DNA of 63,844 nt, the filler included, from Octopus bimaculoides (lineage: Eukaryota): NCBI RefSeq assembly GCF_001194135.2. It is 5 parts of 5 records of this genome, joined end to end, with 100 filler letters (N's around TTAATTAATTAA, not from the genome) between each part and the next. Parts side by side here need not be neighbours in the genome. Positions count along the whole stretch, not along the records: positions 1 to 22,673 come from NC_068981.1; positions 22,774 to 34,601 come from NC_068997.1; positions 34,702 to 48,111 come from NC_068986.1; positions 48,212 to 57,294 come from NC_068985.1; 1 more part is not named here. One strand, given 5' to 3'. Positions 1 through 63,844 of this stretch are shown in pieces (position 1 is the stretch's first letter; each line of letters starts with the position of its first letter). The position numbers were made by a program, and so were the translations under genes. The notes under the pieces are model-generated. The model saw nothing but the letters and a program-made list of their open reading frames with translations, was not told the origin of the DNA and made no database searches.

Positions 1-397
1 TTTCTACTCTTTTACTTGTTTCAGTCATTTGACTGTGGCCATGCTGGAGCACCGCCTTTAGTCGAGCAAATCGACCCCAGGACTTATTCTATGTAAGCCT
101 AGTTCTTATTCTATCGGTCTCTTAGCCGAACCGCCATGTTACGGGGACCTAAACACACCAGCATCGGTTGTCAAGCGAAGTTGGAAGGACAAACACAGAC
201 ACACAAACACACACATATATATATATATACATGTATACGACGGGCTTCTTTCAGTTTCCGTCTACCAAATCCACACACAAGGCTTTAGTCGGCCCGAGAC
301 TACAGTAGAAGACACTAGCCCAAAGTATCACGCATTGGGACTGAACCTGGAACCATGTGGTTCGTAAGTAAGCTACTTACCACACAGCCACTCCTAC
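1..397 (-). mobile_element. tRNA-derived SINE, family A. Other copies near 2300-2490, 22376-22673, 26607-26750, 30337-30595, 32660-32860, 38420-38650, 51295-51660, 52500-52650, 56115-56530, 61355-61570
   Basis: Minus-strand head with A-box-like and B-box-like (GGTTCAG) motifs, internal (CA)/(TA) tract and (TAAAAGAG)n tail, repeated across the window. Confidence 0.85.
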
Positions 398-995
398 GTC
401 TATGAAAAGTATTTATATAAAATTCTTCTGAAAGATATTCATTTTCCTTAAAGTTAGGAGGGGAGAAAATCGGATCTTGGGAATTTTCCGAAAGTCCTCT
501 CTCCACCCTCCTGTTCGTTGGCACAAATTTTTGTTTTAAAATTCGTTTAATACACATTTTTTTTTACACCTATTATACTTGTTTTGTTATTTAATTTGGT
601 GGCCGGGTGTTAAAGTAAACATTAACCAAATCCTTCAATGCAGTGCCCCAGTATGGCAGCATTCCAATGACTAAAACAAGATATATCCCACTGTCCCACC
701 GAGATCGAAGTAACTAGTAGTCGGACAACGCAATACAGAGCTAGTTGATATATAGGGCAGCAGAGTTATCTCGCTTGAAAAGAAAGCCCACTTGTTTATA
801 ATATATATATTTATATATTTATACGATATATAAAATATATAAAGTAAAACATCCAAATATTTCTTGAAAAGATATTTTGATACCTATTTTCCTCTTACAA
901 CAATTACTATTATGGAATAGATCCGCTTTAGTCATAGGACTGCGACCTAGGACACCGCCTTGATGGGTTTAGACGAATTAATCGACAACAGTACT

Positions 996-1101
996 TACGA
1001 GGGGGTGTTGAAAAGTTTCTGGCTGTGGGTAAAAGAAAATACAGGAGGATCAGTTATGATTTTATTCAAAACATTCTTCTCTCACATTTACACACTTATT
1101 A
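996..1101 (+). mobile_element. Mariner-type terminal fragment
   Basis: TA followed by CGAGGGGGTGTTGAAAAGTT, resembling a mariner TIR; cut off by the next element. Confidence 0.5.
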
Positions 1102-2223
1102 CAGGACGCCCACTTGAGTTTTCTCCGTTTTGACGGGGACGTTTCCAATTTTCTTTTCACCACGGCCTTCGAAATGACGTGGGGAAGCTTTGGTTAATGT
1201 TTGCTTTTTATGTAAAAAAGTTTTTGAAAATATATGATTTTCACCTCTCCTCACCCCGTCCCGGATCGATTTTGGCAATTTTTTTTGGCACTACGCACTT
1301 GAAAACGATGGGGAAAAGAACCTCTTCAGTAAAAAAAAAATAATTTTGAAAATATTTTCAGAGAAAAAGTCGATTTAAGGGAAATTTAGCTGTTATTTCT
1401 AGCATATCCTACGACGTCCCTGGTATCTTCCTTGCTTCTTTGTATTGATGTTTTTCAATATTTTCTTCTGATAAACACATTTTATGGAATAGTAGTCCAT
1501 TACTGGGATTTAAGCACGCACAAAAAAAAATTGTAGCTTAAATTTTTAACCCCCATCCCGCATTAAGTCCGTGTATAGGGGATGGGTGGTGTGTGTGTGG
1601 TGATAGTGGTAGTGCGTGCGTGTGCGTGACGCGCGCATGTATGTAAGAAAAAATATTTATTAACAGAAAAGTATGCTATTAAAATGAATTATCTTTTGCA
1701 TACTTTTTAAAAAAAGGGTTTGCAAAAAGAAAAAATGTAAAAAAACGTTTATGAATTTGTGTTGCAAGATTCCTGATGTGAAGTCGTGTGTTGAAACATT
1801 GTATTTCGAGACGGTTATTTTATTTATTTGCAAAATAAACATATGCACTATATATTCGTTCAATAAACGAGTGAAGAACGAATATATAGTGCGTGTGTTT
1901 ATTTGGCAAAAAAAANNNNNNNNNNNNNNNNNNNNNNNNNNNNNNNNNNNNNNNNNNNNNNNNNNNNNNNNNNNNNNNNNNNNNNNNNNNNNNNNNNNNN
2001 NNNNNNNNNNNNNNNNNNNNNNNNNNNNNNNNNNNNNNNNNNNNNNAAAAAAAAAAAAAAAAAAAAAAAAATTACCATGCCGAAATACAATACGAAAAAA
2101 AAAAAAATTTTAAAAAATTTTTTCATAAAAATCTTCCCTCTATCATTTAGGCCGTAGTAAGAAAAAAAAATATTGGTAAAGTCCCCGTCCAAACAGAGAA
2201 AATCCAGCTTATGCGGGAATCCT
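1102..2223. mobile_element. Non-autonomous DNA transposon with long diverged inverted termini
   Basis: 1118-1230 is the diverged reverse complement of 2100-2205 (ttttctcYgtttKgacggggac); termini CAGGA...TCCTG. Confidence 0.55.
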
Positions 2224-3145
2224 GATCCGAAACTGCCCCCCTTTTTCTTTCTTTTGCCAAGCCGCTTCGTTATGGGATGTAAATGAATCAACATCGGCTG
2301 TGCAGTACAAACACACACACACATATATACACGACGGGCTTCTTTCAGTCTCTAATCTATCAAATCCACTCATAAAACGTTGGGTAACGCAGGCTACGGT
2401 GGAAAGCTCCAGACCCAAGTGCCACGCAGTGGGACTGAACCCGGAACTATGTGGTTGGGAAGCAAGCTTCTTACCACACAGCCACGCCTATGTTAAAAAA
2501 TGTAAATTAAGACACAAATATTTGGGATATAAACATTTAATAAAGCATGAAATATTATAAGATAGTTTGATAAATTTGTCTATTGCTAAAAATTGCAAAA
2601 TAAATTTCAACCTTCACCTCTATTTACGACATTAGTTGTTTTCGTATGAATAATGGCAGTTCATTCAGAGGGTCAGTTTTCTGTTTCATGCTATTTTCTT
2701 TGTATATATACGATTATCTATCCTTATTTACAATGAAAACTTACAATGTAAACTTATTTCATATTATTGTATTTAATTTTATTAATTTAAAGCCATGATA
2801 TTAAGAAAAGAAAATATTATCGAACGCTGTATTTGTCGCTTAGCAACTGATGGCGGTAAATTTCATAATAATCAAATTGAAGCAAATACTGTATTTACTG
2901 AAAAGATTTATCAGTGGTTACTTTATTCAAATAATTACCTTTATTATTTTAATTTTTACTTTTCATTGGATGATTTTGATTATGTTAAAAGTGTGCTATT
3001 TTGTTTTTATTCTTACCGTTCCATTCATTTCAAATCGCTGTCCAAAACATAAATAGAATGCTATGAATGAATTTACTTAATAAATTGTTAGATGTATCAT
3101 ACTTATTTAACATATTTACATTGTATTAGTCTTACATATTCACAG

Positions 3146-3189
3146 GACATAACTTAGAGTAATGACTGACGAACTCTGCGGAGTAGAAA
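3146..3189 (+). CDS. Tentative start-codon exon of the CCHCR1-like gene (ATG 3162; MTDELCGVE, phase 1)
   Basis: Acceptor cacag|3146, ATG with G at -3, donor |gtaatt at 3190. The phase 1 end joins in frame to exon 7461. A competing phase-1 candidate exists at 2795-2855. Confidence 0.4.
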
Positions 3190-3944
3190 GTAATTTAAGT
3201 TTCTGAAGCAGAAATATATACGGAATTGTTGTTATTAAGCTTTAGATCGGACCGGATTGAGCAGACACCTCTGATGAAAAGTTTTCCACCTTTGACTGTC
3301 TCGTTCTTAAAATGGTAGGGTGTGGTTTGAGCGAAATTTGGTTGCTATTACTAGCAGGTCAAGCGACGGATTAGGTACTCGCTGAAATATATACGGAGTT
3401 TTTTTTGAGGAGGAAAACAGACAAATAACGAATTCTTGCTTTTTCTCAGTACAACGTTTGACGAAGAACGTTCCATAGATGGGGGTGAATGCCCAAGTTC
3501 TATACCAGTGGTTCTCAACCTTTTCAGTGGTTCCCAACCCTCTTATTTAAATGAATTTTCCCACGGACCCCCTTTTAATATGCTTATCCTTTTCAAAGAA
3601 GCCATGGATGTAGCATGGAAATCAAAATTTACTTACGGAGACAGCAACTGAGTATCGCCTGAGGAGATACATATAAATCTTCTTATACAGGTAAATCGTT
3701 GCATAATTTGATTTAAACTTAACTTTTAAATCCTGTATATACGAGGATCTGTATGTATCGAAACATTTGTAGCGATTAAAAAGCTGCCTAACCCTACTTA
3801 CTCTTCCTTTTGACTCTTACTTTTTACTTTCACACACAAAAAATAACTAAGACTAGAATTGGTAGTATACCATAAGAAAACTACCTGCTATTTAGGAATT
3901 CTAAGGGTGAACGAGCTCTATTTGTACTCTTATACGCTCTTAAC

Positions 3945-5873
3945 AGAACACACCTCTGGTAACCGTGTCTATAAAACATTGGAATGTCTGTGCCGCGTTG
4001 CGTAAACTGAAAGGCATATGCAGGAATTCAAACATTCCAAAGGGTGTCGTGATTGCTGTTTTCAGAATATCTGCAGATTCTACAAGGATTTGATTGTAAG
4101 CTTGCACTAAGTCGATCCTTGAAAACATGTGAGCTCCATGCAGCAAGCTAGAAAAGTCCTGTAGAAGTAGGACAGGATATGCATCAGGTACAGTGCAGTT
4201 ATTTAGTAATCGATAACCACTGAAAACTCGCCAATTGGTTGATGACTTCTTAGGAATGCAGTGTATTGGTGGGGACCAGTTGCTGCAGGATGGGCAGATG
4301 ATTCTGAGGTCGAGCATGTGCTGGAATTCTCACTTGATGGTCTTGAGACAATCTGGTGGTAACCTTCAGGATCGTGCAGCAACAGGTGGATCACAGGTCT
4401 TGATGTGGTGGGTGACTTCATGCTTGATAGGCTGATATGGAATACTGGTCGAGTGACGTCTGAGTATTCTTTAAGGATAGCATTGTGATAGGTTGTCATT
4501 GTTTGCAAAATGGTTGGGCTGACTGTGGCTATACGAGTGGTTATACTGCACACAGTGAGCTGACGGGGGCTGTCGACAAGTCTTCTGTGCTTGATATCTA
4601 CCAGGAGACTGAAATGATGAAGAAAATCAGCTCCTAATGTAGGAGTTGGCAGTTTAGCAATGACGACTACCCACTGGAAAGTGCGGCATAATCCTAAGTT
4701 TAGTGTTAGGAAGTGTTCACTGTAGGTTGGAAACAGTGAGTGGTTGACTGCCTGAAGACAGACTGGTATCTCTTTTCTTTTGCCTGAATTGCAAGAAACA
4801 GGGATTATGCTGACTTCCATGCCAGTGTCAACAAGGAAACGTGTGCCTGTTACATGATCGCAAACGAAAAACAGGCGACTTTGTGGGTGAGAGCCAGGAA
4901 CTTCCATCGCATTCAATTCCTGGCTGTGTCGTTTCCTGAATGGGATGCTGAAAATGAGCATGGGATCATGCATTACTGCACCTGTGTTCTGAACTTTTGG
5001 TGGTACCAACAAGTTTTCTGTGAATTATAGGTAGCACTCAGGCTTCGGAACCATCTACCAAATCGATGCGATCAGCTGTTACTTCGATGTGGGGTACCAA
5101 GTGGCAGGGCATGTATCTGTGTTGTCAGAGCCTGCATCTGTGATGCCTGCTGTGTCATCAATGAGCACAAGTCCGAAATTTCGGAAGCACTGGTTGCGGA
5201 AAGGAAAGGCTTTGTAGGGGGAACAGCTGATGTCACAGTCAATACCATTGAATATCTATGTGGTACCTCGGCGATTTTGTCAGCTAGTTCTGCCAGTTCC
5301 TCAATGGAAGTGGATTCTCATGTGGAAGCGAGGACTACCTGCGTGTTGGAGGGCAAACACTGGAGAAAAGTTGCTTAAAAATCTTTTTGGGGAGGATCTC
5401 ATCTTCAAGAAGCTGCTTCATTCTTTGTAGAAGCTGGAAAGGCATTTTATTTCCTAATTCTTCCGATGTAAGGAGCTGGTGGAGTCACTTTTGTTGGGAC
5501 TCTGAAGTCCTGTTGATCAGGGTGGTTTTGAATGTGTCGTATGACACAGAACTGGGTGGTGCCATAATGAGATCTTGGACCATGTTCATGATCTCTGGCG
5601 ATAGGGAACTGATCACATGTGTAAGGCGAGATGCATCGCTAACTATTCAGTTGGAAGAAAACTGGGCCTCAATATGGTGAAACCATAATGCAGGATCGTG
5701 CATCCAAAATGGTGGAATCCTCAGCATAATTGCAGCCTGGAATGCCATGTTGACTGTGGATGTGTTTGTCACTGGGTTGTGTTCTGATAGAGCCATTGTG
5801 TGATGATAATTGCAGCAGTTTTCCAGTTATGATTTAGTGATGTGAAGGCTGTCATTCTTCAACGGGGTCACCA
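3945..5873 (-). mobile_element. Degenerate Ty3/Gypsy retrotransposon, CsRn1-like: PBS, gag, protease, truncated RT
   Basis: Gag from ATG 5796 (LRIPPFWMHDPALWFHHIEAQF) with stops and a frameshift. Zinc knuckle CWYHQKFRTQVQ*CMIPC at 4958-5011. Protease FLVDTGMEVSIIP. RT SPPIHCIPKK...KTAITTPFGMFEFLHMPFSLRNAAQTFQ ends before YxDD. Confidence 0.92.
5863..5873 (-). promoter_or_regulatory. Primer-binding site TGGTGACCCCG, complementary to the tRNA-Trp 3' end
   Basis: Lies 2 nt inside the LTR-terminal CA; eukaryotic tRNA-Trp ends ...CGGGGUCACCA. Confidence 0.8.
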
Positions 5874-5875
5874 GA

Positions 5876-6355
5876 TGTAGCGGGATGGTGTAGCAAAAGA
5901 TGTTGTTCGGTAGCAGATGAAATAGGCATTTGGATGACATCAAAGTAAAACGATGGGAAAGTATTGGATTGTGATTTAAATAATTTATTTAATCAACATT
6001 TGCATTTACATGTTGTATACACCAGAAAATTCACTACATGACATTACCAACTTGCTTCGAGTTGGCGAAGAAGAAAATAAATGGGAAATACTGTGTTGAT
6101 GTGATGAGGTAGAACCGGGCATGTTTTGTGTCTGTGTGTGCGTTGGTCATTCGGTGGTGTCTGTTTATGTTCTGCGACTGCTACTGTACTGGGTCATTCA
6201 TGCTGAATATATGGTTCTATGTTGGCTGCTTGACTGGCGCAAGTTAACTGCTGACTGTCTGCTTGTCTCTTGACAGTTCGCCTGGTGATGGCTATCTGTC
6301 CTATTTCTGACTGTATTTATAATGGTCATGATAGCTAGAAGGACAGACATACCAC
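5876..6355 (-). repeat. Probable 5' LTR of the Gypsy element; distal boundary uncertain
   Basis: Ends ...gctaCA next to the PBS. Minus-strand AATAAA near 5990 and TATAAA-like motif near 6318. The start could also be 6038 (tgtagtg). Confidence 0.5.
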
Positions 6356-7460
6356 AAGAGTAATTTCTACCTATGTAGGTTGCCTCCTGTCCACTTGAAC
6401 CTTAAATGACACAGCTCAGGTTGTAGGCCGAAGGGAAATCTATCCATCAGTTTTTGACAGGACAAAGAAATTTCTTTTGTGCCTGTTTGGCCAGTGGTGG
6501 ATCAGATGAACGAGAATTCTTAGATTCGGTTTTGAATCTCAGCTTGGAAAAAGGAATTGTTAGTTTTTACAGTCCACATTATTTGTTTTGAACTGGATGG
6601 ATTGAAAGCAAGTACATTTATGTGCTTTACTTAAACTATCTTCAGCATGGGTTGAGGGTTCTCTGTCTTGGAAGACTAAATATTTAACTAATTTTAGAAT
6701 AATTTCACAATTTTTCCTATGTTCAGAATTATATTTCTGAAAATAAAACTTTAAAATGAGAAACAATTCTAAATGTAAAGTGAATTGATTCTTTATATGT
6801 CCTAGCTTATTGTTAATTTTCGATATAATTTTTATACATAATACTAGTAACATGTATGGTGGTCCAAAATTTAAATTTTGAATTTAATTTTAATTATATC
6901 AAGGAGTCAAACATACAATTTCCTGTAAGTTAGACCGCCTCAGGGCCTCAGCAGACAAAATAGAAAAGGTGTTGCCCCAAAAGGTGGCAAGAGAGATGTA
7001 CTAGAACAGCCACTCTGACTCATGGGGTTTGTACTTGTGGACAGCCACCTCTACCCTGATAACAGTGAGCAAGGATATGGTTCAGGGGCCAACAATGCTG
7101 GAGGTCTTCACTGTCACAGGCTCATCCTGTCAGAAAGTGCATGATTCTGTAGATCTATTTTAAATGCTGCTCATTTAATATTTTTATGGCTGTTTTTTGT
7201 GGTACTAAACCACCATTTCTCAACAAATAACTAGATTACAAGAGTTAGTAAATCAGAAACTACTGCATAGATATTGTGTTAACAAATCTATTTTGGTGTA
7301 TATAACTTGGTAAGATTTGTAGTAACATTACATAAAACATAGCTCTTTGCTTTTGGATGTTATAAAATCAATTAATTTAACATGTTTCAACTTTAAACAT
7401 GGAAAGCAAATTTATGATAGAAAGCTTTTTTTTTTTTTAATATTTTATTGATACCTGTAG

Positions 7461-7590
7461 GAAACGATGAATTTCAACTTCTACCACCAACTGCTTTCGA
7501 GACATTTTCTGTGGTTGGTGATGCAAACAAACAACTCTTTGAAGTGAAGTCTGAAATTGAAATGTTGAAAAAGGAAAACAAAAAATTGCG
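7461..7590 (+). CDS. CCHCR1: CCHCR1-like coiled-coil protein exon (NDEFQLLPPTAFETFSVVGDANKQLFEVKSEIEMLKKENKKL)
   Basis: ctgtag| and |gtatgt splice sites, phase 1 to 2. LLPPTAF resembles the N-terminal LIPPSHF motif recalled from vertebrate CCHCR1. Confidence 0.8.
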
Positions 7591-7836
7591 GTATGTTAAT
7601 ACCAGCCTTGCTGTGGCCTTTATTATTATTATTATTATTGATTCATCCCCTCCCCAAAATTGCTGCCCTTATGGCAAAATTTGAAACCACAATTCTGTTT
7701 TGTAGGTTTAAAGGAATTACAATATTTACTTTTATTAACATTCACTAACTTTGAAAGAGTTTAAAACAATACTGACAATGTTTAGATTTAGTATTTTCAG
7801 ATTAGTAATGTTCATTCTCTTTATTGTCTCTTGTAG

Positions 7837-7870
7837 GCAGCAACAAAAAGTACAAATAAATGATTCTAAG
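7837..7870 (+). CDS. CCHCR1: CCHCR1-like exon ((R)QQQKVQINDSK)
   Basis: Polypyrimidine tract, ttgtag| and |gtaagc; phase 2 to 0 links both neighbours. Confidence 0.75.
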
Positions 7871-8079
7871 GTAAGCCAGTGACTAATTTAAATTCATTTT
7901 CTTCATTTTTGAAACTGATATTTGTATGCTTATCTATTTTGGCATGCCTATTCAAAAACATAACTTATACTGTAGGTGATGAGTCATATAATCCGTTAAA
8001 CTGTTGGGACACTACTAAAGATATTCTGTCACTGTTTTGTTTAGCTCCAGATCAGTTCTCGTTGAGTAGACCTGCTTAA

Positions 8080-8299
8080 CCCAGTAGCATTCAAACCGGC
8101 CATATCCAGGCTAAATATTCTACCTCCTTTATTTTTAAGCCAATCAGATCCAGCCTCTTACAACTACCCTACAATGTCATTCCCAAAATTAAGAGTCACA
8201 TCACACAAATCTCACAGCTATGAGATAATGCATGACTAATTTAAAACAATGTGAATAAAGAAGCTTTACATTTCACAGAGCAATCTGAATACTAAAGAG
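8080..8299. mobile_element. piggyBac-type MITE, copy 1
   Basis: TTAA|CCCAGTAGCATT left end, degenerate right end; homologous to 14298 and 21912 copies. Confidence 0.65.
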
Positions 8300-9367
8300 T
8301 GAAAAGCATTCTATCCTTGACCATTCTGTCATCTTGTATATGTAACATTATATTGTCCAGTGTTGCCTTCCTTTCTAGGATGTGATTTGAAGGCCATTTA
8401 GTTGCTATTTTTAGCAAATTGAGTACCATGCAGGTATACTGTTCCCTATGTGGTTTAGGAAAACATTATTTTTGAAGTATTATTATTATTTTTTTGCCTT
8501 GTTTTTGCTTGTGCCTTATCTGGATATCAATTGTAGAGATTGAACTCTGTTCAGTAAGCCATTCTTGTCTATTATACGATCTCTCTGTTTACATAAGTCA
8601 GTTGTACTGAGCCTATGGTATCAACTTATAACTTGTAGATTTGACTAGTTTGAAAGCTGAGTTTTCAAATCAAGAACATAACACTAGTACAGGTGAAAGG
8701 ATATGAACCAGTGATCCTTCAGCTGCCAGTCTGATGTCTTATCACCTCAGCTACAGATTCATGATCATTGTTTACAGCCCTCTTCCCTCTCACATGGGTT
8801 GGATGGTTCAACAGAATCTGACAATCTGGAGGACTTCATTGAACTCCAATGCCTGCTTTGGCATGGCTTGTGCAACTGGATACCTTTCCTAACATCAACC
8901 ACTTTAGAGAGTGTGCTGGGTGCATTTTTGTGGTACTGGCACGAGTGAGATCACCAAATAACCTTCACCGTCTTTCAGATAGTAGATGTGTAGTAGAGAG
9001 AAGACACATGGCAACCCTGTATTATTGAGTGGTTCACAGTGCCTGAAAGTGTCATATGAAGCTGCCACATTGTCTGTGATTCTCCATGTACAATGCCTTA
9101 ACATGTAACATATGAGTTGTGCCAGAGTAGAATGAATGGTTTTGAGACAGGATGTCACTTCTAATGCTATTAACCCTATGCTTTCTCTCTCTTTCACACT
9201 TGCATGCATGCACATGTGCGCATTAAAATGGGTTTAGGAAGAGATATGTAGGATTGTAGGAAGAGATGAAGAACATTCACAGTTTTTGATTTCTATAATT
9301 TCACAAAATTGAATGTGCTGTAAATGGTATTTTATAGTAATATGTATTCTAACTTCTCTATTTACAG

Positions 9368-9718
9368 TTTGTTTCTCCAACTAGTGGTGTGTCTCCCAAC
9401 ACCAATTTCTTTCAACAATCATATCTAGAAAATCTTCTTACACGTCAAGCAAGTGAGGTGTTTGAACTTAAACAGCAGATATGTCAGCTTACTACAGATC
9501 ACAGATTGGCAGTGAAGTTGGCTGAGGAACAAAAGCATTCAGAAATTAAGGAACTGATGGAACAGCAGCATATAACAACGGAAGCATTTAAACATAAGCA
9601 TTATATTCAAATTAAAGAAATGGAAAATGAATATGAACAGAATAATCAAGAAAAAGATATGTTAATTCTAAACTTAAAAACAGAACTTAAGGAGAAAAAT
9701 AATCTTTTTGAAAACCAG
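9368..9718 (+). CDS. CCHCR1: CCHCR1-like exon, 117 codons (FVSPTSGVSP...LENLLTRQASEVFELKQQI...KNNLFENQ)
   Basis: tttacag| and |gtggaa, phase 0 to 0, open E/K/Q-rich heptad frame. Confidence 0.85.
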
Positions 9719-10959
9719 GTGGAATCTTTTGTTTAGATATTGTTTCCTTAACATTTCAAATTAAAAAATTTTCAGAAAAAATATTCAGTCAATCTTTGAA
9801 TGTATAATGTATTCGTAATTTAATATCCTAGAATAAGTTTAAAGATTTTGATATTGCAAAATGTTTCTGCTGAGGAGAAACTACTTTTAATCTACAAGAA
9901 AGAATTTAACATTTGGAAAGATATCTGGTAGCTATATCAGTTTGGATTAATTTACATTTTCTTTTTTTTAATTTTGACTTGGAGGAATATCTTCTAAGTT
10001 CTGATTTGTTTATCACGAGCCATACCAGGGTGTCAAAATGGTATCTCTAATCATTGCTCTCCCGGTCTGTACTTGAATTGGTTAGTTGCCTCCCACATAT
10101 TAAGTGATCCCAGTTAGTAGCAAAATGCTTGTTGCATTCTAAGGTTGGTGGTGTGTTACTTCTGAAATACTATATTTCAGTGGCCTGTCTTTAGTGGCTG
10201 ATTGAATTCTAAGATCTAATGTTTGCTTATCAATATTCTACAGGAGGCAGCGAGCTGGCACAATTGTTAGCAAGCCTGACAAAATACTTAGCAGCATCTT
10301 GTCCGTCTGTACATTCAAAGTTCAGATGCCACCAAGGCTCTCTTTCTATTTTGATATTAACTGGACTTTCTTGTTTCCATTGTTTTCTGCCTCTGGCTTT
10401 CTTATTTATGTTGTCCTTGGAAATAGAACTTAAGAACATAGAAGTTAAAATATTGGTTTCAAATTTTGGCACAAGGCCAATAATTTCAGGCAAGGGAGTA
10501 CATCAGCCTCAATGCTAACTGGTACTTATTTTTTTGACCCTGAAAAGATGAAAGGCAAAGTTGACCTTGGCGGAATTTAAACTCAGAATATAAATTTACC
10601 CAGCATGCTAGTGATTCTGCCAGCCTGCCACCTTTATAGAGGTTAAAATATTAAAGATTTACTTGAATAAAAAAATGTACCAATTGGTTTTAGGGGTAAC
10701 TTTCATGTTTGGTTTCATGAAGCCTTTCCAAACCTTTTATGAAGATCTTTTGTTTGAAATTCTCACCTGATAAACATATAGTAGAATATATACTGATTTG
10801 TAAATGGTCTACATAAATGACAATATCTCATATCAAGCAGTTAAAAAAATGTAAGGGACTGGAGGCTAGCAGTTAGATGAATTAGCAGAAATGTTCCATT
10901 TTTATTATTTTTCAGATTTATTTTTGTTTTCAACTTAAAGCTATAATTTGTCTTTTCAG

Positions 10960-11135
10960 ATAAGAGTTCTTAATTGTGATACTGATGTACATATAAGAAG
11001 TCAAGGTGAAACTATTCACATTCTACGACAACAATTAGAAACAGCTGGAGTTGAAATTAAACAACAGAATGAACAGTTAAAAAACGCAAAGGATTCTTTT
11101 GCAGTGGAGATTTTGCAGAAGGATGAAGAAATTTG
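10960..11135 (+). CDS. CCHCR1: CCHCR1-like exon (IRVLNCDTD...LQKDEEI)
   Basis: ttttcag| and |gtgatt, phase 0 to 2, coiled-coil composition. Confidence 0.85.
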
Positions 11136-12379
11136 GTGATTAACTTTGCTTTATTTTCAGCTTCTTTCATAGTGTCAGAGAAAAGGAAAGCAAAATTTTA
11201 CATTTCAATTTTATCATTAATTAGAAAAACTCCTGCTGTCGTCCAAGATTTATTCCATGGTGCTCTATTGCCACTAATCCTGACTATCTAGCACATATAA
11301 AATTCTGTTTATTTGTCAAAATGTCGGTGATCCCACTGCATCTTTTGTATATATCCAATGTGCTTACTTAATATACCATATCAGTTTCCTGTATTCTCTC
11401 TTTACTACATATTGAACCAAGTCAATTCCTGTCTAGCACCTGGAATTACTATTCGCAGTTAATTATTAGCATTTTATTGGCACTTTTCTCTTGTTAACTT
11501 TTATGCCTTTAGATTGTAGAATAGGATCTTCCAATGTTGTTGTTTAGCTCTAATTGCGACCATCCTGTCTTTATATATATCAGTTGTTATATTGACCAGT
11601 ACCTCCATTTTTTAAGATGGCAAGCTGTGATTTGAAAGGGAGATTTGGTTCTTATTCTGAATGAGAATCCAAGCATTTCTCTAAAATGTTATTTCTAATT
11701 TTAAAAAATTATTTTGTTATTCTTGTTTAATTCCAAACCAGGAATTAGTCCAGCAAACTTATGATCAAAGGCATTCCTGATATGACCATACCATTTTATA
11801 TATTTTTATCAATAACTACATTGACCAATCTATTCTGTTTTGAAAATTTTAAATGGTAGAATCTGATTCAAGGGAGATTTGGTTGTTATTTGTAGAATGT
11901 CAGAGAACTATATAGAGGCTTCCTTGTTGGTTTGTCACTGGTCAGTTCTGAGTGAGCAGATAATGATCAAAGGCCTTCCAGCTATTATCATCTGATATTT
12001 TTCTGGGTATTTTGTATCTAGGAATATAAAATCCATTGTGTCTCTCTGTTTGAGGGCAATTTGGTTGGCTGTTCCTCTCAAAATTCCAAGCAACCATTAC
12101 CATATATGATTGTGTGAGTGTTAGGGTGGTGAATTGGCAGAATCAGTCAAGGATCTGCAATGTGATATTTATTTATGTCTCTTTGCATTCTGAGTTCAAA
12201 TCTCATCAAGGTTGACTTTATCTTTTGTTTTTTTGTGGCCAATAAAATAGGTATCAGTCAAGTACTGAAGTAAATATAGACTATAATCTTCCCTTAAACT
12301 TTGTGGTCCATGTTTAACAGCTATAAGTTTGTACTTTGTTAATTTTTAAATGTTTCATTTCCCTAATTTTTCTTTTCAG

Positions 12380-12515
12380 TTCTAAAAGCAGGGAAATCAA
12401 AAACTTAAACCAGCAGATACAACAGTTAAAGACATATATTGGTGACACTGAGAATGTGCCAAGATCTATAGAAATATTGGAAACAGATAAAGAAGTGCTG
12501 CAAAGCAGACTAAAA
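12380..12515 (+). CDS. CCHCR1: CCHCR1-like exon ((C)SKSREIKNLNQQIQQLKTYIGDTE...QSRLK)
   Basis: ttttcag| and |gtatgt, phase 2 to 0. QLKTYIGD resembles recalled CCHCR1 NLRKYVGE. Confidence 0.85.
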
Positions 12516-12789
12516 GTATGTCTATTAATTGAATATTTTTTTCATTTATTCATATATTATTTGTTTAAACAAAAATATGCATGTAGTGTTTAATAAATGG
12601 GCATATTTTTCTTATTCATGTATGTATATTCAAGGTGCACTAATTATACACATATACCGATGATGATAATGATAATACCCTATTTCTACCAATTTTTGTA
12701 CTTACTAATTTAGTATATTGTTATATAACATCCATCCACCCATTCATCCATCCATCCACCCATCCATTCATCTTCTCTGCCCACTGTTC

Positions 12790-13200
12790 TTGGAGTAGAG
12801 TCCTGAGGCACCTCCTTCATAGAGTTCTATCAGATGCAACTGTCATTAAATTTTCCGGCAGGATTCCCCAGTGTGACCAACTGAGACTATGGATATCATT
12901 CAATCATCCTGTTCCTGATTTACTCTTAGGTCTCCTGCCAGTTGGCTCTACTTAAAGAATCTATCTTAAGATTCTTTCTTGCAACATTCTAATCACATAT
13001 CTGTAGTGTTGGAACAATGACCACTCAATGTGGAGGGGTAGCAGGTTTACCTGGAGTGACTCCCTGATCTCTGAGTTATACATCCTGTTGAGTAACATTA
13101 CACTAGAAATCCTTCAAATGAGTTCCATTTTGGATGCTTGTATTCACAGTTGCACTCTTTCAGTCAGTACCCAAATTTATGACTCTAGGTGAAGATAGGC
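12790..13200 (-). mobile_element. Old RTE-type LINE fragment
   Basis: Minus-strand translation PTGRRPKSK...LNDIHSLSWSHWGI resembles the RTE C-terminus; heavily degenerate. Confidence 0.45.
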
Positions 13201-13867
13201 ATGAAAACTAAATTGATAATAGCAAGTTTGGCTTTTTTTACCAACCTCTCCTCTAAATAGATATTCAAGTTTATTCTTTTATAATATCCAGCAAACATTC
13301 TGCTTCAGTTCATGAAATGTGCCACTGCATTCATTAGTTGAAATATAGCAATTTGTTTCTTGGTTTGTTTTTCTCATAGGTAAATATCTGGAAAATTAGA
13401 CTAAAACTAAAATATTTTACTTAGACATCTAATATTAGACATCCACTTTAATCAATACATCTTGTTTAATGTGAAGAACAAATTTGAGTGCAAATTAGTA
13501 AACATGTATAAGTAATTAAGTTAGCAGCTTGCCAAGTGCACTGGGTACTTTTTTTGTGACACTAGCATGAGTGAAGGTTGTTAAGTAACTTGCAAGACAA
13601 GGGAAAAGAAGCCTCTGAGAAGGAGGTGATTTTTTACCTGATATTGAGAGGCTAAAATATGAGAGAGGTGACAAGCACAAGTGTCTTGTATTAAATAGGA
13701 GTGGGTGTGAGTAGCTGGAAAGAAGATAGAGATATTGGTGAAGAGGTGAAAAGGAAATCAGTGAGGATTGTGATGTCAGACAGTATTGAGGTGGTGGGAT
13801 AGATGTTCTCAACTCTGGTTAATGATAATTCAACAACAACTGATGCTGGAGTCAGAAGGAATTGGAG

Positions 13868-14292
13868 ATCATCATCATCATCGTCGTTTAACGTCCGCTT
13901 TCCATGCTAGCATGGGTTGGACGATTTGACTGAGGACTGGTGAAACTGGATGGCAACAGCAAGCTCCAATCTGATTTGGCAGAGTTTCTACAGCTGGATG
14001 CCCTTCCTAACGCCAACCACTCAGAGTGTAGTGGGTGCTTTTACGTGTCACCCGCACGAAGGCCAGTCAGGCGGTACTGGCAATGGCCACGCTCAAAATG
14101 GTGTATTTTATGTGCCACCCGCACAAGAGCCAGTCCAGGGGCACTGGCAACGATCTTGCTCGAAAATTCTACGAAGGCCAGTCAGGCTGTACTGGCAACG
14201 GTCACGCTCAAAATGGTGTATTTTATGTGCCACCCGCACATAAAATACACCATTTTGAGCGTGACTGTTGCCAGTACCGCCTGACTGGCCTT
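13868..14292 (-). mobile_element. RTE-LINE 3' end with (GAT)n tail, internal tandem duplication and 5' foldback
   Basis: Homologous to the 20874-21161 segment, which lies downstream of an RTE RT fragment across a gap. Confidence 0.75.
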
Positions 14293-14297
14293 ATTAA

Positions 14298-14515
14298 CCC
14301 TTTAGCATTAAAACCACCATATCTGGCCCAAATATTCTACCTGTTTTATGTTGACACTGGCCAGTTCTGGCCTCTCACATCTATCCTACCATGTCATTCT
14401 AAAAATAAGCAATCACATCATCAAAATCTTGATGCTATGAGATAATCATGATTATGTTAAAAGCATGTGAATAAACATGCATTACGTTTGACAGAGTAAT
14501 CTGAATGCTAAAGGA
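14298..14515. mobile_element. piggyBac-type MITE, copy 2
   Basis: TTAA|CCCTTTAGCATT ... AATGCTAAAGGA|TTAA. Confidence 0.75.
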
Positions 14516-14627
14516 TTAAATATTATGCCAAGTCAGTGACTCAAACAGAAATTTGTCTTGTTAAAAATGCTACATAAATACAGTTCTTAAGCATTTAATA
14601 CTGTTTTTTGCCTTTTTTATTCCATAG

Positions 14628-14735
14628 ATCCTTACAAAAGAGAAAGAGCATTTACAATCAAGCAATGATCTTTTGAAGATTCAGTTAACATCTATTAATG
14701 AAATCTTAATTTTACAAGAAGCAGAATTATCACAG
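14628..14735 (+). CDS. CCHCR1: CCHCR1-like exon (ILTKEKEHLQSSNDLLKIQLTSINEILILQEAELSQ)
   Basis: tccatag| and |gttagt, phase 0 to 0. Matches recalled CCHCR1 LLQVRVQSLTHILALQEEEL. Confidence 0.88.
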
Positions 14736-15784
14736 GTTAGTTATTGTAATTCATCATTGTTACAAGATAGACTTTTGTTTATCTCTATTTTTAATGTGTT
14801 TATTAAAAATATATAAATGTTCTATCTAATTCATCATAGATATTTTTTGCTACATTTTTTGAGTATACACCTATTTATGTGCTTGTGTGTGTTGAATATC
14901 TATCTTGTGGCAGAATATAGATCGTCAAATTGGCTGGAAGAAGGGGCACTATAGTACTGTTCTGTTACCTTCTTCCGGTAGGTATTTAGTCTAAGATGTC
15001 CAAAGGAGGGAAAATGGCAGCTGTCATGCTTTTGTCTTATTCAGTTTAACAGAAAATTGACACCTAATTTGATTTTAATTGTCTAGGTGATCACTTTTAA
15101 ATTATAAATGTTTACTGATTTATATTATTGGTTGTATCTGTCTATTTTAATTACTTTGTCATTGATGATGATGACCAAAGACATCACATGAAAGAAAAAC
15201 ACAGGTCATGGTGTGTCTGGCTATGGCCAATCAGTCTAATGCATGCTTGGAAGGCTCTGCTGGGACTGAAGGTAAGAAGTTGACTCTGGACTTGTGCAGT
15301 TTGCATTTTATTCATGCCGAAGCAATCCTGTTTTGTTCATAGGAGGTAGCACCTCTGTTGGTGCAGCTTTGCTAGGCAGTGTGGTCTTTTGCTTGCATTT
15401 CTCAAGTGTTGGGGTTGATCTCAAAGCTCTTCAGTGAGGCTTTGAGTGAATCTAATAAGATGTGAACTCATTATAAAATACTTTTCACACTGCATTCCAT
15501 TCAGTAAGCTGGATACTGAAAGGAAAGGTATCCAGTTGAATGTTTATTGTTTGAAAAGGAAATTAAACAATTAACCGATTAATATAGAAATCTTTATATA
15601 TGTAGAAATTCCACACCCCTGTTAACATGAGAAAATCAATATAAAGATCATTACCCACTCTTGGAAGAAAAGTAGAAAAAACTATAATGTGTTGTATCAG
15701 ATACTATAATGCTATTCCAAATATATTGTGTAATATTAGTGTACATGAATAACAAGGCATAAATGATTTGAGGGAAAAACCTCC

Positions 15785-16040
15785 TGTAAGAAGAAGCAGA
15801 TGCAGCATAGTATGGACATGTAATGCACGTGGATGATGAGAGTTATGTAAAAATGTGTTAGGAGATCTAAGTGCAAGGAATCTGTGGAAAAAGAAGTCTG
15901 TGGGGAAACATGGTCAGAAGTGGTAAAGTCTGATCTCAGGGTGTTGAGCCTGTAAAAAGAAAGGAAAAGGAATACAAGTGGTGAGATGATGTGTTGGGAA
16001 GAACCCATCCAACCCTTGCTTCCATACAAAATGGATATAA
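15785..16040 (+). mobile_element. Degenerate RTE-LINE 3' fragment
   Basis: Translation YGHVMHVDDESYVKMC...TWSEVVKSDLRVLSL resembles the RTE WYGHVxRMD...KTWxEVVxxDL motif. Confidence 0.6.
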
Positions 16041-16261
16041 AAATAATAATGATTGTACAATTCTAGATTTCTGAGATGAGGAATTTATATTATGTATACT
16101 GTTTATATTAGTTGGAGTGGTGTCAGGTCACTCCAGCTTTTTTCAGATGTCATGTCTTGAACTCGGTTGTCATGAAGCATGAAGAATGGGAACAGTGTAC
16201 CCCCATGGATCAAATAACAGTTAGCTTTGAAATTCTGATACAACAATTGAGTTCAACACAA

Positions 16262-16305
16262 GACACCTGAAGAAAGCTGGAGTGTACAACAGCTGAAATG
16301 TAGTG
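16262..16305 (+). ncRNA. Minimal type I hammerhead-like motif, family 1, diverged
   Basis: GACAC CUGAAGA A AGCUG(10 nt)CAGCU GAAA UGUA GUG. Confidence 0.55.
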
Positions 16306-17194
16306 AAAGTAACAATCAAAATGAGGACTAATATAAACACTATACATAATAATTATTGTTATATTCTTTGTTTAGTATGCAACCATTATTATTTGGCGTA
16401 TTATATCAACTAATAAATATTTTATTTTCAATCTTGTATATTACACATGATTTGATGTGCCGAGAGCAATATGTTGTAAATTTTAGTGTATCATTTAGGC
16501 TGTATCATTATATTTAGTGTATCATTTAGGCTGTATCAGTATTGTAACATCATACACAAGCAAACAACAACTAGGTTATTCTTTTATGCTACATGCAAAT
16601 AAATGAAAACAACCAAATGTCTGTGTACAGTTACAAAATTCTCCTAATGTCCTGATGTAGAAAGCTTAAATTAAGACCTTGCCTAACTATCCTGATGGAT
16701 TGAATGTGTCCAACTACTCCTCTCATTGGTCCATATTGTACTATTTCTATTGTAGCTGATTTACTTCAATAGTGTTCTCTCAGCAAACTTGTTTTGTTCA
16801 GTTATCCTATACATATATACATATGCACATACTCATGTATGTCTGTAGGTATATACATATGTATGTATGTGTGTATGTATATATGTATGTATGTATGTAT
16901 GTATGTACGTACATATGTAGATGTAGGTACCTACATACATACACATGTGCACACATGCAAATGTGCATAGATATATATATGCGTGTGTACATATGTACAT
17001 GGATAATGACATACATATGTACATATGTATGTACATATATACATACACACATACATTCATACGTGTAGATGCATGTATACAAACATACATGTATGTGTGT
17101 GTGTGCATGCATCTTTATATATCATTTTCTAGTTTAATATTATGCAAATTTACATTAATTGTTAATGTAATATTTTGTTTGATTTGTGTTCCAG

Positions 17195-17247
17195 TATAAA
17201 GCTAAATACCATGATAATGAACAAGATGAAATTTTACTAATTAAAAA
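17195..17247 (+). CDS. CCHCR1: CCHCR1-like exon (YKAKYHDNEQDEILLIK(K))
   Basis: gttccag| and |gtaagt; phase 0 to 2 is exactly what bridges 14735 to 17848. Confidence 0.8.
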
Positions 17248-17369
17248 GTAAGTATTTTAATATAATCAGTATTTTAATATAAATATTTTAATATAATAAG
17301 TGTATAAAGATGTTAGTTCTGATTAGACAGGCTTATGATCAAAGCATATTTTTTTCTTCAGACATTGAG

Positions 17370-17637
17370 ATCGTTGCCAGTGCCCCTGGACTGGCTTGTG
17401 CGGGTGGCACATAAAAGACACCATTTCGAGCGTGGCCGTTTTCGTGCGGGTGACACGTAAAAGCACCCACTACACTCTCTGAGTGGTTGGCGTTAGGAAG
17501 GGCATCCAGCTGTAGAAACTCTGCCCAATTAGATTGGAGCCTGGTGTTGCCATCCGGTTTCACCAGTCCTCAGTCAAATCGTCCAACCCATGCTAGCATG
17601 GAAAGCGGACGTTAAACGATGATGATGATGATGATTC
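17370..17637 (+). mobile_element. Young RTE-LINE 3' end, inverted relative to the 13868 and 20874 copies
   Basis: Near-identical reverse complement of about 20880-21145; (GAT)n tail at 17618-17637. Confidence 0.8.
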
Positions 17638-17847
17638 TAGTATGTTGTTCCTCTTTTTTTAAAGACAGTATGATTTGAGGATGATTTAGCTGCTCGTGTT
17701 TGAGGGTATTTATTGTATGCTGTACTATATTGTAACAATACAAAAAAATAACAATAATACAATAAAAATACAATTGTCAGTTAGATTTCATATAATAATA
17801 ACATGTCAAATAGGGATGAACTAAACAAATATTTCTTTGACTTTTAG

Positions 17848-17935
17848 ATGGAGAGAGAAATTATTTTCTGTTATGGTCCAGCATAAATCAGCAATAATTC
17901 GGCAAGAAAATGATATAGTGAAGTGGAAAGAGAAG
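17848..17935 (+). CDS. CCHCR1: CCHCR1-like exon (WREKLFSVMVQHKSAIIRQENDIVKWKEK)
   Basis: cttttag| and |gttggt, phase 2 to 0. WREKLFSVMVQ matches recalled CCHCR1 signature WREKVFALMVQ. Confidence 0.9.
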
Positions 17936-18590
17936 GTTGGTGACACTAATTTCTTTGATAGTTGTACTTGTTTGATGTTTGTATACTGTTTGAGAATGGA
18001 GTGTGGGTAGAGTAAACTTTAGGGAAAGTGAAAGAATGAGGTGTTGTACAGTGATAATTTATAAGACAGACCGTTTGGACAAGGTTGTATGTAGCATACA
18101 AGAGGAAAGAGCAAGCAAATATATAACCTGTATATGATGAGAATGGATGTGAAATTGGTTCATTTCAGGTGATTGATATAAAGTATGCAGAACAAAAGTA
18201 GATTGTTTAAAATGTAGAACACTGCTATAAAATTTGATGTTAGGAAATTTGAATGAACTGCAACGGTCTGATATAAAGATAACTAAAAGATAAGCAATAA
18301 TGGATTAACTAGATGATTAACCTTGTTTTTACCTTTCTATTTACAATATGTTTCAATCAATATGTTCTCTAATTGCCTTCAAGTAGACAACAAACATATC
18401 CATAATGCCAAATTTCCATAGGAGATACATTTTCAAAGAAATATAAACTTATTTCAGAAAGAATAGCTATATTAAACTGGAGTTTTAACTGGGCCTACAT
18501 GTTAGTTGCTTCTGTAGTTCTTTCTTACAGTAACATTATCCAGCATATTTTAGAGTTTCTGTTTTCATACAATAAATATTCATATACCCC

Positions 18591-18838
18591 GGGCATATGG
18601 CGTAGTGGTTAAGAGTGCGGGCTACTAACCCCAAGATTCCGAGTTCGATTCCAGGCAGTGACCTGAATAATAATAATAATAATAATAACAACATTGAAAA
18701 ATACCTTAGGAATGAGAACCCAGGTTCGAAATTTCCCCAATACACCTGATGAAGGCTGGAGGGTATATTAGCTGAAGCGTTGTGTTAACAACAAACAAGA
18801 TGAGGACAAATATCCCTCAAATGTAAATAATGTAAATA
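18591..18838 (+). mobile_element. tRNA-headed SINE-like element with (AAT)n, a hammerhead-like motif and an (AATGTAAAT)n tail
   Basis: A box TGGCGTAGTGG, B box GAGTTCGATTCC, no acceptor-stem pairing; same order of parts as the 40069-40387 copy. Confidence 0.8.
18741..18786 (+). ncRNA. Minimal type I hammerhead-like motif, family 1 (A15.1 changed to G)
   Basis: UACAC CUGAUGA A GGCUG(10 nt)UAGCU GAAG CGUU GUGUU. Confidence 0.55.
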
Positions 18839-20071
18839 TTCTTGTTTTAAATTGTCGTTTCTCCTCCTATCTGGAGTTTCTGGTGTTCTTCCATTTAGAT
18901 TGTTAGGTGTCATCCTGTTGCAATGGGATCGAACCTAAGACCACTTTGTTGTGAAATAAACTTCTTAACTACGTAATCATGCCTGGTTACATATGATTTA
19001 GATTCTGACTTTTTACAGTAGGGTAGATTCACAGTGTAGTTGAATGAATTTGATGATTTACCAATTGAAATGAAAGGTAGCTAGAAACATGCTGAGGTCT
19101 AGTCAGTGTTTATTTATTACAGTGCATGGAATCTTCTATAAGTATTTCTTTGACTCATCTATTTCTTGAATTGGTTTTATTCTAGTTAGTGAAATGTGGA
19201 ATAATGTTATGTTTGAATACTGACTCTCTATATAATCTTTCACTAAGTTTCAATCGTTTGAGCTTTTATGAAGTTCATGTTGGACGACTGCCTTATTGGT
19301 GCTTATTTTAATGCAGACTACGCCTTTCTTGTGAAGGGACATAACTCAATGACTCACTACCACAAGTTATTTTTCTTCGATGGCACTAATCTACACTTAC
19401 TTATATTTATACCTACATGATTGGCATTATGCACAAGTTTCGACTAGCAAATTTCACTCACACGATAATAATCAAGTGAGGCCATAGTAGAAGATACAGG
19501 CAATGGGATCGAATGTAAAAACACTTTATTACGAAATAAACTTCTCAGCTGCACAACCATGTCTGGCTACAAATTATTTAGATTCAGACTTAAACAATAG
19601 AGCAGACTCACAGAATAGTTGAAGGAGTTGGATGATTTACCAATTGAAATGAAAGGTGGTTAGAAACACATGCTGAGGTCCAGTCAATGTCTATTATTTG
19701 CAGTAATAATTAATCTCAGAATTATAAAGTTGAAGGTATTTAAACATGATATCCAATTTATGTAAAAATATTAAACTACTCACTCTACTTTGTTGATTCT
19801 TGGAAGAACATTCAGCTGGAAAAATATATTTTTGATACTCAGTAATAAATTAAGGCAGACAGCTGGCAGAAACATTAGCACACTAGTGAAATCCGTTTGT
19901 CTTCATGTTCTGAGTTCAAATTCCGCTGAGGTCAACTTTACCTTTAATCCTCTTAGGGTTGATGAAATTAGTTCCATTTGAGCACTGGGGTCAATGCAAT
20001 TGACTTACCCTGCCCTCAAAATTGCTGGCTTTGTGCCAAAATTTGGAACTAATGTTTAATAATGAATTATA

Positions 20072-20283
20072 CAGGGTGTCCACAAAATTTGGGTACATGG
20101 TGATTAACACATACTTTAAGAAATTATTATTTCTTATATTTAATTGTTTATGTTATGATTTTATTTACTCCATGTACCCACATGGGGATTAACACATACT
20201 TTAAGAAATTATTATTTCTTATATTTAATTGTTTATGTTATGATTTTATTTACTCCATGTAGCCAGACTTTGTGGACACCCTG
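20072..20283. mobile_element. Tc1/mariner MITE with internal tandem duplication of about 84 bp
   Basis: TA|CAGGGTGTCCACAAA ... TTTGTGGACACCCTG|TA. Confidence 0.85.
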
Positions 20284-20873
20284 TACTTTGCTTTAAAACA
20301 TTGAGTTGTTGCAAAAGGAATAGATTTATTTTATATTTGCATTGTACATAATTGGACTTAAACCAAATTTTGTTTCAACAAAGTTAAAAGAGAAAGGTCA
20401 CTCTTCTCCAGCTAGTAAGACCAGTGATGTTCAGTTTGAACTTCAGTGTGTGGATGACTGCAGTAAAAAGTTGATTGGGAGGAAATTCTAGAGATCTGTT
20501 GATCTGAGGAGGAAGAAATTTAAAAAAATTGTTAAATGTGGAAAGTGGGAGGTGGAACACTGTAGGGGTCATTAGAATAGGAAAGACAGATATGTCAAAT
20601 GAACTTAATTGCAAGAGAAGAATGGAGGTTGTCCTAGAAGCTGTAGAAAAGACAAAGAAGCAATGCATCTTTAACCCAGTGGTTGTAGTATGTTAGTAAC
20701 TGTTTATTAATCTGTTGGACATAATTTTTGATGCAGTCTAGAATTCTTCTGAGCGTAACAGCAGTACAATCTCAAATATGTGAGCAGTTCTTCAACATGG
20801 AATTTTCATGAGCTTTATATAAACTTCTTTGAGCAACATATCTAACTTATTGTTTTATGCATATGTATATATT

Positions 20874-21790
20874 ATCATCATCATCATCATCATCGTTTAA
20901 CGTCCGCTTTCCATGCTAGCATGGGTTGGACGATTTGACTGAGGACTGGTGAAACCGGATGGCAACACCAGGCTCCAATCTAATTTGGCAGAGTTTCTAC
21001 AGCTGGATGCCCTTCCTAACGCCAACCACTCAGAGAGTGTAGTGGGTGCTTTTACGTGTCACCCGCACGAAAACGGCCACGCTCGAAATGGTGTCTTTTA
21101 TGTGCCACCCGCACAAGCCAGTCCAGGGGCACTGGCAACGATCTCACTCGAAAATCCTACGNNNNNNNNNNNNNNNNNNNNNNNNNNNNNNNNNNNNNNN
21201 NNNNNNNNNNNNNNNNNNNNNNNNNNNNNNNNNNNNNNNNNNNNNNNNNNNNNNNNNNNNNNNNNNNNNNNNNNNNNNNNNNNNNNNNNNNNNNNNNNNN
21301 NNNNNNNNNNNNNNNNNNNNNNNNNNNNNNNNNNNNNNNNNNNNNNNNNNNNNNNNNNNNNNNNNNNNNNNNNNNNNNNNNNNNNNNNNNNNNNNNNNNN
21401 NNNNNNNNNNNNNNNNNNNNNNNNNNNNNNNNNNNNNNNNNNNNNNNNNNNNNNNNNNNNNNNNNNNNNNNNNNNNNNNNNNNNNNGCAATCGTCTCTCT
21501 TGCACACCACAACTGATGCTTCTAATATTCAGCTTTTCTCTCAAGATACTTACACTCTGACGGGTATTCACATTGACATTACACATCCAACGGAGCATAC
21601 TGGCTTCATTCCTTGCGAGCTTACGTATGTCCTCAGCAGTTACAGCCCATGTTTCACTGCCATGTAGCATGGCTGTTCGTACGCATGCGTCATACAGTCT
21701 ACTTTTTACTCTGAGTGAGAGTCCCTTTGTCGCCAGCAGGGGTAAGAGCTCTCTAAACTTTGCCCAGGCTATTCTTATTCTAGCAGCTAT
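20874..21790 (-). mobile_element. 5'-truncated RTE-type LINE: RT C-terminus at 21487-21790, gap, 3' UTR and (GAT)n tail
   Basis: IAARIRIAWAKFRELLPLLATKGLSLRVKSRLYDACVRTAMLHGSETW...MLRWMCNV...QERRL. Confidence 0.88.
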
Positions 21791-21911
21791 ATGTTATATA
21801 TATTATATGTAACATATATATACATATGTATATATTATATGTGAATGTCATGAGAATGAAAAAGGGTATCTACCAGTTCAAGCTAATGCTTTCTTTTATG
21901 AGTAATTTTAA

Positions 21912-22118
21912 CCCTTTAGCATTCAGATTACTTTGTCAAATGTAATGTTTATTTTTTCATGTCATTTTGAATTAATCTTGCATTATCTTGTAGATTTCAA
22001 TGATGTGATTGTTTATTTTTAGAATGTAGAGTAGGTGTGAGAGGCTGGATCTGGTCCGTTTGAACATAAAACAGGTAGAATATTTGGGCCAGGAATCACT
22101 AGTTTAAATGCTAAATGG
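21912..22118. mobile_element. piggyBac-type MITE, copy 3, opposite orientation
   Basis: TTAA|CCCTTTAGCATT ... AATGCTAAATGG|TTAA. Confidence 0.75.
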
Positions 22119-22232
22119 TTAACCTAATAAATAAATTGCTTGATTCTTTTTCAGCTTACTATAGAAAAGTCAGTATAAAATATAAGGAAACATTACTGAT
22201 TTCTACTTAACAATTTTTTCTTTCAAATTTAG

Positions 22233-22343
22233 GTATCCAATATACAAAATAAATTGAATTTATCAGAAAACCAGCTCCAAATATTTAATCATTCTTTGTC
22301 AAATAAACAAGCAGAGCTTGACATCACAATCAATGAAAATAAG
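22233..22343 (+). CDS. CCHCR1: CCHCR1-like exon, last one found (VSNIQNKLNLSENQLQIFNHSLSNKQAELDITINENK)
   Basis: atttag| and |gtgaga, phase 0 to 0. Colinear with recalled VASLQEKV...LQRSLQDKAAEVEVE. No stop codon is reached before the join at 22674. Confidence 0.85.
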
Positions 22344-22673
22344 GTGAGATTGTGGAAACTTCTATTGTTTATATTCTCTTTACTCTTTTACTCTTTTACT
22401 TGTTTCAGTCATTTGACTGTGGCCATGCTGGAGCACCGCCTTTAGTCGAGCAAATCAGCCCCAGGAATTATTCTTTGTAAGCCTAGTACTTATTCTATTG
22501 GTCTCTTTTGCCGAACTGCTAGTTACAGGGACGTAAACACACCAGCATCGGTTGTCAAGTGATGTTGGGGGGACAAACACAGACATACAAACATATACAC
22601 ACACATACATATATACATATATATATATACATATATATATATACATATATATATATACATATATATATATACA

Positions 22674-22773
22674 NNNNNNNNNNNNNNNNNNNNNNNNNNN
22701 NNNNNNNNNNNNNNNNNTTAATTAATTAANNNNNNNNNNNNNNNNNNNNNNNNNNNNNNNNNNNNNNNNNNNN
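22674..22773. other. Scaffold join with synthetic linker; also 34602-34701, 48112-48211, 57295-57394
   Basis: Each is exactly 44 N + TTAATTAATTAA + 44 N; the palindromic linker has stops in all six frames. Confidence 0.93.
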
Positions 22774-23039
22774 TATATATATATATATATATATATTTAG
22801 CTACATAAGGAATGTATACACCTTATGATGAATTGATATACAATACGTATGTATATACATATATATATATATATATGTTTAGATAAATGTATGTGTATGT
22901 GTATGTATTTATGTATGTTTGTATGTATAAATATAGATATACATATGCGCATAAACATATTATACATACACAAACAAATACACACACACACACACATGCA
23001 CATGCACTCGTATATATATGTGTGTATGTGGGTGTGTAT

Positions 23040-23078
<39 letters not shown>

Positions 23079-23452
23079 TTACTACATCAGATATGTAAGC
23101 GCGTGCGTGCGTACGTATATGTATAACTTCTTTATTTGTTATTTTAAATACATTTATATGTATGTGATGTGTGTGTGTATGTGTGTGTATGTGCGTGTGT
23201 GTGTATGCATGCATCAGCGTGTAAATAAATATATTTTGGACGCACATTTAAATAAATAAAATATACATGCACGCTTAAATACTTTGGGGAAAAAAAACAG
23301 GATATGAATAAATATTTAGATGCATAGGTAGATACATACAGACCAGTATATCTGGTGTACGTCGGAATACATACGGATGACTATGGGTGGAGGAAGGAAT
23401 GGGGGGATGGAGGGATGGATAGATGGATGGATTGTATATGTATGTGTGTGTG

Positions 23453-23506
<54 letters not shown>

Positions 23507-24640
23507 NNNNNNNNNNNNNNNNNNNNNNNNNNNNNNNNNNNNNNNNNNNNNNNNNNNNNNNNNNNNNNNNNNNNNNNNNNNNNNNNNNNNNNNNNNNNNN
23601 NNNNNNNNNNNNNNNNNNNNNNNNNNNNNNNNNNNNNNNNNNNNNNNNNNNNNNNNNNNNNNNNNNNNNNNNNNNNNNNNNNNNNNNNNNNNNNNNNNNN
23701 NNNNNNNNNNNNNNNNNNNNNNNNNNNNNNNNNNNNNNNNNNNNNNNNNNNNNNNNNNNNNNNNNNNNNNNNNNNNNNNNNNNNNNNNNNNNNNNNNNNN
23801 NNNNNNNNNNNNNNNNNNNNNNNNNNNNNNNNNNNNNNNNNNNNNNNNNNNNNNNNNNNNNNNNNNNNNNNNNNNNNNNNNNNNNNNNNNNNNNNNNNNN
23901 NNNNNNNNNNNNNNNNNNNNNNNNNNNNNNNNNNNNNNNNNNNNNNNNNNNNNNNNNNNNNNNNNNNNNNNNNNNNNNNNNNNNNNNNNNNNNNNNNNNN
24001 NNNNNNNNNNNNNNNNNNNNNNNNNNNNNNNNNNNNNNNNNNNNNNNNNNNNNNNNNNNNNNNNNNNNNNNNNNNNNNNNNNNNNNNNNNNNNNNNNNNN
24101 NNNNNNNNNNNNNNNNNNNNNNNNNNNNNNNNNNNNNNNNNNNNNNNNNNNNNNNNNNNNNNNNNNNNNNNNNNNNNNNNNNNNNNNNNNNNNNNNNNNN
24201 NNNNNNNNNNNNNNNNNNNNNNNNNNNNNNNNNNNNNNNNNNNNNNNNNNNNNNNNNNNNNNNNNNNNNNNNNNNNNNNNNNNNNNNNNNNNNNNNNNNN
24301 NNNNNNNNNNNNNNNNNNNNNNNNNNNNNNNNNNNNNNNNNNNNNNNNNNNNNNNNNNNNNNNNNNNNNNNNNNNNNNNNNNNNNNNNNNNNNNNNNNNN
24401 NNNNNNNNNNNNNNNNNNNNNNNNNNNNNNNNNNNNNNNNNNNNNNNNNNNNTGAATCTATATTTATATATATATATATATATATACATATTATTGTACA
24501 CGCTTGTACATATGCATATATGTATATATAAATACAGTTATATATATACATACATACATACATACATACATACATACATACATACATACATACATAGAGA
24601 GACAGACGGACAAATAGACAGATAGATAGACAGACAGGTC

Positions 24641-24673
<33 letters not shown>

Positions 24674-25073
24674 GTGGGCCATGTATGCGGTTATGTACGT
24701 ATGTGTGTTAGCAGTATGTATTTATGTATGTATGTATGTATGTATGTATGCATGTATGTATGTATGCATGTATGTATGTATGCATATATCTACAAGCGTA
24801 TTTATTTATACGTGGATATATGCGCGCGCATACTTACACACCTCTTCAGAAATATAGGTTACTGGCAGCACTGATGTATATATTAGACAACAATTTATAA
24901 ATGTATATATGAATACATTCACACAGTTATGTAGATATCGAAAGACACTCACAATAATTCTCACACGCAAACGTTTATACAGACATACGAGTATATATGT
25001 ATATATGTATGTGAGAATGCGTTAACGCAATCATATTTCCATACAGAAAAACGAAATTTCAATAGTTATCAAC

Positions 25074-25108
<35 letters not shown>

Positions 25109-26153
25109 TACAGGGATTAGCAATTGAGTTGCTTCTCCAACATACTGAAAATTTAGAAATAGCAGTCAAAGAACTACTGATTCCAAACTACAAATTTTCT
25201 CTAAAGACACTTTAGAGACACTTTCAAATTTATCAGAATATTGAGGCTGAAGATTGGAATAGTGAAATTTCTATTCACTTAACCATGAAACGATTCGTAT
25301 CCAATTAACTAAAAGCTTGGCTTGTTTACGCTTTTCCCTCCGGTTTTTTGTTCTATGTGTGCCATAAATATCGCCATCCACTTTAGAGAAAATTTGTAGT
25401 TTGGAATCAGTAGTTCTTTGACTGCTATTTCTAAATTTTCAGTATGTTGGAGAAGCAACTCAATTGCTAATCCCTGTATATTTATAATGATAAATAGTCT
25501 TNNNNNNNNNNNNNNNNNNNNNNNNNNNNNNNNNNNNNNNNNNNNNNNNNNNNNNNNNNNNNNNNNNNNNNNNNNNNNNNNNNNNNNNNNNNNNNNNNNN
25601 NNNNNNNNNNNNNNNNNNNNNNNNNNNNNNNNNNNNNNNNNNNNNNNNNNNNNNNNNNNNNNNNNNNNNNNNNNNNNNNNNNNNNNNNNNNNNNNNNNNN
25701 NNNNNNNNNNNNNNNNNNNNNNNNNNNNNNNNNNNNNNNNNNNNNNNNNNNNNNNNNNNNNNNNNNNNNNNNNNNNNNNNNNNNNNNNNNNNNNNNNNNN
25801 NNNNNNNNNNNNNNNNNNNNNNNNNNNNNNNNNNNNNNNNNNNNNNNNNNNNNNNNNNNNNNNNNNNNNNNNNNNNNNNNNNNNNNNNNNNNNNNNNNNN
25901 NNNNNNNNNNNNNNNNNNNNNNNNNNNNNNNNNNNNNNNNNNNNNNNNNNNNNNNNNNNNNNNNNNNNNNNNNNNNNNNNNNNNNNNNNNNNNNNNNNNN
26001 NNNNNNNNNNNNNNNNNNNNNNNNNNNNNNNNNNNNNNNNNNNNNNNNNNNNNNNNNNNNNNNNNNNNNNNNNNNNNNNNNNNNNNNNNNNNNNNNNNNN
26101 NNNNNNNNNNNNNNNNNNNNNNNNNNNNNNNNNNNNNNNNNNNNNNNNNNNNN

Positions 26154-26191
<38 letters not shown>

Positions 26192-27861
26192 CATATGTAT
26201 GTATACACACACAGACACACACACGCTGAAATATTTGGAAAAATATATATACATATGTTAACAGATTATTCATGTATCAAGTTATGCTAACATTTGCAAC
26301 CAGAAGAGACCCGTAATGGCGGTCCATTTTCTGCAAGTATTAGTCAATAGAAAAGTTCGATAGACAGTTCAATAGATGCGTTCAATAAATTCAATTGCCG
26401 TGAGGAGTGATGAATCTCACGCATCGATCCCCCAACACATCGCTTTGTTTGTACGCCATTTCCTTCTCAATCTTTTCTGCACTTTCAGATGATGAGCAAG
26501 GACCCGAAATGTTAGCTACTTCACCCTTCACGGTAATTAAATTAATTGAGTTTTGGCTTAAGAGCCATTTTCGTCACATGTACGTTCCCTAAATCGACAT
26601 AAACAAACATGGCTGCGCGTTAAGAAGCTCGGTTTTCAACCACGTGGTTTAGGCTCAATCCCATAATTACTCCGGGTGACCAAAGCCTTGTGGATGGATT
26701 TGGTGGATGGAAACTGAAAGAAGCTACCTGTATGTATATATGTATATATATATNNNNNNNNNNNNNNNNNNNNNNNNNNNNNNNNNNNNNNNNNNNNNNN
26801 NNNNNNNNNNNNNNNNNNNNNNNNNNNNNNNNNNNNNNNNNNNNNNNNNNNNNNNNNNNNNNNNNNNNNNNNNNNNNNNNNNNNNNNNNNNNNNNNNNNN
26901 NNNNNNNNNNNNNNNNNNNNNNNNNNNNNNNNNNNNNNNNNNNNNNNNNNNNNNNNNNNNNNNNNNNNNNNNNNNNNNNNNNNNNNNNNNNNNNNNNNNN
27001 NNNNNNNNNNNNNNNNNNNNNNNNNNNNNNNNNNNNNNNNNNNNNNNNNNNNNNNNNNNNNNNNNNNNNNNNNNNNNNNNNNNNNNNNNNNNNNNNNNNN
27101 NNNNNNNNNNNNNNNNNNNNNNNNNNNNNNNNNNNNNNNNNNNNNNNNNNNNNNNNNNNNNNNNNNNNNNNNNNNNNNNNNNNNNNNNNNNNNNNNNNNN
27201 NNNNNNNNNNNNNNNNNNNNNNNNNNNNNNNNNNNNNNNNNNNNNNNNNNNNNNNNNNNNNNNNNNNNNNNNNNNNNNNNNNNNNNNNNNNNNNNNNNNN
27301 NNNNNNNNNNNNNNNNNNNNNNNNNNNNNNNNNNNNNNNNNNNNNNNNNNNNNNNNNNNNNNNNNNNNNNNNNNNNNNNNNNNNNNNNNNNNNNNNNNNN
27401 NNNNNNNNNNNNNNNNNNNNNNNNNNNNNNNNNNNNNNNNNNNNNNNNNNNNNNNNNNNNNNNNNNNNNNNNNNNNNNNNNNNNNNNNNNNNNNNNNNNN
27501 NNNNNNNNNNNNNNNNNNNNNNNNNNNNNNNNNNNNNNNNNNNNNNNNNNNNNNNNNNNNNNNNNNNNNNNNNNNNNNNNNNNNNNNNNNNNNNNNNNNN
27601 NNNNNNNNNNNNNNNNNNNNNNNNNNNNNNNNNNNNNNNNNNNNNNNNNNNNNNNNNNNNNNNNNNNNNNNNNNNNNNNNNNNNNNNNNNNNNNNNNNNN
27701 NNNNNNNNNNNNNNNNNNNNNNNNNNNNNNNNNNNNNNNNNNNNCAAACAATAAGCAACACGGATTTCAAAAGTGATTGCAGTACGCACGTTTCATGCTA
27801 CTTCAATTTATTTAAGTAATGTGAGCATTACCTTAAATGCAATATGAAGAGCTATTATCAA

Positions 27862-27906
<45 letters not shown>

Positions 27907-28474
27907 GTCTGTTCGACAAAAGGTTCGAGCGAAGATGCGCACATGGAAGGGAGACTGACTTCCATGAATGCGACAGATTGAACGCCTTGTTCTTGTGCTA
28001 AAAAGCTATTGGTTGTCTTATCTCTAACACCCTATATGGTCGCTGTCCAATCATTGAAGCAAGTAAAAGCTAAAAGATTACCCCCCTCCCTTTTCATCCC
28101 CACCTACTATTACTCAAAACGATGTTTACCATAAAAAGATCCAATGGAAATTAACAAAGAATGGGGTTAGACAATTTGCCATCTTTAATAAAATTAAGAT
28201 GGCTTCCAAATTTTTAAACATCATGGCGAAAAAATAAGAATTACATGAATAGAAATAAAACCTATTTTGTCCCTCCATTAATAAAGAAGGGTGGGGTGCC
28301 AAAATATTTCAATACTGTACGGTAGGTGGGAGAATGTGGATGGCACGTGACAGTTTGAGAATCATTCACTCAAGGGACCCTCGTTTTTCCAATTTTTCAA
28401 TATGCTAGACAATATTTTTTATCAAATGACTATATCCGCCATTGAATCAATCTTTGTGTTTCTTTTAAAGCTGT

Positions 28475-28477
<3 letters not shown>

Positions 28478-28520
<43 letters not shown>

Positions 28521-28582
28521 AGTGGTGGTGCTGGTGCTAGTGGTGCTGGTGGTGCTGCTGCTGCTGGTGCTGCTGCTACTAG
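28478..28582. repeat. (CTG)n/(GTG)n trinucleotide tract
   Basis: Direct reading. Confidence 0.9.
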
Positions 28583-28586
28583 TGGC

Positions 28587-28617
<31 letters not shown>

Positions 28618-29448
28618 ATGTATGTATGTATTTTACCTCTTACTTGTTTGAGTCATTAGACTACGGCCATGCTGGGGCACTGCCTTGAAAAATTTATAGC
28701 CGAATGTATCGACCCCAGTACTTTGCTAAAAATTGGAGATGAAACACTCCAAAACCACAAAAGTTAACAGTATATTTTTCACAGACATGATTGGGAAAGA
28801 ATTAAGTAAAATAAGGATTGCGTCTTACCTCTGCGAATTTACAAGAAGGAAAGTCAGTTAACTTGATATCAAGATTTCGAATTTCGCGCCAAAAACACGC
28901 TAGCAACAAACTCTTATAATATATCACTTCAACAAATGCCTGTGTCCGTCTCAGTGCCCAAGGCGCACCGAGAAACAACGAACCGAGTGAATACAAATTT
29001 TATTATGAAAATAAAGAACGTTAATCCTCGCGAGATATATTAAAGTTAATGGCTGCAACATTAAGTATTCATTTGATTTGTTTTTTCTCAGTGCGCCTTG
29101 GGCACTGAGACGAACTGAGACAGGCATTGGTTGAAGTGACATATAAGAGTTTGTTATAAGAGTTCTGGTGGGAGGAGGTAATTGCTAGCAACTGATGGTC
29201 AGTCTGATTTGAATCTCTGTGGTTCCCTGACTGGTTGGTCCATCGCTGGAGGTCGGGCATTCTTAGGAAGACCGTATCATCCATATTTTTGTATATTACA
29301 TGTAGTTTGTAGCTCAAAATTTTCATTTTCTCTCATCAGGCTTCTGCGTAAACTTCCAAATCACATTTCACCTGCCTTTGTGGTGCCCACCTTTGTCCAA
29401 TACTTGTACGGCAAATATGAAATCATCATCATCGTCGTCATCATCATC

Positions 29449-29482
<34 letters not shown>

Positions 29483-31098
29483 NNNNNNNNNNNNNNNNNN
29501 NNNNNNNNNNNNNNNNNNNNNNNNNNNNNNNNNNNNNNNNNNNNNNNNNNNNNNNNNNNNNNNNNNNNNNNNNNNNNNNNNNNNNNNNNNNNNNNNNNNN
29601 NNNNNNNNNNNNNNNNNNNNNNNNNNNNNNNNNNNNNNNNNNNNNNNNNNNNNNNNNNNNNNNNNNNNNNNNNNNNNNNNNNNNNNNNNNNNNNNNNNNN
29701 NNNNNNNNNNNNNNNNNNNNNNNNNNNNNNNNNNNNNNNNNNNNNNNNNNNNNNNNNNNNNNNNNNNNNNNNNNNNNNNNNNNNNNNNNNNNNNNNNNNN
29801 NNNNNNNNNNNNNNNNNNNNNNNNNNNNNNNNNNNNNNNNNNNNNNNNNNNNNNNNNNNNNNNNNNNNNNNNNNNNNNNNNNNNNNNNNNNNNNNNNNNN
29901 NNNNNNNNNNNNNNNNNNNNNNNNNNNNNNNNNNNNNNNNNNNNNNNNNNNNNNNNNNNNNNNNNNNNNNNNNNNNNNNNNNNNNNNNNNNNNNNNNNNN
30001 NNNNNNNNNNNNNNNNNNNNNNNNNNNNNNNNNNNNNNNNNNNNNNNNNNNNNNNNNNNNNNNNNNNNNNNNNNNNNNNNNNNNNNNNNNNNNNNNNNNN
30101 NNNNNNNNNNNNNNNNNNNNNNNNNNNNNNNNNNNNNNNNNNNNNNNNNNNNNNNNNNNNNNNNNNNNNNNNNNNNNNNNNNNNNNNNNNNNNNNNNNNN
30201 NNNNNNNNNNNNNNNNNNNNNNNNNNNNNNNNNNNNNNNNNNNNNNNNNNNNNNNNNNNNNNNNNNNNNNNNNNNNNNNNNNNNNNNNNNNNNNNNNNNN
30301 NNNNNNNNNNNNNNNNNNNNNNNNNNNNNNNNNNNNNTATATATATATATATATATGTCTGCATGTATGTATGTATTTATGTGAGTGTGTCTTTGTATCT
30401 GTGTTTGTCCTCCACCATCGCTTGGCAACCGGCGTTGGTGTGTTTACATCCCCGTAAATTAGCGGTTCGGCAAAAGAGCCCGATAAAATAAGTACTAGGC
30501 TTACAAAGTCCTGGGGTTGATTTCCTCGACTAAAAGACTCTTTTAAAGGGGTGCTCCAGCATGGCCGCAATCAAATGACTGAAACAAGTAAAACAACAAA
30601 CTACAGTGTCTCTACACAGATTTTATCTATCAAATTCATTGCCAGGGGTAACTGCAGAAGACATCTGCCCGCGGACCTGCGAAACCACGTGATTACCAAG
30701 CGAGCTGCTTAACCACACAGCCATGTTTAAGCATATAATGCAGTACAGAAAATATAATTAGACACAAAACACTAATTGACAACACCGCAATTTTTCTCTT
30801 AGAACTACACATGAAAGAAAAAAAAAGAAAGGAATGAAGATAACTATGGAAGCTTTACTAATAACAAAATACAAGCCTGAATTAAACAGATCACATGTAA
30901 CAAAAATACATAATAGTATAATGAAATCTACTAGGATTTACCGATATATAATTTAAATACAATAGTGAGGTTTTATTGGTTATACAGTTATTCCCAAGAC
31001 TCTCTGTCAATTACCGCAAAATGCGCGGACCGCACACCATTACAGCAGTTTAATTTGAATATGTATGCTTTTGCATTTATGTATATATACATATTTAT

Positions 31099-31157
<59 letters not shown>

Positions 31158-31247
31158 TACATATACACGTATATACTCTTACATATATAAATATATATAT
31201 GTATATGAGTGTGTGTGTGTGTATCTATCTATCTCTATTTCTCTCTC

Positions 31248-31280
<33 letters not shown>

Positions 31281-33430
31281 ATATATATATATANNNNNNN
31301 NNNNNNNNNNNNNNNNNNNNNNNNNNNNNNNNNNNNNNNNNNNNNNNNNNNNNNNNNNNNNNNNNNNNNNNNNNNNNNNNNNNNNNNNNNNNNNNNNNNN
31401 NNNNNNNNNNNNNNNNNNNNNNNNNNNNNNNNNNNNNNNNNNNNNNNNNNNNNNNNNNNNNNNNNNNNNNNNNNNNNNNNNNNNNNNNNNNNNNNNNNNN
31501 NNNNNNNNNNNNNNNNNNNNNNNNNNNNNNNNNNNNNNNNNNNNNNNNNNNNNNNNNNNNNNNNNNNNNNNNNNNNNNNNNNNNNNNNNNNNNNNNNNNN
31601 NNNNNNNNNNNNNNNNNNNNNNNNNNNNNNNNNNNNNNNNNNNNNNNNNNNNNNNNNNNNNNNNNNNNNNNNNNNNNNNNNNNNNNNNNNNNNNNNNNNN
31701 NNNNNNNNNNNNNNNNNNNNNNNNNNNNNNNNNNNNNNNNNNNNNNNNNNNNNNNNNNNNNNNNNNNNNNNNNNNNNNNNNNNNNNNNNNNNNNNNNNNN
31801 NNNNNNNNNNNNNNNNNNNNNNNNNNNNNNNNNNNNNNNNNNNNNNNNNNNNNNNNNNNNNNNNNNNNNNNNNNNNNNNNNNNNNNNNNNNNNNNNNNNN
31901 NNNNNNNNNNNNNNNNNNNNNNNNNNNNNNNNNNNNNNNNNNNNNNNNNNNNNNNNNNNNNNNNNNNNNNNNNNNNNNNNNNNNNNNNNNNNNNNNNNNN
32001 GAAATCCCGTGAACGAAGCGAGACTGTTTTCCAAAATGGAGACGAATACCTTTCTCCATGTGATCGGCTAGAAAAATTCTTTAGACATTAGGATATTTTC
32101 CTACCTTTCTTAACATGAAACCAATTCACAAATAAAGAAATTATATATCCACCAATGCGGTATTGAGCACTCATTTCATCGTTCGACATTTACCTATATA
32201 TATATAATAGAAATATGTTAAAAAAAACAAAATAGAAACTACACGTGGAAATGTAAGGGGAAAGTAAGCAGAAAAATAAGAGAAAATGCACATTGGAAAT
32301 CGAAAAGAAGGTAAGGCTTTTTATGAAAAGTAACGATATATATATATACAATTAGATGAACTGAGGTATGAATAAAGGTAATAAAAGTCATTATTGTGAG
32401 TTGTTAATAGAGATTTACAAGCATACCGGTTTCGTAATGCATACATACATACATACATGTATACATACATACATATATACATACATACAAACAAAAATAC
32501 CCTGTTGTTGATGTTGAAATTCCAATGAAGGAGCCTTGTATCTAGATTAGAAACTGTTTCTTTCTCTATTAGCAAGAAATCTTAAAATGAAACTGAACAA
32601 TGATAATACATGCATACATACATACATACATACTTACATACATGCATACAAACATGCATATATGGTGATTGCCCCATCTTCACGGATGATTGTTATTTGC
32701 TAGTGTTTCGTCGTTGTCAGTCAACTAAATCCACTGACAAGGCATTGGTCGGCCCGAGGCTATAGGAGAAGACACATGTCCAAGGTGCCATTCTGTGGGG
32801 GGCCAAACCTGGAGTCATGTGGTTAAGAAGCAAACTTTTCTACCACATAAGGCACGCCTGCGCTTGTCTGGTAGACCAAAACCGAAAACATTAGTCACGT
32901 CATTGCCAACCGTGAGAGAATGCCCTCCAGATACTACCTTCCACTGAGTCATAATGCGGAGGCCAGACTAACGAGATAGAGAAAAAATAAATAAATATAT
33001 ATATATATAGATAGATAGATAGATAGATATATGTATATATATATATGATATCGAATAAAGACTAACATATAACAACCGATGGATCAATGGAATAATGGTG
33101 GGATATATGAATATATATATAAAAAAGAAACACAGCAAGCAAATTAAAATACAGCCAACCAGGATCACAAAATATAAACGTGGTTCTTGTTTGGAAAGTC
33201 AGCTGCACGCTTAATATCAATTATTATGAAAAATGCAGGAGAAAGTCATGTATGATGCCATAGAGTTTGCTTATTTGACTCTTACTCGATAGATTAAAGT
33301 GCATCTTAGTCACTGCTGTTCCACTCTCGATGAGCATGTGGTTCTATTAGTCTAAATGTCATTTGAGCTATGGTTGGGAAAAACATAAGCGATAATTTAA
33401 AAGTTTTGACAGACAGGCGACATCATACAC

Positions 33431-33506
<76 letters not shown>

Positions 33507-34255
33507 TATATATATACATATAATAATAATAATATTAGGGATGAAAATCCAAAATTACAGGTAAAAACTCAATTAAAATCAATTTATTAAAAATTAGAAT
33601 TAAATTAAGTTTCACAGTATAGAATATATATAAATATATAGTTTTAGGGAAAAGAACCAAGGTTCATGAACTCATCGATGAAAATCCACTGTCACATATA
33701 GAAAAATTAATAATTAAAAACACAATAAATAAGTATAATATATATTTGTATTATATTATACTTATTTATTGTGCTTTTATTATTTTTTTCTATATGTGAC
33801 AGTGGATTTTCCTCGATGAGTTCATGAACCTTGGTTCTTTTCCCTAAAACTGTATATATATATATACATTTTTTCTACTCTAGGCACAAGGTCCGGAATT
33901 TGGGGGGAGGGGTGCCAGTCGATTAGATCGACCCCAGTACGCAACTGGTATTTAATTTATCGAACCCGAAAGGATGAAAGCAAAGTCGACCTGGCGGAAA
34001 GTCGACGATCAACGGAATAGCTTGCTCCTGAAATTAACGTGCAAGTAGCTGAGTACTCCATAGACAAGTGTACCATGGCAACTATAATTATCACTGGAAA
34101 ATACCCACACGGATTCTATGCATGGATATTTACTGTTGGAATGGAACTATACTTCAAGTACTGTTTCTTCTCTGTTCTTTCTTCTGTGCATCGCTCTCAC
34201 TTCTTACTACAAATCTCCTCTTATAGATGTAATTATCCATTCTTCTACTATTACC

Positions 34256-34304
34256 GTCTCCGATGAAGGGATACATTAAATTTTCCCTGAAACAGCTGTA
34301 AGAC
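34256..34304 (+). ncRNA. Minimal type I hammerhead-like motif, family 2
   Basis: GUCU CCGAUGA AGGGA(12 nt)UCCCU GAAAC AGCU GUA AGAC; all three helices can be drawn, core has U4 changed to C. Confidence 0.65.
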
Positions 34305-34386
34305 ATTCTTCTTGTCCTGCTCTTTTCCAGGTTCAATTAAGAAAGTTATCACTCCTCCTCCGGCATTTTTCCTCGTAGTACTGTGT

Positions 34387-34469
<83 letters not shown>

Positions 34470-34566
34470 TGTGTGTGTGCGCGCGCACACAAATACACAC
34501 AGATACATATATATACATATACACGTAGATATATATGCAATTATATGTACATATATATACATATAT

Positions 34567-34600
<34 letters not shown>

Positions 34601-34701
34601 GNNNNNNNNNNNNNNNNNNNNNNNNNNNNNNNNNNNNNNNNNNNNTTAATTAATTAANNNNNNNNNNNNNNNNNNNNNNNNNNNNNNNNNNNNNNNNNNN
34701 N

Positions 34702-35151
34702 GGGTGAGGGGGAACGGGAGACGGGTGACGGTGGGGTAGGTGCGGGGCGAGAGAGTAGATGCACGGTCCACAGAAGTGCTCTGGCAAGGGCGGTGTGGAT
34801 AGTGGTGAGGGGATATCCACGTAAGATGAAGAGGCGAGCCATGAGTTGAGACTGAGTCTCAAAGTCATGGTTGTCACTGCAGAGCCCGCGTAGACAGAGG
34901 AATTGGGAATAGGGTATGGAGAGCTTGGTGTGTTTAGGGTGGGAGGAGGAGAAGCTGAGGTATGAGTGTGAGTCTGTGTGTTTGTAGTGGATGGAGTTTA
35001 GATGTTCATGGGAAAGTGAGGTCACACCGATACAGGAGTCAATATAACGACCGTATAGTTCAGGAGTAGGACCAGTGAAACTTGAGAATATTTGGGCCTC
35101 AACGTAGCCAACGAACAGGTTCGCATAGTTGGGGTCCATTTTCGTTCTACT
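34702..35151 (-). mobile_element. Penelope-like element reverse transcriptase fragment with an internal deletion
   Basis: TKMDPNYANLFVGYVE...RYIDSC...YKHTDSHSYLSFSSSHPKHTKLSIPYSQFLCLRGLCS...RGYP: Penelope-type RT motifs. Confidence 0.88.
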
Positions 35152-36019
35152 TGTTAACGTCATTAGTATATATATATATATATATATATNNNNNNNNNNN
35201 NNNNNNNNNNNNNNNNNNNNNNNNNNNNNNNNNNNNNNNNNNNNNNNNNNNNNNNNNNNNNNNNNNNNNNNNNNNNNNNNNNNNNNNNNNNNNNNNNNNN
35301 NNNNNNNNNNNNNNNNNNNNNNNNNNNNNNNNNNNNNNNNNNNNNNNNNNNNNNNNNNNNNNNNNNNNNNNNNNNNNNNNNNNNNNNNNNNNNNNNNNNN
35401 NNNNNNNNNNNNNNNNNNNNNNNNNNNNNNNNNNNNNNNNNNNNNNNNNNNNNNNNNNNNNNNNNNNNNNNNNNNNNNNNNNNNNNNNNNNNNNNNNNNN
35501 NNNNNNNNNNNNNNNNNNNNNNNNNNNNNNNNNNNNNNNNNNNNNNNNNNNNNNNNNNNNNNNNNNNNNNNNNNNNNNNNNNNNNNNNNNNNNNNNNNNN
35601 NNNNNAGCAAGCCACATAGAAACATCCCCTTCATCAGCTGCCACCATTAAAACTCCGGCGTTTCGAAGAATTAAGGCAGTACGTATCGTTAAAATGGTTC
35701 TTCCCACGAACACAAATTAAATTGGTTTCGTGGAGGGTAGTGGCGGACGGAAAACAAGACAGGAAAACGAAACGGTGAAATAAACAAACAAAAAGGCTGT
35801 ACAGCCAGACGTGAAGTGTGTATGTCTCGAACGCTGTGAAGCACGTACAGGAGGGGCAAAGAAGTACGTGCGAGCTTGGTGATTCCAAGAACGGAAAGAA
35901 ATAGCAGCCGCACACACATGACCAAGGCTGTATGAAGAGAAAGGGTAGCAGTATATATATATAAGATGATGTCGCTTTAATCGGAGTCTATATACAGATA
36001 TTATTATCATGATATATCG

Positions 36020-36064
<45 letters not shown>

Positions 36065-36271
36065 AATCTTTTTTTTTTCGATCCCTTTTAATCGAACTTT
36101 CCCTTTTTTCTTCTTCTTTCCTACGATCCCTTTTGATCGCCCCCTTTTTTCTCTCCTTCCCCCTCCCAAAAAGAAAAGCTCTACATTGTATTTGTCCCCT
36201 CTGTATAAAGCCCTGTGTGGCTAATAAAAGAAATTTATGTATGTATGTATGTATGTATGTATGTATGTATG

Positions 36272-36306
<35 letters not shown>

Positions 36307-36692
36307 AACAAAGTATGTTTATGTGTGGGTGTGTCTGTATGTGTAGCACGTATGCATTTCTATAGTTTTCAATCGATTTTCACCAAACTTCGCACGCTCA
36401 CATTATTTGTGCCCACATATTCTCTCTTTCTCTCTGTGATAGTTCCTCTCTTTTAGTCTATGTCTATTTCTTTAACTCTCTCTCTCTCCCCCTTCTCTCC
36501 CCCTCCCCCTTCTCTCTCTCTCCCNNNNNNNNNNACCGGGCCCATGAGCCTGGCTAGGCTTTGAAAGGGCGACGTTTATCGTTAAGATATTGGAGGACAT
36601 TTATATTTATATAAAAAAAAAGATATATAATAACAAATAACTTTATTTATTAAAAAATGTTATGAGGAAAATAAACTTTCTTATCTGTAATG

Positions 36693-36918
36693 CTATTCAA
36701 TAAAGCCACCTTCAGCTTCAATAACTGCTTCTATATGAGATCTAAATCATCTCCATGCTCGAATCAAGTGGTCCTGGTTCATTTTGGACATTACTCTGAC
36801 TATGGCAGCTTTCAAAGAATCTTTGGTGTTATGGGCGTGTTCATTGACCTCTCTCTCAACAATGCATCACAAGTAATAGCCCAATGGATTGAAATCTGGA
36901 GAATTAGGAGGCCAAATG
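36693..36918 (-). mobile_element. Tc1/mariner-superfamily (maT-like) transposase C-terminal remnant
   Basis: IWPPNSPDFNPLGYYL*...SLKAAIVRVMSKM...IEAVIEAEGGFIE*. Confidence 0.8.
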
Positions 36919-37522
36919 TTAAGAGTTATGTGTGCATATATGTGTGTGTGTCAGTGTCTGTACCCACCCCATCGCTTGACAATCGATGTTGGTGTGTTTA
37001 CGTCNNNNNNNNNNNNNNNNNNNNNNNNNNNNNNNNNNNNNNNNNNNNNNNNNNNNNNNNNNNNNNNNNNNNNNNNNNNNNNNNNNNNNNNNNNNNNNNN
37101 NNNNNNNNNNNNNNNNNNNNNNNNNNNNNNNNNNNNNNNNNNNNNNNNNNNNNNNNNNNNNNNNNNNNNNNNNNNNNNNNNNNNNNNNNNNNNNNNNNNN
37201 NNNNNNNNNNNNNNNNNNNNNNNNNNNNNNNNNNNNNNNNNNNNNNNNNNNNNNNNNNNNNNNNNNNNNNNNNNNNNNNNNNNNNNNNNNNNNNNNNNNN
37301 NNNNNNNNNNNNNNNNNNNNNNNNNNNNNNNNNNNNNNNNNNNNNNNNNNNNNNNNNNNNNNNNNNNNNNNNNNNNNNNNNNNNNNNNNNNNNNNNNNNN
37401 NNNNNNNNNNNNNNNNNNNNNNNNNNNNNNNNNNNNNNNNNNNNNNNNNNNNNNNNNNNNTAGCTAATAAACCTTTCTATTATAGGCACAAGGCATGGTT
37501 TTTGAGGGAAGGAGCAAGTCAA

Positions 37523-37552
37523 TTAGGGTTAGGGTTAGGGTTAGGGTTAGGG
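37523..37552 (+). repeat. Interstitial (TTAGGG)5; degenerate (CCCTAA)n at 47961-48010
   Basis: Direct reading. Confidence 0.9.
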
Positions 37553-39473
37553 AAAACGAACACACGTGTGTTGCCTCTGCAAAATGTCAGAAGTAATGGA
37601 GATTAAATACGCTTTACACCGCTTAAAGTGCCAAAGGAGTAAATATAAACAGCTGAATACTTGTCAGTGATTGGTTGAAATTATCGAAATAAGACAATTT
37701 TTTACATGAAATAAATCCGAATACAAAAATATTTTTCTGTTCTATAACACAAAATAGATAAGTATACGAAGTTTGAAAGTCTTTCGGTACCAAAAACACT
37801 ACATAAAACATAAATGAAAACTGGTACCTCCGTTTTGAACAAGATCCCTGGGTCGATTTGTTCGAGTAAAGTCTGTGCTCCCGCATAGCTGCAGTCAGAT
37901 GACTGAAACAACTAAACGGATAAAAGAATATGTCATTTTAATCCGGAGCACTGCCAGGAATCTCTGCTACTTTTGTAGTCGCTCTTTCTCCGTAACTTCG
38001 GGTTTGTTTACAATTATTATATGTAGTACTCGACAGTTAAGTATCTATACATAAAATTTGATTGTAATTCATGGGTGAGCGTCAGGTTCAACTAGATGTA
38101 CCTGTAGCCATGTTACTGCTGATATGTTGGTTCGATTCTAGCCTGAGAATGCTCATCATTTTTTCAGCCAATTGTTTAGAAAATGTCGCTTTAATCAGAG
38201 TACATATTATTATTATTAATATTATTATTATTATGATACATTACTATATAGTTATTATTGTATAAAATAGACTTTCCTAGTCGCTCTTTCTCCGTAACTT
38301 ATCAAACCTCCGAGTTTGTTTACAAGTATTATATATATATGTGCGTGTGTGTGCGTGAATATGTGTCTATAAATAGATACATACACTTATGCATGCATAT
38401 ATGTATGTATACGCATGTATGTATATCCGTGTATATGTGTGTTTGTGCGTCTCTTTGTCCCCCACCATCGTTTGGCAACCGATGCAGGTGTGTTAACGTC
38501 CCTGTAATATATCGGTTCAGCAAAAGAGAACGATAGAATAAGTACCAGGCTTTAAAAAAATAAGTACTGGTGTCAGTTCATTCGAATAAAAAACATTTCC
38601 AAGCTGGTGCCCCAGAATGGCCGCAGTCTAATGACTGCAACAAGTAAACGATAGAAGATATACTTAGACACATACACACGCACGCGTGCATATATACACA
38701 CGTGCGCGCGCATGTTTTGTGTTCATTTGGTGCGAATCGTAACCGAGATTGAAATCAGGGGAGTGTACTGTTTAAACTACATTATTTAAAGTACATTAGT
38801 TAAAAATACGTTTATTGATTATTGAAGACGGTATATTACCAGTTTAAAGTAACTTAGCTGCTATTTCTAACAAATTGATCGAGAAAGTACATCTGATTAT
38901 TTGGTTGATTTTGATCCAGTGCTTAACCTACTTCGAAAAAGAAATATCGATTTCTTTCATTAAAACACATTTCTACCATAAATAAATGGAAGACCGGAAT
39001 GAGGTTAAGTTATGCATCTTGGAGCTGCCTACATTAAAGTTTATTGACCTTCACCGGGAAATTTAATCCAAGTTGTGAACTAGGTTCTGCAGCTCTGTAT
39101 AACACTTACGTATATAGACCACAGTATTATATACAACTCTTTATATATTACAGTATATAAACTGCAGTATATATAATTCTGTGTATACAGTGGCATATTT
39201 GTTCTTTGTACTTATATTTTCAATGTAGCCTTATTTTGGTGTTTTTCTAGGTTAGTAGCTCTGCGTGCGTGTGTGTGCATGAATATATGCGAGTGAGTGA
39301 TGTGAATGTGTGTGTATGTATGCATGTATGTATGTTTGTATGTATGTATGTATGTANNNNNNNNNNNNNNNNNNNNNNNNNNNNNNNNNNNNNNNNNNNN
39401 NNNNNNNNNNNNNNNNNNNNNNNNNNNNNNNNNNNNNNNNNNNNNNNNNNNNNNNNGTGGCTAATAAAGAAAC

Positions 39474-39505
<32 letters not shown>

Positions 39506-40068
39506 TGATATATTCACAGTCTCGTGTGTGTATACGTGCGCGCGCGCGTTAAGTGTCTTATATAATCGGTAGTATGACTATAAATAAATACATTCGCGTG
39601 TACGAATGCACGTACGCACGCTTGCGTGTACCTATCTACGAATGTAGGTGCATATGTGTGTGTTCTGTATGTGCGTTTGTACATGTGTGTTTGTGCGTGT
39701 ATGTGTGCCTGTGTGTTCGAGTATGTGTGCATATGTATGTGTGTTATTCTATTAAAGTACACAAGGCGTCAGATAAGATGACCCAGAAACTATTAATTTA
39801 CTGCGAGCGTAAACAATTCTGTTTATAGTGAAATCTTTCGAACTTGAACCTATACATTTCAATTGTTTATTTAGTAGAGTATTTATTATGTAAGACAAGA
39901 CAGAAAGAATGATAGAACCAAATGTATAGTGCACAAACTATTGCTTACGGTATATATTATGCTGTCAGATAAATTCGTTCGCTTTTTTCTGTTCTTTTTT
40001 TTTCTGTCAGAGTGTTAAAAATGTTAACCATTTCTAATGTTATTTGAATTAAAAATATAATATTTTCG

Positions 40069-40243
40069 TACATTATTTACATTATTTACGATTGATGGAT
40101 ATTTGTCCTCATCTTGTTTGTTGCTAACACAACTTTTCGGCTGATGTACCCTCCAGCCTTCATCAGGTGTCTTGGGGAAATTTCGAACCTGGGTTCTCAT
40201 TTCGAAGGTATTTTTCCCTATCATAATAATAATAATAATAATG

Positions 40244-40280
<37 letters not shown>

Positions 40281-40566
40281 CAATAATAATAATAATAATA
40301 ATTATTATTATTTTTATTCAGGTCACTGTCTGGAATCGAACTCGGAATCTTGGGAGCCCGCGCTCTTAACCACTACGCCATATGCCCACGGGCATATGGC
40401 GTAGTGGTTAAGACCGCTGTCTACTGACCCCAACATTACGAGGGCATATGGCGTAGTGGTTAAGAGCGCTAGCTCCCAAGATTCCGAGTTCGATTCCAGG
40501 CAGTGACCTGAATAATGATAATAATAATAATGATAATAATAATAATAATGATAATAATAATAAGCG
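40069..40566. mobile_element. Same element: full minus copy 40069-40387, head-to-head with two tandem plus-strand head fragments (40390, 40442)
   Basis: Palindromic junction catatgccc-ac-gggcatatg and a repeated gggcatatggcgtagtggttaaga head. Confidence 0.8.
40126..40171 (-). ncRNA. Minimal type I hammerhead-like motif, family 1 (C15.2 changed to A)
   Basis: GACAC CUGAUGA A GGCUG(10 nt)CAGCC GAAA AGUU GUGUU. Confidence 0.6.
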
Positions 40567-41273
40567 ANNNNNNNNNNNNNNNNNNNNNNNNNNNNNNNNN
40601 NNNNNNNNNNNNNNNNNNNNNNNNNNNNNNNNNNNNNNNNNNNNNNNNNNNNNNNNNNNNNNNNNNNNNNNNNNNNNNNNNNNNNNNNNNNNNNNNNNNN
40701 NNNNNNNNNNNNNNNNNNNNNNNNNNNNNNNNNNNNNNNNNNNNNNNNNNNNNNNNNNNNNNNNNNNNNNATTTCCATTTATTTCAGACATGTGACAATG
40801 AAGTACCATGTTGGAAATAAATAAATAACTAAATAAATAATGAACGAATTTATCTGATAGCCCAATAGAGACAAAGTTTCTCAGTTGTGATGTTGAGTCT
40901 AACTGAAATATTCTTCCCTTTCTCATCACCCGTTTAGACCTCCTGTATCGGCGAGTAGTGACGGAGATCTTTCTGAACCACGTTATATCAACCCTAGTGT
41001 ATCTCAGGATTCGGTTTTGTCTCTAACTCACTTATTTATATACTTCAATGATTTACTTTTATCGTGTAATTTCGAAGTTAATGCAGACGATAGCATGTCG
41101 GACTGATTGGTTCGTATATGTCTCTGGTGTTGTGCTGTGTTGAAGACTTGATACTTTACTCTTGTCGACGACTCAGTCCTTCGAGTTATCAAACTCTGCA
41201 CGAACAATTTGTAGTTAATGAATGTTTTGCTAGCTTGCATCATTTTATGATCTCCGACCATTATAGCAGGATC

Positions 41274-41424
41274 CAGTGGTGTAGCTAGGGTGTGGATTGG
41301 GCGAACAGAGTGGTCAGCCCCAGGCGACACTTTTGGGTCTACTAGATAAGTCTGTAGGCTTAGGGTCCTGCGGGTGGAACGGTAATTTCAAGGGCTGTTC
41401 TGGGTGCCACACTCTACGCCACTG
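41274..41424. mobile_element. hAT-type MITE, 151 bp
   Basis: TIRs CAGTGGTGTAG and CTACGCCACTG; 8-bp TSD gcaggatc / gcaagatc. Confidence 0.8.
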
Positions 41425-43611
41425 GCAAGATCCTTTAAGAATTAATATCATGTAATTGTTGAATTCCTCAGAGCAAAAGAATTCCATTGAGCAAGGCCCT
41501 TTTCATTTACATTGCTAATCGACATCAGAAAAGCATGAACGCCCCATATTCTTACTCCACTTTCCACGGTAAATTTGTATCCTTATGCAAAATAATTAAT
41601 TAAAGGTTTTGATATCTTATACAAAGCTTCGTGTTCCGAGTCCAAATAATTTCTCTGCAATTCACGTTACATTCCATATTTCTTTAGCTGTTGTTGCTTA
41701 GTTCCAGATTAACTTTGATCGAAAGCATTCCAGCCGTAACGATCCTGTCTTTTAAGACCAATCTAAGACTATGTTATTTAATGTGTTATTACTTGCTTAA
41801 TACGATGGCGTTTAACTTTAGGGAGATTTAGCTATAGTTTCTATCAGAGCTAGTGACAACATAAAGCCCTTCCCACCTCGTTGATGTATTTTTTGTCGAT
41901 ATAATAAATATCAGTAATATACTAATATTTGAGTATATAGTGAAACCCACGTGTATTCCCAATGAAGTGTCATTTCTGCAAATACTTGTTAATTGGTTCT
42001 TTGTACTTTGGTTCTGTAAATCCTCGACTGTGTTAGTTCACGATTCAGTTACAGTTACAGTTAAATGCATCCGTTTCGCTTACATTACTAACTCTCCTGG
42101 GACAAACATTAATATACGATCAGAAATGTTGGGCTAACTGCGAAGGAAAGAAAAGATTCTGCTTGTAAAATATCAGTAGTCGCTAAGAAAGCAAACCATT
42201 ACATCTAGTTCAAGATGGAGGATGAGTGGTGCAACAAGAACAAGCACTGAGGATGATAAAAACATTTGGCCCAGAGTCACATCATCTAACTCAACAAAAC
42301 TCTTGCTGATGTGCGGGAGTTTTGTCGCCTAAATTGATGGGAGCTCTGGTGCTGTGGTGGTAGGAACAGAAGCAGCGATGGAGCTATTTCAGCGCCTGGT
42401 GAGATATCAATTTCTCTGCACACAAGTATTAACCCTAAATATTACGAACTTATACTTGAGATTCATTTGCAAATGCTACAAGACGTTATAAGCTAGATAT
42501 AAAGTAGTAGATTTAATCTGTCACCTTGCTGAACACTACTTATCTACGGGTGTCTTTTGTGGAGTTCCATCTATTGCAAGATGACTGTACAAGTTTTTGG
42601 TCAATGAATAACTTCCTCTCTTCATCCTATCAGTCACGGGGACTTAGATAACTGTTGTATTGCACTGACCGACGGACTATGATGATGGAATTTCTTGTCG
42701 AAGACGACAGTGTATTCCGCACAGATTTTTTTAAATTTATAGTGATTAAATGTTTGTACTGCACATCAGCTCACTCCCTCTGTCAAATTCACATTGCCCA
42801 GTACAGGTGCACAGTGTGCCACATGTCAGACGTCAAAGAGATCTCAGATCCATGTGAAGTGAAGCGTCTTGCTCAAAAACACAACGTACCTTACGGTCTG
42901 GAAATCGAAACCACGATCTCGCGGTCGTTAGTACAACACGCTAACCACTTATCCATGCATCGTCACCGACTAAGCTTTAAAGAAATCCCCCATCAATTTG
43001 GGCAACAAAACAATAAGATAATGAGATTCGCCCCACTTATATCACACGAGGCAACAAAGTAAATATGAGATTAAAATTCCGTCATTGGACGCATTAATCT
43101 TTCTTTATCAAACTGATGCTTGTAAAGTCTTGTATTATTTGCAATGGAATCTTATAATTTAATACATAATTTGATTTATGGGATTATCGATCGTTGCAAA
43201 CTTTGAACCAGGATTGGACAACTTGCTCTGTTGTACACAACTAGAATACCGACTGTGCTAGCACGAAATGACTGATAATATTATCTCGTTGCGATGAAAT
43301 GATATAGTTTGAATTTTAGAAACAGTTTGTGGTGTCTAATTTGAAAAACTCGCATGGCAGGCAATCTCTTGTTTAACCGGTACAGTAAATTCAGCTTATG
43401 TCCCGGTAACTTTAAATTACGTTCAGATTCCTGGCGGGGTATGATGAGATCGATTTCAAATTATCACCGGGGTTATTTTAAATCAATTTCATTCTACCCC
43501 ATTATGATTTCAATTAACTCTCATCTTAAATCTCTCTCCTCAAATATTCGTCCCCCCTGGTGGCAAACAAAAGAATTATTATTACCATTATCATTTTTAG
43601 AATTATAACTA

Positions 43612-44045
43612 AGGTAGCGAGCTGGCAGAATCGTTAGTAGACCAGGTAAAATGCTTAGCGGTATTTCTTACATCTTAACGTTCTGAGTTCAAATTCTGCC
43701 GAGGTCGACTTTGCCTTTCATCCCTTTCAGGGGTAGATGAAATAAGTACCAGTTCAGAACCGCGGTCGTTGTATTCGATTATAGCCCCTTTCCGAAAATT
43801 GCCGGCCTTGTGCCAAAATTTGAAACTAATAATCTTTTCTACTCTAGGCACAAGGCCCAAAGTTTTGGGGGAGGGGAAGTCAGTCAATTAGACCGACCCC
43901 AGTACGAAACTGGTACTTAATTTACCGATTTATAAAAGATGAAACGCGAAGTCGACCTGGGCGGAATTTGAACTCAGAACGTAAAGACAGACGAAATACA
44001 GTTTAGTATTTCGCCCGGCGTGCTAACGATTCTGCCAGCTCGCCG
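43612..44045. mobile_element. Two family B SINEs, tail to tail. Other copies near 10240-10635, 19850-20050, 33860-33995, 45780-47150
   Basis: Head gagctggcagaatcgttag...gagttcaaattc and core gtcgactttgcctttcatcc in opposite orientations. Confidence 0.8.
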
Positions 44046-44541
44046 TAAAGTATTTGAAGCTAATGTTATTACAATTATAACTGTTTTCCGAAATTTATAA
44101 CAACTACCAAAGATCACAATTTATAAATAGCATCAGAGACTCGCTGATATATTTTGTTTTGTATAATAAATATATTTCGCTTGTATTTCAATATATTTCA
44201 AATATATTAATAGATTTTGCTTTGTATTTAGATGCACTTCCTTCATATAAACAAAATATATATTTACACAATTCAAATACTAAAACGAAACAGATTTATG
44301 GAAACGAGTACTTTCGTTGCAAATACGCAAATCAGTTTCACAAAAAATGATTTTATTTTAAAAAAGATCAGAAACTCAGAATCTTTGATGTTAAAAGTGT
44401 TTTTTCTTTTTTTTTAGGTTAGGGGATGCTGAAAAATCGATATTTTGTGTTATTTTCGCATTTTAAAACCAGCTTTACACGTGTTTGATCTATAAGCATA
44501 TTTGAGTTGTGGGCGTTAGAATTTATCATTTTAGCGAAATC

Positions 44542-44572
<31 letters not shown>

Positions 44573-45099
44573 GAGATGTAATTGACTTAATACCTTTGTC
44601 TGTCCTTGTTTGTCTCCTCTATGTTTAGCCCCTTGTGGACAATAAAGAAATAAGCAATTTCCAGTATCTAATTTGAAAGGTATAATGAATAAACACACCA
44701 ATCGGTCAAAATAACTTTATACCATTCCCAAATTATCAAAAATCGAATCTATATACATAAATGTGTAATTGTGTCTGCGTATGTGTTTGGGGTTACTCTA
44801 ACTCCTTCCACACCGTCCAATCGATTTTAATGATTTTTGGTACATAGGTAGATCACATGCCCTGAAGTTCAAATAAGGCCGGGTTACTTCTACTGTAACA
44901 GGTAAAGCCGTTGCCCGTAACACATAGACACATGGTAGAGAGTTTCTTCTTTTTCTTTTTGTAACTTTTTGCATGAAATTAATGGTTGTAGTATTTAATA
45001 TCAACATTAATTCGTCCTAGTTTTGTACCAAAAGTTTTTAGGCTTTCAAATTATATCCGATGCTTTGTTATTTTATTATTTTTAATTATGCGCCCTTTT

Positions 45100-45380
45100 A
45101 AATCCTAGCCAGGCTCATGGGCCCAGTTTCCTGGTTTCTATGGCGTATGTGTTCCCCCCAGCTGGACGGGACGCCAGTCCATCGCAGCGTTACTGAAGAA
45201 ACAGGAAAAAAGAGTGAGAGAAAGGTGGGGCGAAAGAGTACAACATGGGTCACCACCACCCACTGCCGGAGCCTCGTGGAGCTTTAGGTGTTTTTGCTCA
45301 ATAAACACACACAGCGCCCGGTCTGGGAATCGAAACCGCGATCCTCCAACCGCTGCCCTAACCACTGGGCCATTGCGCCC
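45100..45380 (-). mobile_element. tRNA-derived SINE, family C
   Basis: Minus-strand head ggcgcaatggcccagtggttag...ggtttcgattccc with A and B boxes. Confidence 0.7.
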
Positions 45381-45779
45381 CGCCTTGTTATTACTTATTC
45401 ATATAAATATTAATCTCGTCTTTGCTTCCTGCTCTCGATAGAAGATAGACAAATAGTCCAAGAGGAATCAAAAGACAAAACTAATCGAGACAATTAGGTA
45501 CTATCGACTGGGACCAGTCTCTTAAATGGGTCGTTAAATTACTTTTATTTATTATGTTTTATTTTATTTATTGTTGTATTTGAACTAGAGAATAATAGAA
45601 TTGTTAGTTACAGGTATCTAATTACTGACTGTAGGCCTTAATCTTGTACGTGTTGTGTTGTTTTTTATTGTGTAGGGTTTGTGCTGTGTGCGAAGATTGT
45701 TCTACTTGAGTTATTATATTGAATCAGGAGTTATTTAACTGAATTGATAGTGTCTTGCACAAGAAGTAAGCTGATCTTT

Positions 45780-47150
45780 TCCTACTCTAGGCACAAGGCC
45801 CAGGAGGTGGGGCCAGTCGATTAGATCGACCTCCAGTAAGCAACTGGCACTTAATTTATCGAACCCGAAAGGATGAAAGGCAAAGTCGACCTCGGCGGAA
45901 TTTGAACTCAGAACGTAAAGACAAACGAAATACTTATTTCTTTATTGCCCACAAGGGGCTAAGCATAGAGGGAACAAACAAGAACAGACGAACGGATTAA
46001 GTCGATTACATCGACCCCAGTGCGTAACTGGTACCTAATTTATCGACCCCGAAAGGATGAAAGGCAAAGTCGACCTCGGCGGAATTTGAACTCAGAACGT
46101 AACGGCAGACGAAATACCGCTAAGCATTTTGCCCGGCGTGCTAACGTTTCTGCCAGCTCGGCGTTACCTGTTACAGTAGAAGTAACCCGGCCTTATTTGA
46201 ACTTCAGGGCATGTGATCTACCTATGTGCCAAAAGACAAACGAAATACCGCTAAGCATTCCGCCCGGCGTGCTAACGTTTCTTATTTCTTTATTGCCCAT
46301 AAGGGGCTAAACATAGAGGGGGCAAACAAGGACAGACAAAAGGACTAAGTCGATTACATCGACCCCAGTGCGTAACTGGTACTTAATTTATCGACCCCGA
46401 AAGGATGACAGGCAAAGTCGACGGAATTTGAACTCAGAACGTAAAGACAGACGAAATACCGCGAAGCATTTCGCCCGGCGTGCTAACGTTTCTGCCAGCC
46501 CGCCACCTTAGAAGTAGGCTGATTCTAACAGAGCCATTTTGTGGGTTGTATGTAGTGTTTTGAGCCCTGGCATGGCCTCTATGTTTCTTTACATATTATT
46601 ATTATGGTAGAATCGCTAGCACGTCGGGCGAAAAGCTTAGCGGCATTTCGTCCGTCTTTATATTGTGAGTTCAAATTCCAACGCGGTCGACTTTGCTTTT
46701 CATTGTCTCGGGGTCAATAAATTAAGTATGAATGAAAAACTGGGGTCAATGTAATCGACTAGTCTTCTCCCCCAAAATTTCAGGCCTTGTGCCTTTAGTA
46801 GAAAAGATTATTATTATCGAGCAAACTTTCAGTGAGATGCAGTGTCTAATGAAATGAAGCTGTTGCTTAGCTGATATTTTTCTCAAGCAACAAGTAACGA
46901 CTTTCCTCAGAGTTTTGGTCGCCTGGCTCAAGCTTTCGCATTATCATTTAAGGCTGTGAGCTGGCTGAAGCGTTAGTACATCGGATAAAATGCTAAGCAA
47001 CCTTTCGTCTGTCTTTATGTTTTGCGTTCAAATTCTGCCGAGGGTCGACTTTGCCTTTCGTAGGAGATGAAATCAGTACTAGTTGAGCACTGGAGTCGAT
47101 GTAATCGTCTTATCTCCTCCCCCCAAATTTCAGGCCTTGTGCTTATAGTA
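45780..47150. mobile_element. Cluster of five or more family B SINE copies, tandem and head to head
   Basis: Repeated gaaaggatgaaaggcaaagtcgacctcggcggaatttgaactcagaacg and its reverse complement. Confidence 0.8.
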
Positions 47151-47374
47151 CAAAGTGATGTCGTTAGTTTTAGTGTTTGTAAGTAGAGTAAGGATTGTTT
47201 CAGTAATGAGATCAAAATGAAATTTATCTCCCTTACTAGTCTAAAACCTCAAAATAATACTGATTTCAAATTTTGGCAGAAGGCCAGCAATTTCGGCTTT
47301 GATTCACAAATACTGTCTTTTTTTCTCACCGCTTCGTCATTTATGACATATATATATATATAAACACACTAAGC

Positions 47375-47539
47375 CAGTGGTTCCCAGCCTGTGGTCCGTG
47401 GATCCCTGGTGGTCCACAAAGGTAGTGCTGGGGGTTCGTGAACACGTAAAGCTGACAGACATTTCAATATCTCGGGGTCCATGGGAAAATTCATTTAAAT
47501 AAAAGGGGTCCATCGTAGTGAAAAGATCAAGAACCACTG
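47375..47539. mobile_element. hAT (Charlie-like) MITE, 165 bp; related fragment at 3505-3571
   Basis: TIRs CAGTGGTTC and GAACCACTG; perfect 8-bp TSD cactaagc. Confidence 0.88.
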
Positions 47540-48251
47540 CACTAAGCGATAAGGTTACACACATTACTGCTACCATCACTGGTGCCGCTTTTACTAATGC
47601 TCAATTCCAGGTCATTCTTCAGGTAAAATACATATAATCAAAGTTGCTTTAACTCCAACCATTCCGTTATATTATTTGTCATTATTATTTATTTGTTTTA
47701 GCCTTAAAGTATCAACGATTACAGGATCTTGTTCAAAACGGGGGCACCAGTTTTCATTTATGTTTTATGTAGTGTTTTTGGTACTGAAAGACTTTCAAAC
47801 TTCGTATACTTATCTATTTTGTGTTATAGAACAGAAAAAAATTTTTGTATTCGAATTTATTTCATGTAAAAGATTGTCTTATTTCGATAATTTCTACTAA
47901 TCACTAACGTCTATTCAGTTGAAAACAGTTAGCGCTGTAACGGTGTATATCGTATTAATCCCCTAACCCTAACCCTAAAACTAACCCTAACTCTAGAATC
48001 CGAACCCTAAAATTGTTACACACATAGATACACACAGCGTAATTTATTATATAAACAATATATGCGTATAAATTACGATCAAACCGGATGAAATATGTCA
48101 CAGGGAATAACNNNNNNNNNNNNNNNNNNNNNNNNNNNNNNNNNNNNNNNNNNNNTTAATTAATTAANNNNNNNNNNNNNNNNNNNNNNNNNNNNNNNNN
48201 NNNNNNNNNNNATATATATATATATATATATATATGTTATTTATATTATGT

Positions 48252-48330
<79 letters not shown>

Positions 48331-49865
48331 TGTAAGTATTCAGTTTTCTAAAGAATATTGTTGCAGTTTGTGGTCTTTTTGTTATTATTATTGTCAATAT
48401 TATTATATACATTTATCGCAAGGTGGTAGCTGCTTGCTGGGTCGTTGGAGATGCCGGCTAGTTTGCTTTTTTTTTTCCTTTTTTTTTTTTTCAGTAATCG
48501 TTGCTCTCCGAGTTCAAATACCGCCTTTCTTCGTTTCAAGGTTGATAAATAAATATCTGTAATGTGGTCGATTCTTTACTATCTCTCACTCTTTCTTTCT
48601 TACTGAAAATGACCAAGATTTACCGTATGTGATAGCGGCGATTCTGCACCAACAATTATCTGAAGCCAGGATTTTAGGGGAAAATTATTGATAATAATCA
48701 ATCATCTTTCTTGACAATTATAGTTGATATTTTATTGATGTTTCATAAAGATTTCTGACAAAGGATTTTAGTGGAAAATTATTAAAATTTTATGACGATA
48801 ACTCAGATATTACCTGTAACTATATTACAGCTTTATGTCTTTCAATGGACGTCGCCGTTTAAAAGATTTCTTGTTTTTCTTTTTTTTTTTTCTTCTTCTT
48901 CTTTTTTAACCAACATAAATAATTTTGGTGGATTTGCTGAATATGAAGAAGTCATTTATTGTGAGAGAAGTCATCTACTGAGTCTAGGTTACAGCTGGTT
49001 CGCTTGTCCATTCTGAACAGGTTCCTCTAGAGAGCAAAAGAATAACAGACCAGATCTGGCATTAGTAAATAATCATTATTCAAAAATAGCATGAATTTCG
49101 ACAAACTGATTATAATAATAATGACAGAGGTTGATTCTTCAACTATTGTACAACGTGCTGGTCATTTTGGCTAATTTATTCCCCGGGGAAATTTACTACT
49201 GCCTGCTTATACTGTGACAATGATGGTCAAGCCATGCTGGATAGAGGCGGAAAGTTGTCGATTTAACAGTGAGACAAAGATGAGGAGAAGAGGGAGTTAG
49301 CAGGAACATGAACTGAATGAGAGAGGAAGTGAATAAATGCTATTAGATAACAGAGCGAAGGTGAATCGAGAAAGAAGAGTATAATGCGAGCGATAAGATG
49401 AGAAAGAGCTGGACGTACAATCGGACGGACAGGCGGACAGACGGAAGTAATTGCTACTACAAACTATTTGAATAAGATGAACAAAAAAGTGAGCGAGCAA
49501 GCGAGAGAGAGAGGGTGGGGCAGAGATTCAGAGACACAGAAACAGAGTGAGAGAGAAAGAGAGAGAGAGAATTAAAAAGAGTTTTATACAGAGACAGCAG
49601 ACGCGTGGGTCGGTCGAAGAAGTGAAAGGAGACAGGCATGTTTTAACAGAAATTTTATGTAACAACGAACAGAAACAACGGTCTCATTCTCGCATATACA
49701 CACAAATACACGACGTTCAAGTTTATTCGCAGGTATACAAGCAAAATATATACAACGCACACGTATGCACACATTCACCTACATACACCCACATATGCCC
49801 ACACATTTGCACTTACAACCACACACATGCATATATATTCATGTGTATATGTGTATATATGTGTG

Positions 49866-49949
<84 letters not shown>

Positions 49950-52646
49950 CATATATACATATCTATATCTAAGCACACATATTTAGAGGAAGATGATGAT
50001 GATAGTTATACATACATGCATACATAGATACATACATACACACACACACATACACACATATATGTACATACATAATACAAACTCGCACACACACACACAC
50101 ACACACTTAATCACTCACTCACTCACTCACTCAATTATTAGACACGTGCGCTCGTGCTAATCCACATACCGATCGCTCAATGACACTCATAGACCACAAA
50201 GCTTCTAAGTATGGAAGGTGTGGTTTATACAACTGTCCAGCTAGCAATAACACTAGCTGATTGGATGTCTCATTGAAAAGGTAGTAGCTACCATTGAGTG
50301 AGCAGTTTTGCTACAAGCTGATATGGTCTTGAGAGTGATGAACTAATAATAGGATATATTTAAGCTTTTAAATGCTTCAGTCACTCGACTGCGGCCATGC
50401 TAGAGCCATGCTTACGCCAAGGGTAGGCGACTTCATTGAATATGAAGATCATATATGAGTGGTTGATTGCAAGTAGGGTAGACACATGGAGGAAACTAAA
50501 TAATTTAATATAGATAGCTTTATGCTATCGCAAATTTCCAAGTGTTCCTCGTAGTTAAATATAGTACAGCAGAATATCAAAGTATAAACATGGAAAATAA
50601 TTGTAGAATTCCTTTTCCATATTTTCGCAATTGCTGCCGAGGTCCACCTTGTCTTTCAACGTTTTGGGGATCGATAAAACAAGTAGCAGTCGAGCACTGG
50701 GGTCGATGTAACCCACTTGTCACGCCCCTCGAAATTGCTGGTCTTGTGCCAAAATTAGAAAGAATGTCCGCATTTGAAGGGTTGTAGAATGGCAAAATCT
50801 CCGGTTTCAGACAAAATACCTTGCAGCAAGTCCACGCGGAGCAGTCTGGCAGTCTATTTACATTTTTATTTTTTTCCCTAGAGAACGAGCTCAACAGATA
50901 TTCGCGGTCTCGAACCAATGCACTGGCAGAAAACTCATCTTGTAATCCCTGTTTTGCAGGATTTTTTCCAAATATTTACGCTCTGACTTCAAATCCAACC
51001 GAGATCTCTCAACTTCATTTCCTATCCTTTTCATGTACTGACGAAGCACCTTAAGAATGTTCAGTAATAATATTTATTAGTGTATTTCCATTCCTGCTTT
51101 CTTGAAAGTGTATTATGATTATTTATGATTTGCGAAACTAATTCATAGAATAATGAAAAAGTTTTTATCATCACATCTACGTAACAAAATGGCTGAACAA
51201 TTTTTATTTTAATAACAAAGCGTTTATATCGGTTTTTCTCATTGCCGTAGGCTGGGGTTGCTGTGAGAATTGAAGAGGACCGATTCAATTTATTTTTTAC
51301 TCGTTTCAGTCATTGGATTGCGGCCATCCTGGACACCGCCTTTAAGGGTTTAATCGAACAAATCGACCTCAGTACTTGATTGCATTCTAAGTCCGGTACT
51401 TATCCTATCGGTTTCTTCTTACCGACCCGCTAAGTTACAAAGACGTGAACAAACCCAATCCGGTTGTCAAACGGTGGGCGCAGGACAAACACACACATAG
51501 ATGTTCATACATATATATTATATACGACGGGCTTCTTTCAGTTTCCGTCTACCAAATCCACTCACAAGACTTTGGTAAGGCTATAGTAGAAGACACTTGC
51601 CTAAGGTGACTGAACCCTGAACTATGTAGTTGGAAAACAAATTTCTTACTGTACAGCCACGATCATCAATAATAATAAAAGCGAAATTCTGTTTGTCTGT
51701 CTGGGACCCCTGTATCTCAGTCAACGTTTGCTCTACATAGACGTATTATACCTTTCTGGAATCAAGATGATCCTGGGATTGAGTATCTGCCCTTTATTTG
51801 GTTCTTGAACATCCAGCATTGAGATCTGATTTAAAAGCATTTGGGTTGCTGTTTCTAGCAGGTAAAGATTGGCTGATTAACGCCATTTTGGTGGCGTTTG
51901 TCAGATGACGTCAGAGATCAAGCGGGGAGATAAATGACATTAGCTTCGTTAATTTTACGTCGAGATAATAACTTGAGACAAATTGGCCAACAGTTAGGAT
52001 TCTAACTGGGGCTGGAACAATAAAATGATTGCATTACAGAATTAATTCTCATCCGTCCTTAATCTTTGATCAAACACCACCGGAGCATATAAACATTACA
52101 GACGTATTATAGTCATGCTATTTGGCTCTCTTTAGTTTGAGACTGAAGGCCTATTTAACCCTCCACAAGAGCTAGCGTAAAAGTTCGCACGGAGTACGGC
52201 TTTTAAGTTAGTGTTTGATAAAGTTAAGATACCATTAAGCTTATAAACTTGTCAAGCACAGTGGTGAAGAAAGAATTCTTATGACGTGAAAATTCTATTT
52301 CGTTGTCTTTTCATTAATGAAGAGGTAGAAAAGTAATAACGGAAGAAAGAAAAAAATCACTAATATTTCTTTGAGGGTCCCTGATATGTGACAGTCTGAG
52401 AATTACTGGTTTGGATAATCGCTGAGTTTTAGTGTTACTGTCGAAGGACGCGTTCCAACATCAAAAGCAAATTAGATAGATAATAAATAAATAAATAAAC
52501 AGGCGCATGGTTGTGTGGTAAAAAGTTTGTTTTCAAACCACATAGTTCCGGGTTCAGTGTCACTGTGCGGCACTTTGGCCAAATGTCTTGTACTACAACA
52601 GCAGGCCGACCATTTGGTAAACAGCAACTGAAAGTAGCCCGTCTAT

Positions 52647-52684
<38 letters not shown>

Positions 52685-52913
52685 ATATAAATAATAATAA
52701 TAAGGGTGATAAATTGGATATTAATCTAATTAACACCAATTTCAAACTAGTGGCCTAGCATAAAGAAAATTCAGAACATTTATATTACATACATGTGAGA
52801 AGGAATGACCACTAAGTGGACATCTTTTACGCTAGAAAGCGACCGTCAACGTTTACTAGCGAAAAGGATGTTCACTTAGTGGTCATCCCTTCTCACATGT
52901 ATCTATCTATCTA

Positions 52914-52978
<65 letters not shown>

Positions 52979-53200
52979 GGGAGGGTTCTTGTCTGTCTCC
53001 CAAACATTCCCAGAAATACACATTAATGTATGAAGTTTCTTTACATACTACTTCAATTTTCAAGTATAGAATAAATATAGACACACTAAACACAAAGACG
53101 TGCACAGCACAAAATACGCATGGCACCAAACACGTAAACACACCTATATATGTATATGTGTGTATGTACATGAATATAAAAATGTGTATTCAAGTATATA

Positions 53201-53396
53201 CAGGGTGCGGCAGAAATACCTCCCACATTTGAAAGGTTGTTAAAAGAAAAAGGAAACTACATTTATGAAAAATTAATTTTACTGTTGTTTAAACGAAGGG
53301 TTACAGTTTTTGTTCATTAGATAAATGAAAACATCATTGGCGCTTGCATAAGTTCATTAGCAACACTTAGGTGAACGTTTAAAATGTGGGAGGTAT
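53201..53396. mobile_element. Tc1/mariner-type MITE, right end disrupted by a microsatellite
   Basis: TA|CAGGGTGCGGCAGAAATACCTCCCACATTTT ... AAAATGTGGGAGGTAT. Confidence 0.65.
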
Positions 53397-53495
53397 GCAT
53401 GCATGTATTATGTATGCATGTATGTGTGTGTATATGTATTATGTATGTATGTATGTAGGCTGAAAAAGGCGATGTTAAAGTTTAACATACATACA

Positions 53496-53527
<32 letters not shown>

Positions 53528-53558
53528 GATATATATTCATACATATTTATATACAAAT

Positions 53559-53605
<47 letters not shown>

Positions 53606-54938
53606 TACAAATATACATATATATATATATATATATNNNNNNNNNNNNNNNNNNNNNNNNNNNNNNNNNNNNNNNNNNNNNNNNNNNNNNNNNNNNNNNN
53701 NNNNNNNNNNNNNNNNNNNNNNNNNNNNNNNNNNNNNNNNNNNNNNNNNNNNNNNNNNNNNNNNNNNNNNNNNNNNNNNNNNNNNNNNNNNNNNNNNNNN
53801 NNNNNNNNNNNNNNNNNNNNNNNNNNNNNNNNNNNNNNNNNNNNNNNNNNNNNNNNNNNNNNNNNNNNNNNNNNNNNNNNNNNNNNNNNNNNNNNNNNNN
53901 NNNNNNNNNNNNNNNNNNNNNNNNNNNNNNNNNNNNNNNNNNNNNNNNNNNNNNNNNNNNNNNNNNNNNNNNNNNNNNNNNNNNNNNNNNNNNNNNNNNN
54001 NNNNNNNNNNNNNNNNNNNNNNNNNNNNNNNNNNNNNNNNNNNNNNNNNNNNNNNNNNNNNNNNNNNNNNNNNNNNNNNNNNNNNNNNNNNNNNNNNNNN
54101 NNNNNNNNNNNNNNNNNNNNNNNNNNNNNNNNNNNNNNNNNNNNNNNNNNNNNNNNNNNNNNNNNNNNNNNNNNNNNNNNNNNNNNNNNNNNNNNNNNNN
54201 NNNNNNNNNNNNNNNNNNNNNNNNNNNNNNNNNNNNNNNNNNNNNNNNNNNNNNNNNNNNNNNNNNNNNNNNNNNNNNNNNNNNNNNNNNNNNNNNNNNN
54301 NNNNNNNNNNNNNNNNNNNNNNNNNNNNNNNNNNNNNNNNNNNNNNNNNNNNNNNNNNNNNNNNNNNNNNNNNNNNNNNNNNNNNNNNNNNNNNNNNNNN
54401 NNNNNNNNNNNNNNNNNNNNNNNNNNNNNNNNNNNNNNNNNNNNNNNNNNNNNNNNNNNNNNNNNNNNNNNNNNNNNNNNNNNNNNNNNNNNNNNNNNNN
54501 NNNNNNNNNNNNNNNNNNNNNNNNNNNNNNNNNNNNNNNNNNNNNNNNNNNNNNNNNNNNNNNNNNNNNNNNTATATATATGTATGTATGTATGTCAATC
54601 AGTTTCATTTCTGTATTTCTTGTCCATAGAGAAAGAGCCGGATTTTAACATAGATTCAAGGCTCCTTCATTGGAACTTTTATCAACATCATCTAGGTATT
54701 TGTGCATATGTGTGTGTGTGCAGTATTTGGTGTTAGTGTATGCGCAGATTTGTATGTTTGTTTTATGGATGCGTTTTTATGTCTAGATGCATGCATATGT
54801 ATTTATGTGCTAAATTTTGGGAAAGTTTTACATATCTTTACAGTTCCATTGATGGCTTGAATCTGTAGTCTTCTAATCAGCCTTTTTCTTTCAGGTTTTG
54901 AGGTATGTATGTATGTATGTATGTTTGTATGTATGTAT

Positions 54939-54977
54939 GTCCGACGATGACCTAACTGGCCGAAACTTCGAAGTCAC
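54939..54977 (+). ncRNA. Hammerhead-like motif, family 3, copy 1
   Basis: GU CCGACGA U GACC UAACU GGCC GAAAC UUCGAA GUC AC. Confidence 0.5.
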
Positions 54978-55482
54978 TGTCAATAAAATTCTTGTTTAAG
55001 AATAATAAATTTGTACTCTACAATATAATAGAGAAATCCATCAGATTAATATATAGTTTTAATTATAACGGAACATATACACACACACTAACACAGACAC
55101 ACACACACTAACACACACACAAACACACACACACACTCACACACACACACACACATAAATACACACACACATAAATACACACACACACCAGTATCAGTTT
55201 GAAGCCAACTGATTTTCTATGTACTATCTATTATTATTGAGACCCCTTCGAACTCTTCAAACTAATGACAAGGCTCACTGTGAAATACTAGATTAATTAT
55301 TCCGTTTTCTCCAGACATCCATCACTTCACGCGCCAGATTCGACTTAAATAATCTGATTTCATGATTCTATGCATTTACTACAAAATAACAATAAGTGAT
55401 ACAAGCAAATTATTTACTTATATCTAAGTTAAGAAGGAAAATGTGTAAATTCTCTTAAGTTTGAATTCAATTAAATAAAACC

Positions 55483-55910
55483 CAACACTGGATTAACCAC
55501 TAAGCAAAATAAGCACGTGCTTAGGGTATCAAGGGAAGGAGGGGGACACCACAGAGTTGGTAAATGGTTTACGGCACAAAAGAAATCACTTTAAACTTGC
55601 TAAAATAATATTCGGGATGCCTTTGTCTCTACTAAGTATAGATGCAGATGTGTTACCTAAGATTAATTTTGAGGATCTGATCAAAGACTTCGTAATTCAA
55701 AAAAGTAGGAGGAAACTTTTCAAATATAAATAAAGTGGAAGTATACAAAAATAAGCATTATTTTCCCTCTTACTGTTTTGTTTCGTTTTGAAAAATAAAA
55801 ATATATTTTTATGGTTTGTTATTGTTTATATTTTGAATTACATAATGTTTTATGAGGGCACCAAAACCTTTTAAGTGTTTAGGGCCTTGATGGATCTTAA
55901 TCCGACCCTG
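55483..55910 (+). mobile_element. Internally deleted hAT transposon keeping the transposase C-terminus (55623-55733)
   Basis: LSLLSIDADVLPKINFEDLIKDFVIQKSRRKLF resembles the hAT dimerisation-domain end. Imperfect TIRs containing GGATTAA; candidate TSD ataaaacc / taaaaacc. Confidence 0.7.
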
Positions 55911-56785
55911 TAAAAACCTATTATTATTTAGTAGTTGTACCGTGGTGAAGTCGGTGCCACATAATCTTTGTGTAGGTCTTTTATCTTGGTACTCAAAGTA
56001 CAGGTTTATTGTTTTCTTTAAAGGCTGATCCAGTCTCGATATATAATGTGTGTTAGATACATCAATTTTATATATTGTAATCTAGGTTTTTATGTTACAA
56101 TGTTTATATTTACATACTCTTTTACTCTTTTACTTGTTTCAGTCATTTGACTGCGGCAATGCTGGAGCACCGCCTTTAGTGGAGCAAATCGACCCCAGGA
56201 CTTATTCTTTGTAAGCCTAGTACTTATTCTATCGGTCTCTTTAGCCGAACCGCTAAGTTACGGGAACGTAAACACACCACCATCGGTTGTCAAGCGATGT
56301 TGAGGGGACAAACACAGACACACAAATATATATACACACATACATACATATATATATATACGCATATATACGACAGGCTTCTTTCAGTTTCCTCTACCAA
56401 ATCTACTCACAAGTCTTTGGTCGGCCCGAGGCTATAGTAGAAGACACATGCCCAAGGTGCCACGCAGTGGGAATGAACCCGAAACCATGTGGTTGGTAAG
56501 CAAGCTACTTACCACACAGCCACTCCTGCGCTCCATGGCTACGGAGCTAAGTTTACTTTGCAATCGCGTAGTTCCGATATCGAACCACTGTATGGCATTT
56601 TCGGAAACTATTTTCTACTATAGTCTCAGATTCGTCAATACTTTAGGAGTGAAATTTAGTTTGGAACCAGTTTTAAATGAGAAGTGGGATAATCTCAAAC
56701 AATCAACAATTATTTAGAATTAATATGCCATTATAAAAAATGCAATCTGTTTTGATTTTTGTTTTCTATTCTGGAGAAAGAACAA

Positions 56786-56831
56786 CTGCTAATACCTGTT
56801 TCTGCCACAATAGGCGTCATCAGTACTGCAG
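56786..56831 (-). ncRNA. Hammerhead-like motif, family 4
   Basis: CUGCAGUA CUGAUGA C GCC UAUUGU GGC A GAAAC AG GUA UUAGCAG. Confidence 0.5.
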
Positions 56832-56981
56832 ATGTCTTACATTGACTCCAGCTAGGCATAAAAGTCCTAAGTAACACAATCCTTGAAATTATCATTTAAT
56901 GTTATAAATTACGTTTTGGGAGGCGAATGTGAAGCAGTCAATGGTTTGGAAGGTGGAAATGGAACCGTGGTGGGGGATATC

Positions 56982-57025
56982 GTCAGATGAGGACTTAACT
57001 GACCGACACTTCGAAGTCACTCTCC
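56982..57025 (+). ncRNA. Hammerhead-like motif, family 3, copy 2, decayed
   Basis: GU CAGAUGA G GACU UAACU GACC GACAC UUCGAA GUC ACUCUCC; downstream flank homologous to copy 1. Confidence 0.4.
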
Positions 57026-57158
57026 ATTGATATTCTTCTTTAGAAATAGTAAATTTTTATTCTACGAAAGTACAACGTAACCTTTCAGATTTATGTAAAA
57101 TTATTTAAATTAAAACTGAACATATACGTGTGTGTACGTGTGCGTGCGCGCGTGTGTG

Positions 57159-57195
<37 letters not shown>

Positions 57196-57902
57196 GTTTC
57201 TTTATTAGCCACACAGGGCTCAACACAGAGGGGACAAAATACAAATGTAGAGTTTTTTTCTTTTCGAGGGGGGCGAAAACAAAGCAGAAAAAAANNNNNN
57301 NNNNNNNNNNNNNNNNNNNNNNNNNNNNNNNNNNNNNNTTAATTAATTAANNNNNNNNNNNNNNNNNNNNNNNNNNNNNNNNNNNNNNNNNNNNATATAT
57401 GGGGAGCGACAACAATACGTATAATAGTTTACCAAATTTCACTTCGTAAAAGATACTTTAATCTAACTGCGTATTATCACAAAGAAGAACAATACTAAAC
57501 TACAACAGCGCAAAGAAACAATCACTTTTAAGCCATCGTAAACCTATAAATTGAAAACAGAATGAAAATTTCCATTCGAAAATCTACCAGCCGACCAAAA
57601 ACAACAAAGATGACAATATAACTAACAACAGACATAAAAGACGGGCGAAATAAAAAGGAAAAGAAAGGTTTTAACGAATTTCTTCTGGAAACAGCAATAG
57701 CTTCTAATGCGATTTTGACACCTGAATATTTAACGGTGTGCACGATTTTAAACAATAGAAAGAATACTTACTAGTGCTGATTAACAATGGGGAAAGTCTT
57801 TCCCGAGTAAATTGTCTTATGTTGAAGTGTAAAAGAGAAAGAAAATACGTCTTGATAGGAAATAAATGGAGATAGAGTTTAAATTGCGCAACTGATGTTA
57901 AG

Positions 57903-57938
<36 letters not shown>

Positions 57939-57956
57939 TACATATGCATGTGCACA

Positions 57957-58005
<49 letters not shown>

Positions 58006-58843
58006 NNNNNNNNNNNNNNNNNNNNNNNNNNNNNNNNNNNNNNNNNNNNNNNNNNNNNNNNNNNNNNNNNNNNNNNNNNNNNNNNNNNNNNNNNNNNNNN
58101 NNNNNNNNNNNNNNNNNNNNNNNNNNNNNNNNNNNNNNNNNNNNNNNNNNNNNNNNNNNNNNNNNNNNNNNNNNNNNNNNNNNNNNNNNNNNNNNNNNNN
58201 NNNNNNNNNNNNNNNNNNNNNNNNNNNNNNNNNNNNNNNNNNNNNNNNNNNNNNNNNNNNNNNNNNNNNNNNNNNNNNNNNNNNNNNNNNNNNNNNNNNN
58301 NNNNNNNNNNNNNNNNNNNNNNNNNNNNNNNNNNNNNNNNNNNNNNNNNNNNNNNNNNNNNNNNNNNNNNNNNNNNNNNNNNNNNNNNNNNNNNNNNNNN
58401 NNNNNNNNNNNNNNNNNNNNNNNNNNNNNNNNNNNNNNNNNNNNNNNNNNNNNNNNNNNNNNNNNNNNNNNNNNNNNNNNNNNNNNNNNNNNNNNNNNNN
58501 NNNNNNNNNNNNNNNNNNNNNNNNNNNNNNNNNNNNNNNNNNNNNNNNNNNNNNNNNNNNNNNNNNNNNNNNNNNNNNNNNNNNNNNNNNNNNNNNNNNN
58601 NNNNNNNNNNNNNNNNNNNNNNNNNNNNNNNNNNNNNNNNNNNNNNNNNNNNNNNNNNNNNNNNNNNNNNNNNNNNNNNNNNNNNNNNNNNNNNNNNNNN
58701 NNNNNNNNNNNNNNNNNNNNNNNNNNNNNNNNNNNNNNNNNNNNNNNNNNNNNNNNNNNNNNNNNNNNNNNNNNNNNNNNNNNNNNNNNNNNNNNNNNNN
58801 NNNNNNNNNNNNNNNNNNNNNNNNNNNNNTATATATATATATA

Positions 58844-58883
<40 letters not shown>

Positions 58884-59568
58884 CATAGATACATACATAT
58901 ATATATATACACATATATATATATATATATTAGAAAAAATAATAAGGTAGTCAGAGATCTGGATGGTTGTTCATTTACAGATTTTTATTAATATGTCACA
59001 TGTTTCATAAATATTAGCCCTTGCACCTATTCTTGTAGGGTCTTCAAATATTTATAAAATATGTGACATATTAATAAAAATCTGTAAATGTAGAACCATC
59101 CAGATATCTGAGTACCTTATTATTTTTTCTAATGTACATTTCCTGTACATCACCTCCAAACCTTCCAATAAGCAGTTCGCCCGGCGTGCTAACGATTGTG
59201 CCAGCTCACTGCCTTGCAGTTAATGAAATATATTAAATCTACTTAAAAACCAGTATATATATTTTTTCTTGCTTATACACTCTACAATTTATACAAATGT
59301 ATAATAGTAAACGAAAACTGGAGGATAAATTTGAATTTATAAAGATTTTCACAAGCATTTCAAAACATTGGTTAACTATTGTACCAGCCCGATCGAAGTT
59401 ATGCTTATTAATTATACATATATACAGACACACTCACAAACACATACATATACATCCACGCATACAAACATACATACATGCAGACCTACATGCATACATG
59501 TTAGGTTGTAAAGAAAGTTCTGTCGCATTTCAAGATGCTAAGAAACAAATGTTGTTTTTGTCATATAT

Positions 59569-60527
59569 TTAATCATGATATTTTCCCTTCATTATTGATC
59601 GTATCATCCCATCTATTTGACACACATCATCGCATCTCTGTCCCTCGAAAGTAATTCTCTTCAGGCAAAGAAACACCCAATACCACTTTTAGCATCTTTA
59701 CAATTAATTTACCATTTTCCCTCAGAATAATTTGACAATAATTTGAAATGACAGATGGGACGAGAGAGTAAGGAGCACAAGTCAAACCATCCATATTTAG
59801 AAATGAATCTCTTGGTCAATATGTGATCTTGTATTATCGTTGAAGAGCAACGTCTCTTTACGATTGACCAAAGGTAGGCGCTTTTGCTGCAAACTTTTGT
59901 CAAATGCTTGCAACTGCTCAAAATATTTTTCTGCAAAATCTGTTTTGCTTCGGTTTAATACTTCACGATAGATGACACGCTTCATATGTCACCAAACATA
60001 GAGCATAACATATTCCGTGTGTCCTGGTTATTAGCTTGAAATTCTAACCATTGTAATTTGTGTTGGAGATGGTTACAGAGACCCTGCCTTTTATCATTTG
60101 TGGGGATTCTATTCACGAAATATTTTGTAGTTGTCTACATTTCAATGACGAGCAGAGGGCAATATTTTGACTAATCTGAGTGTTAGAAGATAAAAGATTC
60201 ACTGTCCAAGTGAAGACTGCTTCTTTATTTCATAAATGTACTTTATGATTGAAATGTAACTTGAATTTTGCTGTTTCAATAATTCTTGTGTAGTTTGCAT
60301 TGTATGATCTCCAATTACGGCTTTTAGAACCCGATATTGACAGAACAGAACGCGATTGTCCAGTTCGAGGAATAGCTACGATAGAAAACAGGCTTAACAA
60401 TTGTTGGAATATATCCAGACAATTAGATTCAATCCCAAAGGTGAAAGGAATATTTCTTCCTTGCTCACGGACACCTCCTCAATTCACAGAGCCTGCGGTG
60501 TCTGATATTAGTCTGATCTAAACTCAT
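59569..60527 (-). pseudogene. Near full-length but heavily decayed mariner transposase
   Basis: MSLDQTNIRHR start, VMLYVW*HMKRVIYREVL, KRLPLVNRKETLLFNDNTRSH (DNARPH-like), RW...GKYHD* end; many stops and frameshifts. Confidence 0.8.
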
Positions 60528-60707
60528 TACAAAAGGCTAAAATCGATACGAGTTTCACAACTATAGCGTAAAGTAATCTGCAAGGAAGGAAACGAAATAA
60601 CAAGCATTACAATGTAAATATCAAAGCTTATCTTAGCGTAAGTATTAAAAATGTACGGTCAAAGTGATCAGTCCAAGAATGTGACTATATTTTCTTTACC
60701 TTCCCAT

Positions 60708-60779
<72 letters not shown>

Positions 60780-60801
60780 ATATATATATATATTTATATA
60801 T

Positions 60802-60838
<37 letters not shown>

Positions 60839-61606
60839 ATGCATATGTATGTACGTGTGTGAGTGCGCGTTTTCTGCGACGATTTGATAAACTGTGCCGA
60901 GTTTTACAATTCTGTAAATAATAATGATATTTTATAATCCTAAAGCTTCTAAGCGATCACCGTGTATTGACTAAGAAAAATAGTATAATATTGGGGCCTA
61001 TATGCTCTGAGCGAAACATGTAGGGTTTTTGTACGCGTAGGACACGAACCCAGCCCTCTCTCTCCATATTTATTCACGGAAATCTTAGAAAGTTGGGCAA
61101 GATGATGATTGTAGTACTTGTTCGACTTTACCACCAGGACATCATTGATGGGGCAAAGCTATGCTTTATGACAATCTAGGCATAACCATCTCGCCTTTAA
61201 TCTGCTGTTTGGGACTTTATAGCTGAATGTGCATTTATTCTTTCAGCCTCTTGCTTCAGTAATTGTGTACAAAAGTATACATGCATTTATACGTGTGAGT
61301 GTGTAGGGGGGATGCGTATCTATGCATGAACGTTCCTTTTTTTATTCTTTTAAATGTTCCAAATACAGACAACCACACATAAATACACACACATACATAC
61401 TCACATATACGATGGGCTTCTTTCAGTTTCCGTCTACCAAATCAACTCACAAGGCTTTGGTCGGCCCGAGGCTATAATAGAAGACACTTGCCCAAGGTGC
61501 CATGCAATGAGACTGAACCCAGAACCATGTGTTTGGGAAGCAGTCTTTTTACCACAGAGCCACGCCTGCGGTTATTAAACAAGTTCTCATGCTCATGCAA
61601 GGGATC

Positions 61607-61976
61607 GATTTGAGGGAGATCACGCTGTTATTTCTAACAGGTCTTCCATCAAGTAGGGGCTTACTTATTGTTTCAAAAATATCGTTCGCAGCACGACGAT
61701 ACACTGTGATTTGAGGGCGATCACGCTCTTATTTCTAACAAGTCTTCTACCACGTATAGGCTTATGATTGTTTCAAAAATATCCATTGATGCATAACGAT
61801 ACACTGTGATTTGAGGGAGATCACACTGTTATTTCTAACAGGCTTTCCATCAAGTAGAGGCTTACTAATTGATACGCTGTAGATTTGAGGAAGATACGTC
61901 TGTTATTTCTAACGTGTATTCCATTGGGTAGAACCATTTTCATTGGTTCAGAGAGATCTTTCGTTGTATGACGGGA
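61607..61976. repeat. Tandem repeat of four diverged units (periods 101, 100, 74 bp)
   Basis: Units start gatttgaggRMgat at 61607, 61708, 61808 and 61882. Confidence 0.8.
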
Positions 61977-62729
61977 CATTGAGTTTCTGAGTGGGGGGGT
62001 TGCCTGTTTTTATTGACGGGTCTAAGCGACCCCCGTTGAGATTTCTTTCCTTATTGGCTTTCTATATTAACCATGTTCGTGGCTGAAGGAAGGAGCATAG
62101 ATGAGATGAGAACGAAAGGAAGAGGAACTGCGATGTGAACATCAGCAGCAGCAGTTAGAACTGCAGACTCCAGTTGCAGTTATGGCGGAAATAGAAACAT
62201 CAGCAGCAGCTTCAGCAGCAGTGATTATTGCACTGCAAGTAGAAGCAGCGGTTATGGCAGAATAAGGAGCATCAGTAGCTGTAGTGACAGTGGTCAAAGC
62301 AGCAGCAGCAGCAGCAGTGGTAGTAGTAGTAGTAGTAGTAGTCGTAGTAGTAATAATAGTATCAATGGCGGTGCAAGCAGCAGCCTCCGTGGCAATAGCA
62401 GCAGCAGCAGCGATCGTGGTGGAGGCGCCGATCACTGCAGCAATATCAGACAATAGCAGATGTATTGTCAGGAGAAAAAGCCACAGAGGGATGTGGCTTT
62501 TTACAATGGTTAACCGCAAAACCCGAGGACGTCTGTAGAATTTAACGTCATTGATTTAATCAGTAGCGCCATCTTATTTCGCTATTGTGCGCACGCACAC
62601 GCGCGCTCGCATACGCACGCACATAGAGGGAAAGGCAAAGCGTGCATCTACATTCGAAACGCATACACACGTACGGACACACAGACACGCATGCACAGCT
62701 AATAGTGACGAGGCGAGGAAGAGAGGAAC

Positions 62730-63844
<1,115 letters not shown>

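Follow-up and report, generated by a model that had tools for sequence, protein, structure and literature searches.

A 63,844-nt stretch of Octopus bimaculoides DNA (assembly GCF_001194135.2; hereafter the window) is likely to contain 3′ ends of Penelope-like elements (PLEs) bearing minimal hammerhead motifs, together with two copies of a short interspersed element (SINE) that has a tRNA-like head and appears to have been copied by PLEs (Table 1). The wider reading, to which we give about even odds, is that this SINE, termed family 1a, parasitises PLEs and not LINEs, has spread through several related species in a copy number on the order of 10^5, and carries a dormant hammerhead as a tag read by the PLE protein.

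Table 1. Features located in the window; positions count along the whole stretch, and defects are those scored by a defect-counting hammerhead descriptor
Feature	Position	Strand	Detail
Inverted partner of family 1b	16062..16170	-	decayed hammerhead; first part of the 3′ extension that family 1a reads show
Family 1b, 5′-truncated PLE 3′ end	16171..16351	+	
ORF C-terminal motif, GTxxPxGxN type	16183-16215	+	stop codon 16222-16224
Hammerhead, family 1b	16262-16305	+	1 defect
Left copy of 9-bp direct repeat	18573..18581	+	flanks unit; probable target-site duplication
Short inverted (fold-back) copy of element 5′ end	18581..18589	-	8/12 positions pair around 18590
tRNA-like head, family 1a	18591..18665	+	depth rise at ~18590 in 4/4 runs
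Pol III A-box-like and B-box-like motifs	18598-18609; 18643-18651	+	33 nt between
(AAT)n linker, head to tail	18666..18692	+	from sequence and spanning reads
Minimal type I hammerhead, family 1a	18741..18786	+	1 core defect; read majority restores motif
Core of 18741 hammerhead	18746-18752; 18774-18777	+	predicted cut after 18781
PLE-type 3′ tail	18787..18838	+	main 3′ end of family 1a at 18833-18838
Right copy of 9-bp direct repeat	18833-18841		overlaps element end
Family 2 type I hammerhead	34256..34304	+	0 defects; 8-nt palindromic helix III; GUA site
Dead RT fragment of C-terminal GIY-YIG PLE	34702..35160	-	Neptune/Nematis-type relatives
Second family 1a element	40074..40389	-	head, long (AAT)n, hammerhead, tail
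Hammerhead of second element	40126-40171	-	1 defect, in palindrome
Inverted head copies	40390..40567	+	one shortened and one whole, followed by (AAT)n as far as gap
Family 3 hammerhead-like motif	54939..54977	+	2 defects; 10-nt palindrome; GUC site; weak stems I and II
Core blocks	56786..56830	-	helix III and cut site lacking
Decayed family 3 copy	56982..57025	+	two core changes; fails descriptor

An earlier note on this DNA had placed minimal, dimer-type hammerheads of the PLE kind at seven loci (16262, 18741, 34256, 40126, 54939, 56786, and 56982), all in type I order and in about four unrelated families. All seven were present at those positions and the nature of the motifs had been judged rightly, but only five fit a minimal type I hammerhead; 56982 is a decayed copy of 54939 and 56786 is unsupported, leaving three families. 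The descriptor, whose helix III lengths (4–10) were set after the motifs had been seen, found neither 56982 nor 56786 (minus strand) at up to 3 defects. The null was formed by 1857 dinucleotide shuffles in 1-kb blocks. With ≤1 defect, 4 motifs were observed against a shuffle mean of 0.026, and equally complete folds, the check proposed in that note, reached this number in none of the 1857 shuffles, these four best motifs not being independent because three belong to one family. With ≤2 defects, 5 were observed against a mean of 0.50, a count reached by 1 of the 1857 shuffles.

A covariance model trained solely on 13 hammerheads of PLE loci elsewhere ranked 40126, 18741, and 34256 first to third among its 17 matches, with rough E-values of 0.001, 0.003, and 0.026, respectively, and gave 54939 an E-value of 2.6; 16262, 56982, and 56786 were absent from the 17. 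A chance origin of the motifs as folds in repeat-rich DNA is highly improbable overall and was refuted for families 1 and 2. Such folds do arise at ≤3 defects, where shuffles averaged 3.65 per window against 9 observed and 25 of the 1857 reached that count, and no hammerhead (or tRNA) model of Rfam was among 150 listed of 208 window matches, nor any hammerhead in Rfam scans of the 40126, 18741, and 34256 regions; chance is plausible for 56786. It does not account for four best motifs that no shuffle equalled, for a read majority in family 1a that amounts to a perfect motif, or for the top three places in a model trained elsewhere. A pattern scan for the family 1 motif gave 0 matches in metagenome contigs and 0 in viral contigs.

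The core CYGANGA...GAAA...UH with stems I and II was found as it stands at 34256 and by read majority in family 1a, with one defect at 16262, and weakly at 54939, while 56786 and 56982 failed. The bulge between 9 and 10.1 and the pair G10.1-C11.1 were present in family 1a; 16262 has the bulge with A-U in place of G10.1-C11.1, and at 34256 the best pairing has A-U and no bulge. A self-complementary stem III, proposed for three families, holds over 8 nt in family 2 and 10 nt in family 3 (duplex energies of −11.1 and −12.5 kcal/mol, from one and two copies, respectively). For family 1, ACGU accompanied by an intact GAAA was found in 0 of the 3 window copies and is the majority state only among reads.

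Family 1a (18741 and 40126) is a unit of approximately 250 nt, in which a tRNA-like head with A-box-like and B-box-like motifs is followed by (AAT)n and a PLE-type hammerhead tail, and the head was joined to the tail in both family 1a tails of the window. The two copies are 92% identical along 143 nt, with 88% identity in the head, and the tail starts (18702/40210) lie in the same order and orientation 21 kb apart along the stretch; the bases just after the AAT run differ between them. Box-like motifs were spaced 27–33 nt apart in all three whole heads, and no run of four T occurred within 18591–18838. Neither ARAGORN (default, relaxed to 90 and to 80) nor Rfam gave a tRNA in the head; at 70 and 60, ARAGORN made a scatter of calls, of which two lay over heads, and the identities assigned were unstable. 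The 9-bp repeat, one AT-rich case at the 18741 copy alone, brackets head and tail together. The 40126 copy reaches a gap in the flanking-repeat test. The inverted head was the loose-end consensus before 18590–18592 in all four runs and was present in both window copies, and the inverted heads of the second locus stand head-to-head with its element, 31 of 35 positions pairing around 40388–40389. Another repeat family of the window (43617–44043 and 46000–46760) likewise has inverted pairs standing head-to-head, so such pairs are not specific to PLE use.

The relationship to PLEs was indicated by family 1b at 16262, which is 78–83% identical to family 1a over 76 nt of hammerhead and tail; a segment of approximately 40 nt before the hammerhead is common to both family 1a copies and missing from this PLE end. 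A PLE C-terminal motif lies 84–90 nt upstream of the 16262 core, and in related PLE loci an ACGU-type motif lies 102–138 nt past the ORF end on the ORF strand. With the preset profile, 76 of 42,670 null stretches scored as high (8 loci tested), and window-wide this profile put the C-terminal motif second, at 6.8 versus a shuffled-best mean of 8.5; with an 11-column profile, picked after the match had been seen, 0 of 39,960 did. In its 14-column form the profile of PLE ORF ends gave a negative result for 7 of the 8 loci, and no PLE ORF end was found upstream of the motifs other than 16262. Short tblastn matches near other motifs had E-values like that at 16183 and were rejected, being mostly on the wrong strand and in no case the C-terminal motif. 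At the sequence level, the reading of 16262 as a truncated copy of an autonomous PLE is supported. A weak 15-bp match hints that both arms of 16062–16351 may once have carried the extension. No full-length partner PLE for family 1a was found.

The earlier note had taken all motifs for several non-autonomous families. This does not apply to 16262, which carries a PLE ORF end, and for 34256 and 54939/56982 solo PLE ends are the simplest reading; family 1a is the only family with evidence of non-autonomy.

In public data, 20 of 24 listed runs contained the stretch, under 5 organism labels, and none of the listed runs containing it was labelled RNA. Depth on family 1a was approximately 10^5 times that of the flank, with sharp boundaries at ~18590 and ~18838, and the summed contig depth was 5 × 10^4 to 2 × 10^5 times the flank, a sum that is not equal to copy number. 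Majority letters, taken from X22 reads and X17 and X15 contigs, were G at 18741 (95–98%), C at 18769 (96–99%), C at 18773 (72–84%), and A at 18777 (89–99%); they produce stems I and II of 5 bp, the ACGU palindrome, and a base bulged out ahead of G10.1-C11.1, which are traits listed in PMC4209133. Variation occurs at the free core position N7 (C in 6–22%; A at 16262), and two CpG sites are decayed in many copies (21–23% of X22 reads at each). Tail depth exceeded head depth by about 1.05–3 fold, so many tails lack a head.

The linker was spanned by 623 and 416 RNA reads, which may stem from few loci, and by 4 of 16 contig pieces listed. A subset of family 1a reads continues past the main 3′ end into a common extension of at least 30 nt, clear in RNA loose ends and not in DNA loose ends. 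No pile-up of ends at the predicted cut site was detected in two RNA runs, the libraries being fragmented and apparently unstranded and about 6 in 100 being read. Higher depth 3′ of the cut site was considered as a trace of cleaved templates and rejected, the loose ends at 18779–18781 being diverged hammerhead and not unique flank. RNA reads were equal on both strands, which is uninformative on the promoter. Among the 15 joints listed of 96, one joined tail to head, in one DNA contig with 0 RNA reads, and no RNA back-joint, a sign of circles, was present in these libraries ill-suited to circles. A head-to-tail hammerhead tandem array of the retrozyme type was not found in the window. Family 1a looks heavily A-to-I edited.

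Three other readings were weighed. It is unlikely that family 1a is not one element and that an ordinary tRNA SINE time and again received PLE ends in its (AAT)n tail through an endonuclease favouring ATT and microsatellites. Cutting at ATT by a PLE, the microsatellite bias of some PLEs, the excess of tail over head, and the differing bases after the AAT run would all fit such insertions; they leave unexplained why order, orientation, and tail start are alike at two loci, why one 9-bp repeat encloses head and tail, why the fold-back falls at the first base of the head throughout the family, and why the pre-hammerhead segment occurs in both family 1a copies and not in 1b. Somewhat more doubtful is that an ordinary LINE mobilised family 1a as a SINE, a PLE end having once been captured, with the hammerhead as a passenger. 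The SINE partners named in the available parts of the literature are all LINEs, inverted pairs occur in other window repeats, and CpG decay affects the motif in many copies. Against this stand a 3′ end that is itself the PLE-shared part, with no poly(A) tail, and a second, longer 3′ end common to the inverted arm of a PLE end; the core also persists in both subfamilies, where the free N7 has changed and stem II shows one two-sided change.

Less probable still, in our view, are several families of retrozyme-like elements with RNA that would cleave itself as dimers, form circles, and serve PLE RT as template. The palindromic helix III in three families would suit such a cycle, retrozymes are reported to be PLE-derived (bioRxiv 10.64898/2026.07.22.740005), and Pol III transcription combined with a hammerhead has been described for schistosome SINE-like repeats; yet the window is devoid of head-to-tail hammerhead repeats, the single tail-to-head joint among the 15 listed of 96 comes from a DNA contig and no RNA read, ends do not pile up at the cut site, and 16262 has ORF sequence.

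In the preferred reading of a SINE copied by PLEs, RNA polymerase III would transcribe the element from its A and B boxes, and a PLE protein would bind the hammerhead-bearing 3′ region and nick AT-rich DNA at ATT. Reverse transcription might begin at one of two sites, giving copies with and without the extension, and at the far end the cDNA may fold back or switch template to leave the inverted head. Inverted 5′ copies and a one-sided tail of 30–40 bp are PLE signatures, and some PLEs are biased to microsatellites (Craig 2021); for an anole PLE, ATT cutting and two RT start sites were shown, together with a protein-assisted hammerhead that insertion does not require and an absence of RNA-seq ends from the cut site (PMC11167929). 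With a 4-nt palindrome replacing helix III, the ribozyme would be unable to fold alone and would cut solely as a dimer or with protein help, so that the promoter would seldom be severed from the tail; the hammerhead may be kept mainly as part of the recognition signal.

Dispersed minimal hammerheads from PLEs are known and, in the available text of PMC4209133, most are described as solo ends. These share with the present motifs the core, in family 1a the bulge before G10.1-C11.1, the short helix I, and the palindromic helix III, and as here form several unrelated consensus families per genome, mostly as dispersed single copies; the same text fully covers 16262, 34256, and 54939/56982. It describes no tRNA-headed SINE-like carrier and does not name cephalopods. 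Poseidon of the green anole (Frangieh et al. 2024, PMC11167929) likewise has a hammerhead near the 3′ boundary, two 3′ ends as a tail signature, AT-rich targets, and no RNA-seq ends at the cut site; it is autonomous with its own RT-endonuclease, whereas family 1a lacks an ORF of this kind and carries a Pol III-like head. The SINE-like hammerhead repeats of Schistosoma, as reviewed in PMC6765202, are also short non-coding retroposons, with a type I hammerhead downstream of a Pol III promoter (a putative one in family 1a), but are often tandem, cleave in vitro, and lose the promoter as single copies; family 1a, unlike these, is dispersed, keeps head and hammerhead together, and has a minimal motif and PLE-type insertion marks. 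Animal non-LTR retrozymes, in the accessible parts of PMC7229834 and bioRxiv 10.64898/2026.07.22.740005, resemble family 1a in being non-coding, in their type I hammerhead, and in a proposed PLE origin and dependence; they are defined there as tandem repeats giving circular RNAs, with no tRNA head described, whereas neither tandem array nor circle was seen for family 1a.

Family 1a may be an octopus SINE already named. tRNA-derived SINEs of octopus were reportedly treated by Ohshima and Okada in 1994. The octopus elements OR1 and OR2 are called CORE-SINEs in the available text of PMC4824008 and PMC4758252. Octopus tRNA SINEs share with family 1a the tRNA-like head and very high abundance within a repeat landscape of cephalopod type, and the portions of their descriptions at hand mention no hammerhead or PLE partner. 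The pairing of a tRNA-like head with a PLE-type hammerhead end was not found in the accessible parts of the literature searched.

That one animal genome holds several minimal hammerhead families is already known. If the preferred reading is true, a PLE-dependent SINE would add a third retroelement class to the partners of SINEs, for which the literature, in its available parts, names LINEs only. It would also bear on the open question of the role of PLE hammerheads: a freely cutting ribozyme would sever a SINE promoter (PMC5786205), and retention of the hammerhead in family 1a favours a role as a structure recognised by protein, in which cleavage is gated. Statistics on PLE target choice, tail formation, and 5′ inversion could be drawn from tens of thousands of natural insertions, and abundant head-to-head copies would make double-stranded RNA.

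The PLE RT fragment mentioned in the earlier note proved real. It has an altered catalytic motif, misses 40 residues, and stands isolated between assembly gaps; Pfam gave no match on the fragment itself, and a profile of 13 PLE proteins revealed nothing else in the window that was clearly PLE coding sequence. Among relatives, a C-terminal GIY-YIG was found in 5 of 8, the five where Pfam detected it, and the Cys-rich CX2-5CxxC linker in 32 of 40 long ones, the fragment being too short to show either. A tie between the fragment and the 34256 motif was rejected on orientation, the RT strand being opposite to the motif, an arrangement with a downstream hammerhead that was seen at 1 of 31 related PLE loci; the two are probably unlinked. 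Family 2 occurs as a single copy within the window, and 34256 is probably a solo PLE end.

The 56786 locus has both core blocks and could form a long stem I, with no UH at the junction; as a fourth hammerhead family it was rejected, failing both the descriptor and the PLE-trained model and having no palindrome. The 54939 and 56982 motifs are homologous over approximately 140 nt at approximately 73% identity and are most likely solo ends of another PLE family. Both have a stem II mismatch in either register and just 2 bp of stem I beside the core, and the 54939 motif adjoins a (TATG)n run.

The window consists of animal DNA, rich in AT and in microsatellites, and its assembly gaps account for 7904 N. 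The seven hammerhead loci of the earlier note, named by start, were all found at their positions. Type I hammerheads were scored by counting defects over the core, stem II (four pairs), stem I (three pairs) and helix III, the latter as a palindrome of 4–10 nt, a length range fixed after the motifs were seen. Locus 34256 (family 2) had 0 defects, 16262, 18741 and 40126 (minus strand) 1 apiece, and 54939 had 2; 56982 and 56786 gave no match to this descriptor even with 3 defects allowed. In 1857 block-wise dinucleotide shuffles, matches with at most 1 defect averaged 0.026 and no shuffle reached the four observed, which thus exceed chance. At 3 defects, 9 were observed versus 3.65 by chance (25 of 1857 shuffles).

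For an independent test, 80 loci encoding relatives of the Penelope-like element (PLE) reverse-transcriptase (RT) fragment were fetched; from their 32 motif matches, 13 varied hammerheads were chosen, in which 92% of cells were paired and 5 of 8 pairs had two-sided changes. With the resulting model, 40126, 18741 and 34256 ranked 1–3 of 17 window matches and 54939 scored E 2.6, with 16262, 56982 and 56786 not matched. Self-comparison of the window grouped the motifs into three: 16262/18741/40126, 34256, and 54939/56982 (family 3). The earlier observation was therefore partly confirmed, with three of about four proposed families supported, and its interpretation was supported in part. Locus 56786, considered as a further family, has no window relative, no helix III and no cut site. 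Family 3 is the weakest of those accepted: its 10-nt palindrome is perfect and its site is GUC, but each of its two copies has a mismatched pair in stem II. Several hammerhead families at such density are an ordinary PLE footprint: several dispersed minimal families per animal genome are described, most of them derived from truncated PLEs and only weakly active as dimers (PMC4209133), and 235 Rfam hammerhead-1 loci are given for giant squid (PMC6962438).

The 18741 and 40126 elements (family 1a) share the motif, a head with A-box-like and B-box-like motifs, an (AAT)n run and a tail of approximately 140 nt. Positions 18560–18860 were present in 20 of the 24 listed runs, under five organism labels. 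Reads of two raw RNA runs, together with two sets of contigs (probably DNA, their kind not being on record), were aligned to 18500–18900 at 80% likeness. Depth rose at approximately 18590 and fell at approximately 18838, and summed contig depth was 5 × 10^4 to 2 × 10^5 times that of the flank, a ratio that should not be read as a copy number. Family 1a is composite in build and very abundant. Head and tail were bridged by 623 and 416 RNA reads in the two runs and in 4 of 16 contig pieces listed. At four sites the 18741 copy deviates from a perfect motif, and there the majority letter (72–99%; X22, X17, X15) makes it perfect. In this majority motif, stems I and II are 5 bp each, an A is bulged, G10.1-C11.1 is present, helix III is the palindrome ACGU and the cut site is GUU, a site shared by 2 of the 32 PLE-locus motif matches. 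The free core position N7 varied among reads (40 of 101 variant rows listed), and CpG sites were decayed in about one fifth of reads. Between 18590 and 18838, A>G places numbered 21–24 in the two RNA runs versus 3 in the contig sets, and T>C places 17–20 versus 4–5; at 18732, T>C reached 23% in RNA versus 0.09% in contigs. This comparison is between different individuals, and contigs lose rare variants; the RNA excess is likely A-to-I editing on both element strands.

Family 1b opens with a reading frame matching the PLE C-terminal motif, which was found in 22 of 82 RT relatives; the stop lies at 16222–16224 and the hammerhead core 43 nt past it. Within the 250 nt preceding each of 8 hammerhead motifs, to which this test was limited, the pre-fixed profile match was equalled by 76 of 42670 null stretches; over the whole window that profile was not significant. 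A post hoc 11-column profile was equalled by 0 of 39960, family 1b then being the top window match. On these sequence grounds, family 1b is taken as a truncated PLE. Families 1a and 1b are alike from approximately 10 nt before the hammerhead through the tail (78–83% over 76 nt) and unlike upstream. Such a pattern is that of a 3′ end shared by a SINE and its putative partner class, and is not proof of the actual partner.

Loose ends before 18590–18592 carried an inverted head copy in all four runs or sets, the majority in X23 (one of these) agreeing with the inverted head over approximately 24 letters; inverted copies in the window span approximately 9 bp at 18581–18589 and more than 60 bp from 40390 onward. 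The majority of copies stop at 18833–18838. Past this end, 1630 and 1401 RNA reads continue into a common extension, 30 nt or more in length (agreement 0.72–0.73), which DNA loose ends did not show as a majority. The extension starts with a block that complements a conserved tail block (18797–18806 and 16070–16085), so that long copies could form a 3′ hairpin. PLE insertions are described with inverted 5′ copies and a one-sided 30–40 bp tail (Craig et al. 2021). Head-to-head pairs also occur in another repeat family of the window, which counts against PLE specificity of the inverted copies.

Family 1a fits the anole PLE mechanism, as a parasite of PLE. In the portions cited of that study (PMC11167929), the purified protein cuts at ATT, reverse transcription begins at two internal sites, accounting for the tail, and the protein requires an RNA region overlapping the hammerhead; it assists cleavage, which is dispensable for insertion, and RNA-seq reads lacked ends at the cut site. 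The 18741 unit as a whole is flanked by a 9-bp direct repeat containing ATT. We consider it probable that family 1a is mobilised in this way: Pol III would transcribe its RNA, PLE protein would recognise the hammerhead-bearing end, and insertion would produce the observed marks. A freely cutting ribozyme would detach a SINE head (PMC5786205), a loss that a partner-requiring motif would spare family 1a; no end pile-up was seen in the two RNA runs, a weak test.

Nested insertion into the (AAT)n of a SINE is unlikely, and a LINE-driven SINE carrying the hammerhead as passenger is slightly less likely again. Retrozyme-type circles are doubtful to a somewhat greater degree. Retrozymes are reported as tandem PLE-derived elements (PMC7229834, PMC7761336, bioRxiv 10.64898/2026.07.22.740005), with cleavage in 1 of 9 dimers in the last. 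Chance motifs, given the shuffles, are very improbable. Family 1a, with its tRNA-like head and hammerhead tail, offers a testable link to PLE biology. Schistosome SINE-like repeats combine Pol III and a hammerhead (PMC6765202), butterflies have short non-autonomous Penelope elements, mentioned without detail (PMC6685494), and octopus surveys report SINEs and Penelope, ribozymes going unmentioned in the parts cited (PMC13282606, PMC8967140). No description of a tRNA-headed PLE-dependent SINE, or of hammerheads in octopus SINEs, was found in the partial texts searched. Octopus OR1 and OR2 are classed as CORE-SINEs (PMC4824008, PMC4758252). Family 1a may already carry a name, for instance among the octopus SINEs of 1994 or in Repbase/Dfam.

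The RT fragment lacks 40 residues and has an altered catalytic motif; of 580 candidates, 82 were related to it at E ≤ 0.001. A C-terminal endonuclease in 5 of 8 relatives scanned (those where Pfam detected one) and a Cys-rich linker in 32 of 40 long relatives point to a Neptune or Nematis type. Hammerheads (n = 31) in related loci lay on the ORF strand downstream (15) or upstream (3), or on the opposite strand upstream (12) or downstream (1). Motif 34256 is on the opposite strand, downstream and across a gap, and is thus probably a separate insertion. The half motif, upstream on the same strand, is better placed and could be the RT element's own repeat end. In six loci from host-associated metagenomes (L001, L007, L022, L042, L072 and L073), hammerheads on either strand surround a single PLE, the textbook picture of an inverted PLE insertion.

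Coordinates of elements and other repeats in the window
Feature	Position	Strand	Remark
Family 1b	16171–16351
Inverted partner of family 1b	16062–16170		bears start of the extension seen in family 1a reads
Second B-box-like stretch	18720–18738		directly before family 1a hammerhead; missing from family 1b
RT fragment	34702–35160	minus
Half hammerhead-like motif	35606–35637	minus	first half; cut by assembly gap
Abundant SINE-like family	43617–44043, 45774–47154, 33875–33999, 19848–20053
Palindrome	33625–33866		242 bp, 92% identity
Other palindromic junctions	14174–14292, 28905–29155, 52786–52905, 58940–59122
Open frame	4206–5024	minus	273 residues
Dispersed repeat family	2–398, 22366–22611, 30369–30593, 38417–38658, 51299–51660, 56101–56530		approximately 400 bp, at least 6 copies
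Inverted pairs	17366–17617/20895–21146, 25105–25206/25381–25482		99.6–100% identity, next to gaps

The SINE-like family often forms head-to-head inverted pairs of 5′-truncated copies, and the 242-bp palindrome is MITE-like or a fold-back. The open frame gave no Pfam match; by eye, it resembles a Ty3/Gypsy protease-to-RT fragment. The near-identical inverted pairs are either very recent or assembly artefacts.
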